Positions 1 through 64,000 of a stretch of DNA of 64,000 nucleotides are shown one piece after another. The notes under the pieces were generated by a model. It did not search any database. It had not been told where the DNA came from and worked only from the letters and a program-made list of their open reading frames with translations. How positions within the stretch are numbered: position 1 is the first letter of the stretch; every line of letters begins with the position of its first letter. Source of the stretch: an uncultured Verrucomicrobiota bacterium. GTDB taxonomy: Bacteria > Verrucomicrobiota > Kiritimatiellia > CAIQIC01 > CAZMXS01. The position numbers and the translations under genes were made by a program. The DNA is taken from positions 29,894 to 93,893 of the forward strand of contig CAZMXS010000009.1 of NCBI GenBank assembly GCA_964570325.1. The letters run 5' to 3'.

Positions 1-159
1 ACCCTGCACATGCCCATGGTGGAACTGGGCGAGGAAGCGGCCCGCCTGTTGCTGGACCGCTTGGACGGCCGGCGCGCCGGATTGAGCACCCGCCATGTCA
101 TGCTGAACATGACGCTCGTCGTGCGCGCCAGTTCGTTCTTCAAGTGCCACATCAACTAA
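1..159 (+). CDS. C-terminal fragment of a LacI/GalR-type transcriptional regulator (5' end outside window)
   Basis: Frame 1 is open from the window edge to TAA at 157-159. The tail LLLDRLDGRRAGLSTRHVMLNMTLVVRASS resembles LacI-family C-termini. Only 52 aa are visible. Confidence 0.4.
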   Translation, partial: TLHMPMVELGEEAARLLLDRLDGRRAGLSTRHVMLNMTLVVRASSFFKCHIN

Positions 160-304
160 CCCGCCGCTTCGGTTCCGCGCCGCCGGGCTGCCGCCGCATT
201 TTTCACGCTCCGGTTGATCTTGAGCTTCCGGCCGATTGGCTATATTCTCGGCCACCATCATCAGAAAGCAGCGCCAGAGCTTATGGCCGGCGCGAGGAGT
301 TAAG

Positions 305-1006
305 ATGAGTATTGGCCGATATTTTCGCGCATATCTGGTTGGCGGGATGCTGGCGGCGGTTGGGTTGAGCGCCTGCCGCTCGACGTATCAAGGCGAACGG
401 GCCGAGCCGTCCGGTTTTCTCGGCGATTATTCCCAGTTGCAGAAGAGCGACAAGGTCAAAGCGCTGCTTTTCTATTATGACCCGCAGGCGGATTTCAGCC
501 GCTACACCAAGATCATGCTGGATCCGGTCCGAATCTATGCCGGTGAGGACGGGCGTTTGGGACAGTTGCCTGGGACAGAGGCCACCAACCTGGTCAACTA
601 CATGGATGCGACGCTGCGCCGGCATCTTTCAAACGATTATACGTTTGTTACCACCCCCGGACCCGATGTGTTGCGCCTGCGTGTGGCGTTGACCCATCCA
701 AAGAGTTCGCCGGTGGTGCGGGATATTATTTCCACCGTTCTTCCCTACAGCGTGGCTTTCAGCGCCTTGAAAAAGGTAACGACGGGTTCAAACCTGGCGG
801 TGGGGTCCGCGGGCATGGAGGCTGAAGGGCTCGACTCCCTGACCGGGAAGCGTCTGTTTGCCACATTGGATTTGCAGATCGGCCGCAAGGTCACGTGGAA
901 ATTCAACAAGCTCGAAGCCTGGCATGCCGTGCAGGACGCCTGCGACTTCTGGGCGGAACGTTTCCAGGACCGCCTGCACCGGGCGCGCCTGCGAAACAAG
1001 AGTTGA
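305..1006 (+). CDS. DUF3313-like lipoprotein
   Basis: Within ORF 236..1006, the internal ATG at 305 gives MSIGRYFRAYLVGGMLAAVGLSAC, a signal peptide with lipobox LSAC. The body resembles DUF3313 lipoproteins. Confidence 0.55.
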   Translation: MSIGRYFRAYLVGGMLAAVGLSACRSTYQGERAEPSGFLGDYSQLQKSDKVKALLFYYDPQADFSRYTKIMLDPVRIYAGEDGRLGQLPGTEATNLVNYMDATLRRHLSNDYTFVTTPGPDVLRLRVALTHPKSSPVVRDIISTVLPYSVAFSALKKVTTGSNLAVGSAGMEAEGLDSLTGKRLFATLDLQIGRKVTWKFNKLEAWHAVQDACDFWAERFQDRLHRARLRNKS

Positions 1007-1309
1007 GCGCGCCGGCCCTCCTCGTCCGCGACAAACCAAACATGAGCGGCGTGGTTGAAGTTGCCCGCCTGGAATCCAAGCCCGCCGTCGCCGCTGCCGA
1101 AATCCAGAACCCGCAGCCCGCGCAACAGGACGCGGATCAAAAGGTGTTGTCGCGTTTGTACTCAGCCACAAATGCCGCCGCGATTCATGCGCATTCTCCG
1201 CTTGTCACTTTTACGCTTCCGGCATAAACTGGAAATGGAGGCGGAGCCCTATCCATTCTGGAGCTGACCATCTATAATAAATCAGTCAATTCATCCCCAA
1301 GGAGACATC

Positions 1310-2062
1310 ATGGCATCCGATCTGGAAAAGATATTGCGTCCGGTGGACACGCCCGTGCCGCCGTTTCCCCCCAAGTTCATGAAGCTGGCCAGCGGGGAGG
1401 ATATGGTGGTGCGTCAGGTTGACCGCGATGAAATCCCCGACATCCTTCCGTACGTCGAACCGCTGCTGCACGTCGAGCGCGATTACTACGATATCGTCTC
1501 CGCCCGCGTCTATGCCGAGCTGCTGGCCTACTATCGCCACCGCGTGCAGGATGAGTATGTGCTGGTCGCGCAGATTGACGGCGAACTGGCGGCGATTGTC
1601 AACGGTCGTTTCCGCGACAAGGACGTCGGCGTCTCCTTCCATACCCTGGCCCTGCGGCGCGGGTTGCGCGTCGGCGCGCACGCCTTTGCCGCGAAGATGG
1701 AATATCACATGGATATCGTCGGGCAAAAGGAAGTGTTGATCGTCGCCGAATCACCGATCGGGTTCCGGCGCTGGATGATCGAATACCAGCTCGAAAAACG
1801 TTTCGACATTCCACACGAACTCGGCGGCGTGCCGTCCTATGCGCTGACCAAGGCCCTGTTCGACCGCGCGCGCAATACGCTGGTGGTCGGGCGCCGGCCG
1901 GTGCCGAAAGCCTTGCTGGAGAAAGCCCAGGCGGGGATCCGGCCGCCGGCCAACCCGCCCCGGCCGCCGGCGGACCTGCTGGCGGCGGCGCGCGCGCAGA
2001 ACGATTCCACCGGCGCCGCGATTATGCTTCAGCGCTGGAAACAGGAAGGGAAGGTGAAATAA
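1310..2062 (+). CDS. GNAT-like acyl-CoA N-acyltransferase fold protein (function unknown), first gene of a coupled operon
   Basis: AAGGAGA Shine-Dalgarno lies 5 nt upstream of the ATG. The segment LALRRGLRVGAHAF fits the R-x-x-G-x-G/A acyl-CoA binding motif. The stop overlaps the next start (TAATG). Confidence 0.5.
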   Translation: MASDLEKILRPVDTPVPPFPPKFMKLASGEDMVVRQVDRDEIPDILPYVEPLLHVERDYYDIVSARVYAELLAYYRHRVQDEYVLVAQIDGELAAIVNGRFRDKDVGVSFHTLALRRGLRVGAHAFAAKMEYHMDIVGQKEVLIVAESPIGFRRWMIEYQLEKRFDIPHELGGVPSYALTKALFDRARNTLVVGRRPVPKALLEKAQAGIRPPANPPRPPADLLAAARAQNDSTGAAIMLQRWKQEGKVK

Positions 2063-3237
2063 TGCGCGAGGTCTATGCGATTGGCATTGGCATCACGAGT
2101 TTCTCGCGGCTTGAGTATCCGCTCTCGGAAATCGCCGCCTACCCGGCGATGCTGGCTTTGAAGGACTGCGGGTTGTCCAAGGTGGACCACGTTTATGTCG
2201 CCAACATGGGCGCCGGTCGCGTCAATAACCAGACCGCGCTGGCCAGCGCCGTGGTGGATTCGTTGAGCCTGACGCCGGCGGGCGCGGAGACCATCGAGAA
2301 TGGCCCCGCCTCCGGCGCGTCGGCCATCAAGCAGGGATTCATGGCGGTTGCGTCCGGCCTGCATGACGTGGTCTTGGTCACGGGCGCCGAACGGATGCGC
2401 GCGGTGAACAACCTGGAGGCGACGGATTTCGTCGCCACGCTGTCACAGCCGCTGGCGGAATACATCTACGGCGTCACCCTGCCGTCGCTGGCCGCCATGT
2501 TCACGCGGCTCTATATGGAGCAGTACGGCTTGACCGCGCGGCACCTGGCGATGGTCGCGGTCAAGGCGCACGATAACGCGTTGCTTAATCCGTTCGCGCA
2601 TCTGCACCAGAAGATCACCGTCGAGGCCATCCTGGATTCGCCCGAGGCGGAGACCAACAATCCCTATGTGTCCGACCCGCTGCGGTTTTTCGACTGTTGT
2701 CCGGTGTCGGACGGCGGGGCTTGCGTGATCCTCGCGAGCGCGGAGGTCGCCAAGAAAGTCAAGCGCCCGCTGATTCGGCTGGCGGGTGTTGGGCAGGCGA
2801 CCGACACGCATGCCGTGCACGAACGCGAGAACCCGACCGACCTGCTGGCCGTGCGGGCCGCCGCCGCCCAGGCGATGAAGATGGCCGGTATCAAGCCGGC
2901 GGACGTGGACGTGGCCGAACTGCATGACGCATTCACGATCCTCGAGATCGTCGAGAGCGAGGAGGTCGGCTTTTTCAAGAAAGGCGAGGGCCACAAGGCG
3001 CTCGAAAAGGGCGAGACCCGCCTGACCGGCAAAATTCCAATCAACCCGTCCGGTGGGCTCAAGGGCAAGGGGCACCCGGTCGGCGCGACCGGCATCGGCC
3101 AGGCGCACGAGATCATTACGCAACTGCGCGGTGAGGCGAAGCAGCGCCAGGTGAAGAATGCCCGGGTGGGCTTTACCTGCAACTTCGGCGGCTTCGGCAA
3201 CAATGTGGTCTGCCTGACCTTCAAGCGGGAGGATTGA
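2062..3237 (+). CDS. Thiolase-like (SCP-x / archaeal-type) protein, apparently lacking the nucleophilic Cys
   Basis: GHPVGATGIGQ and C-terminal NFGGFG thiolase motifs are present. The expected ACASG active-site loop reads NGPASGAS. Confidence 0.8.
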   Translation: MREVYAIGIGITSFSRLEYPLSEIAAYPAMLALKDCGLSKVDHVYVANMGAGRVNNQTALASAVVDSLSLTPAGAETIENGPASGASAIKQGFMAVASGLHDVVLVTGAERMRAVNNLEATDFVATLSQPLAEYIYGVTLPSLAAMFTRLYMEQYGLTARHLAMVAVKAHDNALLNPFAHLHQKITVEAILDSPEAETNNPYVSDPLRFFDCCPVSDGGACVILASAEVAKKVKRPLIRLAGVGQATDTHAVHERENPTDLLAVRAAAAQAMKMAGIKPADVDVAELHDAFTILEIVESEEVGFFKKGEGHKALEKGETRLTGKIPINPSGGLKGKGHPVGATGIGQAHEIITQLRGEAKQRQVKNARVGFTCNFGGFGNNVVCLTFKRED

Positions 3238-3240
3238 CCC

Positions 3241-3588
3241 ATGACGCTCGAAATCTACGCGTATAAATGCCGGAAATGCGGCCAATTGCATTATCCGTTT
3301 CGGATGGTCTGCAAGCAATGTCATGCGAACGAGCCGCATGCGTTCGATCCCGTGCCGCTGCCGAAAAAGGGGAAGCTGCTGACCTACACGTTCCTGTATA
3401 ATCTGGCGGCGGATTACATGGTGGAGAAACTCGGGCTCGGGATCGTGGAACTGGAGAATGGCCTGCGGATTACCGGCCAGGTCAATATCGCCAATCCGAA
3501 GACCGGCATGGCGGTGGTGGGGCGGGTTGAAGTGGTCCGGCAAAGTGATTCCGGGCGCAATTACGGGATGGTATTTTACAAGGAATGA
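3241..3588 (+). CDS. DUF35 Zn-ribbon/OB-fold protein (thiolase partner)
   Basis: CRKCGQ...CKQCH zinc ribbon followed by an OB-fold-like tail. Lies 3 nt after the thiolase-like gene, the canonical pairing. Confidence 0.8.
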   Translation: MTLEIYAYKCRKCGQLHYPFRMVCKQCHANEPHAFDPVPLPKKGKLLTYTFLYNLAADYMVEKLGLGIVELENGLRITGQVNIANPKTGMAVVGRVEVVRQSDSGRNYGMVFYKE

Positions 3589-4424
3589 CCGGCTTGGTCA
3601 GCGTCGGCGATCGGGTCCGCAACGGGACATACCGGTTGCATTCGCGTTTCCGGCGCGCGGCGAATTTCACCGATGGCCGGTGGCTGGTGACGGTGGCGGA
3701 TGAGACCGTGGGCCCGGGACCGGTGAACCTGGTGGTGCGGGGCGTGGACCTGGCCGGGGTGGATGAAGTGCGGGTCGCGTCCGGATGGGTGCGGATTGGT
3801 ACGCGCCGTTTCCGACGCGGTCGGCGACTGCGATACCGGTCGGACGTGAAAGTGCGATGCCGGGCGCGAACTCGGCTGGATGAACGGTTGCGCGAAATGC
3901 AGGAAGTTTTGATGAAAAGGGCCCATCCGCGCAGTTTGGTGTTTCTACTGCGCGGACGGAGCGTCGCGGCGTTTTCCGCGGGCTTTGAACGGCGCCTGGC
4001 GCGGCGCCTGGCCGCGGGCGCGGCCCGGATGCAAGCCGGCGCGCTGGCGGCGGGCGCGCGGTTACTGGCCGGATGCGGTTGGGGCCGCACGCCGGCCGGC
4101 GACGATTTTCTGGCGGGGTTCATGGCGGGGCTCCAAGCCGCGCACCGCGCGACGGGACGCCGCGTCGCGGCCCGCCTGGCGGCCATTCGCCGAGCCGCGC
4201 CGAGCGGCGATTTATTGGCGCGCACATTTCTGGATCTGGCCTGCGCCGGCTGTTTTCCGGTACGCCTGCAGGCGTTGATTCGGTCCGTGCTGGGCGGGCG
4301 TCCGGCGGAAGTCCGGGCCGGCGCCGTCGGCTTGCTGACCATTGGGGCCACTTCGGGCGCCGACTGGGGGGTTGGTTTTCTGGCCGGTATGCGGCTGTTG
4401 CTGCCGCGGGGAGATGTGCCATGA
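3585..4424 (+). CDS. DUF2877 (YlbF/AllH-like) protein
   Basis: ATGA overlaps on both sides. Arg/Ala-rich 279-aa protein immediately upstream of fdrA, as in ylbF-type loci. Family assignment rests on context plus weak similarity. Confidence 0.55.
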   Translation: MTGLVSVGDRVRNGTYRLHSRFRRAANFTDGRWLVTVADETVGPGPVNLVVRGVDLAGVDEVRVASGWVRIGTRRFRRGRRLRYRSDVKVRCRARTRLDERLREMQEVLMKRAHPRSLVFLLRGRSVAAFSAGFERRLARRLAAGAARMQAGALAAGARLLAGCGWGRTPAGDDFLAGFMAGLQAAHRATGRRVAARLAAIRRAAPSGDLLARTFLDLACAGCFPVRLQALIRSVLGGRPAEVRAGAVGLLTIGATSGADWGVGFLAGMRLLLPRGDVP

Positions 4425-5953
4425 GTATTGTCGGGCGGATCAAAAAAGGCGCGTATTTCGATTCCGTAACCTTGATGCGCGTGGGCCGCGACCTTGGCGC
4501 CCTGCCGGGCGTGGTGGATGCCGCGCTGGTCATGGGCACGAAGGCCAACAAGTCTATTCTACAAGCTTCCGGCCTGTTGTCGCCGGAGCTCGCAAAAGCG
4601 GACGAGACGGACCTGCTGCTGGCGGTTAAGGGCGCGGATGCCGCCAAGGCGCAGGCGGCGCTCAACGCCGCCGAAGCCATGCTGAAGCAGGCCGTACGCA
4701 AGGCCCCTGCCGGCGCCGTGGCGGCCGCGCCGGTCAGTCTGGAGGGCGCGCAGCAACTGCTGCCGGATGCCAACCTGGCGCTCATCTCGGTTGCCGGGCG
4801 CTACGCCGGCCTCGTGGCGGAGGAGGCGTTGGAGCGCGGTCTGCATGTAATGCTGTTCTCGGACAATGTCGCGTTGGAGGACGAAATCCGGCTCAAGCAA
4901 CTGGCGCACCGGAAGGGTCTGCTGGTGATGGGGCCGGATTGCGGCACGGCGATCATCAACGGCGTCCCGTTGGCGTTCGCGAATGTCGTGCCCCGCGGCG
5001 AGATCGGGATCGTCGCCGCCGCGGGCACGGGCCTCCAGGAGGTCAGCACGCTGATTGCCAACCAAGGCGGCGGCATCTCGCAGGCCATCGGCACCGGCGG
5101 CCGCGACGTGAAAAAGGAGGTCGGCGGCATCATGTTCATGGATGCCATCCGGGCGCTGGCCGCCGACCCTGACACCCGTGTCATTCTGCTGGTTTCCAAG
5201 CCGCCGCATCCGGATGTGCAGGCGGCGATCATGCGGTTAATCCGGAAGGCCGGCAAACCGGTGGTGTCGCTGTTTCTCGGCGCGCCGGCCGCGCCGGGCG
5301 AGCCGACGACGTTGGAGGAGGCGGCCCTGACCGCGTTGGCCCGCGCGCGCGGCGAAAACCCGGATAACCTCCGCAAGCGGCTGGCCGAGCGCGAAGTCGA
5401 AATCCGCACCCGCGCGCGCAACGAGGCGGCGCAGATTCGCAAGGGCCGGAAATACCTGCGCGGCCTGTTCAGCGGCGGCACCTTCTGCGCCGAGGCGCAG
5501 GTCATTCTGGAGAAACTGATCAGCGAGGTGTCCTCGAACGCCCCGACCGGCGCGACGCTCAAGCTCAAGGATTCGCTGAAGAGCGTCCGCCACACCGTGA
5601 TTGACCTGGGCGAAGACGAGTTCACCGTCGGCCGGCCGCATCCGATGATTGATTTTTCGCTGCGGAACCGCCGGATTCTGGCGGAGGCGCGCCACCCTGA
5701 AACGGCGGTCATCCTGTTGGATGTCGTGCTGGGTTACGGCGCGCATCCGGATCCCGCCGGCGAGCTGGAGCCGGTTGTCCGCGAGGCGCGCCGGCACCTG
5801 CCGGTGATCTGCTCCATCACGGGGACCGACGCCGATCCGCAGCACCGCCACCGCGTGGAGCAGGTGTTGCGGCAGGCGGGCGCGCTGGTCATGCCCAGCA
5901 ATGCGGCGGCCTGCATGCTGGCGGGGTATATTGTGCGTTTCCTGGGAGAGTAA
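4421..5953 (+). CDS. fdrA: FdrA (AllF-like) CoA-binding / succinyl-CoA-synthetase-alpha-like protein
   Basis: The N-terminus MSIVGRIKKGAYFDSVTLMRVGRDL...VMGTKANK matches E. coli FdrA (IKKGCFQDSVSLM...MMGTPANK). Start taken at the internal ATG of ORF 4073..5953, overlapping the previous stop. Confidence 0.85.
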   Translation: MSIVGRIKKGAYFDSVTLMRVGRDLGALPGVVDAALVMGTKANKSILQASGLLSPELAKADETDLLLAVKGADAAKAQAALNAAEAMLKQAVRKAPAGAVAAAPVSLEGAQQLLPDANLALISVAGRYAGLVAEEALERGLHVMLFSDNVALEDEIRLKQLAHRKGLLVMGPDCGTAIINGVPLAFANVVPRGEIGIVAAAGTGLQEVSTLIANQGGGISQAIGTGGRDVKKEVGGIMFMDAIRALAADPDTRVILLVSKPPHPDVQAAIMRLIRKAGKPVVSLFLGAPAAPGEPTTLEEAALTALARARGENPDNLRKRLAEREVEIRTRARNEAAQIRKGRKYLRGLFSGGTFCAEAQVILEKLISEVSSNAPTGATLKLKDSLKSVRHTVIDLGEDEFTVGRPHPMIDFSLRNRRILAEARHPETAVILLDVVLGYGAHPDPAGELEPVVREARRHLPVICSITGTDADPQHRHRVEQVLRQAGALVMPSNAAACMLAGYIVRFLGE

Positions 5954-5955
5954 GG

Positions 5956-7362
5956 ATGGCCATATCACAATTGTTCAGCCGTGAACTCAAGGTGGTCAAT
6001 ATCGGCTTGACCGCGTTCAAGCAGGCGCTGGACCAGGTGTCGGCCGCATGCGTCCAGGTGGATTGGAAACCCCCGGTGGACGTCGCGCCGGCCCTGCGGC
6101 AGAAGGTTCGCGCGCGGCGGGCGGCGATTGACAAGGCCAATCGGCGGGCGGCGGACCTCATCCAGGCCGGGCGCCCCTGCCTGGTCGGCCTGGCGCGCGC
6201 GCGCGAGGTGATCCCCGGCATGAAGCAAAACATGCTGTTGCACGCCGGGCCGCCGGTGACGTGGGCGCGAATGTGCGGCCCGATGCGCGGGGCGGTCATG
6301 GGCGCCCTCATGTACGAGGGGCGCGCGGCCACGCCGCGGGAGGCCGCCCGCCTGGCGGCGTCCGGCGCCGTGGTGTTCGCCCCCTGCCATGAGCATCGGG
6401 CGGTTGGGCCCATGGCGGGGATCATTTCGCCCTCCATGCCGGTTTTCATCGTGAAGAATGAGGAGTTCGGCAACTGCGCCTACAGCACCCTGAACGAGGG
6501 GCTGGGCAAGGTGCTGCGCTATGGAGCTTACGACGACACGGTGCTCGAACGCCTGCGCTGGATGGCCGACACCCTCTACCCGGCGTTGAAAGAGGCCGTT
6601 GCGCAGGCGGGGCCGGTGGACCTGAAAAATCTGATCGCGCAGGCCCTGCACATGGGCGACGAGGTGCATAACCGCAACCGCGCGGCCACGTCGTTGCTGT
6701 ACCGCGCGCTGGCGCCGGCGGTGGTGCGCACCGCCGGCAACCCCGCGACGGCGGCCGCGGTGCTGGATTTCATCAACCGCAACGACCATTTCTTTCTGAA
6801 CCTCTCGATGGCGGCCGCCAAGGCCACGCTGGACGCGGCGCGCGGGATCAAGGACAGCAGCGTGGTCGTCGTGATGGCGCGCAACGGCACCGAGTTCGGC
6901 ATCCAGCTCTCCGGCACCGACGGCCAATGGTTCACCGGGCCCGCCGAAGTGCCGGATGCGTTGTACTTTCCAGGCTACACCAAGGCCGACGCCAACCCCG
7001 ACATCGGCGACAGCGCGATCACGGAAACCAACGGCCTCGGCGGATTCGCCATCGCGGCCGCGCCGGCCATTGTGCAATTCGTCGGCGGCGCCGCGGAAGA
7101 CGCCGTGCGCTACACGCAGCAGATGTACGCCATCACCGTGGCCGAAAACACGGCCTACCAGATTCCCTATCTTAATTTCCGCGGCACGCCGACCGGCATT
7201 GACGTCATCCGGGTGATCGAACAGAACATCCTGCCTTTTATTGACACCGGCGTGGCCCACAAGGAGCCCGGCGTCGGGCAGATCGGCGCGGGCGTGCTCA
7301 GCGCGCCCCTGGAGCCGTTCCGCAAGGCGTACGAGGCATTCGCGGGAAAACTGAAGCGGTGA
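5956..7362 (+). CDS. DUF1116 (YlbE/AllG-like) protein
   Basis: 468-aa ORF 2 nt after fdrA. Conserved stretch MLLHAGPPVTW...PCHEHRAVGPMAG is typical of DUF1116. Confidence 0.75.
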   Translation: MAISQLFSRELKVVNIGLTAFKQALDQVSAACVQVDWKPPVDVAPALRQKVRARRAAIDKANRRAADLIQAGRPCLVGLARAREVIPGMKQNMLLHAGPPVTWARMCGPMRGAVMGALMYEGRAATPREAARLAASGAVVFAPCHEHRAVGPMAGIISPSMPVFIVKNEEFGNCAYSTLNEGLGKVLRYGAYDDTVLERLRWMADTLYPALKEAVAQAGPVDLKNLIAQALHMGDEVHNRNRAATSLLYRALAPAVVRTAGNPATAAAVLDFINRNDHFFLNLSMAAAKATLDAARGIKDSSVVVVMARNGTEFGIQLSGTDGQWFTGPAEVPDALYFPGYTKADANPDIGDSAITETNGLGGFAIAAAPAIVQFVGGAAEDAVRYTQQMYAITVAENTAYQIPYLNFRGTPTGIDVIRVIEQNILPFIDTGVAHKEPGVGQIGAGVLSAPLEPFRKAYEAFAGKLKR

Positions 7363-7474
7363 CCGCCGCGATTTAGCGCCAATTATCGCGAATTGGACAA
7401 ACGGCTGCCAGCGACCCAAGACTCGAGAACAAGCGACTTGCGATAAGCGGGGGAATGGGAACAATCAGGCGGGA

Positions 7475-7514
7475 TGTTTCGGGTTTGTATTTAGTGCGTT
7501 TCATAATGGATCAT
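7475..7514 (+). promoter_or_regulatory. Degenerate copy of the phased T-tract upstream element (copy D)
   Basis: TGTTTCGGGTTTGTATTTAGTGCGTTTCATAATGGATCAT aligns with the copies at 46004, 30319(-) and 39005(-). Confidence 0.35.
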
Positions 7515-7566
7515 ATTGGCGGAAATCAGCGTTAGTTCGCGGTTCAAAATAGCGGAGGATGACGAA

Positions 7567-8385
7567 ATGAATACCAAGCAGTTCCTCGACTTCATGACCC
7601 GGGCGCGGGTTTATGATTTGACCCAGCGTTTGAGCATTCACACCCCGCCGTGGCCCAGTTATATGCCGCTCGGAATCCAGTATTTCAAGCGGATCGCCGG
7701 GGCGCACATCGGGCAGGGCGCCAACGGACAGATCATCACCACCAGCAACCACGTCGGCACCCACATGGACGGCGAAATTCACTTCCATGCCAGTGGGCGC
7801 TCGATTGGCGATGTGCCGCTCGCCGAGTGGATCGGTCCCGGCGCCGTCGCGGATATCTCGAAGGAAGTCGGGGATTACGACCTGTACACGCCGGAAATGA
7901 TCACCCGCAACGTCGAGGTCAAGAAAGGCGACATCCTGATCATCAACACCGGATATCACCGCTATGCCTGGGATCAGCGGGAGTCGGACGAAGTCCGTTA
8001 CTTCGTCAAGCATCCCGGCCCCGCGCCCGGATTCGACGAATGGGCGCTGAAGATGAAAATCAAATGGATTGGCGTGGATTGCGGGAGCGCCGACCACCCG
8101 ATGAATACGATTATCCGCACCTGGCACCCTGCGCGCTTTGCCGAGGCCGAGGCGAAACTCAAGGCGAAATATGGAAAGGGTTGGGACGAGATGTTCCCGC
8201 CTTCGGATTATTACCAGGTTATGCACTTGAAATTGTTCCCGCGAAAACTGGTGCACGCTGAGAATATCGGCGGGGAGATTGAAAAGGTCAGCAATCAGCG
8301 CGCGTGGATCGGCTGTTTTCCGCTGCGCGGCATCGAAATGGAGTCGGCCATGTGCCGGATTGTCGCGATTCTGCCGCCGAAATAA
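7567..8385 (+). CDS. Cyclase-family protein (kynurenine-formamidase-like metal hydrolase)
   Basis: HVGTHMDGEIH motif (HxGTHxD). GGAGGA SD lies 7 nt before the ATG at 7567, inside ORF 7516..8385. Confidence 0.7.
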   Translation: MNTKQFLDFMTRARVYDLTQRLSIHTPPWPSYMPLGIQYFKRIAGAHIGQGANGQIITTSNHVGTHMDGEIHFHASGRSIGDVPLAEWIGPGAVADISKEVGDYDLYTPEMITRNVEVKKGDILIINTGYHRYAWDQRESDEVRYFVKHPGPAPGFDEWALKMKIKWIGVDCGSADHPMNTIIRTWHPARFAEAEAKLKAKYGKGWDEMFPPSDYYQVMHLKLFPRKLVHAENIGGEIEKVSNQRAWIGCFPLRGIEMESAMCRIVAILPPK

Positions 8386-8480
8386 GCGGGCATTGGCGCG
8401 GGGCAACGAGCATGGCGGTCAGCGGTTGGAATTGATGGGCGGCGCCGCGAATGCGGGCGCCGCCGGGCGGGCAGGCGAGC

Positions 8481-9185
8481 ATGCAAACTTCATCACTGAA
8501 GCAGGACGATTTCGGCGAAGGTGGGCACCAGCAACTGCCGCACATCCTGGTGTCGGATTTCGACGGCACGATGACGCGGCATGACTTTTTTGAACTGGTG
8601 CGGCGGGAAATTCCGAGCACGACGACGGAGGATTACTGGCAGGGTTATCTGGACGGCCGGTACACGCACTTCCAGGCCTTGGCGGAGATTTTCGCGCACG
8701 CCCGCGCGGACGAGGCGACCCTGCGCCGGCTGGCGGGTCGCATGGAGCTGGATTCGCAGCTCAACGCGGCCCTCAGCCGTTTGCGTCGGAGCGGTTGGCA
8801 AGTGGTTATCGCCTCGGCCGGCTGCGAGTGGTACATCCGGCAACTGTTGCAGCCGGTGCACGTGCCGGTCATCATCCACGCCAATCCCGGCGCGCCGCAA
8901 CCCGGCGGCGGGCTGGCGATGCGGCTGCCGGACACCTCGCGCTTTTTGAGCATGGAAACCGGCATTGACAAGGAGGCGGTCGTGCGCGAAGCGATCGCGC
9001 ACGGCGCGGTGGTTGCTTTCGCGGGCAACAGCGCGCCGGATCTCACGCCCGCGCTGCTGGTGCCGCCGGACAAGCGTTTTGCGCGCGGCTGGCTGGCCGA
9101 CCATTTTCGCGAGCAGCAAATACCGTTCCGGTCGTTCGCCAATTGGATGCAAATTGCCGACGCCCTCGCGCGCGACGAGGAATAA
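8481..9185 (+). CDS. HAD-IB family phosphatase (MtnX-like)
   Basis: DFDGTMT (DxDxT) motif I and a later IASAG motif. Start at the internal ATG of ORF 8451..9185. Confidence 0.6.
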   Translation: MQTSSLKQDDFGEGGHQQLPHILVSDFDGTMTRHDFFELVRREIPSTTTEDYWQGYLDGRYTHFQALAEIFAHARADEATLRRLAGRMELDSQLNAALSRLRRSGWQVVIASAGCEWYIRQLLQPVHVPVIIHANPGAPQPGGGLAMRLPDTSRFLSMETGIDKEAVVREAIAHGAVVAFAGNSAPDLTPALLVPPDKRFARGWLADHFREQQIPFRSFANWMQIADALARDEE

Positions 9186-9254
9186 GCGGCAATCCCGGCC
9201 GTTGCGCCCCGCCTGGCCGGCGGCGGGGGTGGGTCTTCGGGTTGGACCATTGCG

Positions 9255-9275
9255 GCGCGCGTCCTGCGCGCTTTT
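9255..9275 (+). terminator. Weak candidate intrinsic terminator between convergent genes
   Basis: GCGCGC-GTCCT-GCGCGC stem-loop followed by TTTT. Confidence 0.3.
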
Positions 9276-9290
9276 ACGATTCCGCCCGGC

Positions 9291-10997
9291 TCAAACCCGG
9301 AACACCGCCCCGAGCTTCCGACCGAGCAACCGGTGGCTGCCCGCCAGGGCGACGGCCAGGAATAGCATGGCCCACACCCCGAGCGCGCAGGCCAGGTATT
9401 TGCCGGTGCCGATCAACTGGAAGAGTTCATAAATGGTCTTGGTGATCGGGAAGTGGTCCGACTGCTGCGCCAGGATCAGGCTGTCCGAGACTTCCAGCAT
9501 GCTGAATGCGAACGCCAGCAGGCCTCCCGCCACCAGGTTGGCCGCGATCAGGGGGATCGTGATGCGGCGGGCGGTGGTCAGCGGCCCGGCGCCGACATTG
9601 GCCGCGGCCTCTTCGAGCGCGACGGCGGTTTGCTGCAACCCCGCGACCGCGGCGCGGACCACGTAGGGCAGGCGACGAACGGCGTAGGCGACCACCAGGA
9701 AGAGCGTCGGATTGACCCGCACGTCGAACAGTTGCTGGGCGAGCGGGCTGTTCCGCACCCATTCCAGGTTGCTCAAGCGCGAGCTGATGGCGAGGTAGCC
9801 GAAAGCCATAACCAATCCCGGCACGGCCAGCGGCAGCATGGCGACCGCGTCGAGCGCCCCGCGCTGGGGCAGGTCGGAGCGGACCACCACGAATGCGATG
9901 AGCAAGCCCAGGACCAGGCTGAAGCCCGCCGCCAGCGTCGCATATAACAGGCTGTTGCCGATGCCGCTGACGACCATGCCGTGTCCGAGCGCCGCGGCGT
10001 AGTTGGCGGTTGTGAATCGGGTCGGGAGAACGGTCCGATACCAACTGCCCGGCTCGCTGAAACTGGTCAGGATCACCCCGATATGGGGCAGCAACGCGAG
10101 GCCGATGACCACCAGGAAGGGCAGCCGCGCGGCGGCGGCGCGCCAACCCCGCAGGTCCGTCTGACGGGCGGCGACGGTTGCCTTTCCCTGCATCGCCCAC
10201 GCCGCGCGCCCGAAGACCAACTTCGCGGCCGTATACAGCAGGACGCTGGCGGCCAGCATGACGAAGACCAGCGCGTACGGAAAAGGATTGGACCCGACTT
10301 CCTTGAGCGCGTCGAAAACCTGCACCGCGGCGCAGCGGGTGTAGTTCATGATCAGCGGCGTGCCGAGTTCGGTGAAGCTCCAGATGAAAACCAGCGTCCC
10401 GCCGGCGAACAGCCCCGGCATGATCAACGGCAGCGTGATACGGCGGAACTTGCGGAAGCCGTGGCAACCGACGTTTTCAGCGGCCTCCTCCATCGCGGGG
10501 TCAATGTTGGCCAGCGCGGCGACGGCATTGAGATAGATCAGCGGATAAAGCGACAGCGCTTGCAGGCCGACCACGCCCCAATAACGGGCCCGGCCGATCC
10601 AATCCACCGGCCCGAGGCTCAACAAGGCGTTGAGCGCGCCGTACTGGCCGAGGAGCTGCTGCAGACCAATGGCGCCGACGAACGGGGGCAGGATCATCGG
10701 CGCCAGCAGCAGCGCGCCAATCCAGTCCTTGCCGGGGAACCGGTAGCGGTTGGCCAGCCATGCCAGCGGGACGGCGCACAACATCGCCAGCAGGGTCGTG
10801 CCCAGCGCGATCAGCAGGCTGTTGCCCAGGCCCTCGGCGTAAATCGGATTGGCGAAAACTCCCAGCAGATACCGCGGCGTGAAACGGCCGTGCTCGATGA
10901 AGCCGCCGCGGATGATCGTCCCCAGCGGCGCCAGGAACAAGAGGCCGAGCAGGGCCAGTGTGCTCCAGAAAATGATATTGGCGGCGCCGCGTTTCAT
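9291..10997 (-). CDS. ABC transporter permease, fused two-domain (FbpB/iron(III)-type architecture)
   Basis: 568 aa with about 12 predicted TM segments and two BPD-transporter-like halves. Adjacent to a substrate-binding protein and an ATPase. Confidence 0.8.
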   Translation of the reverse strand: MKRGAANIIFWSTLALLGLLFLAPLGTIIRGGFIEHGRFTPRYLLGVFANPIYAEGLGNSLLIALGTTLLAMLCAVPLAWLANRYRFPGKDWIGALLLAPMILPPFVGAIGLQQLLGQYGALNALLSLGPVDWIGRARYWGVVGLQALSLYPLIYLNAVAALANIDPAMEEAAENVGCHGFRKFRRITLPLIMPGLFAGGTLVFIWSFTELGTPLIMNYTRCAAVQVFDALKEVGSNPFPYALVFVMLAASVLLYTAAKLVFGRAAWAMQGKATVAARQTDLRGWRAAAARLPFLVVIGLALLPHIGVILTSFSEPGSWYRTVLPTRFTTANYAAALGHGMVVSGIGNSLLYATLAAGFSLVLGLLIAFVVVRSDLPQRGALDAVAMLPLAVPGLVMAFGYLAISSRLSNLEWVRNSPLAQQLFDVRVNPTLFLVVAYAVRRLPYVVRAAVAGLQQTAVALEEAAANVGAGPLTTARRITIPLIAANLVAGGLLAFAFSMLEVSDSLILAQQSDHFPITKTIYELFQLIGTGKYLACALGVWAMLFLAVALAGSHRLLGRKLGAVFRV

Positions 10998-11020
10998 GTT
11001 CCAATGCGCAGGGATATTCC

Positions 11021-12754
11021 CTATGGCCTGACTTGGTTAAGCGCCTCCCGGTAGCTGTGCCTGAAAAAGTCGGTCCAGGCGCGCATATATTCCATGCGGT
11101 CCATTTCTTTGCCGATGGCCAGGGCGGAAGTCCAGGTCAGTGGTTCCGGTCGGTCCGGCAGGCGCTCCAGTTGCGCCAGCGCGGCGGGCTGCCGGGCCGG
11201 GCCGCCGCCGGCCAGGATCGCCGCCCAGGCCGCGCGCAACTCCGCGCCCGAATCCAGGCACATAGTCCGGATCAGGTCGCGCAGGATGTTGAAATGCGAT
11301 CCGGTCCAGCGCGGCTGGTAGGTGAAGTGGCGCGCCTGTTCATAGGGATTGACGTCGGCGGCGCCCAGATCGTCCGCGCAGTGGCGGCGGTGTTTTTCAA
11401 AAGCGGCCTGGGTGGTGGGGTCGGTTGCGGGATAGAAGTCGCGCCGGATGGGCAGGCGGCGCAGGGCAAAGCGTTCCGGGCCGCCGGGTTCGCCCGGCCG
11501 ATAACACCACAACTGTTGACCCGCCTCGCTGAGGATGAATTCAATAAACCGCACGGCGGTTTCCCGGTGCGGGGCGCCGCGCAGCAGGCCGATCGGGTCG
11601 CAACTGACGCTGGATCCGCCCGCGGGTGTGAGATAGACCATCCGCTCGCCGCCATCCGGGGCGCGGGCGCACTGGGCCTGGTAGCGGGCATAGAAATCAA
11701 TCACCAACCCCGCGGCCGCGTCGCCCTGGCTGACATCAATCGGCACCTTGCTGGCCGAATCCGTGAAGTAGCGTGCGTTGGCGCCGATTCGCTGGATGAG
11801 CCTCAGCCCGTCCAGCCAGCCGCGCGCGACCGCCGCCTGGTAAGCCGCGGGCACTTCGGGCGGCATCTCGCCCGGTGGCCGGCCGGCGGCGGCGATGGCG
11901 CGTTCATAGCGCTGGATGGTTTCCTCATCATAACCGGCGGCGGTCACGGCCTGCCGGCATTTCTGCTGGATGATCATTTCGAACGCCTTGGCGATACTGC
12001 CGCTCTTGGTCGGGTCGGCCGCTCCGACCTGCCGGAAATAGGCGGGATCGGCCAGGTCGTCCCAGGCCGCCGGCGGCCGCGCCACGCCCAGATCGTCCAG
12101 CCGGTCCCGGTTGTAGCAGATGCCAAATGACGCGAGCACGCAGCCAAACATGGTGGGCGTCCGCCACTTTTCGCCGCTCATGCCGGCCGGGATCAGCACG
12201 CGGCCGTCCGCCGTTTGAAAAAGGCCCGCCGGCGCGTCATCCGGCGGCCAGGGCGGGACGGTCAGGCCTTGTTGGAACAGCAGCGTGTGGTCGTATTCGC
12301 CGCCGCCGAAAAACAGGTCCAGCCCGCTGGTGAACGCGCGCGGATCGTCGGTCCGGCGAAAGGCATCGTAAAGCGCGGTCAGTTCCGGCGAACTTTGGTC
12401 GCGCGCGAACTTGCGCGCCGTCACGGCGTCGTTGGCGCCGGCCGGCCAGGGCCGGCCTTGCCGCCGCCACCAGGCGCGCGCGGCGTTGATGAACTCGGCG
12501 GTGATATAGCGGCTGATCTCCGTTGTGCCGCCGAGGGCGCGCCAGTCCACTTTCGCGGGACGGCCGAACTGCTGCTGGTGCCAGGCGGCAAACGCCCGGC
12601 CGAACTCGTAGCGGATGGCCTCGTTCATCGGCGTGATGATGACCACAACCGGATCGCCCGCGCGCCAGGCGCCGGCCTCCGGCGGCCGGCGGAAAAGGAA
12701 CGGCAGCGCGATTACCAGCGCGGCGGCGATCAGGCTGGGGAGGTGGCGCGACAT
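11021..12754 (-). CDS. ABC transporter periplasmic substrate-binding protein (large, family-1-like)
   Basis: N-terminal TM/signal segment, 577 aa, located between the permease and the ATPase. Substrate cannot be determined. Confidence 0.65.
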   Translation of the reverse strand: MSRHLPSLIAAALVIALPFLFRRPPEAGAWRAGDPVVVIITPMNEAIRYEFGRAFAAWHQQQFGRPAKVDWRALGGTTEISRYITAEFINAARAWWRRQGRPWPAGANDAVTARKFARDQSSPELTALYDAFRRTDDPRAFTSGLDLFFGGGEYDHTLLFQQGLTVPPWPPDDAPAGLFQTADGRVLIPAGMSGEKWRTPTMFGCVLASFGICYNRDRLDDLGVARPPAAWDDLADPAYFRQVGAADPTKSGSIAKAFEMIIQQKCRQAVTAAGYDEETIQRYERAIAAAGRPPGEMPPEVPAAYQAAVARGWLDGLRLIQRIGANARYFTDSASKVPIDVSQGDAAAGLVIDFYARYQAQCARAPDGGERMVYLTPAGGSSVSCDPIGLLRGAPHRETAVRFIEFILSEAGQQLWCYRPGEPGGPERFALRRLPIRRDFYPATDPTTQAAFEKHRRHCADDLGAADVNPYEQARHFTYQPRWTGSHFNILRDLIRTMCLDSGAELRAAWAAILAGGGPARQPAALAQLERLPDRPEPLTWTSALAIGKEMDRMEYMRAWTDFFRHSYREALNQVRP

Positions 12755-12822
12755 GGATCAATGGCGGACCCGATGGGACAAGGAACGCACGCCGGCGTCT
12801 GTTGATGATTTTCCCATTTGAT

Positions 12823-13917
12823 TCAACCGCCGCCCAGGGTGACAATATCCTCCGGCGCGATCCAGACGCGGGTCGGTTCCCGGTGCGCGTCGCGCGCGAC
12901 CACGCGCGGGTTTAGTTCAAAAAGTTTGAGCGTGGTGACGGTTCCGGCCGGGCCGGCCAGATCAACCTGGTGCTCGGCGAGTTCACCTTGGTAGACCGTG
13001 TCGTGCAGGATGGCGTCGAACCGGTTCGGCGCGCCGGGGGGCGGTTGGCCGATGCGAATGTACTCCGGTCGGATCGCGAGGGTCACCGCGCCCGCCGCGG
13101 GAAGGTCGCGGGCGTTTTCCGCCGCGGCGCGCAACGGACCGAATGGTGTTTCGATCTCCAACGCGTCGTCGGTGCGCGCGCGGAGCTGACCCGCGACGAA
13201 ATTGGCCTCGCCAATAAAATGGGCGACGAAGCGGTTGGCGGGCCGGCGATAGACCTCCTGCGGCCGGCCCAACTGCTCGATGCGGCCGTTTCGCAGCACG
13301 CTCAACCGGTCGGCCATGCAGAGCGCTTCCTGCTGGTCGTGCGTGACGTACACGGTGGTCAACCCGGCCTGTTTGCACAGGCTCCGGATTTCGGCGCGCA
13401 TTTCCATGCGCAGCCGGGCGTCCAGGTTGGAGAGTGGCTCGTCGAGCAGCAGGCAACGCGGCCGAATCGCGAGCGCGCGGGCGAGCGCGACCCGTTGCTG
13501 CTGGCCGCCGGAGAGCTGGTTGGGCCGGTGGTCGGCGCGATCGGCCATCCGGACCAAATCCAAGGCCGCGTCGGCGCGCGCGCGGATTTCCTTCCGCGGC
13601 AGACGGCGCAGTTCCAGGCCGAACGCGACATTTTCACGGACGGTCATGTGCGGCCAGAGCGCATAGCTTTGGAACACCATTCCGGTGTCGCGCCGGTACG
13701 CCGGCCGGCGCGTTATGTCCTCCCCGCCGATGCGGATCGCGCCGCGATCCGGCTCGCAGAACCCGGCGATGCACCGCAGGAGCGTGGTCTTGCCGCAGCC
13801 GCTGGGTCCCAGCAGGAAAAAGAGTTCGCCCGGCTCAATGGCCAGCGTGATGTCATCCACGGCGCGGGTCGCGCCGAAAAACTTGCTGACTCCTTCGATC
13901 TGGAGGGATACCGCCAT
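12823..13917 (-). CDS. ABC transporter ATP-binding protein (PotA/FbpC-like with C-terminal TOBE-like domain)
   Basis: Walker A GPSGCGKTT, signature LSGGQQQRVALARAL, Walker B LLLDEP. ATG at 13917 preferred over the TTG at 13977. Confidence 0.9.
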   Translation of the reverse strand: MAVSLQIEGVSKFFGATRAVDDITLAIEPGELFFLLGPSGCGKTTLLRCIAGFCEPDRGAIRIGGEDITRRPAYRRDTGMVFQSYALWPHMTVRENVAFGLELRRLPRKEIRARADAALDLVRMADRADHRPNQLSGGQQQRVALARALAIRPRCLLLDEPLSNLDARLRMEMRAEIRSLCKQAGLTTVYVTHDQQEALCMADRLSVLRNGRIEQLGRPQEVYRRPANRFVAHFIGEANFVAGQLRARTDDALEIETPFGPLRAAAENARDLPAAGAVTLAIRPEYIRIGQPPPGAPNRFDAILHDTVYQGELAEHQVDLAGPAGTVTTLKLFELNPRVVARDAHREPTRVWIAPEDIVTLGGG

Positions 13918-14056
13918 GCGCGGGATTGTTCCTGTCGCGCGCCGGGGGGTCAATGCCGAAAACGTACCATTCGACAATCCAACCCGGGCTGTGTATTCTG
14001 ACCGTTACCCACGGCGCGTTTGCAGGTTTGACCCAGCCGGGGAGAGGAAGCACACG

Positions 14057-15592
14057 ATGACCATTGCCGCCGCCGCCAGGACCGAATGGAAGGAACAGCA
14101 CCGCCACCCCCCCGGTTTTCGCGCCCGCCGCGGGATCAACTGGTTCACGGTTGGGCTCTTGTATGCCATGTACTACATGTGCCGGTACAACTTCCGCTTT
14201 GCCGCGCCGGGCATGCGTGAGGAATTCGGTTTTTCCATCACGCAGATTTCCGACATCTGGGTCTGGTTCTCGGTCGCCTATGGCACGGGCCAACTCGTCA
14301 ATGGGCTCTTCTGCGACCGGATCGGCGGCAAGGCCTCGATGCTGATCGGCGCCGTCGGCACCATCATCGTCAACCTGGTGTACGGGTTCGGCTCGTTCGC
14401 GGGCAATTTCGCGACCTTTGCCGGTCTGTGGCTGCTGAATGGTTATATTCAGGCCGCCGGCACGCCCGGCATGGTCAAGATCAACGCGGCGTGGTTCAAC
14501 CGGGAGGAACGCGGTGTCTTTGCCGGCATCTTCGGATTCATGATCCAGTCCGGGCAGGTAATGATCAGTCGGTTGGCGCCGGTCCTGCTCGCCGGCTTTA
14601 CCCTTGGCGTCTTCACGGTCGCGCCGGGCACTTGGCGAATCTTGTTCATCGTGCCGCCCGTTTTCGTCGCCCTCGTGGCGGTCGCGCTGTATTTTCTGGC
14701 CGCGCAATCCACCGACGAGGCCGGCTATCCGGGCGCGATCCACGACGACGTGGACAATTCCGCCGGCACCACGGTGCCGGTCAAGGAAGCCTTCAAGTTT
14801 GTCTTCGCGAACCCGCTGGTCTGGTTCTATGCCGTCGCCTACGGTTGCACCGGCGCCGTGCGCCACAGCTCGGACCAACTTTCCATTCTGTATTTCGAGG
14901 ATGTGTTGAAGTTTAACATGAAGACCAACATCCCGGACATCGCGGTCAACACGCTGGCGTTGATCCCGATCGTCGCGGTGGCCGGGTCCGTGCTTTCAGG
15001 TTGGGTTTCCGACCGGTTCTTCCGCGGTCACCGCTATCCGGTCGCGATGGCCCTGTATTTTATGGAGTCCGTCGTGATCGCGACCGCCGCCACGGTCCTG
15101 GCCCTCGGCCTGGTTGGACCCACCACCGGCGGCATCCTGCTCGGCTGCCTGTTTCTGGTGCTGATCGCCATCACGGCCAACAGCACGCATTCGATCGTCG
15201 GCGCGGCCGCACCGATGGATATCGGCGGCAAAAAAATGGCCGGCTTCGCCTCAGGCGTCATTGATTCATTCCAATACTATGGCTCCGCGCTATCGCTCTT
15301 CATCACCGGCCGCGTGCTCGACGCCACCAAGGCCACCTACGGCTGGAACTTCTGGTTCATCATTATGACCGGCTTCGCCGCCACCGGCGGCTGCGCCATG
15401 CTGGCCCTGCTGCTGCGCCAGAATGGGAAACGCGCGGCCATGAAGGCGGTGGTGGCCGCGCTGGCGATTGCGATCGCGTCCGGCCTCGCGGTCGGCGGCT
15501 ACCAATATCACCGGATCGTGAAGGCGAACGCGGACCGGGCCGCCCGGGAGGTCGCCCAGACCAATGCGCCCGTTGCGGCGCCCGCCCAATAA
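14057..15592 (+). CDS. MFS transporter, organophosphate:Pi antiporter (GlpT/UhpC-like) family
   Basis: GGAGAGGAAG SD precedes the ATG at 14057. YAMYYMCRYNF...DRIGGK and NREERG resemble GlpT/UhpC signature regions. Confidence 0.75.
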   Translation: MTIAAAARTEWKEQHRHPPGFRARRGINWFTVGLLYAMYYMCRYNFRFAAPGMREEFGFSITQISDIWVWFSVAYGTGQLVNGLFCDRIGGKASMLIGAVGTIIVNLVYGFGSFAGNFATFAGLWLLNGYIQAAGTPGMVKINAAWFNREERGVFAGIFGFMIQSGQVMISRLAPVLLAGFTLGVFTVAPGTWRILFIVPPVFVALVAVALYFLAAQSTDEAGYPGAIHDDVDNSAGTTVPVKEAFKFVFANPLVWFYAVAYGCTGAVRHSSDQLSILYFEDVLKFNMKTNIPDIAVNTLALIPIVAVAGSVLSGWVSDRFFRGHRYPVAMALYFMESVVIATAATVLALGLVGPTTGGILLGCLFLVLIAITANSTHSIVGAAAPMDIGGKKMAGFASGVIDSFQYYGSALSLFITGRVLDATKATYGWNFWFIIMTGFAATGGCAMLALLLRQNGKRAAMKAVVAALAIAIASGLAVGGYQYHRIVKANADRAAREVAQTNAPVAAPAQ

Positions 15593-15604
15593 GGGAGATC
15601 ATCC

Positions 15605-16078
15605 ATGACCACCGAACATCCCGCGATTCAGGTTTCAACCCTGCAGTTGGGGCTCCGGGCTTTCTGTGTCTGGATCGAAAACCAGTTCGAACTCCGTGCG
15701 ACCCGCTTGGAATTTCTCCTGCGTGTGGCGCCGGCGGCCCTGGCCCTCGGCGCGCTCGTTTATACCCAGCGAGCCTGGCTCGCGGATGCCGGCTGGCCGG
15801 CGCGCGCCCTCGTCTGGATCGCGGCCGGCGGCGTTATGTTGGCGGGGATCATCATTCCGATTGTTCGCCGCTTTCACGACCTCGGCCGCACTGGCGGACT
15901 CTTCTGGGCGCTCGCCGTGCCCTACTGGGCGCTCTGGAAATTGACCGGGCTTTTCCCCGGCCTGTGGTGGGTCTGGGTGCTCCTCTGCGCCTGGCCCATC
16001 TGGCTCACACTGCAACTCTTCGGCCGGCCCGGTGTTGCGGGTGGCAATCGCTACCCGCGGGTGGCGGCCCAGAATTGA
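15605..16078 (+). CDS. DUF805 inner-membrane protein
   Basis: RRFHDLGRTG motif (RRLHDxGxSG-like) flanked by TM segments. Confidence 0.65.
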   Translation: MTTEHPAIQVSTLQLGLRAFCVWIENQFELRATRLEFLLRVAPAALALGALVYTQRAWLADAGWPARALVWIAAGGVMLAGIIIPIVRRFHDLGRTGGLFWALAVPYWALWKLTGLFPGLWWVWVLLCAWPIWLTLQLFGRPGVAGGNRYPRVAAQN

Positions 16079-16097
16079 AGGATGCCGCTCTTTTCGT

Positions 16098-17186
16098 TCA
16101 GGGTTCTTCCAGATACAACCGCGCGGCCGTGTAATCAATGGTCAGCCGGTAACGTCGCCAGATTTCGTTGCCCAGCAGCGCGGTCCGCGGCTCGGCCGGG
16201 CCGGCCTGCGTCATCGCAATCAGGGTTTGGCCGGTCGGCAACTGGAACCCGCCCGCCGTGAGCGCGCGGGGCGCCCCGCGGACAAAGATGGATTCGCCGC
16301 CCACGCCTTGCCCCAATTCGGTCCCGCGGGTGTTGACCCGTTCCGCGATCTGTAATTGCCGCGCCAGTCCATGCGGCAGCCAGAGTCCAAAATCACCGCC
16401 GGTATCTACCGCGCATTCGATCCGGTTCGTGCCGAGCCGGGCCTCAAATACCGGCGCCGGCGCGGTGGCGGTCAGGGGGATGGCGGCCAGCAGACGCGCG
16501 GAGTCGGGCCGGTAGGTTCCGGTGGTGCGGAAGGTCACCTGCTGCCGATGCAGCTCGAATGTGACCGAGGCGAGCCGGCTCAACAGGTCGCTGCCGATAA
16601 TCGCCTCCACCAGGTAGCCGGTGGCCCGCGTTGGACCGGCCAGCCCCTCCGCCCGGTCGAGGATGCCGAGCGGGATCGGCCCGCGGATGGCCAGGTCGCC
16701 CAGTTCCAGCGAATCCGCGGCGCCCGCGAAAAAAGTAAAATGTCCGCCGGGGCTGAGCCCGGGCAGCCGCTCCAAGGGCAGCCCGGCCGGCGCCACTTGC
16801 GCGCGCCGGCTGCCCGTGTAATCCACGACGGAAATTCCCGACCCGGTGTCAATCATGGCCAGGAGCAGGCGACCGTTGATCTGGGCGCGGATGATCGGGA
16901 ACAGCGTCCGCTGAAACATGCGCACGTTGAGCGGCAGCGTGACGTTGACCGCTTCCGGAATGGCCGGCGCCGCCGTGCGGATGGGGGGGCGCGCCCGCGC
17001 TTCCAGCCGTGCCAACTGCTCGGCCGTCAGCGGCGCGCCGGGTGGCAACGTCGCGCAGCCGGGTAACAGCCACGCGCTGCCGGCGATCAGCACCGCGCGG
17101 CGAATGGCGCGCGTCCGATGACTTCGGCAGGCGGCGACTTCAATCGGAAAGCGGCAGGCGGAAATCGCAAATGCCCTTTTTCCCAT
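16098..17186 (-). CDS. Lipoprotein with two retropepsin-like aspartyl-protease domains (DTG + DTG)
   Basis: Lipobox LLPGC. Motifs AMIDTGSG and AVDTGGDF lie in two halves. TGATG coupling to the upstream paralog. Confidence 0.6.
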   Translation of the reverse strand: MGKRAFAISACRFPIEVAACRSHRTRAIRRAVLIAGSAWLLPGCATLPPGAPLTAEQLARLEARARPPIRTAAPAIPEAVNVTLPLNVRMFQRTLFPIIRAQINGRLLLAMIDTGSGISVVDYTGSRRAQVAPAGLPLERLPGLSPGGHFTFFAGAADSLELGDLAIRGPIPLGILDRAEGLAGPTRATGYLVEAIIGSDLLSRLASVTFELHRQQVTFRTTGTYRPDSARLLAAIPLTATAPAPVFEARLGTNRIECAVDTGGDFGLWLPHGLARQLQIAERVNTRGTELGQGVGGESIFVRGAPRALTAGGFQLPTGQTLIAMTQAGPAEPRTALLGNEIWRRYRLTIDYTAARLYLEEP

Positions 17187-18154
17187 CAGGGCTTCTCGAA
17201 ATGCACGACTTGCCGGCGGTTATCAATCGTAACCTTGAACGGCGCCAGCAGCCGCCGCCCGATGCGGGGTGTTTCGCGCAGGCCCACACCCGGCACTTCC
17301 GGCACCACCGCTTCCACCTTGCGCAAGACCAGGTCGCCGACCGATACTTGGCGGATCGGCTCGGGCGGAATCAGTGGCATGACCAGCTCAAAATCGCCGG
17401 CGGAATCGAGGATGATCGGCGTCGGCCGGCCGATGATCTGGCCGTCGCAGGCGAGCGCGCCGCCGATTTCCTTGTAGGGCACGGTGGTGATCAGGTTGGA
17501 TTCGCTCACGCGGTAGTCCTGCGTCGAGGAGAAGACGACTTGACGCGCGGGATAATTGATCTGCACGTAGCGGAAGACCTTCAGAAAGTTCATCCCGACC
17601 ACCCCGGCGCGGACCTGGTTGAGCGCGCCGCGGCCGAGCGGACCGAGCGGTCCGTTGGCCATGCGGACATAGAACAGGCAGTTTTCGACGTTGAGCTGGT
17701 GAAAGGCCGCCCGGCTGGTGTGTCCGAGAATGCCGAGCACGGGATCGCTCACGTGTTCGGGGGTCTTTCGGAAAATCGGCGGATTCAACGGCACGACGCG
17801 GAAGAGCTTGGCGGCGGATAGGTCCATCCAGGAATCGCGCGCGGTCGTGTCAATGAGCACATCCACGGGGTCGAACTCGCGCGATTGCATGGAAACGACC
17901 GGCGCGGGATACTTGAACTCCAGCGGACGGAACCCGGACTCCGCGGTCTGGTCCATATGGACCCGGAAAGAACCGGCAAAGCGCGGCTGATCGCCCTCCT
18001 GATAAACGGTGAGCGCGAAAGTGCGCGGGTCTTTGCCTTTCTTGACGTAATCCTCAATCTCGACCGTTGTGAACGGTGTGACGGTTTTGGACAGGCTGTA
18101 GCAACCGGCGGCAAGCGCCAGCAACGCGAGCCCGCAGAAATGAATTGTTTTCAT
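17186..18154 (-). CDS. Paralogous lipoprotein with degenerate retropepsin-like motifs (DTT / DSAG)
   Basis: MKTIHFCGLALLALAAGC lipoprotein signal at the internal ATG 18154. LIDTTARD and ILDSAGDF occupy the positions of the DTG motifs. Confidence 0.5.
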   Translation of the reverse strand: MKTIHFCGLALLALAAGCYSLSKTVTPFTTVEIEDYVKKGKDPRTFALTVYQEGDQPRFAGSFRVHMDQTAESGFRPLEFKYPAPVVSMQSREFDPVDVLIDTTARDSWMDLSAAKLFRVVPLNPPIFRKTPEHVSDPVLGILGHTSRAAFHQLNVENCLFYVRMANGPLGPLGRGALNQVRAGVVGMNFLKVFRYVQINYPARQVVFSSTQDYRVSESNLITTVPYKEIGGALACDGQIIGRPTPIILDSAGDFELVMPLIPPEPIRQVSVGDLVLRKVEAVVPEVPGVGLRETPRIGRRLLAPFKVTIDNRRQVVHFEKP

Positions 18155-18184
18155 GGCCCGCATACGTTGCCACGCTGTCGGGAA

Positions 18185-18212
18185 AGTGCAAAGTGCAAAG
18201 TTCAAGGTTCAA
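18185..18212. repeat. Heptamer array
   Basis: AGTGCAA AGTGCAA AGTTCAA GGTTCAA, in the divergent region between the lipoprotein gene and the XDH-family operon. Confidence 0.75.
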
Positions 18213-18330
18213 CGGGCCGCGAGGGATTCCGGCTGGGGTTCGGCGACAATGCGCTCGCCGGCCGCGCCGCGCCGGTTACAACAAAACGACGGTTTGATTT
18301 TCCCGGCGCATTTGCGTAAACTTTAAGCTG

Positions 18331-20622
18331 ATGAAAGATGAGGTCAGCGAACCGCTGGTTGGCCGCGGGATCATCCGTCTGGATGGCGTGGACAAGGTGC
18401 GCGGTCGGGCGCAGTACACCGACGACCTCGAGATTCCCGGTTGCTGGCACGGCGCGTTGGTCCGCGCGCCGGTGGCGCACGGGCGCTTGCGGGGCCTGCA
18501 TTTCGACCCCGGATTTGACTGGTCGCGCGTGGTGGTCGCCACGCCGGCCGACATCCCCGGGCCGAACATCGTGGTCATGCACGACCGCTCCATGCCCCTG
18601 CTGGCGTTCGACGAAATTCTCTACCTGGGCGAGCCGCTGGCCGTCGTGGCGGCGCCGACCGCGCGGCTGGCGCGCGAGGCGGCCGCGCACATCCGGGCGG
18701 ATGTCGCGGAGCTGCCGGCCATCCTCCATCTACGCGAATTAAGCGACCGCTACAAGGCCGGCGACCTGGCGTGGACGCGGCTGGCGGAAAAACAGATCGT
18801 CAAGGGTGATGTGGCGCAGGGGCTGGCGGCGGCCGATTTCGTCGTCGAAGATGAACACACGGCCGGCCACCAGGAGCAGCTCTACATCGAGCCGCAGGGC
18901 ATGGTGGCGATCCCGCAGGATGACGGCGGTCTGTTCCTTCAGGGCAGCCTGCAATGCCCGTATTATGTGCAGCACGAATTGCACGAGGCGTTGAATTTGC
19001 CTTGCGAGAAAATCCGCGTGAAGCAGGCCGCTGTCGGCGGCGCCTTCGGGGGCAAGGAGGATTATCCAACGATGTTGGGCGGCTACTGCGCGCTCGCGGC
19101 GCTCAAAGCGCGCCGGCCGGTCAAGATCGTGTACGACCGCCACGAGGACATCGGCTTCACGCCCAAGCGCCACCCCGTCTGGGTCCGGCATCGCGGCGGC
19201 GTGAAAAAGGACGGCACCATCACGGCGTTGCAGGTGGATTTCATGCTGGATGGCGGCGCCTACCTGACGTTGAGCGATGTGGTCATGTTTCGCGGCATCC
19301 TGCATGCCGCGCTGGGTTACCGTTGCGAGCATGTCCGGGTCAACGGCATGGTGGCCCGCACGCACACCGTCCCGTCCGGCGCGTTCCGCGGGTTCGGCGC
19401 GCCCCAGGCCATCTGGGGGCTCGAGACGCATATTGACCGCCTGGCCCGGGCCTGCGGCCGGGATCCGCACACTTTTCGGCTGCAGAACTGTCTGCGCCTG
19501 GGCGATACGACGCCGACGGGCCAGGTGTTGCGCGACAGCGTCGGCTCGCCGGCCGTGATCGAAACCGCGTTGCGGCGCGCGGGGTTTGAGGAGAAACTGC
19601 GGCGCTGCTCGCGCGGCCGGCCCGATGCGCGGACCTGGTATGGCATTGGCCTGTCGTTCTTTGCTCACGGCGCGGCCTTCACCGGCGATGGCGAGGTGAA
19701 GATCAATGCCCGCGTGGCCCTGGAACTGGATCGGCTGGAGGACGGCCGGCCCGGCGTGATTGCGCGCGTGAGTTCAACCGAGATGGGGCAGGGCGCCCAT
19801 ACGGTGCTGGCGCAAATGACCGCGGACGGACTCGGCCTCGGTTTGGACCGCGTGCGTTGTCCGTTGCCGGACACCGCGCTGGCGCCGGACAGCGGGCCAA
19901 CGGTTGCCTCGCGCACGACAATGGTCGTGGGAAGCTCATTGTATGGTGCCGCCGCCAAACTGAAGCGGGCGCTGGAAGCAGAGGCCGGCCGGCCGGTCAC
20001 GAAGGATTCTTTTGAGGACATCGCGGCCGCGTATCTGGCGCGGCACAGCCGGCTGCGCATCGAAAATCAGTTCAAACTGCCGGACGACATTCGCTGGGAT
20101 CAACAGCAATTCCGGGGCGATGCCTATCCCGGCTACTCGTGGGGCTGCAACATCGCCGAGGTCGAGATTGATCCGCGCACCTTGGTGGCGCGCGTGGCGA
20201 AAATCACGGCCTGCTATGATATCGGCCGCGTGGTCAATCCGTTGCTCGCCAAAGGACAAATCGAGGGCGGCCTGGTGCAAGCTCTGGGATATGCGGTCAT
20301 GGAGCAAATCGGCATCCGCAACGGAAAATACGACGCCGACCGGCTGCAGACGTATATTATTCCGACGACGCTTGATATCCCGGCCATGGATATCGTGTTC
20401 GTGGAATTTCCCTACGCGCATGCCGCGCCGGGCGCGAAAGGCGTGGGCGAAATCCCGATGGACGGATTGGCGCCGGCCATCGCCAATGCGGTTGAACAGG
20501 CCCTCGGCATCCGGATGCGTGACCTGCCGATCACGCCGGAAAAACTGCTGGCCGCCATCCGCGTTGAAAAACCGGACTTGGCGCGCGCGCTGGGGTTGGA
20601 GGTGGGAATGAGGGGGCCGTAA
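18331..20622 (+). CDS. Xanthine dehydrogenase/aldehyde oxidase family molybdopterin-binding subunit
   Basis: 763 aa. N-terminal a/b-hammerhead region (RLDGVDKVRGRAQYTDD). Followed by 2Fe-2S and FAD subunits. Confidence 0.9.
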   Translation: MKDEVSEPLVGRGIIRLDGVDKVRGRAQYTDDLEIPGCWHGALVRAPVAHGRLRGLHFDPGFDWSRVVVATPADIPGPNIVVMHDRSMPLLAFDEILYLGEPLAVVAAPTARLAREAAAHIRADVAELPAILHLRELSDRYKAGDLAWTRLAEKQIVKGDVAQGLAAADFVVEDEHTAGHQEQLYIEPQGMVAIPQDDGGLFLQGSLQCPYYVQHELHEALNLPCEKIRVKQAAVGGAFGGKEDYPTMLGGYCALAALKARRPVKIVYDRHEDIGFTPKRHPVWVRHRGGVKKDGTITALQVDFMLDGGAYLTLSDVVMFRGILHAALGYRCEHVRVNGMVARTHTVPSGAFRGFGAPQAIWGLETHIDRLARACGRDPHTFRLQNCLRLGDTTPTGQVLRDSVGSPAVIETALRRAGFEEKLRRCSRGRPDARTWYGIGLSFFAHGAAFTGDGEVKINARVALELDRLEDGRPGVIARVSSTEMGQGAHTVLAQMTADGLGLGLDRVRCPLPDTALAPDSGPTVASRTTMVVGSSLYGAAAKLKRALEAEAGRPVTKDSFEDIAAAYLARHSRLRIENQFKLPDDIRWDQQQFRGDAYPGYSWGCNIAEVEIDPRTLVARVAKITACYDIGRVVNPLLAKGQIEGGLVQALGYAVMEQIGIRNGKYDADRLQTYIIPTTLDIPAMDIVFVEFPYAHAAPGAKGVGEIPMDGLAPAIANAVEQALGIRMRDLPITPEKLLAAIRVEKPDLARALGLEVGMRGP

Positions 20623-20667
20623 TCGGTTGGCCGGAGAAGGCGGTTGGGAAACGGTGAATAGCAGGTC

Positions 20668-21177
20668 ATGATGAAAACCGTTAAGCGAAATTGGAAGGTC
20701 AATGGCGAAGTGCGCGCGGTGGAGACGCCACCCATGCGGCGCTTGCTGGATGTGCTGCGGGTGGACCTCGGCCTGAAGGGCACCAAAGAGGGTTGCGGCG
20801 AGGGCGAATGCGGCGCTTGTACGGTGTTGCTCGACGGCGCGCCGGTGGTGGCCTGCCTGGTGGCCGCCGGCCAGGTGACGGACGGCGCGGAACTGATGAC
20901 CGTCGAGGGGCTGGAAAAAACCGAATTAGGCCGGACGCTCCAGCGGGCGTACCTGGAGAAGGGGGCGGCCCAGTGCGGGTTCTGTATCCCCGGCATGCTG
21001 ATGTCCTCGTACGCGCTGCTGGCGCGTGAGCCCGATCCGGACGAACGGCGGATCCGGGAGGCGCATGCGGGCAATCTCTGCCGGTGCACCGGATACGAGA
21101 AAATTGTCGAGGCGGTTCGCTGGGCGGCGGACCAAATGAAGAATTCGAGGTTGAGTGTTCAAGGTTCAAAGGCCTGA
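20668..21177 (+). CDS. (2Fe-2S)-binding subunit of the XDH-family enzyme
   Basis: GCGEGECGACTV, CGFCIPGM and CRCTGY cluster motifs. Confidence 0.9.
   Translation: MMKTVKRNWKVNGEVRAVETPPMRRLLDVLRVDLGLKGTKEGCGEGECGACTVLLDGAPVVACLVAAGQVTDGAELMTVEGLEKTELGRTLQRAYLEKGAAQCGFCIPGMLMSSYALLAREPDPDERRIREAHAGNLCRCTGYEKIVEAVRWAADQMKNSRLSVQGSKA
21151..21171. repeat. Heptamer array inside the 3' end of the 2Fe-2S gene
   Basis: TTGAGTG TTCAAGG TTCAAAG. Encodes the tail ...SRLSVQGSKA. Confidence 0.55.
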
Positions 21178-22045
21178 ATTGAAAACACTGGAAGACATTG
21201 CCTGCGCATTCCCGGATTCGCTGGCCGAGGCGTTGCGGTTGCAGGCCGACGAGCGGACGCGCGGCCGCCCGCTGGCCGGGGGCACCGATCTGCTGGTTCA
21301 GTGGCAGTCCGGGGTATTGTCGTTGCCGGAGCGCGCGGTCAGCTTGGGGCATCTGCCGGAGTTGAAAGGCATCCGCGAAACCGCCGCGGCGGTTGAGATC
21401 GGGGCCGGCGTGACGCACGCGGAATTGCGCGCCTCCGCGCTCGTGCGCGCGCATCTGCCGGCGCTGGCCGCGGCCGCGGCGACGGTGGGCGGCGCCCAGA
21501 TCCAGGCGCGCGGCACGCTCGGCGGCAATGTGGCCAATGCCAGCCCGGCCGGCGATCTCGCGCCGGCGTTGCTGATCACCGGCGGTGCGGCGGTCGTGGC
21601 CGCCGTGAGCGGCGAGCGCCAGGTGGCGCTGGAGCAGTTTTTCCTCGGGTATCGCAAAATTGATCTGCGCCCGGACGAGTTGCTGGTCCGCTTCATTCTC
21701 CCCAAGCGTCCGCCGGCGGCCGTGGAAATGTTTGAAAAGCTGGGCCCGCGCGCCGCGCAGGCCATTTCCAAGGTCATGGGCGCCTGCCGGGTGGTTGTGG
21801 AGCAGGGGGCCGTGCGCGCGGTGGCGGTGGCCTTGGGCAGCGTGGCGCCGGTGCCGGTGCGGCTGCGCGCCCTGGAGGGCTGGTTGGCCGGTCGCAAACT
21901 GGACCCCGCTCTGTTGGACGAGGCGCAGCAACGCGCGTCCGCCGAGGTCGCGCCGATTGATGATATCCGTTCAACCGCCGAATATCGCCGCTGGGTCGCC
22001 GGGCGCATTGTCCGCGGTTTCCTGGCCGCGCTGACCCCCGGTTGA
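21155..22045 (+). CDS. FAD-binding (CoxM/XdhB-like) subunit of the XDH-family enzyme
   Basis: LAGGTDLLVQW and GTLGGNVANASPAGD motifs. The GTG start overlaps the previous gene; the true start may be slightly downstream. Confidence 0.85.
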   Translation: MFKVQRPELKTLEDIACAFPDSLAEALRLQADERTRGRPLAGGTDLLVQWQSGVLSLPERAVSLGHLPELKGIRETAAAVEIGAGVTHAELRASALVRAHLPALAAAAATVGGAQIQARGTLGGNVANASPAGDLAPALLITGGAAVVAAVSGERQVALEQFFLGYRKIDLRPDELLVRFILPKRPPAAVEMFEKLGPRAAQAISKVMGACRVVVEQGAVRAVAVALGSVAPVPVRLRALEGWLAGRKLDPALLDEAQQRASAEVAPIDDIRSTAEYRRWVAGRIVRGFLAALTPG

Positions 22046-22265
22046 TCAATCGGCGCGGCTGACCGAAGGGGCTCAATTCTTTCCTGTTGTTTTGAACCCG
22101 CTCGCGGGCAACGGCCGATTGCAGAATCTCTGACGCGCTGGGCAGGCGCGAAACGAAATCCCGCCGCATCCGCGGAGGCGGACCGGGATGCAGGATGATC
22201 AGGGTCTCTTTCCATATCGGTTCGGGTGGACGGCTTGGCAACCCAATGGCCGCGCGGGGCGCTGA

Positions 22266-22862
22266 TTAGGAGGCACCGCCCGCGGCCCACTGTTCGCTGT
22301 CCTTGACTGCATCCCACTCCGCCGGCGTGTTCACATTGCGCAGGATGGCGGCGTCGTCCACCGGCAGTTCCCAGGCGATTTCCTTCAGGATCAAATCCAG
22401 CCGCGTATCGTCCGGATCCCGGGCGAGCCAATCCGCGGCGCATGCCCCGGATATCCAGGCGATTTTTCCCGGCCGGCCCTGACAGATCGGCCGAATGGCC
22501 GCCGGCCGGTTCTGCGCCGCGAACTCCAGGATGCGGCGAATTGTGGCCGGGAGGATGCCCACCGTGTCCACCGGCAGGATCAAGCCGCCGTCCATTTCTC
22601 CGGCGGCGCGCAAGCCGGTTTGAACCGAGGAAAAACGGCCCCTTTCCCAATCGGCGTTCACCACGGTTTCGATGTCCGGCAGCGCGGCGCGGACGGAATC
22701 CGCGTCGCAGCCCAGCACCACGATCGCGCGCGCGCAACCGCCGGCGCGCAGCCGCGCGGCCTGTTGCGCCGCCAGCGGCCCGCCCGGCGTCGGCAATAGC
22801 GCCTTGGGCCGCCCCATCCGGCGCGAAGCCCCCGCCGCAAGGATGATCCCGACCTGCTTCAT
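22266..22862 (-). CDS. MobA/MocA-like nucleotidyltransferase (molybdenum cofactor cytidylyl/guanylyl-transferase)
   Basis: N-terminal GIILAAGASRRMGRPKALL motif. Adjacent to the Mo-enzyme genes. Confidence 0.7.
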   Translation of the reverse strand: MKQVGIILAAGASRRMGRPKALLPTPGGPLAAQQAARLRAGGCARAIVVLGCDADSVRAALPDIETVVNADWERGRFSSVQTGLRAAGEMDGGLILPVDTVGILPATIRRILEFAAQNRPAAIRPICQGRPGKIAWISGACAADWLARDPDDTRLDLILKEIAWELPVDDAAILRNVNTPAEWDAVKDSEQWAAGGAS

Positions 22863-22914
22863 TGCTTCATACTCGTACTCCTCCTGACGCGCGTACTCGA
22901 TCTAAAATTTTTTC

Positions 22915-22940
22915 ATATCAATTGTATATAAAGTTGATAT
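22915..22940. promoter_or_regulatory. AT-rich inverted repeat in a divergent promoter region
   Basis: ATATCAA-12 nt-TTGATAT between mocA-like (-) and the ABC substrate-binding gene (+), in the only AT-rich patch of this region. Confidence 0.3.
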
Positions 22941-23005
22941 TATTTGGTGCATTCCCCCATCGGGGGTGATAGGCTAAACAACCAAGCACGATGAAAGGAG
23001 CCAAC

Positions 23006-24022
23006 ATGCAATCGGTCGGTGACAAGCGACCATCGAATGGGTTTGTTTTTTACGGCGGAATCCTGCTGGCCGGATTACTGGCCGCCGGCATGGCGGCGGC
23101 CGGCGAGCCGGCCAAAATCCGGATCGGCCAGTTTCCCAACGTCACGCATGCGCAGGCGCTGATGGCCCGGGCCACCGGCGCATTCGACGCGGCGCTGGGC
23201 ATTCCGGTTGAGTGGACCACTTTCAACGCCGGGCCGTCGGCCATCGAGGCGTTGTTCGCGGGCGCGATTGACGCAACCTATATCGGCCCCAATCCGGCGG
23301 TCAATGGCTACCTCAAGTCCGGTGGGGCCAGCCTGCGGATCGTTGCCGGCAGCGCCGGCGGCGGGGCGGCCCTGGTGCTGCGCCCGGAGGCGGGCATCCG
23401 GTCGGAGCAGGATTTCGCCGACAAGATCATTGCCACGCCCCAGCTCGGCAATACCCAGGATGTCGCCGCGCGCGCCTGGTTCCTGAAGCACGGCTACAAG
23501 CCGAAGGAGAAGGGCGGCACAATCACGATTCTGCCGCTGGCCAATCCCGACCAGTTGCTGATGTTCCAGAAGCAGGAGATTGACGGCGCCTGGACTATTG
23601 AGCCCTGGGTCTCGCGCCTGGAACTTGAGGCCGGCGGGCAGATCTTCCTGGAGGAAAAGGATCTCTGGCCGGGCGGCCATTACGTTACCACCGTGTTGGT
23701 AGTCAGCCGCGATTTTCTCACCCGCTATCCCGAGATGGTTCGGAAGTTGGTGGCGGCCCATGCGGAGATCACGGATCGGTTGAATGCCGACAAGGCGGCC
23801 GCGATTCCGGTGATCAACGGCGAAATCAAAAAGGAAACCGGCAAGGCCCTGCCCGCGGCGGTGATTGAGCGGGCGATGAGCCGCGTCGAGTTCACGTGCG
23901 ATCCCATGCGGGAGGCCTTGATCAAGTCCGCCCAGGACGCCTATGCGCTGGGCTTTCTGAAGGAGAACCCGCAATTTGATGATTTGTTTGACTTGAACGC
24001 GTTGGAAGCTATCAAGCGATAG
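23006..24022 (+). CDS. NitT/TauT-family (sulfonate/nitrate/taurine-type) ABC substrate-binding protein
   Basis: AAAGGAG SD lies 5 nt before the ATG at 23006 (alternative ATG at 22991). Signal peptide present. IRIGQFPNVTHAQ and TYIGPNPAVNGY are typical of SsuA/TauA-like proteins. Confidence 0.75.
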   Translation: MQSVGDKRPSNGFVFYGGILLAGLLAAGMAAAGEPAKIRIGQFPNVTHAQALMARATGAFDAALGIPVEWTTFNAGPSAIEALFAGAIDATYIGPNPAVNGYLKSGGASLRIVAGSAGGGAALVLRPEAGIRSEQDFADKIIATPQLGNTQDVAARAWFLKHGYKPKEKGGTITILPLANPDQLLMFQKQEIDGAWTIEPWVSRLELEAGGQIFLEEKDLWPGGHYVTTVLVVSRDFLTRYPEMVRKLVAAHAEITDRLNADKAAAIPVINGEIKKETGKALPAAVIERAMSRVEFTCDPMREALIKSAQDAYALGFLKENPQFDDLFDLNALEAIKR

Positions 24023-24102
24023 AGCGTGGTCCGGGTCGGGCGCGCGGGCTGGGCGCGTCGCCCAAGCCCGGACGGCCCGGCGGCTGGGTAATGGCTGGGC
24101 CG

Positions 24103-24132
24103 CCACTCGCTCACGCTCGTGGGTACGCGGGT
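24103..24132 (+). repeat. GC-rich REP-like motif, copy 1
   Basis: CCACTCGCTCACGCTCGTGGGTACGCGGGT. Near-identical to 28556-28585; related inverted copies at 28498 and 30404. Confidence 0.7.
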
Positions 24133-24149
24133 ATGAAAGAGAACGAAAC

Positions 24150-24950
24150 GTGACTCCATCGGCAGATATCGCGGCCAAATTGAGCGTGTCGGACGTCAGC
24201 CGGGTTTTCAAAACCGGGCAAGGCGAATTGTCCGCGCTGGAGCAAATCAACCTCGCCATCCGGCCCGGCGAGTTTGTCGTCATCGTGGGCTCATCGGGAT
24301 GCGGTAAAACCACCCTGCTCAACCTGATTGCCGGCCTCGACCGTCCGACAGTTGGGACTATCGCCATCAATGGCCGGCCGGTGACCGGGCCCGGCCCGGA
24401 TCGCCTGATGATGTTTCAGGAGCCGGCGTTGTTCCCCTGGCTGAACGTGATTGATAATGTGATGTTCGGGCTGCGCCACCTGCCCGCGCTCAACCCCGCC
24501 CAGCAGCGCGAGACCGCGCGTGGCTACCTGGAGATGGTGCAACTGAGCCGCTTTGAGAAGGCGCGCGTCCATGAGTTGTCTGGCGGGATGAAGCAGCGCG
24601 TCGCGCTCGCGCGGGCGCTGGCGCCGGACCCGGAGGTGATTTTGTTCGACGAGCCGTTCGGTTCGCTGGACGCCCTCACCCGCGAACGCTTCTATGCCGT
24701 TTTGCAGGAGATTTTTATCCGCACCGGCAAGACCGGAATTTTTGTCACGCACAACGTGCGCGAGGGGGCCTGCCTGGGCGACCGCGTGGTCGTCATGACC
24801 CATCGCCCCGGCCGGATCAAAACCATCATTCCCATTCCGCTGCCGCGCCCGCGCGATTTCTACGATCCGGAAGTCAGCCGCCTGGCCGGCCGCATCCTGG
24901 ACGAGCTGCGCGGCGAACTGACGCCGACCGGGGAGGCATCCGATGTTTAA
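24150..24950 (+). CDS. NitT/TauT-family ABC transporter ATP-binding protein
   Basis: Walker A GSSGCGKTT, signature LSGGMKQRVALARAL. GTG start. Confidence 0.9.
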   Translation: MTPSADIAAKLSVSDVSRVFKTGQGELSALEQINLAIRPGEFVVIVGSSGCGKTTLLNLIAGLDRPTVGTIAINGRPVTGPGPDRLMMFQEPALFPWLNVIDNVMFGLRHLPALNPAQQRETARGYLEMVQLSRFEKARVHELSGGMKQRVALARALAPDPEVILFDEPFGSLDALTRERFYAVLQEIFIRTGKTGIFVTHNVREGACLGDRVVVMTHRPGRIKTIIPIPLPRPRDFYDPEVSRLAGRILDELRGELTPTGEASDV

Positions 24951-25701
24951 GCGCGGATTCGGCATCGCTCTGTTTTACGTCAGCCTCCTGGTTGTCTGGC
25001 TGGCCATCTATTACGCCCGCTTCTTCCCCCCCTATGTGTTTCCCTCGCCAGGGATGGTGGCGGACAATTTGAAATCACTGGCGGTGGATGGCGTATTGTG
25101 GCCCAGCATCCGGGCGACATTGACGCGGATGGGCCTGGGCTTCGGCCTGGCGGCGCTGCTGGGGATCGCCTTCGGCTTGTGCATGGGGATTTTCCCGCCA
25201 GTCAACCGCGCGTTGCGCTCGCTGTGCCTGGGCTTGCAAATGCTGCCCTCCGTGGCATGGGTGCCCCTGGCGCTGTTGATTTTCGGCTTGCGCGACCAAA
25301 GCATTTACTTCGTCATCGTCATGAGCTCCCTGCCGGCCGTCGCGATCGCGGCCGCGGACGGGATTGCGCGCGTGCCGCCGCTGTATCTCTGGGTCGCGCG
25401 CACGCTCGGGACGCCCCGGCGCGCGATGTGGCGCCGCGTGATCCTGCCGGCGGCGCTGCCGGGGATCATCACCGGCCTCAAGCTCGGGTGGACGCTCGGC
25501 TGGCACGGCGCGGTCTCGGCCGAATTGATCAAATCCAGCATCGGCTTGGGCTTCCTCCTGCACATGGGCCGCGAGTTGAATGATATCGCCCAGGTGATCG
25601 GCATCATGCTGCTGACCGTTCTCATCGGCCTGTTGATTGACCGCCTGATCTTTACCCCGGTGGACCGGCGAATCCACCGGGCGTGGGGCCTTGAGGGATA
25701 A
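24943..25701 (+). CDS. NitT/TauT-family ABC transporter permease
   Basis: 6-TM BPD-type permease that overlaps the ATPase gene by 8 nt. Confidence 0.85.
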   Translation: MFKRGFGIALFYVSLLVVWLAIYYARFFPPYVFPSPGMVADNLKSLAVDGVLWPSIRATLTRMGLGFGLAALLGIAFGLCMGIFPPVNRALRSLCLGLQMLPSVAWVPLALLIFGLRDQSIYFVIVMSSLPAVAIAAADGIARVPPLYLWVARTLGTPRRAMWRRVILPAALPGIITGLKLGWTLGWHGAVSAELIKSSIGLGFLLHMGRELNDIAQVIGIMLLTVLIGLLIDRLIFTPVDRRIHRAWGLEG

Positions 25702-25743
25702 TTCAAATTTCCCGGTTCCCAGTTGACTTTGGCGCCGCCCCGT

Positions 25744-25765
25744 CCCGGAACCTTGAACGTTGAAC
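25744..25765. repeat. Heptamer array (short)
   Basis: CCCGGAA CCTTGAA CGTTGAA between the convergent permease and gpsA ends. Confidence 0.5.
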
Positions 25766-26754
25766 TATTCTTTCTTCGGATCCCGGCTCATTAGCGCCAG
25801 GACGGCTGCGCGCGGTGGCTTTCCATGGTGGATGACCGCGCAAACCTCGGCGGTGATGGGAACCTCGACGCCGCGCTCCAGCGCCAGTTGCCGCGCGGTT
25901 TCGCAGGTCCACACGCCCTCCGCCACCTGGACCATGCTCGCGCGGATTTGCGCGATCGTCTCACCGCGCCCCAGCCGTTCGCCAACGGTCCGGTTGCGGC
26001 TCAATTGGCTCATGCACGTGACGACCAGGTCGCCCATGCCGCTCAGGCCGGCGAAGGTCGCGGGTTGCGCGCCCAGCGCGGCGCCGAGCCGCGCGATCTC
26101 CGCCAGCCCGCGCGTGATTAGCGCCGCCTTGGCGTTGTCGCCGAGGCCGATCCCGTCGCACACGCCGGCGGCGATGGCGATCACGTTTTTTAGCGCGCCG
26201 CCCAGTTCCACGCCGATCACATCGTCCGAGGTATAGACGCGAAAAGACTTCCCGTTGAACGCGGCTTGCAGCGCCCGCGCCCGCACATGGTCGGCGCAGG
26301 CAATGGTCACCGCCGCCGGGACGCCGCGCGCGACCTCGGCCGCGAGGCTCGGGCCCGAGAGCGCGGCGACCGGCCCGTGGCGCAGCACTTCGCCCGCCAC
26401 CTCGGTCATCCGCTGGCGCGTTTGCTCGTCCAGCCCCTTGGTGACGCTGATCACCAGGCTGGCGGCTGGAATCAGCGGCGCGAAACGGGATACCACCGGG
26501 CGGAAGAAATGCGACGGCACGGCCAGCACGACTATCTCGGCGCCGGCCGCGACCGCCCCCTCGTCAGCGGTCCATTCAATGTCCTCCGGCAGCGGGACGC
26601 CCGGTAGAAACTTGAAATTCTCCCGCCGCGCGCGGAGTTCCGCCAGGTATTCCGGGAAAGGGCCCCAGACCCGCACCCGGTGCCCGTTGCCGCGCAAGGT
26701 CAAAGCCAGGGCCGTGCCCCAGCCGCCGTCGCCGATGATCGCGATATGGCTCAT
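25765..26754 (-). CDS. gpsA: NAD(P)H-dependent glycerol-3-phosphate dehydrogenase
   Basis: IAIIGDGGWGTALA Rossmann motif and GALKNVIAIAAG motif. Downstream of plsY. Confidence 0.9.
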   Translation of the reverse strand: MSHIAIIGDGGWGTALALTLRGNGHRVRVWGPFPEYLAELRARRENFKFLPGVPLPEDIEWTADEGAVAAGAEIVVLAVPSHFFRPVVSRFAPLIPAASLVISVTKGLDEQTRQRMTEVAGEVLRHGPVAALSGPSLAAEVARGVPAAVTIACADHVRARALQAAFNGKSFRVYTSDDVIGVELGGALKNVIAIAAGVCDGIGLGDNAKAALITRGLAEIARLGAALGAQPATFAGLSGMGDLVVTCMSQLSRNRTVGERLGRGETIAQIRASMVQVAEGVWTCETARQLALERGVEVPITAEVCAVIHHGKPPRAAVLALMSRDPKKE

Positions 26755-26782
26755 GTTGGCTCTCCATGCCGGCGTGTCAAAA

Positions 26783-26812
26783 TCAGAGGTCAGAAGTCAG
26801 AGGTCAGAGGTC
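26783..26812. repeat. Heptamer array
   Basis: TCAGAGG TCAGAAG TCAGAGG TCAGAGG. The minus-strand reading CCTCTGA x4 gives TGA in all three frames. Confidence 0.8.
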
Positions 26813-26820
26813 CGCGCGCC

Positions 26821-26924
26821 GGATTTGATCGGTTAATGCATATTTTTCTGCTCTTGGCCAATCTTGGCTGACATCGAAAATCTGCATCGCCAACGCATAT
26901 GCCTTATTGTAAACGATCAAATCC
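26821..26924. other. Perfect 11-bp inverted repeat pair enclosing an AT-rich spacer (core of a long imperfect palindrome)
   Basis: GGATTTGATCG (26821-26831) and CGATCAAATCC (26914-26924). The inner GCATAT/ATATGC and TTGGC segments also pair. Confidence 0.6.
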
Positions 26925-26948
26925 TTCGCCGACTTTATCTGCATTCTC

Positions 26949-27614
26949 TCATATCTCCTTATTTACCCTCTGCCCCTCTGATCTCTGCCCTCTGCCAAAC
27001 TCAAACCGATGCTCCGTGCCCGCCAGCAGCCGCTGGATGTTGCTTCGATGCCGCCAGATAACCAGCGCGCCCAGCACCGTCAGCGTAATCGGCAACACGC
27101 GTCCGCGGCCGCCGTACAACCACCACCCGGCGGCCGGCACCGCGACCGCCGCGCCGATCGAGGCTGCCGACACGATGCGGCTGGCCAGCAACAGCGCCAC
27201 CCACACCGCCAACCCGATTCCCACGGCGGCCGGCGCGACGCCCAACAGCACCCCCGCGCTGGTCGCGACGCCCTTGCCGCCCTTGAAGCCGAGATAAACC
27301 GGCCAGTTGTGCCCGGCGAATGCGGCGCAGCCGCACACCAGCCCCAGGTTTTCCAATGCTTGGAAATCCGGGTCGAGCATTTTTCCAATGATTGGAAAAA
27401 CAAACGCCGGCACAAACCCCTTCAGCGCGTCCGCCGCGAACGTGACCATCCCCAGCGGTTTGCTGACCGACCGGAAAACATTGGTCGCGCCAATGTTGCC
27501 GCTGCCGACCCGCCGGATGTCCACGCCCTTCAGCCGCGCCAGCAAGAGCCCGACGGGGATCGCGCCCAGCAGGTAGGAGACCAGAATCAGTCCGATAGCG
27601 ACGGGCCAGCTCAT
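26949..27614 (-). CDS. plsY: Glycerol-3-phosphate acyltransferase PlsY
   Basis: LLGAIPVGLLLAR, SGNIGATNVFR and NWPVYLGFKGGKGVAT motifs. Confidence 0.9.
   Translation of the reverse strand: MSWPVAIGLILVSYLLGAIPVGLLLARLKGVDIRRVGSGNIGATNVFRSVSKPLGMVTFAADALKGFVPAFVFPIIGKMLDPDFQALENLGLVCGCAAFAGHNWPVYLGFKGGKGVATSAGVLLGVAPAAVGIGLAVWVALLLASRIVSAASIGAAVAVPAAGWWLYGGRGRVLPITLTVLGALVIWRHRSNIQRLLAGTEHRFEFGRGQRSEGQRVNKEI
26966..26996. repeat. Heptamer array, inverse of 26783-26812, inside the plsY 3' end
   Basis: CCCTCTG CCCCTCTG ATCTCTG CCCTCTG. Encodes the PlsY tail GRGQRSEGQR. Confidence 0.7.
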
Positions 27615-27621
27615 AATCAGA

Positions 27622-27649
27622 CCTGAAACTTGAAACCTGAAATCTGAAA
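27622..27649. repeat. Heptamer array
   Basis: CCTGAAA CTTGAAA CCTGAAA TCTGAAA, just upstream of the plsY start (minus strand). Confidence 0.8.
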
Positions 27650-27669
27650 GGGGGCTTCTTTTATTCCGG

Positions 27670-27697
27670 TTTCAGGTTTCATCCCTCAAGTTTCATT
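27670..27697. repeat. Heptamer array, inverse partner of 27622-27649
   Basis: TTTCAGG TTTCATC CCTCAAG TTTCATT. Contains the stop codon of the response-regulator gene. Confidence 0.75.
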
Positions 27698-28369
27698 TTT
27701 TTCTTCCACCCATTTCACGGCCTCGCGCATCAATTGCGCGGCCGTCTCGCAGTTGAGCTTTTTCTTGATGTGCATCCGATGAACCTCGACGGTGCGCTCG
27801 CTGAGCTCGTATTGCGCGGCAATATCGCGCGTGCTCAAGCCGCGGCCGATGCACTCGAAAATTTCGCGTTCCCGTTCGGTCAGGCTGTTCACCGGGCCGC
27901 CGCCGTCGGCGGCCGGCTGGGCCAGGCTGCGCAGAACCTGCGGCGCGATTTGCGGGTTGATGTAGATGTCGCCGCGCAGCACGGCGCGGATGGCGTCCAC
28001 GATCGCATCGTCGGCATTCTCCTTCATGACGTACCCCAGGGCGCCGGCGCGCAGGGCGCGCTCGGCGTAGATGGTCTCGTCGTGCATTGAGAGCACGAGC
28101 GCCCGGGCGGGGAACCCGCGGGCGCGGGCGTCACGGATCAGGTCAAGCCCGCTGCGGTCCTTCAGGGTGATGTCCACAAGCAGGATGTCCGGCTGCAATT
28201 CGGGGATCAGCCGCATCGCCTCGTCGTAGCCGGCGGCCTCGCCGCATACGCGCAGGTCCGGCGCGCGGGCGAGCAGCGCAGCCAACCCGCGGCGCACGAT
28301 CGCATGATCGTCTATGATCAGAATGCTCGCGGGCCGGGTTGGAGCTGGGTGCGGGGTCTTGTTGCTCAT
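27686..28369 (-). CDS. NarL/FixJ-family response regulator (REC + LuxR-type HTH)
   Basis: ILIIDDH...LLVDITL REC motifs. C-terminal LTEREREIFECIGRGLSTRDIA HTH. Confidence 0.9.
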   Translation of the reverse strand: MSNKTPHPAPTRPASILIIDDHAIVRRGLAALLARAPDLRVCGEAAGYDEAMRLIPELQPDILLVDITLKDRSGLDLIRDARARGFPARALVLSMHDETIYAERALRAGALGYVMKENADDAIVDAIRAVLRGDIYINPQIAPQVLRSLAQPAADGGGPVNSLTEREREIFECIGRGLSTRDIAAQYELSERTVEVHRMHIKKKLNCETAAQLMREAVKWVEEKNET

Positions 28370-28497
28370 CGCTAAACCAATAGCGACAACCCGGAATAAA
28401 ACATAGAAAAAAAGTGCTTGCGCCGGCGCGCGGCGATGCCGGTGGAGCGCCTATCCCCGCGCGCAAGCATCATCCCGGCGCTCCGACGCGCGACTTT

Positions 28498-28521
28498 CCA
28501 CAGGCGAGCGTAAGCGAGTGG
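28498..28521 (-). repeat. GC-rich REP-like motif, inverted copy
   Basis: CCACAGGCGAGCGTAAGCGAGTGG is the reverse complement of the motif. Can pair with 28556-28585 (about 15 bp with a 2-nt mismatch, 34-nt loop). Confidence 0.6.
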
Positions 28522-28555
28522 AATGATCCCGCCGGTTGGCCTGGCTCTCCTGCGG

Positions 28556-28585
28556 CCACTCGCTCCCGCTCGTGGGTACGCGGGT
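28556..28585 (+). repeat. GC-rich REP-like motif, copy 2
   Basis: CCACTCGCTCCCGCTCGTGGGTACGCGGGT. Confidence 0.7.
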
Positions 28586-28617
28586 GCGGCCGGCTGACGG
28601 TTCCTCGCGATCCGGCC

Positions 28618-30303
28618 CTATTTTGGAGCCTGACCCTGGAACTTGGAACAGACGACGCGCGTGCCGCCCCTGACGCCCGCTTCTACGGTGAGGTCGGCGC
28701 CGATCATTTCCGCGCGGTATTGCATGATCCGCAGGCCGAGGCCGCCGCGCGCCGAAGCGTCCGGCGGCAGGCCGGCGCCGTTGTCGGCGATCGTTAGCCG
28801 GTCCGGTTCGAGGGTGATGACGATTTCCGTTGCCTGGCCATGCCGGGCGGCGTTGTTCACGGCCTCCTGCGCGATATGATAGAGGTGGATCGCCGCCTTT
28901 GGCTCAATCGTTGCGCCGTGGCTGCGGTCCGCAAAACAACAGGCGGCTTGGAAGAGCCGGCCGGATTCGTCGGCCAGTTGGCCCAGCGCCGCAGCCAGGC
29001 CGCCGGCTCCGAGCTCGACGGGGGCCAGGCCGCGCGCGAGGCGGCGGACCTGCGCGACGGACTCTTTCAGGATCTCGCCGATCTGCTCGGCCTCCTGGCG
29101 GGCCGTGTCCGCGCCGGGCGGCAGGTCGTTGCGCAGGGCGCGGCTGAGATAAACGGCGCCGCTGAGCTTCTGGCCCAATGAATCGTGGAGATCCTGGCCG
29201 ATGCGGTTTTTTTCACGCGTGCTGATTTCCAGGATTTCGCTTTCCAACTGCATCCGCTCCGCCATGACTTTGGCCAGCAGCTCGTTGGACCGGCGCAGAT
29301 CGGCGGTGCGCTGCCGGACGATTCGCTCAATCCGGCGCCCGCGCCCGGCCAGCAGCGCCAGCAGGAGGGTCAGCAACAGAGTGGAGGCCAGCCCGGCGGC
29401 GAGTACGATCTCCGGTTGGCTGGTGCGGCGCGCGCCGATGAAATCCGGCCCGGCGCGACAGCGGAACAGCCAGGGCCGGCCGGCCACCGGGATGACGCCG
29501 CTGAAGCTGAACGCCGTCGGGGGCGAAGCAGGGTCCGCCGGGCTGTCCGCCGGGCTGAACTCTGTGGCGATGCCGCGCGCGGAGGGACCGGGCGCGGCGC
29601 GGCGCATGATCGCGGCGGGGTCGAAGAGCGCGATGGCAAATCCGTACAGGCGGCCCGGCGGCGGGACCGGCCGGCCGTCCCAGACCGGGTACATGATCGG
29701 GGCCATGATGTAATTCAACCGGGCGGCATTGTCCGGGCGCGGCGCGGCCGCCATGGCGAAGCTGCCTTGCTGACGCATGGCGACGATGGCTTCAGCGGCT
29801 TGCGGCAACGCGCCGAAATCGAAACCATCCGGCACGCCGAGGCCGCCGGCCGGGCTTTGATAGGTTAGCGGGAAATATTCCGGGCGCTGGCCGGCGCGGC
29901 GGAATCCGCCCTGGCCATCGGGCTCCAGCACGGGTTCGAGCGCGGGCCGCAGCGCATGCGGGATGGCCTGGGCGAAGCCGAATGCGTCAAGGACCGCCTG
30001 CTGAAACTGCATACCTTTGAGGACGAACTCGGAGAAGTCGGCGGCGCTGATGCGATCAGAGAGGGTATGCAGGCGGCGGATCGAATCCAGAACATCCATG
30101 AACAATCGGATTTCGCGCTCCACGCCGGCCTGGAGGTTTTGCGCCTCGAGCCGGAACTCGTCATTGATGATGCGGCGTTGATAGACGACGCGGCTGTGCC
30201 AGGCCCAGAAACTGACACTGATGCCGGAAACGGCGACCAAAACCGTCAGCACCCATGGCCAGCGGGCGGCGCGGTGCGGGGTTGGAGTGGTGCCGTTGTT
30301 CAT
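28618..30303 (-). CDS. Sensor histidine kinase (periplasmic CHASE-like sensor, HisKA_3, HATPase_c)
   Basis: DLHDSLGQKLSG H-box (HisKA_3/NarX type), C-terminal NNAARHG...DNGAGLP ATPase motifs and two TM segments. Start at the internal ATG 30303 (MNNGTTP) of ORF 28618..30633. Confidence 0.85.
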   Translation of the reverse strand: MNNGTTPTPHRAARWPWVLTVLVAVSGISVSFWAWHSRVVYQRRIINDEFRLEAQNLQAGVEREIRLFMDVLDSIRRLHTLSDRISAADFSEFVLKGMQFQQAVLDAFGFAQAIPHALRPALEPVLEPDGQGGFRRAGQRPEYFPLTYQSPAGGLGVPDGFDFGALPQAAEAIVAMRQQGSFAMAAAPRPDNAARLNYIMAPIMYPVWDGRPVPPPGRLYGFAIALFDPAAIMRRAAPGPSARGIATEFSPADSPADPASPPTAFSFSGVIPVAGRPWLFRCRAGPDFIGARRTSQPEIVLAAGLASTLLLTLLLALLAGRGRRIERIVRQRTADLRRSNELLAKVMAERMQLESEILEISTREKNRIGQDLHDSLGQKLSGAVYLSRALRNDLPPGADTARQEAEQIGEILKESVAQVRRLARGLAPVELGAGGLAAALGQLADESGRLFQAACCFADRSHGATIEPKAAIHLYHIAQEAVNNAARHGQATEIVITLEPDRLTIADNGAGLPPDASARGGLGLRIMQYRAEMIGADLTVEAGVRGGTRVVCSKFQGQAPK

Positions 30304-30318
30304 GGCTTGTCTGGGAAG

Positions 30319-30358
30319 ATGGCCACAAAAAGCGCAAAAAGACACGAAAAAAGAAATC
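30319..30358 (-). promoter_or_regulatory. Phased T-tract upstream element (copy A), ends 15 nt before the kinase ATG
   Basis: Minus strand reads GATTTCTTTTTTCGTGTCTTTTTGCGCTTTTTGTGGCCAT. No Shine-Dalgarno follows. Confidence 0.5.
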
Positions 30359-30403
30359 GGCGGGATGAAACCGGGAGCAGGGTGGAGAAAAGGCGCCTGG
30401 CAA

Positions 30404-30428
30404 CGTACCTGCGAGCGTGAGCGAGCGG
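30404..30428 (-). repeat. GC-rich REP-like motif, copy 3 (inverted)
   Basis: Reverse complement reads CCGCTCGCTCACGCTCGCAGGTACG. Confidence 0.6.
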
Positions 30429-30489
30429 AGAGCGGAGGCGACGAAAAGCCGACGTCGCAACCACGCGCCAATGCACGTTTGACGGATTT

Positions 30490-30506
30490 CCATATATTAC
30501 ATATGG
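30490..30506. promoter_or_regulatory. Candidate VapB operator
   Basis: CCATAT-ATTAC-ATATGG palindrome plus a direct TTCCATAT repeat, overlapping the vapB start region. Confidence 0.4.
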
Positions 30507-30514
30507 TATTCCAT

Positions 30515-30763
30515 ATGAAAACAACCTTGGTGCTGGACAACGAGGTATTCCTGCGGTTGAAGCAAGCGGCGGCGGAACGGCGGCGGACAATGTCCGAGTT
30601 GGTGGAAATGGCGTTGCGCGATTCGCTGGACAAACGACCGCGGGTCCGATCGGCGCTGCCGCCCCTACCGGTGCATCATGGCGGCGGGGCGCGGGTGGAC
30701 GTGGCCAACCGGGAGGCGTTGTACGCGTTGATGGAGCGGGGGGGCGGTGATGATGCTGGTTGA
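30515..30763 (+). CDS. vapB: Type II antitoxin, VapB-like (ribbon-helix-helix)
   Basis: MKTTLVLDNEVFLRLKQAAAERRRTMSELVEMALR is an RHH-type N-terminus. Overlaps the PIN toxin gene. Alternative ATG at 30503. Confidence 0.7.
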   Translation: MKTTLVLDNEVFLRLKQAAAERRRTMSELVEMALRDSLDKRPRVRSALPPLPVHHGGGARVDVANREALYALMERGGGDDAG

Positions 30764-31175
30764 CACGAATATCCTGGTCTATGCGGCGGATGCCGACGCG
30801 GCGGAACATGCGAAATACCGGAAATTCCTGCTTGAATGCCGGTCAAATCCGGAGCCTTGGCATCTGACTTGGGGAATCATATACGAGTTCTTACGGATTA
30901 TGACCCACCCCCAGGTTCTGCGCCGGCCGTGGACGCTGGCCGGAGCTTGGGATTTCATCATGGCTCTGAATGCCTCGCCATCCTTGCGGATATTGGTGGA
31001 AACCGATCGTCATCCGAAAGTCGTCGCGGAGATTTTGAAGATTATTCCCCATCGTGGCGGGAACATTGTTTTTGACGCGCATGCCGCCGCCTTGATGAAA
31101 GAGCACGGAGTTCGGCGTATTTGTTCAAAAGATGGCGATTTCCGCCTGTTCTCATTCATCGAGATTGTTGAGTAG
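30747..31175 (+). CDS. vapC: Type II toxin VapC (PIN-domain RNase)
   Basis: LVDTNILVY N-terminal acidic motif, a later DAH..A segment and a C-terminal SKDGDF motif. ATG at 30750 is possible. Confidence 0.85.
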   Translation: MMMLVDTNILVYAADADAAEHAKYRKFLLECRSNPEPWHLTWGIIYEFLRIMTHPQVLRRPWTLAGAWDFIMALNASPSLRILVETDRHPKVVAEILKIIPHRGGNIVFDAHAAALMKEHGVRRICSKDGDFRLFSFIEIVE

Positions 31176-31190
31176 CCGCCGGCGTGAGCC
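31172..31190 (+). repeat. GTAGCYGC...GAG 19-mer, copy 1 (second GC-rich motif family)
   Basis: GTAGCCGCCGGCGTGAGCC. Related 19-mers at 33141 and 33223 bracket the low-GC cassette. Confidence 0.45.
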
Positions 31191-31440
31191 GGTGGTCCTC
31201 CGGCCACATCCTTACGGACGCGGCTACGGGCGGACGCGGTTCCTGCGACATTCAGTGATGCGAATGGATTGTGATTTCATAGCGGCCACCAGTTTGACGA
31301 ACTCAGCGCCCACGGATTTGGGCGCCACGATTCCAATCGCAAATTCAGCATCTGATACATTCATTTCAGTCGTCCCTGGTAACAAAAATCGAAAAAGGCA
31401 ACGAATCCTCCTGCCAAATTTAATCACATCCTATTGTTTA

Positions 31441-31475
31441 TCAATCAATTGCAAATTACAAATCGGAAATCGCAA
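31441..31475. repeat. Heptamer array
   Basis: TCAATCA ATTGCAA ATTACAA ATCGGAA ATCGCAA, directly upstream of a sigma70-like promoter. Confidence 0.6.
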
Positions 31476-31493
31476 AATTTCGTCATCTACGTA

Positions 31494-31522
31494 TTGACAC
31501 GTACGCAGCGTAAGCGTATTCT
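31494..31522 (+). promoter_or_regulatory. Candidate sigma70-type promoter for the secreted-repeat/PEP-CTERM cassette
   Basis: TTGACA (31494-31499), 17-nt spacer, TATTCT (31517-31522). GGAGGAG SD lies before the ATG at 31621. Confidence 0.45.
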
Positions 31523-31620
31523 CTTATTCCAGAGTAAGCGGAGTGTCGTAAAAAAATTGGAATTTTTTGTAGACACGCCGTGAAGAATGGGGCATAACAG
31601 TCCCCAACTGGAGGAGACAA

Positions 31621-32403
31621 ATGAAGAGGATCGTCGTAGGAGTCCTTGCATTGCTCGTGATCGGAACGATGGCTTTTGGTCAGACTCAAGTCTTGAGTCG
31701 CAACGCCGTCGGCTATGTCAAGCTGGATCTCGTTACCAACTACAACATGATCGCTGTCAACTGGCTCAAGGTTGGCGCGGCTGGGATCAGTGTGCAGGAG
31801 TTGCTTGATACGTCGAGCATGCAGAAGGGGAATAGCTTTCTGAATGCTGATAATCTTATTCTATGGGATCCGGTTGGTCAGGGTTATCAAACATTGTTCC
31901 TCTACAGCTCGCCGGGGTCTCCGGCTTGGGATGGCAAGTGGGTTGCCCAGGGTCCGGTGATTGCGACCAATATGCTTTACAATGGAGATGCTGCGTGGTT
32001 CCGGCGTCGTGGCAGCAGCAACATTGTTTCCTATATCATGGGCGAAGTTCCGGCAGACTCCAGCAATGTCACAAGCTTTGTTCAAGGCTATAATATGTTT
32101 GGTTCCGGCTTTACATCTGATTTTGAGATAAATAGCCCTAGTAACAACTGGACTGGTGCTAAAAAAGGCAGCAGCTTCTTGAATGCGGATAATATCATCA
32201 TCTGGGATGCGTCTGCTCAGACGTATCAAACATTGTTCCTCTACAACTCGCCGGGGTCTCCGGCTTGGGATGGCAAGTGGGTTGCTCAAGGGCCGGTGAT
32301 TGCTACAAATGTGCTCAAGGTCGGACAGGGAGCATGGTTCCGTCGGCGTGATGCAACTCCTTTCAATTGGAGTGAGAAGAAGCCGTATACGTGGCCGAAT
32401 TAA
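31621..32403 (+). CDS. Secreted protein built from two ~113-aa tandem modules (unknown family)
   Basis: Signal peptide MKRIVVGVLALLVIGTMAFG. Residues 69-130 and 182-243 are near-identical (FLNADN.I.WD...YQTLFLY.SPGSPAWDGKWVAQGPVIATN...AWFRRR). Confidence 0.7.
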   Translation: MKRIVVGVLALLVIGTMAFGQTQVLSRNAVGYVKLDLVTNYNMIAVNWLKVGAAGISVQELLDTSSMQKGNSFLNADNLILWDPVGQGYQTLFLYSSPGSPAWDGKWVAQGPVIATNMLYNGDAAWFRRRGSSNIVSYIMGEVPADSSNVTSFVQGYNMFGSGFTSDFEINSPSNNWTGAKKGSSFLNADNIIIWDASAQTYQTLFLYNSPGSPAWDGKWVAQGPVIATNVLKVGQGAWFRRRDATPFNWSEKKPYTWPN

Positions 32404-32440
32404 GCTAGTTCGGCAGGTGAATAAATAGGAGACGAAGCAA

Positions 32441-33067
32441 ATGAGGAAAATGGTAATTGTTGTTATGTCATTGGTTGTGGGGGCCGCTGTCGCCTTTGGG
32501 GCTGCGTCCATTAATTGGGCAACTGATCCGTCCGGGCAGTATTTGAGGAATCAGGCAGATACGGCCTATTTGACGGCCAATCAAAACGGCCAGTCTTTAA
32601 CTGGGTTTATCCAGTTGCTGTATTTGGGTCCCAATAATGTTTACGATGGCCTGTATGTGGGTGCTAATACGAACGGTGTGATGGGGGATGATCGTGTTGT
32701 TATGACGGCATGGGTTGGCGCTGGTTACATGACCTCATCTGCTAATGATGGGAAGTTTCAGATGACCGGAGCGGTTAACACCTATCCGTTGGGTTCGTAT
32801 TTTGCGATTCGGTTCTTTGATACGCCTGCGTCTGATTACGCAAATGGGTTTATTCCAACCTCTGGCTACTACAGTTGGATCGCTACGGGCCTTGTTAATG
32901 GCGCTGCTGGCGCATTTATATCAACGCAGGATCCGACTGGTGTGGGTATTGATGAGTTTGTGATCAATACAGTGAACAATGCCAACATCCTCGTTCCCGA
33001 GCCGTCCACGATGTTGCTGGCGCTCTGCGGTCTTGGCGCGCTGTTTGTCCGTCGTTTCCGCAAGTAA
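32441..33067 (+). CDS. PEP-CTERM sorting-domain protein
   Basis: C-terminus VPEPSTMLLALCGLGALFVRRFRK (PEP motif, TM segment, basic tail). N-terminal signal peptide present. Confidence 0.8.
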   Translation: MRKMVIVVMSLVVGAAVAFGAASINWATDPSGQYLRNQADTAYLTANQNGQSLTGFIQLLYLGPNNVYDGLYVGANTNGVMGDDRVVMTAWVGAGYMTSSANDGKFQMTGAVNTYPLGSYFAIRFFDTPASDYANGFIPTSGYYSWIATGLVNGAAGAFISTQDPTGVGIDEFVINTVNNANILVPEPSTMLLALCGLGALFVRRFRK

Positions 33068-33094
33068 GAGTTAGTTGGTCCTCTTAATTGTCTC

Positions 33095-33135
33095 AAACGC
33101 TCTGCGGGGGAAAGCCCCCGCGGAGCGTTTTTTTT
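33095..33135 (+). terminator. Rho-independent terminator
   Basis: AAACGCTCTGCGGGGG-AAAG-CCCCCGCGGAGCGTTT (16-bp stem with one G-U pair) followed by T8. Confidence 0.85.
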
Positions 33136-33140
33136 ATCCT

Positions 33141-33160
33141 GTAGCCGCAGCCGCGAGGCC
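33141..33160 (+). repeat. GTAGCYGC...GAG motif, copy 2
   Basis: GTAGCCGCAGCCGCGAGGCC. Confidence 0.45.
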
Positions 33161-33222
33161 GTGAAATACCTGATTATCGAGGCTGTCCACAGGCTTCGCC
33201 GGCGCGTACGGAGGCGTATCGC

Positions 33223-33241
33223 GTAGCTGCGGTCGTGAGGC
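33223..33241 (+). repeat. GTAGCYGC...GAG motif, copy 3
   Basis: GTAGCTGCGGTCGTGAGGC. Differs from copy 2 by four transitions. Confidence 0.45.
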
Positions 33242-33341
33242 TGCGGATGGCGGGCCCCCGGCTTGCTGTTCTGGCCGTGAACGTGCTTTTGAAAGGGCCT
33301 TGCATCATCACTAGTTCGCTCTCAAATAAACAATTGACCAG

Positions 33342-33359
33342 GTTAACACATGTGTTAAC
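33342..33359. promoter_or_regulatory. Perfect 18-bp palindrome, candidate toxin-antitoxin operator
   Basis: GTTAACACATGTGTTAAC, immediately after a TTGACC -35-like hexamer (33334-33339) and 9 nt before the GTG at 33368. Confidence 0.55.
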
Positions 33360-33367
33360 ATGCCGGC

Positions 33368-33716
33368 GTGAAAGCAATCAGGTTCTACACCACCGTCACG
33401 GGGGGGGCGCTGTCCCGTGCAAGAGCATCTTGACAACTTGCCGGACAAGACCGTTCAGAAGATTGCCTGGGTGTTGCGCGTGGTTAGAGACCTGGATCGT
33501 GTTCCGGCCAACTATCTCAAGAAACTGGTCAACACCGACAACCTATGGGAGGTCCGAGTTGATGTTGGTCACAACACGTTTAGATTGTTGGGCTTCTTTG
33601 ATGGACGGGAATTGATCGTACTAACCAACTCCTTTCAGAGGAAGACGCAACAAACACCGCTCGCCGAGATCCGGCTAGCAGAGGGACGCAGGGCAGACTA
33701 CCTAAGACGGAGATAA
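33368..33716 (+). pseudogene. RelE/ParE-superfamily (HigB / phage Gp49-like) toxin gene, frame broken in a G8 run
   Basis: GTG at 33368 encodes VKAIRFYTTVTGG..., then a stop at 33431-33433. ORF 33417..33716 continues as QEHLDNLPDKTVQKIAWVL...WEVRV...RLLGFF. Removing one G from 33400-33407 gives a continuous Gp49-like protein. Confidence 0.7.
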
Positions 33717-33720
33717 GACC

Positions 33721-33996
33721 ATGGATGATCTAGAGAGATATATCGAAAAGCGGAAGAAACGATCTCGCGCATTTGGGGACGGGTTCGAGACCGGATACGA
33801 GCAATTTAAGATCGGAGTCATGCTCCGAAAAGCTCGTGAAGACGCGGGCCTGACTCAGGACGAAATTGCCGATCGGCTTCGCACGAAGAAATCGGCGATC
33901 TCTCGGATTGAGAACCATGCGGAGGATATCAGGCTCTCAACGCTTGAGAAATTCGCCGAAGCTATTGGCAAAAGGCTGAGCCTGAAAATTGCCTAA
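33721..33996 (+). CDS. XRE-family HTH antitoxin (HigA-like)
   Basis: [34 protein letters not shown]. Lies 4 nt after the toxin gene. Confidence 0.85.
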
Positions 33997-34105
33997 GCGA
34001 ACAAGGCGCTGCACCACTACGTTTTTGCCGGGGCGGTAAAAAACGAGGGTGAGCGCTGACGTTGTAAAACATGCTGATGCCGGGGTGGGAAATTTGGAGG
34101 CGTCT

Positions 34106-34321
34106 ATGCATAATGAATTTACCGCGATTATTGAGCGCGACGGTCGCTGGTTTATCGCGTATTGCCCGGAAATTACCGGGGCGAACGGACAGGGACGCAC
34201 TAAAAAAGAGTGTCTCAAGAGTTTGGCCGATGCCATTGCGATGATCCTCGATGATCGTCGCCAGGATGCGATGCGCGGAATCCCTGCGAAAGCCGAGCGG
34301 GAGTTGGTGGCTGTCGGATGA
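34106..34321 (+). CDS. hicB: HicB-family antitoxin (UPF0150 fold)
   Basis: MHNEFTAIIERDGRWFIAYCPEITGANGQGRTKKECLKSLADAI matches the HicB N-domain pattern. Start at an internal ATG of ORF 34049..34321. Confidence 0.75.
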   Translation: MHNEFTAIIERDGRWFIAYCPEITGANGQGRTKKECLKSLADAIAMILDDRRQDAMRGIPAKAERELVAVG

Positions 34322-34341
34322 AGCAAAAGGAACTTGAGTAA
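34318..34341 (+). pseudogene. Possible 7-codon stub of a hicA toxin gene
   Basis: ATGA-overlapped ATG AAG CAA AAG GAA CTT GAG TAA (MKQKELE*) resembles the HicA N-terminus (MK.KEL...). Too short to prove. Confidence 0.3.
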
Positions 34342-34370
34342 TCTGAGGTGACAGTTTAGAAATCTCATTG

Positions 34371-35546
34371 ATGAAATATATACAGCGAGAATTGTCGCGG
34401 CAGGTGAAACAGGGCGCCTTGCACTTTCCCGCCGTGGTGCTGACCGGCCCGCGACGGGCGGGCAAGACGATGCTTTTGCGCCGGCTTTTCCCCAAGGCGA
34501 GTTACTTTCTACTTGAAGACCCCGATGTGGTGGGGCGGCTCCGGGCCGATCCGCAAGGATTCCTTGACGCCGTGAAGACGCCCGCGATTCTCGACGAAGT
34601 GCAGAACGTGCCGGAGGTATTTGCTTTCGTCCGCTCGCGGATTGACCGGCAGCCGCGGCGGATGGGCCAGTGGTTGCTCACCGGCTCACAGGAAGCGCCC
34701 TTGATGCAGGGTGTCGCCGAGTCCATGGCCGGACGTGCGGCCGTCCTGCAATTGCTCCCGTTCTCGACGCGCGAGACGGCGAAGGTGACGCTCTTGCGCG
34801 GAGGGTACCCCGAGGTGGTGGCGCGGCCGCGCGGGGCGCGGTTGTGGTTTGCCTCGTATCTGCAGACGTATCTGGAGCGGGATGTCCGGATGGTCACTGC
34901 CGTGAAGGACCTCGCGACGTTTCGCCGCTTCATCGCCCTGCTGGCCAGCCGGCATGGGCAGATGTTAAACAAAACCGACCTGGCCGCGCCGTTAGGTGTG
35001 AGTGTGCCGACCATCGCGCAGTGGCTCGGTGTGCTGGAAACGACCGCGCAGATCCTGATTGTGCCGCCGTTTTATGAGAACCTTGGCAAACGCTTGGTCA
35101 AGTCGCCCAAGGTGTATATTGCAGATTCCGGCCTCGCGTGCCACTTGCTGGGCATTGATACGGCGGAGGAACTTGAAAGATCTCCGTTTACTGGAGTGCT
35201 CTTCGAGGGATTTATCGCGGCGGAGATCGCCAAGTGGCAGGTTAACGCCGGTCTTCGCCGCGAGCTTTACTATTTTCGCGACGAACAGGGGCTGGAAGTG
35301 GACTTCCTTATGCCCGGTCGCAGCGGTTCAGTGATGCTGGTGGAATGCAAGGCCGGGCGCACGGTCACGCCAGCGATGGCGGCGCCGATGAAACGGTTGG
35401 CTGAAGCGCTGAAACGAAAACGCGGGGAAGCGTCGGCCGTGAATATGTTTCTGGTTCATCAGGAAGTGAAGGCCGGCACGCCAACGCAAGCGGTTGCACC
35501 CGGTGTTCGCGCGCTGCCATGGCGCAGATTTCTCGATGAGGTGTGA
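34371..35546 (+). CDS. AAA+ ATPase with DUF4143 (AAA_14/DUF4143 family)
   Basis: Walker A GPRRAGKT, ILDEVQ Walker B-like motif and a C-terminal DUF4143-like region (YFRDEQGLEVDFL). Confidence 0.8.
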   Translation: MKYIQRELSRQVKQGALHFPAVVLTGPRRAGKTMLLRRLFPKASYFLLEDPDVVGRLRADPQGFLDAVKTPAILDEVQNVPEVFAFVRSRIDRQPRRMGQWLLTGSQEAPLMQGVAESMAGRAAVLQLLPFSTRETAKVTLLRGGYPEVVARPRGARLWFASYLQTYLERDVRMVTAVKDLATFRRFIALLASRHGQMLNKTDLAAPLGVSVPTIAQWLGVLETTAQILIVPPFYENLGKRLVKSPKVYIADSGLACHLLGIDTAEELERSPFTGVLFEGFIAAEIAKWQVNAGLRRELYYFRDEQGLEVDFLMPGRSGSVMLVECKAGRTVTPAMAAPMKRLAEALKRKRGEASAVNMFLVHQEVKAGTPTQAVAPGVRALPWRRFLDEV

Positions 35547-35570
35547 GCCGAAATCCGGGAGAACGAAACT

Positions 35571-35607
35571 GCGAAAGGCGCAAAAGCCGCGAAAAAATCC
35601 GCAAATC
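35571..35607 (-). promoter_or_regulatory. Orphan phased T-tract element (copy E) pointing antisense into the ATPase 3' end
   Basis: Minus strand reads GATTTGCGGATTTTTTCGCGGCTTTTGCGCCTTTCGC. It lacks the TGGCCAT end and has no downstream start codon. Confidence 0.35.
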
Positions 35608-35712
35608 AGCTCGATTTCGCGATCCGCTTGAGTAGCATTCATTCGCCGGTTTCACCAGTCGTCGCTTCCCAGGACAAAACACGCGCAATTTCGTCCCTTT
35701 CGATTTAATAGT

Positions 35713-35743
35713 TGCAATATAAAACATTGTATTTGATATTGCA
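35713..35743. promoter_or_regulatory. 8-bp perfect inverted repeat upstream of the second ATPase gene
   Basis: TGCAATAT-15 nt-ATATTGCA, ending 5 nt before the ATG at 35748. Confidence 0.35.
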
Positions 35744-35747
35744 CGGT

Positions 35748-36974
35748 ATGAAAAGGGCTTGTGAAGGATTGCTGGCGGAGCGTCTGAGGCAGTTCCCGTG
35801 TGTGGCGATAATCGGACCGCGGCAATGTGGCAAGACGACGCTTCTGGGCACCTTGCCGGACACATGGAAGCGTATAGATCTTGAACAACGCGCCGATTTT
35901 CAGGCCGTGTCTCAGGATCCAGATTTATTTTTACGCCTGAACCCATGCCGGGTCGCATTTGACGAGGCGCAGATATTGCCGTCGCTGTTTTCAGCGTTGC
36001 GGGTGGCAATCGACAGTGCTCGTACTGAAAAGGGACGATACGTCATTACCGGCTCCAGTTCGCCCGCGCTTTTGCGCTCGGTGTCGGAATCGCTGGCGGG
36101 GCGCATCGCGATCATCGAAATGGCGCCGTTCAGTTGGTCGGAGATTTGCGGAGAGCGCAAGGAATCGTTCGTAGAAAGGCTGATGGACCGCCGTGTCGCC
36201 CCGAACGAGTTGATCGCCGGCTTGAAGCCGCGTGGCGATATTCGCGAAGCGCACCGCTATTGGTTTCTTGGGGGCTATCCCGAGCCATGGCTGGACGGGA
36301 CCGCCACGTTTCACTCGGCGTGGATGGAGCAGTATATTCAGACCTATCTTTACCGGGATGTTGGCCGGCTGTTTCCAGGTCTGGATCAGGTGCGGTTCCG
36401 TCAATTCCTGCTTCTGCTCGGCGGGCTATCGGGAACCGTGATCAACCACGCGGAAGTGGCGCGAGCCCTCGGGGTGTCGCAGCCGACGGCGCGCGACTAT
36501 TTCGAGATCGCGCACGGCACTTTTCTCTGGCGTCGCTTGACGGCTTGCACCCGCGATGCCACGCATCGGCTAGTCAAGCATCCCAAGGGTTATTTACGGG
36601 ATTCGGGGCTGTTGCATCATCTGCTGCGAATCCCGGACTTGGACGCCTTGCTTGGCCATCCGCGCATGGGGGCGTCATGGGAAGGCATGGTCATCGAGGA
36701 GGTGCTGCGCCAGTTGACCGCATTGGGGGCGGGGTTTGACGCGTCTTTTTATCGCACGTCGTCCGGCGGTGAGGTTGATTTGGTCATTGAGAGCGATTTT
36801 GGTCCGATTGCCATCGAGATCAAATACACGCAAGGGGCCGACTGGCGCGATCTGCGCGCGCTGCGCAACTTCGTGGCGGAACAGAAATGCCGCGTGGGCG
36901 TGCTGATCAGTAATGATGTCGCCCCGCGGTTGTATGACGATAAAATCGTGGGCGTGCCGTTTGTCTGCCTGTAG
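35748..36974 (+). CDS. AAA+ ATPase with DUF4143 (second paralog)
   Basis: Walker A GPRQCGKT, FDEAQ motif and a C-terminal EVDLVIE DUF4143-like region. Confidence 0.8.
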   Translation: MKRACEGLLAERLRQFPCVAIIGPRQCGKTTLLGTLPDTWKRIDLEQRADFQAVSQDPDLFLRLNPCRVAFDEAQILPSLFSALRVAIDSARTEKGRYVITGSSSPALLRSVSESLAGRIAIIEMAPFSWSEICGERKESFVERLMDRRVAPNELIAGLKPRGDIREAHRYWFLGGYPEPWLDGTATFHSAWMEQYIQTYLYRDVGRLFPGLDQVRFRQFLLLLGGLSGTVINHAEVARALGVSQPTARDYFEIAHGTFLWRRLTACTRDATHRLVKHPKGYLRDSGLLHHLLRIPDLDALLGHPRMGASWEGMVIEEVLRQLTALGAGFDASFYRTSSGGEVDLVIESDFGPIAIEIKYTQGADWRDLRALRNFVAEQKCRVGVLISNDVAPRLYDDKIVGVPFVCL

Positions 36975-37013
36975 ATATACGCGGGAACAGCATTCATTCA
37001 CCCGGTTGATGAC

Positions 37014-38990
37014 TCATTTCAAGGTCACGGCGTAGATCTTGAACCCAAATCGCGAGGCGACTGGCACGGCTCGCGGGTTCACTTGCCGCAGCCAGGCGGG
37101 TGGGTCATGGCGGGTGGCCAATCGTGAACCCAGCGTCATTCCGATGCCGTCGCCTCCCATCATCCCGTACTGGCAATAAGACCAGTCGGCTATGACATTC
37201 GGGCGAGTGTCGACCAGCACGTATTTCAAGCCACGGGATCTGACAACCTGCTCAGCCTTGAGTTCGCCATAATCGGCAAAGAAGTCGGCAGCCGCATGCA
37301 AGCCGGCGGCGTTGTCCCAGTACAAGCCGCCGGTTCCAAGCAGGTTCCCGTAGTATTGGTAGTAGGGCGTTTCAAAGCCGCTCAAGATCGGAATGCCGGG
37401 GCGGCCTGAGATGGCGGCCAGTTCCCAGGCAATCGAGCGCAGCGCAATGGCCCGGCCCAATGGCGGCGGTATTCGGCCGGCAGCTCGCATCTCCAGCAGT
37501 TGCCGCCATTCGGGCACAGCCTGCAGCAGGCCGGCGGATACGAGCAGCAACAGGATTGCCGTCTGAATGCTCAAAGATAACGTCCGGCTTTGCACCATGG
37601 CGATGATCGCGAACACAGCCGCGACGGCGCTTAATGAGACGGTGGCGTTCAGCCCCGCGAGGCGGTTGTATTTCAGCGCGAGGACGGTGGTGACCAGGGC
37701 CGGTACTACGCCGGCCAACAGAAACGCGCGCCAGCGCATGGGAAGCGTCCGGTTCAATAGAAACGCCGCGCCGGCGAGCGCAATGGCCGGCATGATTCCA
37801 AAAAACTGGAAGAATTGCAGCCATCCGGCGGCGCTGGCCAGGGATGTGGTGGATTTGAATTCCCGAATGCATTCGTGAACCCGAACGATGAATGGATCGC
37901 GCAAGGTGTTCCACTCCACGGGGCCGACAGTCAGCGCCAGCGGAAGGGCGAGGATGCCGATGAGATCGAGGGCAATGGGCAAACACCGCTTCATGCCGCC
38001 GGCCGCGATATCAGGCGCTTGTGATGGCGGCAGGGTCGCGGCCTGTCGCGCGCGAATCCATGCCAGCATGCGAGCCAAGCCATCACCCCCGCAGAACCAG
38101 GCCAGCGCATATAGCGGATGATTGACTTCCAGCCGCATTCCCATGTGGTTCGGGAAATACTCGAGGATATAGAAAACCAGCCCGGTCAGGGCGCCGCTCA
38201 TTCCCCAGGCGCGAATGGCCGCGTCGGGAAAACCGCCGCGCGCGAGCCACGGCAAACCGAGCAGGATTGCCAGGCCGGCGGCGGCGATTACCAGCGAAGA
38301 AAAGCCGGCTTGAATCCACAAGGCAAGACCGCCAAAAACGCCTGCGGCTATGAACCAACCGTGTGGTCGGCAACTTTCATTCCGCGCCCAGCGCAGCCAT
38401 CCGGCCAGCAGGCAGAGGAGCAATCCCAGCACCATCAGATCGACCAGCCCGGGATGGTCGACCCGGCCAAACCGGAAATCACGGCGCAAAGGCCACGAAA
38501 GCGCGAAACTCAGCAGCAGCGCGGCAAAGCCGGCAATCCCGACTCCGCGCAGTGCCACGGCGGCGATCAGCAACATGGCGGCGAACTGAACGATTGGATT
38601 ACACCAGAGGGCGGCGGGCTCAAGTTGTGCGTCCAGCGTGGCGCGCGTCCATATGATTTGCACCCGTGCGATCAGCAGGTTCAACCAGCAAAGGCCGGAG
38701 TGCCAGGTGTTGCCGCGCCCATAGGGGGCATTGTCCAGTTGCGTGTGCCGGATGCGCCACTGGCCGGTTTGCCGCATCTCGCGCGCGTATGAAATCCAGT
38801 AGAATGAGTCGGGATCGATGAAGATCAGCGGCGCTGGCTCGGCGGTCCGGACGAATCCCTGTTGGGGATCGGCCACGATTTGCCGGGAGGGCTTGAGCCA
38901 AGTTTCGTTTTTCAGCCAGCCGTCGAAGGCAATAATGGCAATGGCGGCGAGCAGGATGAGGATGGCGGCTGATAGGCGGATCCATTTCAT
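37014..38990 (-). CDS. Polytopic membrane protein, tentatively STT3/AglB-like GT-C with a divergent WWDYG region
   Basis: About 13 TM segments. First-loop FIDPDSFYWISYAR resembles the STT3 DP.FNYR motif. C-terminal ILSGFETPYYQYYG...GGLYWDN...RSRGLKYVLV is colinear with STT3 SWWDYGYQI...VDNNTWNN...YVLV. Start at ATG 38990. Confidence 0.45.
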   Translation of the reverse strand: MKWIRLSAAILILLAAIAIIAFDGWLKNETWLKPSRQIVADPQQGFVRTAEPAPLIFIDPDSFYWISYAREMRQTGQWRIRHTQLDNAPYGRGNTWHSGLCWLNLLIARVQIIWTRATLDAQLEPAALWCNPIVQFAAMLLIAAVALRGVGIAGFAALLLSFALSWPLRRDFRFGRVDHPGLVDLMVLGLLLCLLAGWLRWARNESCRPHGWFIAAGVFGGLALWIQAGFSSLVIAAAGLAILLGLPWLARGGFPDAAIRAWGMSGALTGLVFYILEYFPNHMGMRLEVNHPLYALAWFCGGDGLARMLAWIRARQAATLPPSQAPDIAAGGMKRCLPIALDLIGILALPLALTVGPVEWNTLRDPFIVRVHECIREFKSTTSLASAAGWLQFFQFFGIMPAIALAGAAFLLNRTLPMRWRAFLLAGVVPALVTTVLALKYNRLAGLNATVSLSAVAAVFAIIAMVQSRTLSLSIQTAILLLLVSAGLLQAVPEWRQLLEMRAAGRIPPPLGRAIALRSIAWELAAISGRPGIPILSGFETPYYQYYGNLLGTGGLYWDNAAGLHAAADFFADYGELKAEQVVRSRGLKYVLVDTRPNVIADWSYCQYGMMGGDGIGMTLGSRLATRHDPPAWLRQVNPRAVPVASRFGFKIYAVTLK

Positions 38991-39004
38991 AGGGCAAAGA
39001 GGAA

Positions 39005-39040
39005 ATAGCCACAAAAAGCCCGAAAAGTCACGAAAAGTCG
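39005..39040 (-). promoter_or_regulatory. Phased T-tract upstream element (copy B), ends 14 nt before the ATG
   Basis: Minus strand reads CGACTTTTCGTGACTTTTCGGGCTTTTTGTGGCTAT. Confidence 0.5.
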
Positions 39041-39114
39041 GGGTGCCCCACCTGCGTCAGATGGCGGATTTCTTGGCGTGTTGCATGCTTTGATGGTATA
39101 GATTACACAAGATT

Positions 39115-41103
39115 ATGAAGATCAGGCATCTGGCGATGGCGGCGTGTTTGCTGGTGGTGCTGGCCGGATTGTTCCTCTGGCAGCGCGCTGCGGAGCGACC
39201 GCCCAATCTGCTCTTTATCACCCTCGACACGATGCGGGCCGATCATCTGGGCTGCTATGGCAATACCAACGCGCTGACGCCCGTCTTGGACCGGTTGGCG
39301 GCCGACGGGACGCTTTTTGAGCAAGTTATGGCGAGCTGCCCGGTTACATTGCCTTCGCACGCGACCATGTTTACCGGGCTCAATCCGCCGGAGCATGGAT
39401 TACGCAACAATGCCCGCGGCAGCCTGGCATCCACCATCCCGGTGCTGGCCGAAATCCTCAAGCGCCGCGGCTATCGGACCGGCGCGATCATTGCCGCGCC
39501 CATTCTCAGCGCGAAATACGGATTGGCGCGGGGCTTCGATTACTATGACGATCGCGATACCGGATTGCGCGACGAGCATGAAGGGGTGCCGCTGTATGGA
39601 CCGGGTGACGACCAGGATTTGCGCCGCTATCGGCCGGGCAACGAGATTGCTGACGCGGCCCTGGAGTGGCTGAGCCGCGCGGACGGCGCCGCCAAGCCGT
39701 TTTTCTGCTGGGCGCACTTCTATGATCCGCATCAGCCCTATCATGCCCATACCAACTTGTTTGGGGCGCGGTTTGTGAATGCCGAATATGACGGCGACGC
39801 GGCCTTCATGGATATCCAGATCGGGCGCTTGCTTGAGTTCCTTGACCAGCGCGGCTGGCGTCAGAACACCATTGTGGTCGCAGTGGGCGACCATGGACAG
39901 GGATTGGATGAACACAACGAAAAAACCCACGGCTTCATGCTCTACAACACGACGATGCAATGTCCCTTGATCATTGCCCCGCCCGGCCGGAAGGCGGCGG
40001 GCCGGCGCATCGCCGCCTTGCTGCCCCTGGCGGACCTGTTCCCGACGGTATTGGAATTGCTGGGCGTCCCACCGCCGCCGGATCATCCTGCCCGCAGTTT
40101 TGCCGCCGCGTTGGGCGGCGCGGTCGTTGCCTCGCGGCCCTGCTATGGGGAAACGATGTTGCCATATCAAGGCTACGGCTGGAGTCCGCTCTGGAGCTAT
40201 ACGACGCCGGAATGGAAATATATCCGCACCCCGGAGCCGGAGCTCTATGATCGCCGGACCGATCCACGGGAATTGCGCAATCTGGCGGGCGAACAAGCCG
40301 CCAAACTGGCGGAGTTGGATAGCCAGTTGACCGCCATGCAGGCGGGCATGCGCCCGGCGGCAGCGGCGGCAGTTACCTTGAGCGCGGCCGACAAGCGGCA
40401 GTTGCAGAGTCTGGGATACACGGCCGGCGGAAGCGCCGACGCCGGGCCGGCCGATTACCGGAAGCTGCGCGACATCAAGGAGATGATTGCCATTCCTGAC
40501 ATGTACGGGATGATGATGACCGCCTTCCGCCAGCGCGATTTCGGGGAGCGAACTCAAGCCTTGTGCGAGGAACTGATCCGATTGAGCCCTGAAACGGCAA
40601 CGTTCCACAACGATCTGGGGACGATCTGGGTCAATCGCGGCGACTTTCAGCGCGCCGAGGAGTGTTATCGCGCGGCGTTGGCGCGCGATCCTGGATTCCT
40701 GGATGTGTACAATAATCTGGGGATTGCCCTGGCCCGGCAGGGACGGTTTCCGGAAGCAATCGCCGAATATGAAGCGGCGCTGGCGATCCAGCCGCAAGAG
40801 GGCAAGGTGCTGGCCAACCTGGCGATCACATACAACGATTATGGCTATGCCCTGGGCCGCCAGGGGGATTTCACCGGCGCCGTGGAACGTTTCAACCAGT
40901 CGCTGGCGTTGAACCCCAACGCGGCGGAGACGCATCAGAACCTGGGGGTGGCCCTGATGGGGCTGCGGGACTTTGCGGCGGCCGTTGCGCAATTTGAGAT
41001 GGCGTTGAGTATTCGGCCGAATTATCCGATTGCGAGCCACAACCTGGCGATTGCCCGGCGGCGTCTGGCGGGGGAGAGCGGAAATGAACAACAACAGAAT
41101 TGA
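39115..41103 (+). CDS. Sulfatase-like (alkaline-phosphatase superfamily) hydrolase/transferase fused to C-terminal TPR repeats
   Basis: ITLDTMRADHLGCYG metal site. The FGly box reads PVTLPSHATMFTG (Thr/His where Cys/Arg are expected). The C-terminal ~170 aa are TPR-like. Confidence 0.75.
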   Translation: MKIRHLAMAACLLVVLAGLFLWQRAAERPPNLLFITLDTMRADHLGCYGNTNALTPVLDRLAADGTLFEQVMASCPVTLPSHATMFTGLNPPEHGLRNNARGSLASTIPVLAEILKRRGYRTGAIIAAPILSAKYGLARGFDYYDDRDTGLRDEHEGVPLYGPGDDQDLRRYRPGNEIADAALEWLSRADGAAKPFFCWAHFYDPHQPYHAHTNLFGARFVNAEYDGDAAFMDIQIGRLLEFLDQRGWRQNTIVVAVGDHGQGLDEHNEKTHGFMLYNTTMQCPLIIAPPGRKAAGRRIAALLPLADLFPTVLELLGVPPPPDHPARSFAAALGGAVVASRPCYGETMLPYQGYGWSPLWSYTTPEWKYIRTPEPELYDRRTDPRELRNLAGEQAAKLAELDSQLTAMQAGMRPAAAAAVTLSAADKRQLQSLGYTAGGSADAGPADYRKLRDIKEMIAIPDMYGMMMTAFRQRDFGERTQALCEELIRLSPETATFHNDLGTIWVNRGDFQRAEECYRAALARDPGFLDVYNNLGIALARQGRFPEAIAEYEAALAIQPQEGKVLANLAITYNDYGYALGRQGDFTGAVERFNQSLALNPNAAETHQNLGVALMGLRDFAAAVAQFEMALSIRPNYPIASHNLAIARRRLAGESGNEQQQN

Positions 41104-43075
41104 TCGCGTGCGGTTCGGCAGGGCGCGCGCGCTGGCGGGCGCCGCATTGGTCGGGGTCATGCTGCTGGCGGCCGGATGCTCCGGGAAGAATGAACATCCG
41201 AATCTGCTCCTGATCACGATGGATACCACGCGGGCGGATCGGATCGGCTGCTATGGCTGTTCCCATGCGGTGACGCCGGCGCTCGATGGCCTGGCGCGAT
41301 TGGGCGTGGTATTCGACCGGGCTTACACCTGTGTGCCGATCACTCTGCCGGCGCATGCCTCGATTATGACCGGTCTCTATCCGCCCGAGCACGGCCTGCG
41401 TACGAACGGCAAAAATGCCTTGGGGCGCGATATCCCCACGCTCGCGGAAATCCTGTTGCGGGAGAACTATCTGAATGGGGCGTTTATCGCGGCCAGCGTG
41501 CTGGCGCCGGTATATGGGCTGAACCGGGGTTTTGATGTGTATGATGCCGGTTCCAATACGGTTTCGGCCCTGGCCAATCCGATGCTGGCCGATCAGCAGA
41601 ACCTGCCGTACCGGCGGGGCGATGAGGTTGCGGATGCGGCGTTGCGCTGGTTGGGAAGCCTGCCCCCTGGGCAACGCTTCTTTTGCTGGGTGCATTTTTA
41701 TGATCCCCATCCGCCCCTCCACATGTATCCGGAACTGTTCCGCGACAGCCTGACCAATGCCTATGACGCGGAAGTGGCGTTCATGGACCGCCAGATTGGA
41801 CGGTTGCGCCAGTTCCTGGTGAACCGCCGGCTGGATACCCGGACCATTGTGGTGGCGGTGGCCGATCATGGCGAGGGCCTGGGCGACCATGGTGAGGAGT
41901 CGCATGGCTTTTTTCTGTACAATACCACGCTGCGCGTGCCGATGATCATTGCCTGGCCGGGCAAGGTCCGGCATGGTGTCCGCAATGGCGGGACGGTTGG
42001 GAGCGTGGATCTCTTGCCGACCCTGCTGGATCTCATGGGGATTACGCCGCCGGAGGGCCGGCGGGACGAGTATGCCCGGCGGAGTTTCGCCAAAGCCTGC
42101 CACGGGATGCCGCTGCCTACCCGGGAATATTACGCCGAAACCATTCTGCCCTATTTGAACTTCGGTTGGTCGCCGCTTTTCTCACTGGTAAATCCCAGTT
42201 GGAAATACATCCGGGCGCCCGCCCGCGAGTTGTATGACCTGCTGACCGATCCCGGCGAGCGCATAAACCTGGCCAGTGGAAGCCCGGCGACGGCCGCGGA
42301 AATGGACGATCGGATTTCAGTTCTCCAGCGGCAAATGCTGCCGGGCGCGGCCAAAGGCATTCGGTTGAGCGACGCGCAGCGGCGTCAGTTGGCCAGTTTG
42401 GGCTATGTTGCCGGGACCCAGTTCGACGAACTGCCGGATGAGAAAAAAGAGCTGGCTGATCCGAAGGACATGAAAGAGATCATTGAACTTCAGTCGGCCG
42501 TGTTAACCCGGCTGCAGGCCGGCGATACAGGGGATAAGGTTCTGGCGATGTGCCGCCAGATCATCGCCGCCAGCCCGGGGACGGCCATGTTTCATGAGTG
42601 GCTGGGCTTGATCCTGGCCGGCCAAGGCAACCTGGGCGCGGCCCGCCAGGCTTTCCAGGAGGCCTTGAAAATGGCGCCCAATGAAGTGACGGCGCACAAC
42701 AATTACGGGCTGGCCCTGGCGCGCCAAGGCGAGTTTGCGGAGGCGATCGAGCGTTTCAGCGAGGCGCGGCGCCTGAATCCCATAGATGAATCGGTACAGC
42801 AGAATCTGGCCACCGCCTGCAATCAATATGGGATGAAACTCGGGCAGGCCGGTGACTACACGGGCGCCGTGAAGTATCTTTCCCTGGCCGTGGAAGCCCG
42901 GCCCGGTATGGCCGAGGCGCATCAGAATCTGGGTTCGGCATTGATGGGGTTGCGGCGCTATGACGAAGCGATTCGCCAGTTGGAGGAGGCCTTGCGCATT
43001 CGGCCGGACTATCCGACTGCCTTTCGGAATCTGGAAACAGCGCGGCGGCTGGCGGGCCGGGATGAGGGCCAGTGA
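41084..43075 (+). CDS. Sulfatase-like hydrolase/transferase-TPR lipoprotein (paralog)
   Basis: Lipobox LLAAGC. ITMDTTRADRIGCYG and PITLPAHASIMTG motifs. The TPR tail closely parallels that of the previous gene. Start at the internal ATG of ORF 41030..43075. Confidence 0.75.
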   Translation: MNNNRIDRVRFGRARALAGAALVGVMLLAAGCSGKNEHPNLLLITMDTTRADRIGCYGCSHAVTPALDGLARLGVVFDRAYTCVPITLPAHASIMTGLYPPEHGLRTNGKNALGRDIPTLAEILLRENYLNGAFIAASVLAPVYGLNRGFDVYDAGSNTVSALANPMLADQQNLPYRRGDEVADAALRWLGSLPPGQRFFCWVHFYDPHPPLHMYPELFRDSLTNAYDAEVAFMDRQIGRLRQFLVNRRLDTRTIVVAVADHGEGLGDHGEESHGFFLYNTTLRVPMIIAWPGKVRHGVRNGGTVGSVDLLPTLLDLMGITPPEGRRDEYARRSFAKACHGMPLPTREYYAETILPYLNFGWSPLFSLVNPSWKYIRAPARELYDLLTDPGERINLASGSPATAAEMDDRISVLQRQMLPGAAKGIRLSDAQRRQLASLGYVAGTQFDELPDEKKELADPKDMKEIIELQSAVLTRLQAGDTGDKVLAMCRQIIAASPGTAMFHEWLGLILAGQGNLGAARQAFQEALKMAPNEVTAHNNYGLALARQGEFAEAIERFSEARRLNPIDESVQQNLATACNQYGMKLGQAGDYTGAVKYLSLAVEARPGMAEAHQNLGSALMGLRRYDEAIRQLEEALRIRPDYPTAFRNLETARRLAGRDEGQ

Positions 43076-43092
43076 TCAGTAATCAGATATGA
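43069..43092. repeat. Heptamer array
   Basis: CCAGTGA TCAGTAA TCAGATA TGA. Contains the gene stop plus stops in the other frames. Confidence 0.65.
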
Positions 43093-43172
43093 CGGCTGGA
43101 TGGCCGCGCCGCCACCCGCCCCGCCGGAGCGCGGGCAGGAGCCCGCGTTCAATTGGTTCTTCTAATCGGCCA

Positions 43173-43844
43173 TCAAGGGGTCGCGGTTGCGCCCGGTTGA
43201 TTGGTGCCGGCCGGCGCGGACGAGTGCTTCTTGTACCAATGCTCGGACCGTTTGATGTGGCGGCCCAGTCCGAGATCGGTGGCTTGCTCGAAGTAGGTTT
43301 CAAAGCCTTTGGGGTCGAAAGTGGTCCCCATTTGATCCAGTTCCGCTAGGTTCACGAAAGGACGATTGCAGCCGCGTGGATCTTTGGAATAGCCGATGCC
43401 GAACAGGAAGCCGATATTCCGCATGGCTTGCTTCTTGAGCCGGAAGATAAATTGATCCGGCGCTCCTTCCGCGGGTTTGAGCAAGTTGACATTGACCAAG
43501 GCCCAGCGACTTTCGGGCGCGACGATACTGTATTCCGCGATCGGATTGGCCGGCGCCACCAGGGCGACGAAACAGACATCTTCCGGGGTCATCAGATCAA
43601 TCAGCTTCCGGCCTTGATCGAAAAGGTTGGCTGTCGGGTCCGGCTGCGTCTCGACCGCGCGCACCTTGGTCATCAGGAAGGTCTCGAGATGCGCGCGCAC
43701 GGCCTCCAGCGTGTCGTTATCCACGGCGCCGACATTGATTAGGGCGATTGTTTTTTCAACGGGTTCCTCCGCCAATGCCGCCGGCGCAACGGCCATCACG
43801 GCCAACCCCATCATGGCCAAAGCCAATAATCCGCGGATTTTCAT
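43173..43844 (-). CDS. Secreted hypothetical protein
   Basis: Signal peptide MKIRGLLALAMMGLAVMAVAPAALA. No family recognised. Confidence 0.55.
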   Translation of the reverse strand: MKIRGLLALAMMGLAVMAVAPAALAEEPVEKTIALINVGAVDNDTLEAVRAHLETFLMTKVRAVETQPDPTANLFDQGRKLIDLMTPEDVCFVALVAPANPIAEYSIVAPESRWALVNVNLLKPAEGAPDQFIFRLKKQAMRNIGFLFGIGYSKDPRGCNRPFVNLAELDQMGTTFDPKGFETYFEQATDLGLGRHIKRSEHWYKKHSSAPAGTNQPGATATP

Positions 43845-43918
43845 TCCATCCTCCGAACCTTTGGTTATGGAAAAATACGCCGGCTGATATTATCAATCAG
43901 TTTTGAAAACGCAAGCCG

Positions 43919-45892
43919 GTGCGGTTTGTCATGGAATGGAGCCAAAAAAACATGGCCTGGCTGTTGGCCGCCGTCCTGGTTTTGGGCGCGGCGCTGCGTG
44001 TGATTTATTACCGCGAGATACGGTCAGCGCCCGAATTCGGATTCCCGGCGGTTGATGCGGGTTATCATGATGCCTGGGCCCGAGCCGCCGTCAGCGGCGA
44101 CTGGAATCCGACCAAGCAGAATGATGTGTCCGCCATACCCGGCAACGCTTATCTTCGGCCGCCGGGCTATACCTGGTTCCTGATCTGGGTTTATCGAATT
44201 TTCGGGCCGAAATATGCCGCCGTCCGAATCGCTCAGATGGGGCTGGGATTGCTGAACATCGTATTGGCGTTCGCGCTTGGGCGGCGCCTGTTTGATATGG
44301 CAACCGGCTTGATCTGGGCGCTGATGATGGCCGTTTACTGGGCGTTCATTTACTTTGAAGGCGAACTCCTGGAACCGACGGTTTTGATTACATTGAGCTT
44401 GGCGTTGATGCTCGCGCTGGAAGGCTGGCGCCGGGATCGTTTGCCGCGGCAAGCAATCAGCGTCGGCGTCTGGCTGGGGCTATTTGCCGTTACCCGACCG
44501 AATATCCTGCTGTTTGCGCCGGTGGTCCTGCTTTGGCTGGGTTGGAACGAACGCTGGGCGCCGGTGCGGGCGGTCAGGGCGTCGGCCTTCTTTATCCTTG
44601 GGATGGCGGTCATTATCCTGCCGGTCACATTGCGCAACATTATCGTGGCGGGCGACCTGGTGCTGATTTCGTCCAATGCCGGGATCAATCTTTACATCGG
44701 CAACAATGAGCAGGCGGATGGTCTGTTTATCGGACATGTGCCGGGGTCCGATGAGTTTGGGACCAGCGACGTCTATCCGGAAATCGTTCAACGGATGGAG
44801 CGCAAGGAGGGGCGGCGGCTCAAGTATTCGGAAGTATCGCGTTATTTCAGCCGCCAGGCTTGGGATTATATCCGCGCGCATCCGCGCGCGACATTCAGGC
44901 TGCTGGTTCGAAAGGCCCTGCTGTTCTGGGGCCCGTTGGAGACCGGGCATAATAAGTCCATTTATTACGACCGGGCTTTCTCGCGGTTGCTGTCCCGACT
45001 GCCGTTGGATTTCGCGGTGGCGCTGGCGCTGGCGCTGCTGGGCGCGGCGACTTGTTTTTGGCGGCATGCGGCTTGTGCAGGCTTGCCCCGGTCCGGCAAC
45101 TCAAGCGCCATGCTGGTTTTGATCCTGCTGTTTATCCTCGTGTATTTCGCATCATTTCTGCCTTTCTTTGTTACGGGCCAATATCGTGTGCCGGTCATTC
45201 CGTTTCTGATGCTTTTCGCGGCCTGGGCGGTGCGCGGCTGGTTCGGCTTGTTGGCGGGCCGGCGTGGGCGGGCGGCGCTGGCCTGGCTGGCGGGGCTGGC
45301 GCTGCTGTACGCGTGTGTTTCGGTTAATTATGCCGGCTTCGAGCCCAACCTGGCGAAGTGGCATTTCGATCGTGGGACGGCGTTCGGCAAGCAGGGCCGG
45401 ACAGCGGAAGCCGAGCAGTCGTACCGGGCGGTGATTTCCGCCGACCCGGCGTCGGCCGAGGCGTGGATGAATCTCGGACTGGTTGTTGAAAAACGAGCCG
45501 GACCGGAGGCGGCGGAGCCCTATTACCGGCGCGCGCTGGAACTACGGCCTGACCTGGCCAAGGCCTACAATAATCTGGGCAACAACTTGTTTCGCCAGCA
45601 TCGGCTGGCGGAGGCCGTGCAATGCTATCAATCTGCGTTGACCTTGCGCCCATCAGCCGCGGATGTTCACAAAAACCTGGCGGCGGCGTTGCTGGTCCTC
45701 AACCGCCCCGCGGAGGCCGTGCCCCATTTTGAGGCGGCGTTGCGGCTCGATCCGGACAGCCCGCGCGCGGAGGCCGGGCTGGCGGAGGCGTTGGGGAGGC
45801 TGGACCGCAAGGCCGAGGCGGCGGAGCATTTCCGGCGGGCATGGGAACTGCAGGGGAAGAAGAAGCCGCCCAATCTGAAACCTGAAATCTGA
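43919..45892 (+). CDS. GT39/PMT_2-type (ArnT-like) GT-C glycosyltransferase fused to C-terminal TPR repeats
   Basis: Polytopic N-terminal domain with YLRPPGYTWFLIWVYRIFG (PMT_2-like). C-terminal TPR units. GTG start; alternative ATG at 43931. Confidence 0.7.
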   Translation: MRFVMEWSQKNMAWLLAAVLVLGAALRVIYYREIRSAPEFGFPAVDAGYHDAWARAAVSGDWNPTKQNDVSAIPGNAYLRPPGYTWFLIWVYRIFGPKYAAVRIAQMGLGLLNIVLAFALGRRLFDMATGLIWALMMAVYWAFIYFEGELLEPTVLITLSLALMLALEGWRRDRLPRQAISVGVWLGLFAVTRPNILLFAPVVLLWLGWNERWAPVRAVRASAFFILGMAVIILPVTLRNIIVAGDLVLISSNAGINLYIGNNEQADGLFIGHVPGSDEFGTSDVYPEIVQRMERKEGRRLKYSEVSRYFSRQAWDYIRAHPRATFRLLVRKALLFWGPLETGHNKSIYYDRAFSRLLSRLPLDFAVALALALLGAATCFWRHAACAGLPRSGNSSAMLVLILLFILVYFASFLPFFVTGQYRVPVIPFLMLFAAWAVRGWFGLLAGRRGRAALAWLAGLALLYACVSVNYAGFEPNLAKWHFDRGTAFGKQGRTAEAEQSYRAVISADPASAEAWMNLGLVVEKRAGPEAAEPYYRRALELRPDLAKAYNNLGNNLFRQHRLAEAVQCYQSALTLRPSAADVHKNLAAALLVLNRPAEAVPHFEAALRLDPDSPRAEAGLAEALGRLDRKAEAAEHFRRAWELQGKKKPPNLKPEI

Positions 45893-45915
45893 AACCTGAA
45901 AATATGAAACCTGAG
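45874..45915. repeat. Heptamer array
   Basis: TCTGAAA CCTGAAA TCTGAAA CCTGAAA ATATGAAA CCTGAG. TGA occurs six times; the gene stop is the third. Confidence 0.85.
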
Positions 45916-46003
45916 TGGGCATGCCGGTGCGGATCCGGTGGGACGAACCGTCCCCGGTGAGCCGCGACGATGGCTCAAGCCTGGTCGGGGAGAAAAAAAC
46001 AGA

Positions 46004-46037
46004 ATTTTTAGTGTATTTTCATGTTTTTTATGGCCAT
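46004..46037 (+). promoter_or_regulatory. Phased T-tract upstream element (copy C), ends 11 nt before the ATG
   Basis: ATTTTTAGTGTATTTTCATGTTTTTTATGGCCAT. Confidence 0.5.
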
Positions 46038-46048
46038 TCTTTGCGCCT

Positions 46049-46741
46049 ATGAACCCAGTTGAGGATAGTCTGTCAACATTGACCCGCGGGCAGCGGTTTG
46101 TCCGGGCGGTGCTGATTCCGAACGCGACGGTTTTTGTATCGAGCGCCTGCATCATGATTGTTGAGCTGGTGGCCGGCCGCGTCATCTCGCGTTTTGTCGG
46201 CCAGTCGCTTTACACGTGGACTTCCGTGATCGGCGTCGTGTTGGCCGGCATTTCCGTCGGCAATTACATCGGCGGCGTGCTGGCGGATCGCTACAAACCC
46301 GCGCCCACGATTTCGTTGCTGTTCATGTTTTCGGCCGCGCTGTGCATGTGCATCCCGGCGCTCAATGCCTGGGCCGGCGGCCGTCTTTTCCTGTTGGAAC
46401 GGGATTGGCCCGTCCGGATTTTTCTCCATGTGTTCTTCACGTTTTTCCTGCCGTCGTGCGCGCTGGGCATGATCAGCCCGGTGGTGGCGCGCATGGCGGT
46501 GACCCAGTCGGCGAAAACCGGCCGGGCGATCGGCGATGTTTACGCGTGGGGCGCCGCCGGCAGCATTTTAGGCACTTTTCTGGCCGGATATTATCTCATT
46601 GCCGCGCTGGGTACGTTCGCGGTGATCGCGGTGGTGTCCAGCGTGCTGGCGTTGATGGGGTTGCTGTACGCGGCCCGCTCCTGGGCGGCCCGTTTTTTTT
46701 TTTGCGCTAACGCTGGTGGTCGTGGCCGGAGCGGTGACTGA
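46049..46741 (+). CDS. N-terminal membrane fragment of a fused membrane/spermidine-synthase-like protein (frame lost at T11)
   Basis: About 7 TM segments. After the T11 run at 46693-46703 the frame runs out (…FFFCANAGGRGRSGD*). Confidence 0.7.
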   Translation: MNPVEDSLSTLTRGQRFVRAVLIPNATVFVSSACIMIVELVAGRVISRFVGQSLYTWTSVIGVVLAGISVGNYIGGVLADRYKPAPTISLLFMFSAALCMCIPALNAWAGGRLFLLERDWPVRIFLHVFFTFFLPSCALGMISPVVARMAVTQSAKTGRAIGDVYAWGAAGSILGTFLAGYYLIAALGTFAVIAVVSSVLALMGLLYAARSWAARFFFCANAGGRGRSGD

Positions 46742-48251
46742 CGGCCCCCGCGCGCTGGCGGTGGGCCGGCTGCTGGCGTTTCGCGAGCCGGTGAATCCGG
46801 AGCGGCTGGTTTTGTTCGACCGGGAAAGCCAGTACGAGCGGGTATTGGTGACCGCCCATCCGCGCGCGCCGAATTTCCGGGTGATGATCCTCGACAAGCT
46901 GCGCCACAGCGGCGTCAATCTGCACGACCGGCTGGACCTGTTGGCGGAATACACCTGGGTCTACGAGGCGGTCATGGCCAAATATGCGCCGACTTCCCAA
47001 CCGATATCCGCGCTGGTGATCGGCGGGGGCGGTTACATCATGCCCTATTACATCGAACGCACCCGCCCCGGCAGCCGGATCTGCGTGGCCGAAATTGATC
47101 CGGTGGTGACGGAGGCGGCCCAGCAGGCGTTCGGGCTGCCCACCAATGCCGCCATCGAAATCCACAACATGGACGCACGGAACCTGGTTGCGGACCTGGC
47201 GCGCGACCCGCGCGCGAACCGGTTCGAGTTCATCATGGGCGATTCGATCAACCACCACTACGTCCCGTTCCATCTGACCACCCAGGAGTTTAACGCGCAA
47301 CTGGCGGCCCTGCTCGATACCAACGGCGTCTATATGCTGCATTTTGTGGACAGCCTGGCCGCCGGCCGGTTTGTAGGGTCTGTTATCCGCACGATGCGCG
47401 CGACATTCCCGCAGGTGTATGGGCTTTCCCTGTCCGCCGATCCCGCCACGATCAAGAACCTGATGGTGATCGGCGCCTGGCGCCCGCTCGACCTGGCCGA
47501 CATTCCCGAACGAATTCGCGCCCGGCATCCGCAGTTCGCGGGCTTTGTGCTGACGCCGGCCATGCTGGACGAGGCGGCCGGCCGGCCCGGCGCGGTGGTG
47601 CTGACAGACGATTACGCGCCGGTGGAGAACCTGTTGCTGAATGTGGTGCGCGGCAACGATGAGGATCGCTTCCAGAAGTACTACGAGTTGAGCCTCGCGG
47701 CCGGCGCGCGCGGCGATTACACCGGCGCGGTGGCCGCGCTGGAGAAAGTGCTGCGGCGGAATCCCAACCATGCCGACGCGCTATATCACATCGCGCGCAA
47801 CCAGATGCTGGCCGGCGAAAGCCGCGCGGCGTTGGCGACTGCCGACCGCCTGCTCGGCGTGGAGCCGCGGAGCGGCCGCAATCTGGCGCTGCGGGGCGAG
47901 ATCCTCGCGCGGCTGGGGCGCATGGACGAAGCGTTGGCCGCCCTGGAGACGGCCGTGGCGACCGCGCCGGCTGAAACCGAGGCCCGCAATGCCCTGGGCA
48001 TCCTGCTGGCCGCGCTCGGCCGGCCGGACGCGGCGCTGGAACAGTGGCGCGAGGTGCTTCAGCGCGCGCCGGCCGATGCGACGGCGCATTACTACGCGGC
48101 GCAACTGCTGTTGTCACGGGGCGACCTGGCGCAGGCCGCGCGCCATGAGGCGGAAGCCCGCCGCGCCGATCCGGAAATGCGATCCATCAAGCGGATGTTC
48201 ATCCGGCTGCCGACGACCAACGCGGCGGATCTGGTGCGGCAATACTTTTAG
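46716..48251 (+). CDS. C-terminal fragment: spermidine-synthase-like (class I SAM-fold) domain + TPR repeats
   Basis: LVIGGGGYIMPYY...VAEIDP aminopropyl/methyltransferase-like motifs followed by TPR units. The frame extends upstream to the T11 run as FFFALTLVVVAG. Confidence 0.75.
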   Translation: MVVAGAVTDGPRALAVGRLLAFREPVNPERLVLFDRESQYERVLVTAHPRAPNFRVMILDKLRHSGVNLHDRLDLLAEYTWVYEAVMAKYAPTSQPISALVIGGGGYIMPYYIERTRPGSRICVAEIDPVVTEAAQQAFGLPTNAAIEIHNMDARNLVADLARDPRANRFEFIMGDSINHHYVPFHLTTQEFNAQLAALLDTNGVYMLHFVDSLAAGRFVGSVIRTMRATFPQVYGLSLSADPATIKNLMVIGAWRPLDLADIPERIRARHPQFAGFVLTPAMLDEAAGRPGAVVLTDDYAPVENLLLNVVRGNDEDRFQKYYELSLAAGARGDYTGAVAALEKVLRRNPNHADALYHIARNQMLAGESRAALATADRLLGVEPRSGRNLALRGEILARLGRMDEALAALETAVATAPAETEARNALGILLAALGRPDAALEQWREVLQRAPADATAHYYAAQLLLSRGDLAQAARHEAEARRADPEMRSIKRMFIRLPTTNAADLVRQYF

Positions 48252-49054
48252 CCGGCGGGACGCGTCGCGCTGCCGTTGGGGATTTTTTGGGGGGGCTGGG
48301 CCGATCCATTTTTCCCGCAGCAATTCTTGTATTTCCGCCCGCTGCCGCAGGGACAAGGCGCATTACGGCCCGCCGGTGTAGCTTCCAGTTGCCGGGCGAC
48401 CGATCCGGGCCGGCGCAGGTAAAACGGCGCAAGCGCCACCATGAAAATTGCGAGCGCGAGAAACTGCCGGCCGCCGGTGCTGAGAAAGAGTTTCCAGAAA
48501 GTCAATCCGGACCGCGGGCCGAAGAATTCATCCAGCATGGCGATATTTTCCGGCGTGCCGTGGATGCGGACCCGAGCCACATCGCCGGCGAAGGCTTCGA
48601 CCGCGCCCCAGAGCAGCGCCAGCGGCAGGTCGCTCAGCTCGACCAGGACCAGCAAGGGGAAGGCCAGGGCCAGCGCCAGCAGCCGCCGGCGCCAGGCCAG
48701 CGGCCAGGCCAGCAGCAGCATCAAAACAATCGCGGGCGCGATCAAGACCGAGGTCGTGGAGGTGTGGACATCGGTGGTCAAATTGGTTTGGAAGCGGCCC
48801 CGCCGGTCAGTGTGCTCGACCGGCAGGGCGAAGGTGAGCTGGAGGTCGGCCCCGCACAAATCCAGGCGTTGCACCTGCAAGGGCGTGAGCCATTCCAGCT
48901 CCGCCTTGAACAACGGCAGCAGCGGGCGGATCAGCCACTGGCCGGCGACCAGCATGGCCCCGGAGACCAGCAGGAAGGCCAGCGCCAGGCGCAACACCAG
49001 GCGGCGAATAAATCGGACCGGGCTACCGGTCGGCTGGAGGGGTGGATTGTCCAA
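48248..49054 (-). CDS. Membrane protein with C-terminal SEC-C metal-binding motif, exosortase-H neighbour
   Basis: Several TM segments. C-terminal APCPCGSGRKYKNCCGKN (SEC-C motif). TTG start is uncertain; an internal GTG is possible. Confidence 0.65.
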   Translation of the reverse strand: MDNPPLQPTGSPVRFIRRLVLRLALAFLLVSGAMLVAGQWLIRPLLPLFKAELEWLTPLQVQRLDLCGADLQLTFALPVEHTDRRGRFQTNLTTDVHTSTTSVLIAPAIVLMLLLAWPLAWRRRLLALALAFPLLVLVELSDLPLALLWGAVEAFAGDVARVRIHGTPENIAMLDEFFGPRSGLTFWKLFLSTGGRQFLALAIFMVALAPFYLRRPGSVARQLEATPAGRNAPCPCGSGRKYKNCCGKNGSAQPPQKIPNGSATRPAG

Positions 49055-49550
49055 AGCGTTCGATCCAGAAAAGGAAAAAAGCCACGCCGATAAAGATGAT
49101 GACGACCTGCCAGAAATACAGGTGCGCGAAGTCGAACCACGCCGGCCGGTAACGGAAGATGTAGTAGAGGCTGATGATCCGGACCAGGTTGACGACGTAA
49201 ATCAAAGCGATGCCGGCGGCGATGCCTTCGAGCTTGCGGCGCGCCGGCATGAAATAAGCCGCGAGGGCGGCTATCACCAGGATCATGGTTTCAATTCCTT
49301 CGCAGCCTTTCGCGATGCTCAAGCTGATGCCCGGCGCCGTGATGGCGTCCCGCCGGGCAACGGTTCGTTCGCCGGGCGTGCAGAGATTGATGATGCGCGA
49401 GGCGGTCCCGGCGTTTAGGCGATGGATGATGAACCGCGAGACGTATGGCGTGGAAACCAGGTACAAGCCCATCAGTGCCGTGAAAATGACCGCGAAGCGG
49501 ACAAAGAACACGATCGGCCGGCGATTAGTTTGAAAAAACGATGAGTTCAA
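49023..49550 (-). CDS. xrtH: Exosortase H (IPTLxxWG-CTERM-specific)-like small exosortase
   Basis: 175 aa, polytopic. IAKGCEGIE (catalytic Cys region), conserved downstream Arg (VNLVRI) and a later His. Next to an IPTL-CTERM protein. TTG start lies inside a heptamer array. Confidence 0.7.
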   Translation of the reverse strand: MNSSFFQTNRRPIVFFVRFAVIFTALMGLYLVSTPYVSRFIIHRLNAGTASRIINLCTPGERTVARRDAITAPGISLSIAKGCEGIETMILVIAALAAYFMPARRKLEGIAAGIALIYVVNLVRIISLYYIFRYRPAWFDFAHLYFWQVVIIFIGVAFFLFWIERFGQSTPPADR

Positions 49551-49564
49551 AGTTCAAGGTTCCA
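49544..49564. repeat. Heptamer array
   Basis: AGTTCAA AGTTCAA GGTTCCA. Confidence 0.7.
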
Positions 49565-49591
49565 ATCTACAGTATCAATAGCCTGTAGATT
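49564..49591 (-). other. 9-bp stem hairpin between inverted heptamer arrays
   Basis: AATCTACAG-TATCAATAGC-CTGTAGATT, 5 nt after the stop of the IPTL-CTERM gene. No U-tract follows. Confidence 0.4.
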
Positions 49592-49595
49592 GCAT

Positions 49596-50282
49596 TCAGC
49601 CAACTTTGAACTTTAGACCTTGAACTTTGAACCCGGTTTTGCGGAGCGCCAGTCCGGCCAGCAACAGGGCCATGATGCCCAGGCCCCATTCCGTCAGCGT
49701 CGGGATCTGGGCCGCGGCGGTCGAGATGCCGAACTCGCCGATGGCGAAACCATAGGCGGTACGTTCGACCACGATATGGATCATGGCGATTGTCTGGGTT
49801 TCGCTGCCGGTATAGAACCCGAAGCCGTTGGCGCCGGCGCTGCCGGCCACCATGATGGGCCCGGAGGATGTGCCGTCGTTGGCCGTGGCGGTGATGGCAT
49901 AGTTCCCCCAGCGCTCGGGTTCGATATAGAAATAGAAGGCCGTGGTGTTGGTCGGCAGGTGGAGCGTGATGTTCGTGCGGAACCAGCCGGCGAATACCGG
50001 ACCGGTGTAGCCGTGACTCCAGGTCAGCCAGGAATCCGGCACAGTTTGCTTGGTCAGGTTGGCGGAAAGCGTAAGTTGGCCGGGGATCGGACAGCCGGGA
50101 ATGTTGGTGGTGGCGGCGCCATCAGCCAGCGCGGATTGGGGGGCGGGGTCGAAGCGGGCGACCGGGATGGTGCCCAAAACGGGCGGTGGCGCGGTCAGTC
50201 CGAGGTTGACGAAGGTGATTTCGGCGCGACCGACGGGCGCCAGAATGAGGAATGCCCCAAGAATCACAAGAAAATGCCGCAT
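49596..50282 (-). CDS. IPTL-CTERM sorting-domain protein
   Basis: Signal peptide MRHFLVILGAFLILAPVGRA. C-terminal IPTLTEWGLGIMALLLAGLALRK. Alternative upstream starts at 50294 and 50336. Confidence 0.75.
   Translation of the reverse strand: MRHFLVILGAFLILAPVGRAEITFVNLGLTAPPPVLGTIPVARFDPAPQSALADGAATTNIPGCPIPGQLTLSANLTKQTVPDSWLTWSHGYTGPVFAGWFRTNITLHLPTNTTAFYFYIEPERWGNYAITATANDGTSSGPIMVAGSAGANGFGFYTGSETQTIAMIHIVVERTAYGFAIGEFGISTAAAQIPTLTEWGLGIMALLLAGLALRKTGFKVQGLKFKVG
49604..49632. repeat. Heptamer array, inverse of 49544-49564
   Basis: CTTTGAA CTTTAGA CCTTGAA CTTTGAA. Encodes the tail GFKVQGLKFKVG. Confidence 0.8.
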
Positions 50283-50405
50283 AAGCCCCCCCATGTATGT
50301 GAGCCGATTATACGGCAATTGGATGTGGCTGTTCAATCGAATAGCGGGGCAGGGCGCCGTCGTTTGGGCGGTTGGATCAGGAGCCGGTCAGAGGCTGTGA
50401 ACGGG

Positions 50406-51158
50406 TCACAGCGCGAGTCCGATGCGCACGGCCTGGTCAATGTCCGCCCAGGTCAGATTGGCGTTGCGCAAGTCGGCATGGAAGAGATTGGCTCCGCGGA
50501 GGATGGCCCCGTGCAAGTTGGCCCAAACCAGCTTGGCATTCTGCAGATTGGCGTCCTTCATGATCGCGTCCTTCAGCGCGGCATAGCTGAGGTCGGCGCC
50601 CTCCAGATTGGCGCCGATCAGGTTGGCGTCCGTCAAGTTAGCCTCGCACAGATTGGCGTTAATGAGCGTGGCGCGGAAGAGATTGGTGCCGCGCAGGTTC
50701 GCGCCGCGCAAATCGGCGCCGCACAGGTCGGTTTCGCGCAGATTCACGCCTTGGAGGTTGGCCATCGCCAGATTGGCGCGGTGAAGATTCGCGCGGCTCA
50801 GGCAGGCGCCGATTAACCGGGCGAGGTCGAGGCGGGCCCAGGAGAGATCGGACGAGGACAGGTTCGCATTATCGAGCACGGCTCCGCTGAGGTCCGCGCC
50901 GCACAGATTGGTATGCAGCAGCGAAGCCTCCCGCAGGTTCACCTTGATCAACGTGGACCAGGAGAGATCGGCCTCCGACAATTCCGCTCCGAACAGATTC
51001 GACATACGCAAGTCCGACCGGCTTAGATCGGCCATAAACAGATCAACACGAGCCATGTTTGCGTTGATCAGGACGACCTCTTGCAGGTTGGCGAACTGCA
51101 GTCGCGCCCCAACCAACCGGCCATCCTTGGCGTAGTCAATGAGCTCATCCGTGGTCAT
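50406..51158 (-). CDS. Pentapeptide-repeat protein
   Basis: About 45 consecutive A(D/N)LxX pentapeptides (ANLRGANL, ADLSGAVL and similar). Confidence 0.9.
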   Translation of the reverse strand: MTTDELIDYAKDGRLVGARLQFANLQEVVLINANMARVDLFMADLSRSDLRMSNLFGAELSEADLSWSTLIKVNLREASLLHTNLCGADLSGAVLDNANLSSSDLSWARLDLARLIGACLSRANLHRANLAMANLQGVNLRETDLCGADLRGANLRGTNLFRATLINANLCEANLTDANLIGANLEGADLSYAALKDAIMKDANLQNAKLVWANLHGAILRGANLFHADLRNANLTWADIDQAVRIGLAL

Positions 51159-51404
51159 TGTCAGACTTCCACCGCTGGCTATCTCATGAAGAGACCCCCT
51201 GCGTTAATAAAAAACACCGCCTGCCTATCATGCAGATTAACCATAGAATCGGCCGGCCCGCGCGCGGCTTAATCCGGCGGGCCTCCAACCTTGCACTTTT
51301 TTCCCCAGGAGCATTTTTTTCCGGCCCCTCGCGTATTGTTGGCGGCAACCATTTTATTTTTTCGGCCGCTGGACGTATTATATTAACACTCGCGAGGGTG
51401 TGCG

Positions 51405-51695
51405 ATGTACGATGCTTCCATATCCGGGTTGCGCGCGGCGGAAACGCGGCTCGCCGCGGCCGCGCATAACACCGCCAATATCAACACCGAAGGTGCGCGG
51501 GCCTGGCGCGTGCGCCAGGCCGAATTGCCGGAACGCAGCGGCACGGCGGCGCGCGCGGAGCGGACGGAATTGCCGCCCGATCTGCTGGAGGACTCCATCG
51601 AACGGATCGGCGCCTTGCGTTATGGCCAGGCCAACGCCGCCGCCTTGCGCGCGCAGGATGAGCTGACCGGCATGATCCTGAATATCCGCGCCTGA
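51405..51695 (+). CDS. Small FlgB/FlgC-like (flagellar rod N- and C-terminal motifs) protein
   Basis: N-terminal SGLRAAETRLAAAAHNTANINTEG fits the rod motif N.AN..T.G. C-terminal LEDSIERIGALRYGQANAAALRAQDELTGMILNI resembles the FlgC C-terminal helix. Only 96 aa. Confidence 0.4.
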   Translation: MYDASISGLRAAETRLAAAAHNTANINTEGARAWRVRQAELPERSGTAARAERTELPPDLLEDSIERIGALRYGQANAAALRAQDELTGMILNIRA

Positions 51696-51756
51696 ACACC
51701 GGTGCAACCGCTGGCGCCACGGGCCGCTTTTTGCTGGTTGAGGTCGGTTGGAGCAT

Positions 51757-51799
51757 CCGTTATCCTCCCTCCGCCGGTTTGAAGCGGTGGAGATAACGG
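51757..51799 (+). promoter_or_regulatory. Hairpin predicted to sequester the ribosome-binding site of the methyltransferase gene
   Basis: CCGTTATC CTCCCTCCGC cggtttgaa GCGGTGGAG GATAACGG, ending 1 nt before the ATG at 51801. The CCTCC-containing arm pairs with GGTGGAG. Confidence 0.45.
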
Positions 51800-51800
51800 C

Positions 51801-52589
51801 ATGGCGCACAATACAGATGCGGATTGGGAACAATTTGGGCAAGAAGACCCCTATTATGGGGTTTTAAGCCATGACAAGTATCGGCAGGGCAATCTGACGG
51901 AAGCGGCATTGCGCGATTTTTTCGAAAGCGGCCGTCAGCACATTGATTTTGTGTTCAAAACGATTCGCGCCCATGTGGATCCCGCCTTCAGGCCGGACTG
52001 CGCCCTTGATTTCGGTTGTGGGGTGGGGCGGTGCTTGGTTTCCCTGTCCGCGCAATGCCGGGCGGTGACGGGGATAGATGTCTCCGATGCCATGTTGCAG
52101 GAGGCCCGGCAAAACTGCGCGAAGTTCGGGCTGGCCAATATCGAACTGGTAAAATCCGACGATCAGCTTTCCGCCCTGACGACGGCTTACGACCTGATCC
52201 ATTCCATCTTGGTGTTTCAGCACATCCCGCCGGCGCGCGCGGTCGGAATTTTTGAGCGTTTGGTCGGCCGGCTCAATGATGGGGGGGTGGGAGTGATCCA
52301 GTTCCCTTATTTCCGCGATGTGCCCGCGACGGTGCGGCTGCTGGGCGCCTTGCGTAAACGCGTGCCGCTGGTCAACAACCTCGCCAACCTGGTCTATGGC
52401 AAACCGTTCAACGAGCCGCTAATGGAAAAAAATGTTTATGATATTGGCCGCCTGCTGGTTATCCTGCAGCGCAACCGGTGCGGTAATGTGCATCTGGAGT
52501 TCCAGGGCCGCGGTGACCTGCTCAACGTCATCCTGTTCTTTCAAAAGATCAAGGACTGGGTCGCGTATGAACCGTTTCTCGAAGGGTGA
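51801..52589 (+). CDS. Class I SAM-dependent methyltransferase
   Basis: LDFGCGVGR motif I and a downstream DLIHSILVFQH motif. Confidence 0.8.
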   Translation: MAHNTDADWEQFGQEDPYYGVLSHDKYRQGNLTEAALRDFFESGRQHIDFVFKTIRAHVDPAFRPDCALDFGCGVGRCLVSLSAQCRAVTGIDVSDAMLQEARQNCAKFGLANIELVKSDDQLSALTTAYDLIHSILVFQHIPPARAVGIFERLVGRLNDGGVGVIQFPYFRDVPATVRLLGALRKRVPLVNNLANLVYGKPFNEPLMEKNVYDIGRLLVILQRNRCGNVHLEFQGRGDLLNVILFFQKIKDWVAYEPFLEG

Positions 52590-52604
52590 ATGGTAAAAGG
52601 CAAA

Positions 52605-52646
52605 CCGGAAGGATGAATTGGAAACTTGAGACCTGAAATTTGAATG
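52605..52646. repeat. Heptamer array (degenerate NNGRRRN x6)
   Basis: CCGGAAG GATGAAT TGGAAAC TTGAGAC CTGAAAT TTGAATG. Confidence 0.6.
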
Positions 52647-52693
52647 GGGAAGAGTTTTCAGATGCAAAAATCGTTTGCGGCGGAGCGTGAAAT

Positions 52694-53716
52694 ATGGCCA
52701 TTAAACGAAAAAAAATGACGGGACAGGAATTGAATGCCGGCCGGTTGACCTATCTGGTGACCGGCGGGGCGGGCTTCATTGGATCGCACCTGGCCGAGCG
52801 GCTGCTGAACCGCGGGCATCGGGTATTGGCGGTGGACGACCTGTCCACGGGGTCCATGAACAACATCCGTCATCTGCTTAAAAAACCGGGCTTCCACTTC
52901 AGCCGTTCCAGTATCATGTCCGAGGTGGTGCTGGACCGCCTTGCTTCGGAAGCGCAGATCATCGTCCACCTCGCCGCCATGGTTGGCGTGGAGCGGATCA
53001 TCAGCAAGCCGGTGGAAACCATTGAAACCAACGTGCGCGGGACCGAGGTGGTCCTGGACGCCGCCTTGCGTTATGGGTGCCGCGTGATGATTGCCAGCAC
53101 CTCGGAAGTTTACGGCAAGGGCGCCAAGATCCCCTTTAACGAGAACGACGACGTTTTGCTTGGGCCCACCTGCAAGAACCGCTGGAGCTACGCCGCCAGC
53201 AAGATGGTGGATGAGTTTCTCGGGCTGGCATATCAGCACGAATACGGGCTGCCGGTGGTCATCCTGCGGTTTTTTAACACGGTCGGCCCGCGCCAGACCG
53301 GCCAGTATGGCATGGTGATCCCGCGCCTGATCGGCCAGGCCCTGCGCGGCGAGCCCATGACGGTTTACGGCGATGGCCGGCAGTCGCGCTGCTTCTGTGA
53401 TGTCAGCGACGTGGTCCGCGCGATTGTGGCGCTTTCGACCCATCCTGACGCCGCCGGTCGCGTGATCAATATCGGATCGCGCGAGGAGATTTCCATTCTC
53501 GAACTGGCCCGGAAGATCAAGGCGCTGACCCGGAGCCGTTCGCCGATCCAACTGATTCCTTATGAAAAGGCGTATGCGCCCGGTTTCGAGGATATGGAAC
53601 GGCGCGTGCCCGACACCGCCCTGGTCCGGCGCCTGATCGGTTGGGAACCGGAAATCCCGCTGGCGGAAACCTTGGTGCGCGTGCGGGACCAGATCCAGGC
53701 GGATATGAAGCGGTGA
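52694..53716 (+). CDS. SDR-family NAD-dependent sugar-nucleotide epimerase/decarboxylase (ArnA-C/UXS-like)
   Basis: VTGGAGFIGSHL, STSEVYG and YAASK motifs. RWSYAASKMVDEF resembles ArnA decarboxylase RWIYSVSKQLLD. Confidence 0.8.
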   Translation: MAIKRKKMTGQELNAGRLTYLVTGGAGFIGSHLAERLLNRGHRVLAVDDLSTGSMNNIRHLLKKPGFHFSRSSIMSEVVLDRLASEAQIIVHLAAMVGVERIISKPVETIETNVRGTEVVLDAALRYGCRVMIASTSEVYGKGAKIPFNENDDVLLGPTCKNRWSYAASKMVDEFLGLAYQHEYGLPVVILRFFNTVGPRQTGQYGMVIPRLIGQALRGEPMTVYGDGRQSRCFCDVSDVVRAIVALSTHPDAAGRVINIGSREEISILELARKIKALTRSRSPIQLIPYEKAYAPGFEDMERRVPDTALVRRLIGWEPEIPLAETLVRVRDQIQADMKR

Positions 53717-53737
53717 TTAAGGAGCAGTATTCAGTAA

Positions 53738-53767
53738 CCGGTGATCGCTGATCGCTGACGACTGATT
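53738..53767. repeat. Heptamer array
   Basis: CCGGTGA TCGCTGA TCGCTGA CGACTGA TT. TGA x4 in all frames, between two genes of the same strand. Confidence 0.8.
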
Positions 53768-53778
53768 ATTGTCTCAAT

Positions 53779-56346
53779 ATGTCAGCTTGGAAGACCATCG
53801 TTATTTCTTTATTGCTGACCTTGCTGGTTTGGGTGTGCTTCTCCTGGCCGCTGCCGCGCTATGTGGCTGCCGGCATCCCGTCCTCCTCAACTAATTTGGA
53901 AAAAGGCGGGGTGCGGGCCATGTTTCAGGGTGATCATCTCCAGTTGCTTTACAATTACTGGATATTCGCTGACATGCTGGCCGGCCAGACGCCCTGGTTT
54001 CACAATGTCTATGAGTTCAACACCGGCGATGACGCCGCCCGGCGGCAGGGGGGGAGCTACAATGTTCCTTTCTCGCTGGTGTTCGCGGCCGGCTATGCCG
54101 TGGGCGGACGCGCATTTGGTTGGAACTTGGCCGCGTTCTTTTCGCTTTGGATCACGCATCTGTTCACCTGGTGGCTGCTGCGCAACTACACGCGGCGCGA
54201 CGCGGTGGCCGCATGGATGGCGCTGATAGCGGTGGCTTTGCCCTACCGTTGGGCTATGCAATTGGGCGGCAGCCCCGCCGGTCCGGCAATGGCCTGGGTG
54301 CCGTTCCTGCTGCTTGGGCTGGAGGCGCTGTTCCGCCGCTCCAGTATCAGGGGCGGCTGCGTCGCCGCGCTCGCGATCCTCTTTTCCTGGTGGAATGACA
54401 GCCACGTATTTCTCTTTAACGTGCTGCTGCTGCCCGCCTGGAGCCTGTTGGTGCTGGTCCAGCGCGAGCGGCCGCTATGGCGCGAGCGCCGTGAGTGGGC
54501 GCGCCTCGCGGTGGCGCTGTTGCCGCTGGCGATGGTGACGGGGGCGGTGGTGCTCGCCAGCCTCATCGAGCTTCGCGCGGCCGCGGCCGCCACAAATATC
54601 GGCACGGGTCGGACATGGCGGGAGATCGCGCTTTTCTCGCCGCGGCCGGCGGGGTTGCTGGCCTGGCGCGCGGCCGGCAACGATAACGCGGCCTACGTGG
54701 GCTACGTGGCGCCGGTGCTGATCGCGGTTGGCCTGCTTGTCCAACTGGCGCGATTCAGGCGCGCTCCGCGCGCCGAATGGCGCGCGACCGTTGTCATGCT
54801 GATGCTGGTTGCCGGCATGCTGCTGCTCGTCGCGCTGGCGCTTGGCGCATACGGGCCGGGCGAGGGCCGCCTGTTCGCCATCGCGCGCAAGTTGGTTCCG
54901 CCGCTCAACAAGGTGCGCCAACCCGCCAAGCTGCTGATCCTCCTGCCCCCGTTGCTGGCGGTCGGCGCGGCCTTCGCGCTGGATCGAATTCTGAACTTAT
55001 GGCGCGGCCGGTTCGCGCCGGGCTTGCGGGGGGCAAATTGGGGTGAGGGTTTGTGGCCGGCCGTTGTGGTAGCCCTGCTTTTTTTGATTGAGTATGACTT
55101 CCAGGTGCGCCCGACCATCTGCCTTTTGGATACGCAGCAGGCGGCCTATGCGGCGGTCGCGGCGGATGCCGCGCGGGCCGGCCGGGTTCCGCGCGCGGTG
55201 ATCGTTCCCCTCTGGCCGGGCGATTCATCGTGGGCCTCGCTCTACGAACATTATGTGTCGCTCTACCGCATCCGGATGCTCAACGGTTACCGGCCGGTGG
55301 TGGCGCGCGATTACATTACCAATGTCTTTGAGCGTTTCGGTTACATCAATCTGGGCGAATTGCCCGACGACCGGCTCGATGAACTGCGCGCCCGCGGATT
55401 TGATTACATCATCCTGCATGAGGATGCGTTCCCCGAAAAGGTCAGTCCGTTTCCGGTGGCTTTCACCTTGCGGCGGTTGTTGGAGCATCCCCGCCTGGAC
55501 TTGCTCCGGCAGGCGGAAAATGTCTGGGCGTTCAAGATTCGCGATCAACCGGTCGAAAAAGCAACGCCCGTCGGCGACTGGAACGTGTTCTTCCCGGGCG
55601 GGCCTTACGAATTGGATACGCCGCTGCCCGCCGATTGCGTCGTGGCGGGCGATGCCACGGCGACCGGCGACCGCTATGCGCGCCTGACGCCGGAAGCCGG
55701 CGCGTTGCCGCTGCGCAAAATGATCCATTGGAACGCGCCGGACCCCGCGCTGCTTTTCCGGGCGCGCGGCCACGGCGAATTGAAGATCAAGTTTCTTTAT
55801 GACTCCGGCGCGGTGGCGACCCAGTGGCTCGAGCTGGCCACGGATCGCTGGGACTGGCGGCGGGTGGACTTGCCCGCGCCGGTGTCCGGGCGCTGGGTGA
55901 CGATCCAGGCGGCGTGCAAGACGGGCGCGGTTGACTTGGACGCGATGATCTATGTCTCTGGCGCGTTGCCCGATCTGGCGCCGGGGGCCGGTTGCCGGCT
56001 GCCCGCTCCGCTTTTTTATCACGCCGGTTATACCGACCTGGCCGGCCATGGCGTTTGTTTCCGGTCGCGCAATGAGCCGGATGCGGGGATATTTTACGGT
56101 CCGCGCCTGCCGTTGCCCGCCGGGCGTTATCAGTTGGAATTGGAATATGAATCGCCCGCGCCCGCCGGCACCGTGTTGGGCCGGTTGGCGCTTGACGGGG
56201 GCCGATCCGTGCCCGTGGCGGCCGGGGGCGCCGCCGTCCTGGAATATACGGCGCTGGCGGGCGACCCGCCGCTGAACCTGGTTTTCTCCTATACGCGCGC
56301 CGCGGATATGGTGATCCGCGGCGTTACCATCACAAGGATCGAATAA
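53779..56346 (+). CDS. Large polytopic membrane protein with C-terminal soluble domain (putative GT-C-type glycosyltransferase)
   Basis: 855 aa, more than 10 TM segments followed by about 400 aa of soluble sequence. First gene of a coupled operon. Family not recognised. Confidence 0.6.
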   Translation: MSAWKTIVISLLLTLLVWVCFSWPLPRYVAAGIPSSSTNLEKGGVRAMFQGDHLQLLYNYWIFADMLAGQTPWFHNVYEFNTGDDAARRQGGSYNVPFSLVFAAGYAVGGRAFGWNLAAFFSLWITHLFTWWLLRNYTRRDAVAAWMALIAVALPYRWAMQLGGSPAGPAMAWVPFLLLGLEALFRRSSIRGGCVAALAILFSWWNDSHVFLFNVLLLPAWSLLVLVQRERPLWRERREWARLAVALLPLAMVTGAVVLASLIELRAAAAATNIGTGRTWREIALFSPRPAGLLAWRAAGNDNAAYVGYVAPVLIAVGLLVQLARFRRAPRAEWRATVVMLMLVAGMLLLVALALGAYGPGEGRLFAIARKLVPPLNKVRQPAKLLILLPPLLAVGAAFALDRILNLWRGRFAPGLRGANWGEGLWPAVVVALLFLIEYDFQVRPTICLLDTQQAAYAAVAADAARAGRVPRAVIVPLWPGDSSWASLYEHYVSLYRIRMLNGYRPVVARDYITNVFERFGYINLGELPDDRLDELRARGFDYIILHEDAFPEKVSPFPVAFTLRRLLEHPRLDLLRQAENVWAFKIRDQPVEKATPVGDWNVFFPGGPYELDTPLPADCVVAGDATATGDRYARLTPEAGALPLRKMIHWNAPDPALLFRARGHGELKIKFLYDSGAVATQWLELATDRWDWRRVDLPAPVSGRWVTIQAACKTGAVDLDAMIYVSGALPDLAPGAGCRLPAPLFYHAGYTDLAGHGVCFRSRNEPDAGIFYGPRLPLPAGRYQLELEYESPAPAGTVLGRLALDGGRSVPVAAGGAAVLEYTALAGDPPLNLVFSYTRAADMVIRGVTITRIE

Positions 56347-57644
56347 TGGTGCCGCCTCGTTTGTGCCGGTTGGTGTTCGCGTTGCTGGACGGGTTGTTCC
56401 TGGTCATGCTGGCGATTTCGGCGCTGGCGTGGCTGCTGGATCCGCTGAAGTTGCCGGCCGGCGCGCGGGTCTGGGAGGTCGAGCCGTCCGCGCCGGTGCT
56501 GGTGATCCCGTTGATCCTGCTGCTGCTGCGGTTGGCGCTCAAGGTGTTCTGCGCGCGCGACACGCCCGTCCGCGGTCTTTGGGAGATCGCCATCGTGCGC
56601 AAGGCGGCGCTGGCGGTTGGCGGCACCTGGCTCTTTTTTTTGGCGTGGGAGGGGGTGCTGGCCGCGCTGAAGTTCGAGGCGCCGCTGCCGCCGGTGGTCA
56701 TTCGCGGGGAACATTCCACCAACGAGTTTAGCGAAGCGTTGATTCCCGATCCGGATCTGATCTGGAAGTTCAATCCCGGCAAGGATTTCAAGGGCCGCCG
56801 CGTGAACGCCATGGGTTTCCTGGACCGCGAAGTGAATCCGGTCAAGGCGCCCGGCGCCATCCGCGTGATCTGTCTGGGCGACTCCTGCACGGGCCAGGGG
56901 ATCCCGCCATATTCCGGGCTCCTGCACCAGCGCCTGACGAATTCCCCGCCGACCGCTGCCGCATGGGAAGCGTTCAACATGGCCGTGCATGGCTATTCCG
57001 TTGTGCAGGGCTTGCGGCTGTTCCAATTGCGCGGGCGCGCGCTGCAGCCGGATATTGTGACCATCTATTACGGCTGGAATGATCATTGGATTGACCGCCA
57101 GCCGGACCGCCGGCGGGTGGTGCTGGCCATGCCGCAACTGGCGGCCCGGGTTTATGTCAAGCTGGCGCGCAAACGCTTCTTTCAAATGCTGGTCTGGCTG
57201 GCCGGCGGCACGCGCCGGCCGTCGGACGACAAGCGCACGTGGGGCTACCGGGTGCCGCAGGACGATTACCTGAAGTCGCTGGCCGAACTCGCGCGCGAGA
57301 TTCGCGCCGCGGGCGCGGTGCCGTTGATTATCACCGCGCCGCGTGCGGAACGGTTGACGCCCTTGCTGGTGCGGAACAACCAGGCCCGGACCCTCGATGA
57401 AGCGATGATGACCCACGATATGTACAACGACCTGGCCCGCGAGACGGCGCGCAACCACGCCATCCCCATTCTGGACCTGGCCGCGATGTTCCGCGCCACG
57501 GAATGCGCGCCATTGTTTTCGGATGACGGCATCCATTTCAAGGATGAAGGCCGTGCCCGGATCGCGGCGGAGATTGACCGGAAAATCCGGGAGATTGTCA
57601 AAACCCAGGAGTGGGCGACGCGCAGGCGGAAACCCGAAGGATGA
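56346..57644 (+). CDS. Membrane-anchored SGNH/GDSL hydrolase-family protein (possible O-acetyl-transferase/esterase)
   Basis: Block I CLGDSCT (GDS), block III GWND, block V DDGIHF (DxxH). N-terminal TM segments. TAATG coupling. Confidence 0.7.
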   Translation: MVPPRLCRLVFALLDGLFLVMLAISALAWLLDPLKLPAGARVWEVEPSAPVLVIPLILLLLRLALKVFCARDTPVRGLWEIAIVRKAALAVGGTWLFFLAWEGVLAALKFEAPLPPVVIRGEHSTNEFSEALIPDPDLIWKFNPGKDFKGRRVNAMGFLDREVNPVKAPGAIRVICLGDSCTGQGIPPYSGLLHQRLTNSPPTAAAWEAFNMAVHGYSVVQGLRLFQLRGRALQPDIVTIYYGWNDHWIDRQPDRRRVVLAMPQLAARVYVKLARKRFFQMLVWLAGGTRRPSDDKRTWGYRVPQDDYLKSLAELAREIRAAGAVPLIITAPRAERLTPLLVRNNQARTLDEAMMTHDMYNDLARETARNHAIPILDLAAMFRATECAPLFSDDGIHFKDEGRARIAAEIDRKIREIVKTQEWATRRRKPEG

Positions 57645-57668
57645 AGCCAGAAACCGGAAAATGGGAGC
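57627..57668. repeat. Heptamer array (degenerate NNGRARN x6)
   Basis: CGGAAAC CCGAAGG ATGAAGC CAGAAAC CGGAAAA TGGGAGC. Contains the SGNH gene stop. Confidence 0.5.
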
Positions 57669-57759
57669 GGCGCATGCACCGGGTGCGGGCGCCGGACCAT
57701 GCTTGTCATCCTGAGGGGCGCGTCAGCGCCAATGGGCCATTGGCAATTGGAATGGGGCC

Positions 57760-59097
57760 ATGACTTCGGTCTGTTTGCGTTTGATCAACGAGGTGGTGAC
57801 TCCCGGCCTTTGCACCGGCTGCGGCGCGTGCGTGGCGCTCGATCCTGCCGGCGCATCACGCATGGCGGATTCCGATTTCGGGCCCCAGCCTTGTTTTGCC
57901 GATTCCACGGCGTTGCCGGAGTTGGCGTGGACGGTTTGTCCGGGCAAGGGATACGCCTTGCCGGAGTTGTACCGCGGCCATTATGGGCGCCTGCCGGAAA
58001 ACTGGTTGCTCGGTCCCTTTGTCGCGGTGCGCACGGGCCATGCGTCCGATCCGGCGGTCCGGCGCGCGGGCGCGTCGGGCGGCGTGTTGACGGCCGTGCT
58101 GCTGCATCTGCTGGAGACCGGCCGAATAGATGCCGCAGTCGTGGCGCGGCAAGGCGTGCCGACCCCGGAGCGGGCGCGCGCGGTGGTCGCGCGAACCCCG
58201 GACGAAATTCGCGCCGCGGCGGGATCGGTTTATATCCCGGTGGCGATGCTGGATCGGCTGCCGCAACTGGAGCCGGGCGGTCGCTATGCCATCACCTGTC
58301 TGCCCGATCAGGCGGCGGCCCTGCGCCTGCTCCAACAGGCCGGGCATGAACCGGCCCGGCGGGTGCGTTATGTATTGGGGCCTTACACGGGCACGGCGTT
58401 GTACCCCGCGGCGATCCGCGCCTTTTTGCGGGCAAAAGGGGTGCCCCCCGACGATGCCATCGTCTCCTTGCAATGGCGCGCGGGCGAGTGGCCGGGACAT
58501 TTGGAAATCCATACCGCCGCGGGGCGGCGCATTGAGGAGCCCAAGTTTTATTACAATTACCTGATTCCGTTCTTCATCACGCAGGCCAGTCTGCGGTCCA
58601 TGGATTTCACCAATGAGTTCTGCGACCTTTCCGCCGGCGATGCCTGGTCGCCGCGCTTCGAGGCGCGGCGCGGCGGATTCAACGTCTTCACCACGCGCAC
58701 GGCGGAGATGGAGGACATCATTCGCGAAATGGAGGCGCGCGGGCGGCTGGTTTGCCAGATCGAGGATCCGGTTCGGTCTCTGGAAATGCACGGGCACATG
58801 CTGGATTTCAAGAAGCGCGGCGGTTATATTCGCAACCGGACGCGGCGGCGGCGCGGCCGGCCCGCGCCGGATTACGGCTTGCGGCCGGAACCTTTGCCGG
58901 CGTCGCGCCGGATGGTGGAGGCGGTGATTGGCGCCTTGTTTGGCGTATGCCGGACACGGCCGGCGCGCGCGCTGGCCGCGCGGCTGCCGGTTCCAATCAT
59001 TGGAAGAATATTCAACATTTTGCGCAAGGGTTGGAAAGCGGTCAGCAAGCCGGCCAAGCGCAAAGGCTTGCGGCATTTGGTGATGGTGATTGAATAA
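57760..59097 (+). CDS. Coenzyme F420 hydrogenase/dehydrogenase beta-subunit (FrhB/FdhB)-family protein
   Basis: N-terminal LCTGCGACV, and GASGGVLTA and SAGDAWSP regions typical of FrhB_FdhB N and C domains. Confidence 0.65.
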   Translation: MTSVCLRLINEVVTPGLCTGCGACVALDPAGASRMADSDFGPQPCFADSTALPELAWTVCPGKGYALPELYRGHYGRLPENWLLGPFVAVRTGHASDPAVRRAGASGGVLTAVLLHLLETGRIDAAVVARQGVPTPERARAVVARTPDEIRAAAGSVYIPVAMLDRLPQLEPGGRYAITCLPDQAAALRLLQQAGHEPARRVRYVLGPYTGTALYPAAIRAFLRAKGVPPDDAIVSLQWRAGEWPGHLEIHTAAGRRIEEPKFYYNYLIPFFITQASLRSMDFTNEFCDLSAGDAWSPRFEARRGGFNVFTTRTAEMEDIIREMEARGRLVCQIEDPVRSLEMHGHMLDFKKRGGYIRNRTRRRRGRPAPDYGLRPEPLPASRRMVEAVIGALFGVCRTRPARALAARLPVPIIGRIFNILRKGWKAVSKPAKRKGLRHLVMVIE

Positions 59098-60707
59098 TGG
59101 AGACGCTGTCCCGTCATTTGGGTGTGCTGGCCCGGCGCGCGACGCCGCGCATATTGAGCCAGGCCTGCCGCGACCCGAACTCGGCCGCGTACGGCTGTTT
59201 CGATCGCGACTGGTGGCACTACAAGATACGCGATTTCCCTTCGATCATTCTGCAGCAGGGCGGCTATACCGCCTGGCTTGCCGCGCGGCTGCCGGATTTC
59301 CAAGGCCAGCGGTCGTTTCTGGACCAGCTCGCCGCGGCGGCGTGCCGGTTCTGGAACCGGCGGGCCGCGCGGGCCGGGGCGTTCGAAGAATACTATCCGT
59401 GGGAGGCGGGATACCCGCCGCTGGCGTTCAGCACGCTGGCCGTGATGAAGCTGGCGGCCGCCGGCGTTGTGGCGCCGGCCGAAATCGAGACCGGCGCGCG
59501 CGTGGCCGCCGTGCAGTTGCGCGGCCGGATCGAAACGCAGGCGGGCAACCAACAAGTGGCTGGGTTGGCGGCGGCCGCCTGGTTGCGCCGGGTGTTCCCC
59601 GCCTTGATGGATGATGCCGCCTTCGAAAAAATGCGCGTGGAAACCATGAATCGGCAGCATCGGGAGGGCTGGTTTTTCGAGTATGGCGGACCGGACACCG
59701 GCTACCTTTCCGTGGCGTTGGATTGCCTTTGGGATTTGTACGACGCCACCGGCGACGAACGGTTTATTGATTCCGCCGGGCGCGCGTTCGACTGGCTGGC
59801 GGATGTCGTGCTGATGGCGGGCGGCAGTCCCGGCATGCACAATGCCCGCAATACGGATTACGTCCTGCCTTACGGCATTGCCCGCTTCGCGCGCGAGCGC
59901 GAGTTCGAGCGGCCGCGCGCGCTGGCCCTCTTGAAATTGCTGTACCAGGGGGTGGACGACCCGGCGCATTTCTTCCATGCCGTGGATGATCGCTACCTTT
60001 GCCACTACACCGGCCACTCGCTGCTGCGGGCGGTGGCTTTGATCCAGGAAATGGCGGGCGCCGACGCGTTCAAAGACATCCGGCCGGATCCCGGTCCGTT
60101 GCGCGAGGAGGCGGCGTTTGAGGGGTGTGGCATTTTCCTGGCGGCGCGCCGCAACACGCGGTTCATCCTGGCCGCTCACAAGGGCGGGGTTTTTACATTG
60201 CGGAATGGGCGCGCATACGCATCCGATTATGGCTGGCGGGTGCGCGTCGGGCGCCGGCATTGGGTCAGCCATTGGTGGGATGCCGCGCGGTGGAAAGTGA
60301 CCCGTGAGGAGAACTCGTGGACCATCAGCGGCCGGCTGGCTCCGGTGGCGGAACTGATCAGCACGCCGGGTCGGCATCTGCTGCTTCGGCTCTTGAGCCG
60401 GTGGTGGGGTCCGCGTATCATCCGCCGGCTGAAAAATCGCATGATTTTTACGCGCGGCCGCGATCGTTTCGAGTTTCAACGCGTAATTGAGCTGGAGGGC
60501 GCGGTGGTCCGCGTGGTGGATCGGATGGCCGGCGTGCCGGACGCCGCGGAAATCACGCCGGCGCCGCGCGCTTCCGCCCGCCATGTGGCCAGCGCGGACA
60601 GCTACCATGCGGAGGATGCGCGGCTCATGGCCGGGTTTGTGATGGAGCGGCAGACGCGGCGGGGCGGGGGAGTGTTTCACGCGGAAACGGTGTATCAGAC
60701 GGAATGA
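59097..60707 (+). CDS. Hypothetical protein (no family recognised)
   Basis: 536-aa ORF translationally coupled on both sides (TAATG, ATGA). Confidence 0.55.
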   Translation: METLSRHLGVLARRATPRILSQACRDPNSAAYGCFDRDWWHYKIRDFPSIILQQGGYTAWLAARLPDFQGQRSFLDQLAAAACRFWNRRAARAGAFEEYYPWEAGYPPLAFSTLAVMKLAAAGVVAPAEIETGARVAAVQLRGRIETQAGNQQVAGLAAAAWLRRVFPALMDDAAFEKMRVETMNRQHREGWFFEYGGPDTGYLSVALDCLWDLYDATGDERFIDSAGRAFDWLADVVLMAGGSPGMHNARNTDYVLPYGIARFAREREFERPRALALLKLLYQGVDDPAHFFHAVDDRYLCHYTGHSLLRAVALIQEMAGADAFKDIRPDPGPLREEAAFEGCGIFLAARRNTRFILAAHKGGVFTLRNGRAYASDYGWRVRVGRRHWVSHWWDAARWKVTREENSWTISGRLAPVAELISTPGRHLLLRLLSRWWGPRIIRRLKNRMIFTRGRDRFEFQRVIELEGAVVRVVDRMAGVPDAAEITPAPRASARHVASADSYHAEDARLMAGFVMERQTRRGGGVFHAETVYQTE

Positions 60708-61660
60708 AGTTAATGATCCAGATCCCGTGCTGGAATGAGGCGGAAACTTTGCCCGCCACTTTGCGCGATCTCCCGCGGGTGATTCCCGGTATTGAGGTCA
60801 TTGAAGTCCTGGTTATTGACGATGGCAGCGCCGACGGCACGGCCGAGGTTGCGCGTCAGGCGGGCGCGCAGCACGTGCTGCAGTTGGGCACCAACCGCGG
60901 CCTGGCTCAGGCGTTTCAACGCGGGCTGCGTTATGCCATTGAGCGCGGCGCGGATATTGTGGTCAATACCGACGCCGACAACCAGTACCGCGGCGCGGAT
61001 ATCGCCCAACTGGTTCAGCCGATCCTGCTCAACCAGGCCGACGTGGTGATCGGGTCGCGCCCGATCCGGGAGCATCCCGAGTTCGGCGCGCTGAAGAAGG
61101 CGCTGCAACTGGCCGGCAGTTGGACGTTGCGGCGGCTGGCCGGGGTCTCGGTGCGCGACGCCGCCTCCGGCTTTCGCGCGTTCACGCGCGAGGCCGCGCT
61201 GAAATTGAACCTTTATACGACGTTTTCGCACTGTATCGAGTCGCTGATCCAGGCCGGCCGGCTGGGGTTGAGGATCGTTTCCGTGGATGTCGGCGTCAAC
61301 CCGCGCACGCGCCCGTCGCGGTTGTTCCGGAGCATGCCCCAGTATATTTTCCGGCAGGGCGCGACGATGCTCTCGATGTTCGTGCTCTATCGGCCGGGCG
61401 CGTTTTTCTTTTCCGTGGGCGCGGTGTTCATGGCGGCCGCGGCCGCGATCGGGCTGCGTTTCATTTACCTGATCTATCTTGTCGCGCAGCCGGCACCGGG
61501 GCGCACCTATATCCCGTCCTTGATCCTGCTGGCGGTGCTGGCGACGATCGGCTTCCTGCTCTGGATTGCCGGGGTCTTGGGTGAACTGGTCAGTTTCCAG
61601 CGCCGGATCGCGGAGGAGAATTTATACCTGCTCCGTGAAAAACAGAGCGCGCAAAAGTGA
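60704..61660 (+). CDS. GT2 polyprenyl-phosphate glycosyltransferase (GtrB/ArnC/DPM1-like)
   Basis: IQIPCWNE...VIDDGSADGT...TDADNQY motifs and two C-terminal TM segments. Confidence 0.85.
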   Translation: MKLMIQIPCWNEAETLPATLRDLPRVIPGIEVIEVLVIDDGSADGTAEVARQAGAQHVLQLGTNRGLAQAFQRGLRYAIERGADIVVNTDADNQYRGADIAQLVQPILLNQADVVIGSRPIREHPEFGALKKALQLAGSWTLRRLAGVSVRDAASGFRAFTREAALKLNLYTTFSHCIESLIQAGRLGLRIVSVDVGVNPRTRPSRLFRSMPQYIFRQGATMLSMFVLYRPGAFFFSVGAVFMAAAAAIGLRFIYLIYLVAQPAPGRTYIPSLILLAVLATIGFLLWIAGVLGELVSFQRRIAEENLYLLREKQSAQK

Positions 61661-62091
61661 CGGCAGGATTGAACTCCGTCCGGCCAGTTTCTCCCCGCGC
61701 CCGCCTCGGCAAGCTCGTCGCGTTCCTGGCCGCCGGCGCGCCGGCCTTTGGGTTGGCGCTGGGGCTCAATTATCTGCTGGTTGACCGGTTCCGGGCGCCG
61801 GCCGCGCCGGCGTATGCCATTGTGCTGGTGGCGCAGGTAACCCTCAACTACTTCATGTGCCGCTGGTTTGTTTTTCGGGCGGCGGGCCGCCGCGCGCGTT
61901 GGGGTGAATATGGGTTGTTTACCGGCGGCATTCTGGCGTTCCGCGCGGTGGACTGGTTGCTTTATGTGTTCCTGGTCAAGGGGCTGGGTGTTTATTATCT
62001 TGTGGCGCAAGGTCTCAATGTGGTCGTGTTTGCCCTGGCGAAATTCCTGTTCGCGGAGCGCGTGTTGGATCGAAAAACGGAAAACCGATGA
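61657..62091 (+). CDS. GtrA-family membrane protein (putative polyprenyl-P-sugar flippase)
   Basis: 144 aa, 4 TM segments, NYFMCRWFVF motif. GTGA coupling. Confidence 0.75.
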   Translation: MTAGLNSVRPVSPRARLGKLVAFLAAGAPAFGLALGLNYLLVDRFRAPAAPAYAIVLVAQVTLNYFMCRWFVFRAAGRRARWGEYGLFTGGILAFRAVDWLLYVFLVKGLGVYYLVAQGLNVVVFALAKFLFAERVLDRKTENR

Positions 62092-63803
62092 CCCGTCAGG
62101 TCCAGCTCTGGATGCTGGATGAACGGCCGCGCCAGGCGCGGGCTGGAGCCCGCCGCCCGCTTTTTCTGGCCATGCTGGTCGGGCTGGGGCTGCTCAAACT
62201 CTGGCTGGTCGGGGCGCAGCAACTGGCGGCGATCGGCGGCTCCATTCACGACGACGAACTGTTTGTGCGGCAGGCCGGATCCCTCTTGCGCGGTGAATGG
62301 CTGGGCGCTTACGATCAAATGACGTTGATCAAGGGCGTAGTCTATCCCGCCTGGATCGCGCTATCCCGTGCCGCGCACGTCCCGCTGCTGTTGGGCCAGC
62401 ACCTGCTTTACATCGCCGCCTGCTGGTTGTTTGTCGCCGCCCTGCGCCCATTGGTCCGCCGGCGTTGGTGGCTGGCGGCGGCCTTTGCCGTCCTGCTTTT
62501 CAACCCCGCCACGTTGCTCAATGTGCGCGTGGTACGCGAAGGTATTTACCTGGCGTTCACCTTGATGGTCTTTGCCGGCGGCGCGGGGTTGATCGCGCGC
62601 GGCGGGCAATCGCTGAAGACGGTCGCGGGGTGGAGCGCGGGGCTGGGCGCCGCCCTCGCACTTTTTTGGCTGACGCGCGGAGAAGGCGTCTGGATTCTGC
62701 CGTCTGTTCTGTTGATGTTGATGTTTGCGGCTTGGAAGATAATGCGGGAACGCAAAGGTCGGATGGCCTGGCGGCTGGCGGCGCTGTTGCTGCCTTTGCT
62801 CTTGTGCGGCCTGGCCGTGTTGACGGTCTGCGCGGTCAATCGGCGGGTTTACGGCGTGTTCATCACCGACGAGTTCAAGGCGCGCGAGTTCAAGGCGGCT
62901 TACGGCGCGCTGATGCGCGTACGCCCGCGGCAATTTCATCCGTACCTGATGGTGGCCCGTGAAACGCGCGAGCGGATTTACATGTATAGTCCGGCATTCG
63001 CTGAGTTGCGCGAGCATTTGGAAGGCGGGCTCGGGCAAAGATGGGCGGCGCTCGGCGCGAAGTTGAGCGGGTTCAATCCGCGCAGCGGCGAGCTGCCCGG
63101 GATTCTGTTCCTCTGGGCGTTGCGCGATGCCGTTGCCGCAGCGGGACACTGCGGCAGCGCGCCGGAGGCGATGGCTTTTTACGGGCGGCTGGCGGACGAG
63201 GTCAACGCGGCCTGCGATCGCGGCCGGCTGCCGGCCTACCCGCGGCGCGATTCGTTGGCCCCGCGCTGGCGCGCGGAGTATGGGCCATTTTTTATCAAAG
63301 CGCTCCGGCGCGGCGCGCGGGAGTTGATGTCCTTCCAGGAGTTGCCGACCGAGTACAGCCGGGGCACGGATCGGCAATTATCGCTGTTTGCGGAAATGAC
63401 TGGCGAACCGCTGGCGTACGCGCCGGACGATCCGCGCCGGCCGCCGCCCGCGCCGGTGTGGCGTGACCGGTTAAACCGAGTGCGCCTGGCGGTGCTGCGG
63501 CGGACTTTTACCGTGTATCGCGGGCTGGCCTGGCCGGCCGCGTTGCTGGCTCTGGCGGGTCTGGTGTTGGGACCATGGTGGCGGCGCGGCATTTACCCGA
63601 TTTGGGTGGTCGGGGTGGCGGCGCTGGGCGCCGTTGCCGCCCGGATGCTGATGCTGGCCTTCATCGCCTGCTCCTCGTTCGATGGCTTCGCGGCGCGCCA
63701 TATCAGCCCGGTCTACGTCCCCCTGCTGGTATTCATCCTCATGGGGCTGCTGGAACTTGGCTCAACCAGACGATTGCCTGTATCCGGCATGGCAATACGT
63801 TAG
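62088..63803 (+). CDS. Polytopic membrane protein, putative GT-C glycosyltransferase (third component of a Gtr/Arn-like module)
   Basis: About 12 TM segments. Acidic HDDELF in the first external loop. ATGA coupling to gtrA-like. Confidence 0.55.
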   Translation: MTRQVQLWMLDERPRQARAGARRPLFLAMLVGLGLLKLWLVGAQQLAAIGGSIHDDELFVRQAGSLLRGEWLGAYDQMTLIKGVVYPAWIALSRAAHVPLLLGQHLLYIAACWLFVAALRPLVRRRWWLAAAFAVLLFNPATLLNVRVVREGIYLAFTLMVFAGGAGLIARGGQSLKTVAGWSAGLGAALALFWLTRGEGVWILPSVLLMLMFAAWKIMRERKGRMAWRLAALLLPLLLCGLAVLTVCAVNRRVYGVFITDEFKAREFKAAYGALMRVRPRQFHPYLMVARETRERIYMYSPAFAELREHLEGGLGQRWAALGAKLSGFNPRSGELPGILFLWALRDAVAAAGHCGSAPEAMAFYGRLADEVNAACDRGRLPAYPRRDSLAPRWRAEYGPFFIKALRRGARELMSFQELPTEYSRGTDRQLSLFAEMTGEPLAYAPDDPRRPPPAPVWRDRLNRVRLAVLRRTFTVYRGLAWPAALLALAGLVLGPWWRRGIYPIWVVGVAALGAVAARMLMLAFIACSSFDGFAARHISPVYVPLLVFILMGLLELGSTRRLPVSGMAIR

Positions 63804-63951
63804 GTCGGATCATTGAAAATCCTTCCTTGACCGCGGGATATTCAAGCATATATGCGCTCGACGATGGGATTTCAGTGGCCCCCCCTGCGGCACATTCCGG
63901 AACTTGTGCTGGCGTTGAAGCGAAAAAAACGCATAATCTGCGACGCTTTCC

Positions 63952-64000
63952 ATGGTCTTTAGTTCCGTCATATTTCTATTCATGTTCCTGCCGCTGGTGC
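63952..64000 (+). CDS. MBOAT-family O-acyltransferase (AlgI/DltB-like), N-terminal 16 codons only
   Basis: MVFSSVIFLFMFLPLV matches the characteristic MBOAT N-terminus (M.F.S..F..FFLP.V). Truncated by the window end. Confidence 0.5.
   Translation, partial: MVFSSVIFLFMFLPLV

Follow-up and report, generated by a model that had tools for sequence, protein, structure and literature searches.

The six translationally coupled genes at positions 1310-7362 of the window (the whole stretch of 64,000 nucleotides that was analysed), read from the forward strand and followed on it by a cyclase-family hydrolase gene at 7567-8385, form one copy of a module that hundreds of uncultured, mostly anaerobic bacteria carry in nearly the same form. 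Our analysis leans, with modest confidence, towards this operon being a widespread and self-contained catabolic module for pyrimidine bases, which would operate independently of oxygen and degrade uracil via barbiturate. No published description of such a module was found in the literature searched, in keeping with the suggestion of the initial annotation that the pathway is undescribed.

Operon architecture and conservation across genomes

The open reading frames were re-read from the sequence, which confirmed their positions. Gene A (1310-2062) encodes a 250-residue protein assigned to the GNAT fold from a fold model only, without a Pfam or NCBIfam model. Gene B (2062-3237) encodes a thiolase-fold protein of the archaeal/SCP2 thiolase type (PF22691, PF00108), and gene C (3241-3588) a DUF35 protein with a CxxC...CxxC zinc ribbon and an OB fold (zf-ChsH2). 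The AllH/DUF2877 subunit (gene D, 3585-4424; PF11392), the SucD-like AllF/FdrA subunit (gene E, 4421-5953; NF004760) and the AllG/DUF1116 subunit (gene F, 5956-7362; PF06545) complete the coupled set. Direct reading of the junctions bore out the ATGA and TAATG overlaps reported by the initial annotation, with TAATG between A and B and ATGA at both C/D and D/E, while B/C and E/F are separated by gaps of 3 and 2 nt, respectively. In the 5' intergenic region (1007-1309, forward strand), a weak sigma-70-like site spans 1202-1230 and a TATAAT-like box lies at about 1272-1277, and the ATG at 1310 is closely preceded by an AAGGAG ribosome-binding site; no Rfam riboswitch was found there.

Gene G (7567-8385), a cyclase-family (kynurenine-formamidase-like) metal-dependent amidohydrolase (PF04199), starts 204 nt past F with its own GGAGGA ribosome-binding site, as read at the start codon, and is a member of the conserved unit. 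Gene H (8451-9185, forward strand), an HAD-IB (MtnX-like) phosphatase, begins 66 nt after G; it is present in the window's own contigs, and its membership of the module is doubtful because it was not detected in any of the 83 relatives' loci tested. A xanthine-dehydrogenase (XDH)-family molybdenum enzyme lies 11 kb away on the forward strand (18331-22045; large subunit 18331-20622, 2Fe-2S subunit 20668-21177, FAD subunit 21155-22045). The module-type XdhMSL is not present in the window, and this enzyme, the only one of its family there, is about 30% identical to the XdhM-S-L set found directly 3' of G in most relatives; it may possibly stand in for the absent module enzyme in this genome. Neither a carbamate kinase nor allantoin genes, including AllB/C/D/E, occur among the window ORFs scanned.

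The protein encoded by A was found in at least 534 species genomes from more than 10 phyla, and all 80 of the A-bearing genomes examined, like every host among the loci examined, are metagenome-assembled genomes (MAGs), mainly from anoxic samples such as digesters, sediments and peat. B and C follow A in 73 of 73 eligible species loci, C lying directly after B in each, and they are followed by AllF (48/60), AllG (44/55), the cyclase (39/52) and XdhM (36/49 eligible species loci). The usual order downstream of A-B-C is AllH-AllF-AllG, cyclase and a three-subunit XDH-family enzyme, an arrangement seen in more than 100 independent loci and, with identical gene order, in metagenome loci; three rearranged versions (L149, L156 and L170) retain the same parts. 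These counts show that the association pointed out by the initial annotation, in which the FdrA-DUF1116-DUF2877 trio is joined to a thiolase-like/DUF35 pair and a GNAT-like protein, is strongly conserved and not a one-off juxtaposition: A is always accompanied by the thiolase/DUF35 pair, and a carbamate kinase was found linked to the module in none of the module loci. The observation behind that annotation is thus confirmed, and its interpretation is partly supported, as set out below.

The AllH-AllF-AllG trio and its partner proteins

All three AllFGH subunit families are present, each above its curated HMM cutoff, and together with zf-ChsH2 in gene C these matches uphold the DUF2877, DUF1116, FdrA and DUF35 assignments made earlier. 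AllG (PF06545, 1.8e-101; 338.6 bits vs a cutoff of 27) matches structure 3clq at 1.9e-129, and AllF (NF004760, 502.6 bits vs a cutoff of 433) matches 3dmy at 8.9e-89, contains CoA_binding/CoA-ligase domains and a conserved VGRPHPMID motif, and aligns with SucD up to a point ahead of the phosphohistidine loop. AllH (PF11392, 7e-20; 72.2 bits vs a cutoff of 25) is the least conserved module member, with a median identity of 35%, and remains with A-B-C where the module is split. The E. coli AllFGH complex has been purified and is an oxalurate/carbamoyl-phosphate transcarbamylase encoded in an allFGHK operon (Kim & Kim 2024, PMC11326118). AllF and AllG of the window share about 50% identity with their enterobacterial counterparts (about 49% for AllG against AllG/YahG), and the module would also have in common with the E. 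coli system, as proposed here, that an N-acylurea is phosphorolysed to carbamoyl phosphate. The canonical context of carbamate kinase and allantoin genes, present in E. coli and E. faecalis, is missing from the module. Its trio genes run in the order H-F-G and are joined to those for the GNAT-fold A, the cysteine-less thiolase-fold B, the DUF35 protein C, the cyclase-family G and an XDH-family enzyme, and the proposed substrate is ureidomalonate instead of oxalurate.

The gene order has a parallel on enterobacterial plasmids (e.g., Leclercia pZ96-1_4), where a ring-opening amidohydrolase, an NCS2 permease, DUF2877, FdrA, DUF1116 and a carbamate kinase form an operon, on which no paper was found in the literature searched. 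It shares with the module a trioxo six-membered-ring opener and a nucleobase permease linked to AllH-AllF-AllG in the order H-F-G, but its ring opener is of the cyanuric-acid-hydrolase type, it includes a carbamate kinase, and it lacks XDH, cyclase, A, B and C. By analogy with this operon, the AllHFG proteins studied here most likely retain ureide-cleaving chemistry, acting on an oxalurate homolog, rather than working as an acyl-CoA synthetase. The earlier proposal that the FdrA complex handles an acyl substrate other than oxamate would accordingly keep its negative half, since the substrate is probably not oxalurate, and lose the acyl-activating role.

Conserved motifs were found in the ortholog alignments of A, B, C and E. 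HMM and sequence searches matched gene A to nothing in Pfam, NCBIfam or the PDB, so its earlier description as GNAT-like holds at the level of the fold only, through a Foldseek search with an alignment-based AlphaFold2 model (pLDDT 87), in which the listed PDB matches are almost all GNAT-family acetyl/acyltransferases (probability 1.00; TM 0.5-0.64 by target). The putative CoA loop reads R-G-L-R-V-G, one glycine fewer than the Q/R-x-x-G-x-G/A consensus. Conservation across phyla is very high (median identity 76%), and the homologs fall into more than 3000 clusters, every one labelled "hypothetical", or into 177 at 50% identity; judged by its predicted structure, A is a GNAT-fold family without a known Pfam or NCBIfam family. 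A profile comparison of A with the catalytic domain of malonyl-CoA decarboxylase, a GNAT-fold decarboxylase, showed no similarity (hhalign probability 0.6%).

The B protein has both the N- and C-terminal thiolase domains (PF22691, 4e-45; PF00108, 8e-20), scores 410 bits against NCBIfam PRK06064, slightly below the cutoff of 420, and is closest to archaeal-type acetoacetyl-CoA thiolases (7yvy, 8.9e-82; 6esq, 5e-72). Its ENGPASG segment aligns with EAACASG of these structures, so that proline replaces the nucleophilic cysteine (81 of 81 orthologs), and alanine replaces the acid/base cysteine of HDCF (LHDAF in 113 of 113), which rules out a classical thiolase across all orthologs examined. The YDHF or YDCY motif that is catalytic in thiolase-like aldolases (PMC12329534), such as Ltp2 and Sal, is also absent, B having HDAF. 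With both cysteines and the aldolase motif gone, the argument of the initial annotation that thiolase-like/DUF35 pairs act on acyl-CoA C-C bonds does not transfer to B. The C protein exceeds the cutoff for zf-ChsH2 (PF12172), matches OB_ChsH2_C (PF01796) weakly and keeps the four cysteines of its zinc ribbon in the orthologs listed. DUF35 proteins are the usual scaffold partners of thiolase-fold proteins, and the pairing of B with a small DUF35 protein recalls the archaeal thiolase/HMG-CoA synthase/DUF35 complex (6esq), PhlACB, BbsAB and Ltp2-ChsH2. As in the tripartite complexes of this kind, a third protein is encoded alongside the pair; in the module it has a GNAT fold and is neither HMG-CoA synthase nor KAS III-like, and B stands apart through its Pro substitution and through HDAF where the others have HDCF, YDHF or YDCY.

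Pyrimidine context, the proposed pathway and competing readings

Three Actinomycetota loci (L055, L079 and L080) lack the cyclase and carry a ring-opening amidohydrolase in its place within the operon. The L055 enzyme finds its best PDB match in barbiturase 5hwe (534 bits vs about 310 for cyanuric acid hydrolases) and belongs to a single array of barbiturase-AllH-AllF-AllG-XdhMSL-A-B-C-NCS2 permease. L118, L157 and L163 likewise have NCS2 permeases. The cultured Halostagnicola larsenii has a cyclase of 48% identity whose neighbours are XDH S/L/M, XdhC, cytosine deaminase, codB and an NCS2 permease, and Haloarcula combines the cyclase with an amidohydrolase and two NCS2 permeases. The earlier remark that no carbamate kinase or ureide genes lie nearby is true of the window only; in relatives the module stands among barbiturase, dihydropyrimidinase, PreA/PreT and nucleobase permeases.

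In aerobic actinomycetes, the oxidative pyrimidine pathway is outlined in PMC4051656, which cites Soong et al., as the succession of uracil dehydrogenase, barbiturase and ureidomalonase; in that outline, it would share with the module, as proposed here, the logic of a molybdenum hydroxylase, barbiturate ring opening and ureidomalonate cleavage. The Actinomycetota module versions encode XdhMSL together with a true, 5hwe-like barbiturase ortholog, while in most phyla the cyclase replaces barbiturase, AllHFG takes the position of the missing ureidomalonase, and three additional conserved proteins (A, B and C) are present, in hosts mostly from anoxic samples instead of aerobic actinomycetes. In the proposed route, uracil or thymine would be taken up, for which several relatives have an NCS2 permease within the operon, and the XDH-family hydroxylase would form barbiturate with an oxygen atom from water. 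Gene G (PF04199, 3.6e-32; 112 bits vs a cutoff of 23.1), whose HxGTHxDxxxH metal site is intact (HVGTHMDGEIHF in 119 of 127 orthologs), is proposed as the candidate hydrolase that would open the ring to ureidomalonate (3-oxo-3-ureidopropanoate). These two steps are inferred from gene context and non-orthologous displacement. The analysis itself establishes the gene content and its conservation, the predicted fold of A, the missing catalytic cysteines of B and the links seen in gene neighbourhoods. Ureidomalonate is the homolog of oxalurate that is one carbon longer, and by homology AllH-AllF-AllG would cleave this N-acylurea to carbamoyl phosphate and malonamate, as E. coli AllFGH does with oxalurate; a less likely variant is that the malonyl group would be transferred to CoA and urea released. 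No carbamate kinase is linked, unlike in every characterised AllFGH context, and this leaves carbamoyl phosphate uncorroborated as the product here. Finally, we conjecture that a complex of A, B and C may turn the C3 remainder into an acetyl unit, probably via a CoA thioester and decarboxylation. L157 is the only locus with a malonyl-CoA decarboxylase gene, beside which the module has probably been inserted.

Among solved structures, the module XdhL is closest to the alpha subunit of 4-hydroxybenzoyl-CoA reductase (8e-97, the next match being 3e-72), which would suit a CoA-ester substrate and speaks against the pyrimidine model. A CoA-dependent pathway unrelated to ureides, in which the SucD-like FdrA complex would activate or cleave an organic acyl substrate, the molybdenum enzyme would act on a thioester such as that of a hydroxy-aromatic or heteroaromatic acid, and the thiolase-like/DUF35 pair would cleave a C-C bond, is also consistent with the CoA-type domains of AllF, the acyl-CoA typically bound by GNAT, thiolase-fold and DUF35 proteins, and the unlinked carbamate kinase. 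We nevertheless regard it as unlikely, given the missing cysteines and aldolase tyrosine motif of B, the CoA-free transcarbamylase chemistry of E. coli AllFGH, the SucD alignment of AllF that stops short of the phosphohistidine loop, and neighbours in relatives that include barbiturase, dihydropyrimidinase, PreA, nucleobase permeases and cytosine deaminase, with no aromatic-CoA genes.

L108, L124, L149 and L156/L158 carry dihydropyrimidinase (532-651 bits vs a cutoff of 393) and PreA (552-649 bits vs a cutoff of 335) as flanking genes of the module. These enzymes belong to the reductive pathway and count against an oxidative pyrimidine model. In L156 the dihydropyrimidinase gene overlaps the start of AllH, the coupling extending to L156/L158, in L149 PreT/PreA lie directly 5' of AllH, and beta-ureidopropionase was not seen in the L149 and L156/L158 loci. 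The trio might accordingly replace beta-ureidopropionase, with N-carbamoyl-beta-alanine from PreTA and dihydropyrimidinase being phosphorolysed to carbamoyl phosphate and beta-alanine, which A-B-C and other genes would process. This reading appears improbable, as only about 5 of about 160 loci contain reductive genes, which may represent an added branch instead of the core function, and as it gives no role to the linked XDH-family enzyme or the ring-opening hydrolase (cyclase or barbiturase).

An ordinary oxamate transcarbamylase, cleaving oxalurate from purine or allantoin breakdown beside unrelated passengers, would agree with the family matches of the trio and with Nonomuraea, where AllHFG occurs with PucR, xanthine/uracil permeases and an XDH; it is very improbable, since AllB/C/D/E and carbamate kinase are absent from the window ORFs scanned and from every module locus, and passengers would not keep their linkage to the trio across phyla and rearrangements as A, B, C, G and XDH do. 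Catabolism of s-triazines or other trioxo rings (cyanuric acid, 5-azauracil), with AllHFG phosphorolysing carboxybiuret, biuret or allophanate, recalls the AtzD/TrzD family of the displacing enzyme (above the NCBIfam cyanuric acid amidohydrolase cutoff), the cyanuric-acid-hydrolase-type plasmid operons and allFGHK beside biuret/triuret genes in nitrifier MAGs (PMC12625717), but is hardly credible when the L055 enzyme is much nearer barbiturase than any cyanuric acid hydrolase, a ring without C-C bonds needs no molybdenum hydroxylase or thiolase-fold/CoA-type proteins, and the PreA, dihydropyrimidinase and cytosine deaminase contexts indicate pyrimidines.

Implications for a possible anaerobic pyrimidine breakdown

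A bolder and rather doubtful extension of the pyrimidine model is that A-B-C and AllH-AllF-AllG form one multi-enzyme machine converting ureidomalonate to carbamoyl phosphate (or urea), acetyl-CoA and CO2. If so, the module would provide a complete, oxygen-independent and ATP-yielding route of pyrimidine fermentation, A would be a new GNAT-fold enzyme family, and the cysteines of B would have been given up for a new reaction, e.g., decarboxylation or amide-to-thioester transfer. Should the pyrimidine model itself be true, the operon would represent a previously undescribed breakdown route, in which an oxamate-transcarbamylase-like enzyme is joined by three partner proteins.

Organization of the operon in the window

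The six open reading frames at positions 1310-7362 were confirmed where the initial annotation had placed them, and profile searches back five of its six family assignments. Gene A (1310-2062) encodes a GNAT-fold protein that matches no Pfam or NCBIfam model, and is followed by gene B for a thiolase-fold protein (2062-3237; PF22691 4e-45, PF00108 8e-20), gene C for a DUF35 protein (3241-3588) whose zinc ribbon scores over the cutoff and whose OB domain is weak, and the trio AllH/DUF2877 (gene D, 3585-4424; 7e-20), FdrA/AllF (gene E, 4421-5953; NF004760 at 502.6 bits, cutoff 433) and AllG/DUF1116 (gene F, 5956-7362; 1.8e-101), referred to here as AllHFG. Reading the junctions directly showed that the overlap coupling proposed for the array holds at A/B (TAATG), C/D (ATGA) and D/E (ATGA), whereas gaps of 3 nt and 2 nt separate B from C and E from F. 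A gene for a cyclase-family hydrolase (G, PF04199, 7567-8385) starts at an ATG 204 nt past AllG with a GGAGGA site ahead of it, and is the seventh member of the conserved unit; a HAD-IB phosphatase gene (8451-9185) comes next, an arrangement seen in this genome only. Neither a carbamate kinase nor allantoin genes were found among the window ORFs scanned, as had been noted from the sequence. The upstream regions of the operon in the window and of its counterparts in seven relatives contain no riboswitch or other Rfam family. Matching DNA runs identify anaerobic-digester metagenomes as the source of the sequence, and a search for RNA-seq runs containing it found none.

Several other features of the window were recorded. 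The operon is followed immediately, on the opposite strand (9291-13977), by genes for an ABC transporter consisting of a permease with two domains, a solute-binding protein of 577 aa and a TOBE-domain ATPase. The segment at 30747-36974, with a third-position GC of 0.56-0.73 against ~0.8 elsewhere, holds small ORFs together with a pair of paralogous AAA_14/DUF4143 ATPases and may have been acquired, while 39115-48251 carries large TPR-repeat proteins in a row: two sulfatase-TPR fusions, one PMT_2 (glycosyltransferase-like)-TPR protein and one TPR-only protein.

Conservation and distribution of the module

The linkage of AllHFG to the thiolase-like, DUF35 and GNAT-like genes was confirmed and extended by a neighbourhood survey, in which the arrangement recurs across phyla rather than appearing as a one-off juxtaposition. 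Scanning one genome per species located A in at least 534 species, and all 80 of the A-bearing genomes examined are MAGs, among them Verrucomicrobiota, Kiritimatiellae, Lentisphaerae, Ignavibacteria, Zixibacteria, KSB1, Eisenbacteria, Acidobacteriota, Acidimicrobiia, Bacteroidota, Gemmatimonadota, Elusimicrobiota, Riflebacteria, Myxococcales and others; the module was sampled in peat, sediments, groundwater and digesters. In every locus with enough sequence (73/73), A is followed by B and C; the corresponding counts are 48 of 60 for AllF, 44 of 55 for AllG, 39 of 52 for the cyclase and 36 of 49 for the FAD subunit (XdhM) of a xanthine dehydrogenase (XDH)-family enzyme. The commonest order is A-B-C-AllH-AllF-AllG-cyclase-XdhM-XdhS-XdhL, and outside these ten genes no conserved gene was found on either side; a second, cyclase-centred scan of metagenome contigs gave the same picture. 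In some Verrucomicrobiia the module lies in two pieces, A-B-C-AllH and AllF-AllG-cyclase-XdhMSL, with AllH staying beside A-B-C, and in other lineages (L149, L156, L170) the genes are reshuffled with their parts kept together. Median identity to the window proteins is 83% for the cyclase, 80% for B, 76% for A, 71% for AllG, 63% for C, 60% for AllF and 35% for AllH; since these loci also contain such a diverged AllH, the strong similarity of A, B and the cyclase points to constraint and not to recent transfer.

Module-type XdhMSL is absent from the window. The XDH-family enzyme at 18331-22045 is ~30% identical to it and belongs to a second molybdenum-hydroxylase locus (18331-25701), unrelated to the module XDH as judged by sequence, in which the L, S and M subunits are accompanied by a divergent MobA/MocA-like cytidylyltransferase gene and an NMT1/THI5-type ABC transporter (binding protein, ATPase and permease). 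Two loci without XdhMSL (L157, 15164-18734; L163, 1487-5091) encode a DMSO-reductase-family molybdenum enzyme and a 4Fe-4S subunit beside permease-AllF-AllG-cyclase, and this enzyme may be an alternative hydroxylase.

Variations in gene structure were also seen. The apparent A-B and C-D fusions of crude ORF calls were mostly 5' over-extensions, leaving an AllF-AllG fusion in an Acidimicrobiia MAG (L080, 14194-17076) and possibly a C-D fusion in a Verrucomicrobiae MAG (L022, 11601-13634), where DUF35 and AllH in one ORF could be a true fusion or a frameshift error; AllF-AllG is likewise a single ORF of 1003 aa in Enterococcus faecalis (L175, 12423-15434). The rearranged locus L170 (365-16826) carries two A paralogs, a normal cyclase and a 545-aa tandem double cyclase, with LplA-like and DUF5714 proteins separating A from the XDH genes. 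Just past XdhL, nine Verrucomicrobia-type loci (about five independent; including L088, L090 at 14719-16775, L095, L114, L120, L122 and L124) carry convergent genes for an amidase-signature amidase and a membrane protein of 146 aa, the amidase being a candidate malonamate or ureidomalonate hydrolase.

The GNAT-fold, thiolase-fold and DUF35 proteins

The GNAT-like call for A stands at the level of fold only, since it matches no HMM and a search of the PDB with the family profile returned no meaningful sequence match. An alignment-based model from 41 homologs (pLDDT 87), which superseded an unusable single-sequence AlphaFold2 prediction (pLDDT 36), gave Foldseek PDB matches of which almost all those listed are annotated as GNAT-family acetyl/acyltransferases. 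More than 3000 homolog clusters of A are all unnamed, and the best 120 of them are 75-87% identical to the window protein despite coming from different phyla; among 1.8 billion representatives clustered at 50% identity, the family comprises 177 clusters, mostly fragments. It is a narrow family under unusual constraint. A tblastn search of 72,556 plasmid records found no A homologs. Distant homologs are found in the same gene company: one locus (L164) combines A with XDH, AllF/G/H and a Bmp-type nucleoside ABC transporter and has no thiolase, and another (L167) combines it with a thiolase-like protein, DUF35 and the cyclase.

Thiolase chemistry, which the initial annotation had invoked for the thiolase-like/DUF35 pair, was not upheld for B. 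Its nearest relatives are archaeal-type acetoacetyl-CoA thiolases (7yvy, 8.9e-82; 6esq, 5e-72, the latter from a thiolase/HMGCS/DUF35 complex), and alignment to them reveals that the nucleophilic cysteine of EAACASG is replaced by proline (ENGPASG) and the acid/base cysteine of the 6esq HDCF motif by alanine (HDAF). Both catalytic cysteines are missing in the orthologs examined, with proline in 81 of 81 and LHDAF in 113 of 113, while the histidine of GHP(V/T)GATG is retained. The Ltp2 and Sal retro-aldolases carry a YDHF/YDCY motif (PMC12329534), and B has neither form. These replacements, together with the missing aldolase motif, define B as a conserved cysteine-less thiolase-fold protein, which on this residue pattern would either catalyze a different reaction or serve as a scaffold. 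Its partner C conserves the four zinc-ribbon cysteines; the archaeal, Phl, Bbs and Ltp2 complexes share the same thiolase-fold/DUF35 pairing, but B is without the catalytic residues theirs have. Our literature search found no paper pairing FdrA with DUF35 or thiolase or describing the module, in which A represents a family lacking any model and B an undescribed thiolase-fold subfamily.

Substrate clues from relatives and a proposed pyrimidine pathway

The window region itself gives no substrate clue, and the clues come from relatives. Three Actinomycetota/Acidimicrobiia loci (L055, L079, L080) lack the cyclase and have in the operon an AtzD/TrzD-family ring-opening amidohydrolase (PF09663 1e-145) instead; the two hydrolases were found together in no locus. 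Among solved structures this ring opener is closest to the barbiturase 5hwe (534 bits, E 1.5e-159), compared with ~310 bits for cyanuric acid hydrolases. Such a pattern of non-orthologous displacement argues that the job of the cyclase is to open the barbiturate ring. One of these loci (L055) runs as a single array, barbiturase-AllH-AllF-AllG-XdhM-S-L-A-B-C-NCS2 permease, and further NCS2 permeases flank the module in L118, L157 and L163. The cultured Halostagnicola larsenii (L183, XH-48 megaplasmid, 2655-18700) encodes a cyclase 48% identical to G in a cluster with IclR, XdhC, a MocA-like transferase, an amidohydrolase, the S, L and M subunits of an XDH-family enzyme, cytosine deaminase, a cytosine permease (codB) and an NCS2 permease, making this a tractable organism for the cyclase and XDH pair on pyrimidines; in Haloarcula halophila the cyclase is accompanied by an amidohydrolase and a pair of NCS2 permeases. 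In the cultured actinomycete Nonomuraea gerenzanensis (L174, 1093-13374), AllH-AllF-AllG are grouped with XDH M-S-L, PucR and two xanthine/uracil permeases; A, B, C and the cyclase are absent, and a barbiturase-like gene, 72% identical to that of L055, lies ~40 kb off.

The trio was also examined in other contexts. An enterobacterial plasmid operon, exemplified by Leclercia adecarboxylata pZ96-1_4 (L182, 661-10740, which also encodes a transporter-like protein), joins a cyanuric-acid-hydrolase-type ring opener to an NCS2 permease, DUF2877, FdrA, DUF1116, carbamate kinase and LysR; the spacing from ring opener to DUF1116, 5252 nt, is identical in at least four more records from Citrobacter and Klebsiella (K. 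aerogenes, K. oxytoca) plasmids, and we found no paper describing this operon either. Taken together, the plasmid and module contexts repeatedly put AllH-AllF-AllG at the step following the opening of a trioxo six-membered ring to a linear ureide. Canonical contexts are unlike that of the module: allFGHK adjoins allECD in E. coli (PMC11326118), and in E. faecalis AllFGH is accompanied by PucR, carbamate kinase and ureidoglycolate dehydrogenase. The module shares the trio with the oxamate transcarbamylase system but not its gene context. A truncated AllG remnant on Paenarthrobacter aurescens pTC1 (L181, 11983-14779), 62% identical to the window C-terminus, is flanked by IS elements and adjoins atzC and atzB of the atrazine pathway.

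Textbook accounts of bacterial pyrimidine catabolism recognize three routes, reductive, Rut and oxidative, the last known from a few aerobic actinomycetes. The best reading of the module is an oxygen-independent version of the oxidative route, with which it would share its logic and, in Actinomycetota versions, the barbiturase too. The XDH-family enzyme would convert uracil or thymine to barbiturate, taking the oxygen atom from water and thus needing no O2 in the hydroxylation step, and the cyclase-family hydrolase, whose metal site HxGTHxDxxxH is intact, would open barbiturate to ureidomalonate; gene context and displacement suggest these steps. Ureidomalonate (H2N-CO-NH-CO-CH2-COO-) is oxalurate plus one CH2. 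In place of the actinomycete hydrolytic ureidomalonase, AllHFG would cleave it to carbamoyl phosphate and malonamate. This is the simplest inference by homology, as purified E. coli AllFGH catalyzes oxalurate + Pi <-> carbamoyl phosphate + oxamate (PMC11326118) and window AllF and AllG share ~50% identity with their enterobacterial counterparts. Carbamate kinase is missing from every module locus, which leaves the carbamoyl phosphate product uncorroborated; carbamoyl phosphate is usable by housekeeping enzymes. AllHFG may also, or instead, phosphorolyse 3-ureidopropionate, as suggested by the reductive-pathway genes that adjoin the module in L108, L124, L149 and L156/L158, namely dihydropyrimidinase (TIGR02033, 532-651 bits, cutoff 393) and PreA (552-649 bits, cutoff 335), with a PreT-like subunit too in L149 and a dihydropyrimidinase overlapping the start of AllH in L156.

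Under the ureidomalonate route, A-B-C might turn the resulting C3 amide or acid into a central metabolite, a conjecture prompted by their constant presence, co-transcription in L055 and CoA-related folds, and by the need to convert such a product. Malonyl-decarboxylating precedents exist for these folds in GNAT-fold malonyl-CoA decarboxylases and cysteine-less ketosynthase-like decarboxylases; an hhalign profile comparison of A with malonyl-CoA decarboxylase was null. A single locus (L157) has a canonical malonyl-CoA decarboxylase where A-B-C would be. Its closest homologs sit in the same URO-D/EamA/decarboxylase context without the module, so this adjacency is weak as a case of displacement and probably reflects insertion beside a resident gene; the amidase next to that decarboxylase is not orthologous to the one past XdhL.

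The initial annotation had envisaged a CoA-dependent pathway in which a SucD-like FdrA complex, with thiolase-like/DUF35 C-C chemistry, acts on an acyl substrate. That interpretation is partly supported: the gene linkage stands and the argument from thiolase chemistry does not. The AllF-SucD alignment ends ahead of the phosphohistidine loop, and a conserved VGRPHPMID motif is common to AllF and E. coli FdrA. The nearest solved structure to module XdhL is 4-hydroxybenzoyl-CoA reductase, which leaves room for a CoA-ester substrate. Readings of the module as a phloroglucinol, aromatic-CoA or purine/allantoin pathway were rejected, since none of the loci carries the genes diagnostic of them. On balance, we judge the chances slightly better than even that this is a catabolic module for a pyrimidine-type ring with AllHFG acting on the ring-opened ureide; our confidence in the uracil-barbiturate-ureidomalonate route specifically is somewhat lower, and in any stated role for A-B-C it is low.

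The enzyme assignments are directly testable. If true, the oxidative route would reach a broad range of uncultured bacteria of anoxic habitats, the newly discovered AllFGH class would gain a second physiological substrate, and a cyclase-family hydrolase would be assigned a role. Two families lacking a functional assignment, one GNAT-fold (~76% identity across phyla) and one cysteine-less thiolase-fold, would be defined, with a bearing on the recycling of nucleic-acid nitrogen and carbon in anoxic habitats.

Follow-up and report, generated by a model that had tools for sequence, protein, structure and literature searches.

Heptanucleotide arrays in the intergenic DNA of an uncultured Kiritimatiellia bacterium and their probable relation to intervening-sequence-like stem-loop elements

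We analyse the short tandem arrays of heptanucleotides found in a DNA stretch of 64,000 nt (the window) from an uncultured Kiritimatiellia bacterium. On the whole, the arrays are probably heptanucleotide repeats of a type that makes up the arms of stem-loop elements resembling intervening sequences. A complete element would comprise a sense array, a small gene for a four-helix-bundle protein (TIGR02436 / S23p / Avd-like) and the complementary array, inserted co-directionally between two ordinary genes. The window itself most plausibly holds a decayed full element with 44 codons left (26783-26996), gene-less stem-loops at 27621-27700 and 49544-49632, a self-complementary array at 53737, and lone or short arrays. 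The closest known relative is the 23S rRNA intervening sequence (IVS) of Coxiella, with its heptamer repeats, S23p ORF and RNase III excision.

The period-7 arrays are a real, specific and distinct class of non-random intergenic sequence. A scan of the whole window at 12/14 lag matches detects 9 period-7 arrays, against 0.3 in dinucleotide shuffles. Periods 4, 5, 8, 10, 11 and 13, none of them a multiple of 3, give no array. In 36 padded intergenic segments (7.4 kb), 6 arrays are detected at 12/14 against 0.06 expected, with a maximum of 1 in 200 shuffles, and 10 at 11/14 against 0.44 expected, while periods 5, 8, 10 and 11 give only 0 to 3. In Kiritimatiellia relatives, period 7 yields 27 arrays in 229 kb and 36 in 671 kb, where other periods yield 1 to 6 and 1 to 10, respectively. 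The excess drops to roughly 2-fold when diverse bacteria are surveyed. The excess found here is confined to period 7 and lies mostly outside coding sequence.

The original prediction listed at least 15 loci of strict period 7 placed on gene boundaries. Periodicity is present at all of these places (Table 1), but they sort into about nine solid, four short and two weak loci. The solid loci, with at least 2.7 units and 75-92% lag-7 identity, are 18183, 26783, 26976, 27621, 31447, 45872, 49544, 49602 and 53739; the short ones (21157, 25748, 27664 and 43070) have 2.1 to 2.6 units, and the weak ones are 52616 (10/14 lag matches) and 57636 (13/18). TRF likewise reports nine period-7 arrays, at 18183, 26783, 26966, 27621, 31447, 45875, 49544, 49602 and 53742. 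The loci do lie on gene boundaries, but this says hardly more than that they are intergenic, most spacers being only 60 to 200 nt long; the array at 31447 is 271 nt and 145 nt away from genes. The arrays are indeed unlike coding periodicity, CRISPR and ordinary terminators, being intergenic, made of contiguous 7-nt units and free of any terminator overlap. CRISPR would need repeats of 23-50 nt with unique spacers of about that length between them, and is rejected. Rfam 15 families at gathering score, rRNA included, have no match in the window.

Table 1. Heptamer arrays and the associated gene remnant in the window
Position	Strand	Feature	Description
18183-18212	.	Solo array	4.3 units GTGCAAA/GTTCAAR; class IIb (CTTGAAC on minus strand); 21/23 lag-7 matches
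21151-21178	+	Short array	about 2 units GTTCAAG/GTTCAAA; overlaps stop codon (21175-21177) of gene 20671-21177
25746-25765	.	Array	2.6 units CCTTGAA/CGTTGAA; convergent spacer; folding z -1.6
26783-26812	-	3' arm of cassette	sense CCTCTGA x4; ends 29 nt before gpsA ATG (26754)
26804-26944	-	TIGR02436 / PF05635 four-helix-bundle (S23p, Avd-like) gene remnant	N-terminal 44 residues, fused to 3' arm
26966-26996	-	5' arm of cassette	sense CAGAGGG-type units, one indel; stem with 3' arm
27621-27649	-	3' arm, gene-less hairpin	sense TTTCAGR x4; response-regulator gene / plsY spacer; ends 7 nt before plsY ATG
27664-27700	-	5' arm, gene-less hairpin	sense TGAAACY units; overlaps stop codon of gene 27686-28369
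31447-31476	.	Solo array	AATTGCA/AATTACA/AATCGGA/AATCGCA; middle of 445-nt spacer; 18/23 lag matches
43070-43086	+	Array	2.4 units CAGTRAT; first unit holds TGA stop (43073-43075) of gene 41084-43075
45872-45914	+	Solo array	about 6 units YCTGAAA (class II); 14-nt higher-order repeat; unstructured
49544-49564	-	3' arm, gene-less hairpin	sense CTTGAAC/TTTGAAC; upstream of exosortase gene
49602-49632	-	5' arm, gene-less hairpin	sense GTTCAAA/GTTCAAG x4.4
52605-52645	+	Weak array	CTTGAGA CCTGAAA (class II); upstream of epimerase gene; 10/14
53737-53759	+	Array	2.9 units TGATCGC; partly self-complementary; 12/13 lag matches; z -4.75
57627-57660	+	Weak periodicity	GAAACC-type; spans stop codon of gene 56346-57644; 13/18

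Between plsY and gpsA, the pair 26783/26966 flanks a decayed inserted four-helix-bundle gene. Its remnant is a called gene with PF05635 (TIGR02436 E 1.3e-6), 66% identical to an intact gene of the relative L142, where the order is plsY, CAGAGGT x6, the intact 127-aa gene, a CCTCTGA array and gpsA, the last being 71% identical. The same junction is compact and free of arrays in 10 other relatives, and holds a different small gene in the relative L144. In the window the 5' arm is translated by the plsY ORF, whose usual end is ...HRFxFGKK and the stop. As a point against reading the arrays generally as element arms, this is the only array pair in the window physically linked to a four-helix-bundle remnant; tblastn finds no further fragment of such a gene there.

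The homologues of this gene in other genomes show the same arrangement. Inverted repeats between the flanks are found for 46 of 62 homologues across phyla and for none of 61 shifted controls, and the arms are heptamer arrays sharing one unit. At least three TCAGRRG units stand upstream of 47 of the 62 in sense and of 4 in antisense, with complementary units downstream of 38; the controls give 4 of 61. These loci were picked through the gene, a point against our reading. Complementary heptamer arrays lie on both sides of 59 of 91 HMM hits, and no rRNA is found in 20 tested related loci. A second subfamily, located within operons, has CCTGAAA/TTTCAGG arms, which match the gene-less hairpin 27621/27664. 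A comparison of copy number among relatives, proposed in the original prediction, shows that whole-unit indels separate near-identical strains: the second-subfamily arms vary by whole units among strains with an identical protein (L430/L433/L434), and L159 differs from L160 by a one-unit indel. Contigs from the same population as the window do not differ in copy number, which speaks against our reading.

Whole-unit indels would also be expected if the arrays were simple microsatellites with a 7-nt unit (termed "long SSRs" by Mrazek et al. 2007), arising wherever the polymerase slips, neutral, filtered from ORFs and unrelated to any cassette or RNA structure. In many bacteria heptamers are the SSR class found in excess (work cited in PMC4679880 and PMC4692102), a 2-fold period-7 excess is present even in unrelated genomes, the lone arrays are unstructured and without partner, and the plsY/gpsA junction has acquired different arrays in different lineages. 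We nevertheless regard this explanation as unlikely. Random seeding does not predict the same few units across phyla and loci, inverted pairs are common, the polarity of the arms around the gene is strict (47 against 4), and the window and L142, whose proteins are about 66-71% identical, have both kept complementary arms. The data point to unit sharing between phyla far above the expectation from composition, and to arms co-varying with the gene phylogeny. Like the window arrays, the Mrazek-type heptanucleotide SSRs (Xanthomonas GGGAATC, Nostoc GGGGAYT; PMC4692102) are intergenic, over-represented, length-variable and occasionally in inverted pairs, and the window arrays share with them non-chance 7-nt tandems, a period-7-specific non-coding excess and, among relatives, whole-unit copy variation. 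In contrast, the units here are not G-rich, allow no quadruplex and fall into several coexisting classes. To our knowledge, neither a link to a gene family nor a fixed arm polarity, as found here, has been described for the Mrazek-type repeats.

The three loci predicted to be inverted pairs hold up well, with partner scores of 27 to 32 against shuffle maxima of 19 to 23 and RNA folding z of -4.2 (26783/26966), -3.2 (27621/27664) and -7.5 (49544/49602); a search out to 400 nt finds no partner for the remaining arrays. In the gene-less pairs, the 27621 arm has the unit and the polarity of the arms around the L369/L426/L430 genes, and the 49602 arm is translated as the tail ...GFKVQGLKFKVG (then stop) of an IPTL-CTERM protein, with an inner 10-bp hairpin inside the element at about 49566-49593. 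Stable stems between genes could be taken for transcription attenuators or for terminators, the latter being one of the roles originally suggested, and the hairpin 27621-27700 is followed by TTTTTTT on the plus (antisense) strand. However, none of the 57 consensus terminator-like sites in the window overlaps an array, start codons without U-tracts lie directly 3' of the stems on the transcribed strand, and the stems sit within apparently co-transcribed gene pairs. Intrinsic terminators would have a G+C-rich stem and then a U-tract on the transcribed strand, and the arrays do not belong to them; a terminator or attenuator role is hardly credible.

Several units coexist in the window, in keeping with the claim that the unit differs between loci, but 11 or 12 of the 15 arrays share three classes, namely TCAGRRG, CCTGAAA/CTTGAGA (class II) and CTTGAAC (class IIb). 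Two consecutive class units occur in none of 577 background non-coding windows, and the same small set of units recurs across phyla and loci. The arrays at 31447, 43070 and 53737 are outside every class, which speaks against our reading. Among them, 31447 has only one unit within one mismatch of a class unit and bears a weak likeness to the arms, made of AATTGCG, that flank a third four-helix-bundle gene (L253, 442-863); TCAGTRA-type units, as at 43070, form long arrays in the relatives L147 (15 units) and L015; and 53737 folds locally into a hairpin in the spacer that separates the epimerase gene from an 855-aa gene. As for the others, the 18183 array, unstructured and without partner, lies between divergent genes and 20 nt 5' of the ATG (18163) of a minus-strand gene, the 25746 array has a weak inverted partner at 25702-25719, and the 52605 array and the L430 5' arm have the string CTTGAGACCTGAAA in common. 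The lone arrays may be linked to the gene family, as suggested by the similarity of their units. A gene is found beside the array in only 2 or 3 of 120 loci with YTGAAAC arrays, and in only 1 of 120 viral contigs with GTTCAAR arrays. That arrays far outnumber such genes weighs against our reading, and the gene would therefore be an occasional cargo for classes II and IIb.

The original prediction further named, among possible roles, stop pads or insulators; the arrays would then be kept since three units bearing TGA or TAA close all frames between coupled genes. The arithmetic is true, and two genes end on an array TGA (43073-43075 and 45890-45892), the latter being the gene 43919-45892, which enters the 45872 array by 2.5 units and stops in the third. 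As a function, the frame-independent stop pad is not supported and seems very improbable. For the 28 co-directional arrays of the window and relatives, stops are found in sense only for 12, in antisense only for 3, in both for 5 and in neither for 8, but the antisense-only count rises to 5 after correction of two miscalled loci. This shrinks the bias to 12 against 5. A bias of this sort is in any case to be expected, as an array that lacks sense stops makes the protein upstream of it longer. All three frames are closed in 7 of 8 co-directional spacers with arrays, but already in 9 of 16 without, which is not a significant difference. TGA/TCA reaches 47% in the units against a background of 17%, but ACT/AGT is equally enriched; the arrays are more AT-rich than their surroundings. 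Moreover, plsY and the IPTL-CTERM protein gene run through their 5' arms (26966 and 49602) without sense stops, and in every hairpin one arm is bound to bear TGA and the other TCA.

Another explanation is that a protein reads the 7-nt units on RNA or DNA and regulates downstream translation, with S1, Csp, CsrA or the pentameric four-helix-bundle protein as candidates; S1, Csp or CsrA are the proposed post-transcriptional readers of the TAACTGA repeats (PMC4679880). The arrays at 27621, 45872, 53737, 26783 and 18183 stop 6 to 30 nt short of a start codon, as those repeats do, the unit type follows the enclosed-protein subfamily, and direct reading of the sequence shows Shine-Dalgarno-like GGAG/GAGG in the TCAGGAG/TCAGAGG units and an anti-SD-like complement. 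We consider binding sites improbable, since both orientations occur upstream of starts, several unit classes are present within one genome, and simple co-inheritance would make unit and protein co-vary just as well.

The TAACTGA repeats of marine Beggiatoaceae, cyanobacteria and Bacteroidetes (PMC4679880) resemble our arrays in having 2 to 6 heptamers in tandem, nearly all intergenic, which often end a few nt before a start and sometimes overlap the end of the upstream ORF. Their unit is also common to distant phyla, and contains CTGA as do CCTCTGA, CCTGAAA and TCAGTRA. The differences are that one unit dominates there and several here, that inverted pairs, prominent here, occur in 1 of 170 sets, and that no associated gene is reported (PMC4679880). 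The TAACTGA unit is absent from the window arrays, the closest being TCAGTAA/TCAGTGA at 43070, which differs by a single base from the complement TCAGTTA; TCAGTTA units are present in the relative L147. As regards one fixed orientation ahead of start codons, sense arrays with CTGA precede four starts (26783, 45872, 52605 and 53737), and the array at 27621 is oriented the other way.

REP and REPIN elements are conserved palindromic units of 20-40 nt, mobilised by RAYT transposases, extragenic and often in inverted pairs. They are like the window arrays in being extragenic, hairpin-forming, paired in inversion and located at operon junctions, while the arms here are variable-number tandem 7-mers without a long conserved unit, and no RAYT is seen among the window proteins scanned. 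The STRR heptamers of cyanobacteria are families of tandem heptamers, intergenic and particular to lineages, from which our arrays differ in unit sequence and taxon. We know of no function for either of them. Repeats of Calothrix are mentioned in PMC4692102.

The relation to the IVS can be described in more detail. In Coxiella burnetii, heptameric repeats (GACAGAT) of strain-variable number lie just upstream of the S23p ORF, the stem is 28 bp, and the 5' cut of RNase III is at the first heptamer (PMC4990558). The S23p IVS (Coxiella burnetii, Leptospira; PMC4990558) is, like what we find, a sporadic and seemingly horizontally transferred element, with a decay-prone four-helix-bundle ORF (S23p / PF05635) in the loop of an inverted-repeat stem. 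The window has terminal inverted repeats around an ORF and tandem heptamers at the element's 5' end, the protein being present at 26804-26944 only, as the 44-residue remnant. Unlike the IVS, which is located in helix 25 or 45 of 23S rRNA, the window elements sit between protein genes of ordinary operons (plsY/gpsA, response regulator/plsY, and within the exosortase locus), the arms are longer arrays of up to 15 units, and most window arrays are without an ORF. The stems here are predicted, while the experiment on RNase III excision is that of Coxiella (PMC4990558).

By this analogy, RNase III would cut the stems, separating the flanking cistrons and freeing the loop. Folding predicts these stems: in the transcript, inverted arrays would form long duplexes whose pairing register can shift. 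The lone arrays may be half-elements or born of slippage. The suggestion that the arrays are footprints of a slippage or insertion process fits the whole-unit indels and the pair around the decayed inserted gene; the mechanism by which arrays change in 7-nt steps, judged from the strain differences, would be slipped-strand mispairing. Because a period of 7 breaks reading frames, arrays would be confined to DNA outside ORFs and to short tails at protein C-termini; this intergenic confinement and the read-through tails are both observed.

Period 7 is a genuine and specific feature of this window. Tandem Repeats Finder reports nine period-7 arrays (see Table), and our own scan of lag matches, evaluated against dinucleotide-preserving shuffles, finds, at a threshold of 12 of 14 matches, nine across the window where 0.3 are expected, with no array at periods 4, 5, 8, 10, 11 or 13 and only codon periodicity at 6, 9, 12 and 15. 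Compared with shuffled sequence, as the original prediction had proposed, the excess lies in intergenic DNA: 36 padded intergenic segments (7.4 kb) have six arrays against 0.06 expected (a maximum of one in 200 shuffles), and ten against 0.44 at a laxer threshold. The intragenic matches are either G+C-rich low-complexity stretches of another kind or ORF tails which the arrays themselves encode. Taken with a locus-by-locus grading, this excess means that the arrays are real and that the predicted count of at least 15 loci is generous, since nine are solid, four have only 2.1-2.6 units, and those at 52605 and 57627 are weak; their location within 40 nt of start or stop codons mostly restates how short the spacers are. 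Nor is the unit arbitrary, and the claim that it differs between loci is only partly right: 11 or 12 of the 15 arrays fall into three classes, TCAGRRG, CCTGAAA/CTTGAGA and CTTGAAC, the latter two being one base apart, and two consecutive class units occur in none of 577 other non-coding windows. The arrays have a G+C content of 47%, against 59% in the other non-coding DNA. On the whole, they are a real, lineage-enriched form of heptanucleotide repeats, and most of them share their units with the arms that flank four-helix-bundle genes (TIGR02436/PF05635; S23p, Avd-like) in stem-loop elements resembling intervening sequences.

At the junction of plsY and gpsA, the complementary arms 26783 and 26966 enclose the remnant of such a gene. 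Public gene calls place a 46-aa product between them, which matches PF05635 (23S_rRNA_IVP) and represents the N-terminal 44 residues of a TIGR02436 protein. At the same place in a relative (contig L142) stands an intact gene of 127 aa, with which the remnant shares 66% identity; the order there is plsY, six units of CAGAGGT, the intact gene, a CCTCTGA array and gpsA; a tblastn search of the window gives no four-helix-bundle or GxxExxY fragment besides this remnant. Ten other relatives lack any array at this junction, so that plsY and gpsA abut. A lone TCAGCGG array is present there in one relative, a 20-unit CCAACAT array in another, and a TIGR04256 GxxExxY gene in L144. These differing occupants indicate that the junction is a site of repeated gain. 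The proteins of the window are closest to those of Kiritimatiellia metagenome bins (gpsA identity at most 73%, with matches named Kiritimatiellae or Kiritimatiellia), and the species-level genome collection holds no close genome, with best protein identities of 49-56%. Public metagenome contigs with identical proteins match the window at 99-100% identity and belong to the same population; independent gene calls from them cover 16.9-37.6 kb and 40.3-61.2 kb, and array variation is absent among those encoding identical proteins.

GENERALISING heads our survey of the homologues of the L142 gene and their flanking arms. The species-level collection provides 80 homologues with 60-76% identity, from Verrucomicrobiota, Planctomycetota, Acidobacteriota, Bacteroidota, Desulfobacterota, Methylomirabilota and others. 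This identity is far above that of housekeeping proteins across the same phyla, which suggests horizontal spread. Flanks are complete for 62 homologues; in 46 of these, the 150 nt before the gene and the 150 nt after it share inverted repeats, and moving the windows 500 nt outwards gives no such case in 61 controls. The arms are heptamer arrays with a common unit, (TCAGAGG/TCAGGAG)n upstream and (CCTCTGA/CTCCTGA)n downstream, reaching 15 units per arm. At least three TCAGRRG-type units are present upstream in sense orientation in 47 of 62 and in antisense in 4 (controls, 4 of 61), and the complement is found downstream in 38 of 62. An HMM search of all fetched DNA gives 91 family members, 80 of them with an upstream period-7 array and 59 with complementary arrays on both sides; divergent members have other units (TGCGAAT, AGTGGCC, AGTAGTC, CCTGAAA), and gene-less TCAGAGG hairpins are located beside some of the genes. 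No rRNA is found in 20 such loci. The family is very large, a single member (L369, which typifies a second subfamily) having more than 7900 relatives. Genes of this type are co-directional inside operons, for example between DUF218 and exosortase genes or between epimerase and dehydratase-like genes, with 5' arms of GAGACCTGAAACTTGAGACCTGAAACC and 3' arms of TTTCCGGTTTCAGGTTTCAGG. In the window, the gene-less hairpin 27621/27664 (between a response regulator gene and plsY) matches these arms in unit and polarity, and the arrays 45872 and 52605 match in unit. Strains encoding an identical L369-type protein differ in the 3' arm by whole units, and in another array a single 7-nt unit separates two contigs that are 99.4% identical. 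The data tie heptamer repeats to the S23p/four-helix-bundle family as arms of hairpins enclosing these genes, based on the fixed polarity, the units recurring across phyla and the position inside ordinary operons.

The three inverted pairs of the original prediction, namely the cassette and the gene-less hairpins 27621/27664 and 49602/49544, are confirmed by a partner search; folding of their transcribed strand as RNA gives structures far more stable than those of shuffles. The 53737 array is partly self-complementary. For the other arrays, a search of 400 nt on either side gives no partner above shuffles, and they are predicted to be unstructured. None of the arrays coincides with a consensus intrinsic terminator in a scan of the window, or with a consensus promoter in the corresponding scan; Rfam has no match in the window or in 20 related loci, and CRISPR and coding periodicity are ruled out on anatomy, which also speaks against REP elements, as the arms show no long conserved unit. 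A resemblance of the CAGTGAT units to the WATCACW heptads bound by the omega repressor of pSM19035 is set aside, since unit sequences differ from array to array more than a single operator protein would allow. It had also been proposed that the arrays act as stop pads. The arithmetic is correct, as no frame stays open across three TGA-bearing units, and such a TGA serves as the stop codon of two genes. As a selected function, however, the stop pad is poorly borne out, and composition together with selection on ORF length explains the pattern. Sense-only stops outnumber antisense-only stops by 12 to 3 in co-directional arrays, or by 12 to 5 with two ORF-caller errors corrected, and eight such arrays have no stop at all; a mild orientation bias is expected anyway, because arrays without sense stops lengthen the upstream protein. 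In any hairpin, a TGA in one arm has to face a TCA in the opposite arm, and translation simply continues through an arm that lacks a sense stop. All frames are closed in 7 of 8 spacers with arrays and in 9 of 16 without, and ACT/AGT are as enriched in the units as TGA/TCA. The plsY ORF runs through the 26966 arm, and plsY of relatives ends in ...HRFxFGKK before the stop; the 49602 arm encodes the tail ...GFKVQGLKFKVG of the IPTL-CTERM protein. Gene-calling software lets ORFs run on into arms in this way, giving false C-terminal tails to both proteins, and also sets start codons within arrays. L426 has a four-helix-bundle gene, with CCTGAAA arms, directly upstream of an exosortase gene.

Many bacterial genomes have been known since 1990-2007 for heptanucleotide repeats that lack an explanation, and we know of no role of S23p/four-helix-bundle proteins outside diversity-generating retroelements. 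The window cassette has the architecture of the 23S rRNA intervening sequence of Coxiella burnetii, and differs from it in location. The Coxiella sequence, described as selfish, has an S23p ORF, now decaying, in a loop closed by a 28-bp stem of terminal inverted repeats; tandem GACAGAT heptamers, two or three depending on the strain, lie upstream of the ORF, and excision is by RNase III with the 5' cut at the first repeat (PMC4990558). By analogy, the stems described here may be processed by RNase III; slippage would be the mechanism that resizes the arrays, and lone arrays may be half-elements. Only the Coxiella paper was found in a literature search for TCAGAGG-type tandem strings in bacteria or for the gene family with heptamer repeats. 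Earlier phenomenology includes a general heptanucleotide excess (Mrazek 2007, as cited in PMC4679880 and PMC4692102), the GGGAATC repeats of Xanthomonas and those of Nostoc (PMC4692102), and the TAACTGA repeats of Beggiatoaceae, cyanobacteria and Bacteroidetes (PMC4679880). These papers, and what they relay of the 2007 study, make no link to the four-helix-bundle family.

Arrays greatly outnumber the genes. Three YTGAAAC units in tandem occur at no fewer than 120 loci (Flavobacterium, Bacteroidales, Pyrinomonadaceae, Desulfobacterales, Pirellulaceae and Verrucomicrobiota), many being inverted pairs with loops of 5-120 nt, and the gene lies beside only two or three of them; three GTTCAAR units occur in at least 120 viral contigs, only one of which has the gene. 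This argues for the array or hairpin as the primary element, with the gene as occasional cargo; the lone arrays of the window appear tied to four-helix-bundle elements by unit identity only. The IMG/VR viral contig L494, phage-like by terminase- and portal-like translations judged by eye, has CGTTGAA/GTTCAAM arrays at many gene ends and two four-helix-bundle genes in tandem, with an array of this kind after each, showing that heptamer arrays populate viral genomes too. A wider reading, tentative and in our judgement rather unlikely, is that heptamer-array stem-loops would be a pan-bacterial and also phage-borne family of mobile, intervening-sequence-like elements inserting at ordinary operon junctions and not only in rRNA genes, whose occasional cargo, a pentameric Avd/S23p-like protein, would putatively recognise the 7-nt units or help to spread them. 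If true, the heptanucleotide excess (STRR, TAACTGA, GGGAATC) would be the footprint of this family rather than a polymerase-slippage quirk. The hypotheses raised are that RNase III processes operon transcripts at the stems, that the pentamer binds the 7-nt units, and that the element is mobile.

GxxExxY (TIGR04256, PDDEXK_3) genes of relatives lie between inverted arms of tandem 9-10 nt units, of CACRGAGTW in L180, and so represent a second small-gene family with hairpin-cassette architecture. The G+C content of the window is 62-66%, falling to 54.5% at 32-36 kb, and the stretch around this fall looks like an acquired island. The difference from same-population contig L134 inside the TPR/PMT_2 gene is either a polymorphism or an assembly difference.

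Positions of arrays, hairpins and neighbouring features in the window and in related contigs
Sequence	Position	Feature	Details
Window	18183	Period-7 array	
Window	26783	Period-7 array	
Window	26966	Period-7 array	
Window	27621	Period-7 array	
Window	31447	Period-7 array	
Window	45875	Period-7 array	
Window	49544	Period-7 array	
Window	49602	Period-7 array	
Window	53742	Period-7 array	
Window	26750-27010	Cassette, folded	z = -4.2
Window	27612-27705	Gene-less hairpin, folded	z = -3.2
Window	49538-49640	Gene-less hairpin, folded	z = -7.5
Window	53737	Array, folded	z = -4.75
Window	26813-26944	Four-helix-bundle remnant	
Window	43073	Array TGA as stop codon	
Window	45890	Array TGA as stop codon	
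Window	57730-57752	CAATGGG CCATTGG CAATTGG	Short period-7 stretch, spacer before gene 57760; additional to the original prediction
Window	49023-50282	IPTL-CTERM sorting-signal gene adjoining exosortase (EpsH-like) gene	Gene-less heptamer hairpin in between
Window	39010-39039	CACGAAAAG-type repeats, period ~10	Directly upstream of gene start
Window	~30325-30355	CACGAAAAG-type repeats, period ~10	Directly upstream of gene start
L151	5400-5500	Grouped with the period-~10 repeats and GxxExxY cassettes	Also L036
Window	31.2-36.0 kb	Low G+C stretch (54.5%)	PIN-domain gene, HTH/Gp49 pair, two AAA_14/DUF4143 ATPase genes
Window	33095-33130	Textbook terminator	16-bp stem and T-run
Window	31621-32403	Gene with internal duplication	Segments 31834-31976 and 32173-32315 (143 nt, ~340 nt apart, 85% identical)
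Window	45113-45216	104 nt inside 657-aa TPR/PMT_2 gene	10 nt instead in L134, splitting its gene call
Window	45252-45307	9-nt coding repeats	Adjoin the preceding feature
L144	9540-10000	GxxExxY arms	CACGAAA type
L147	1994-2097	15 units CAGTRAT	Include TCAGTTA, complement of TAACTGA
L266	1395-1498, 1906-2009	Arms around four-helix-bundle gene	15 units each
L159	9745-9882	20 units CMAACAT	Directly upstream of gpsA
L159	5756-5834	Hairpin of CACGAAAT/ATTTCGTG-type repeats	Most divergent stretch from L160 (contigs 99.4% identical), 11 small indels
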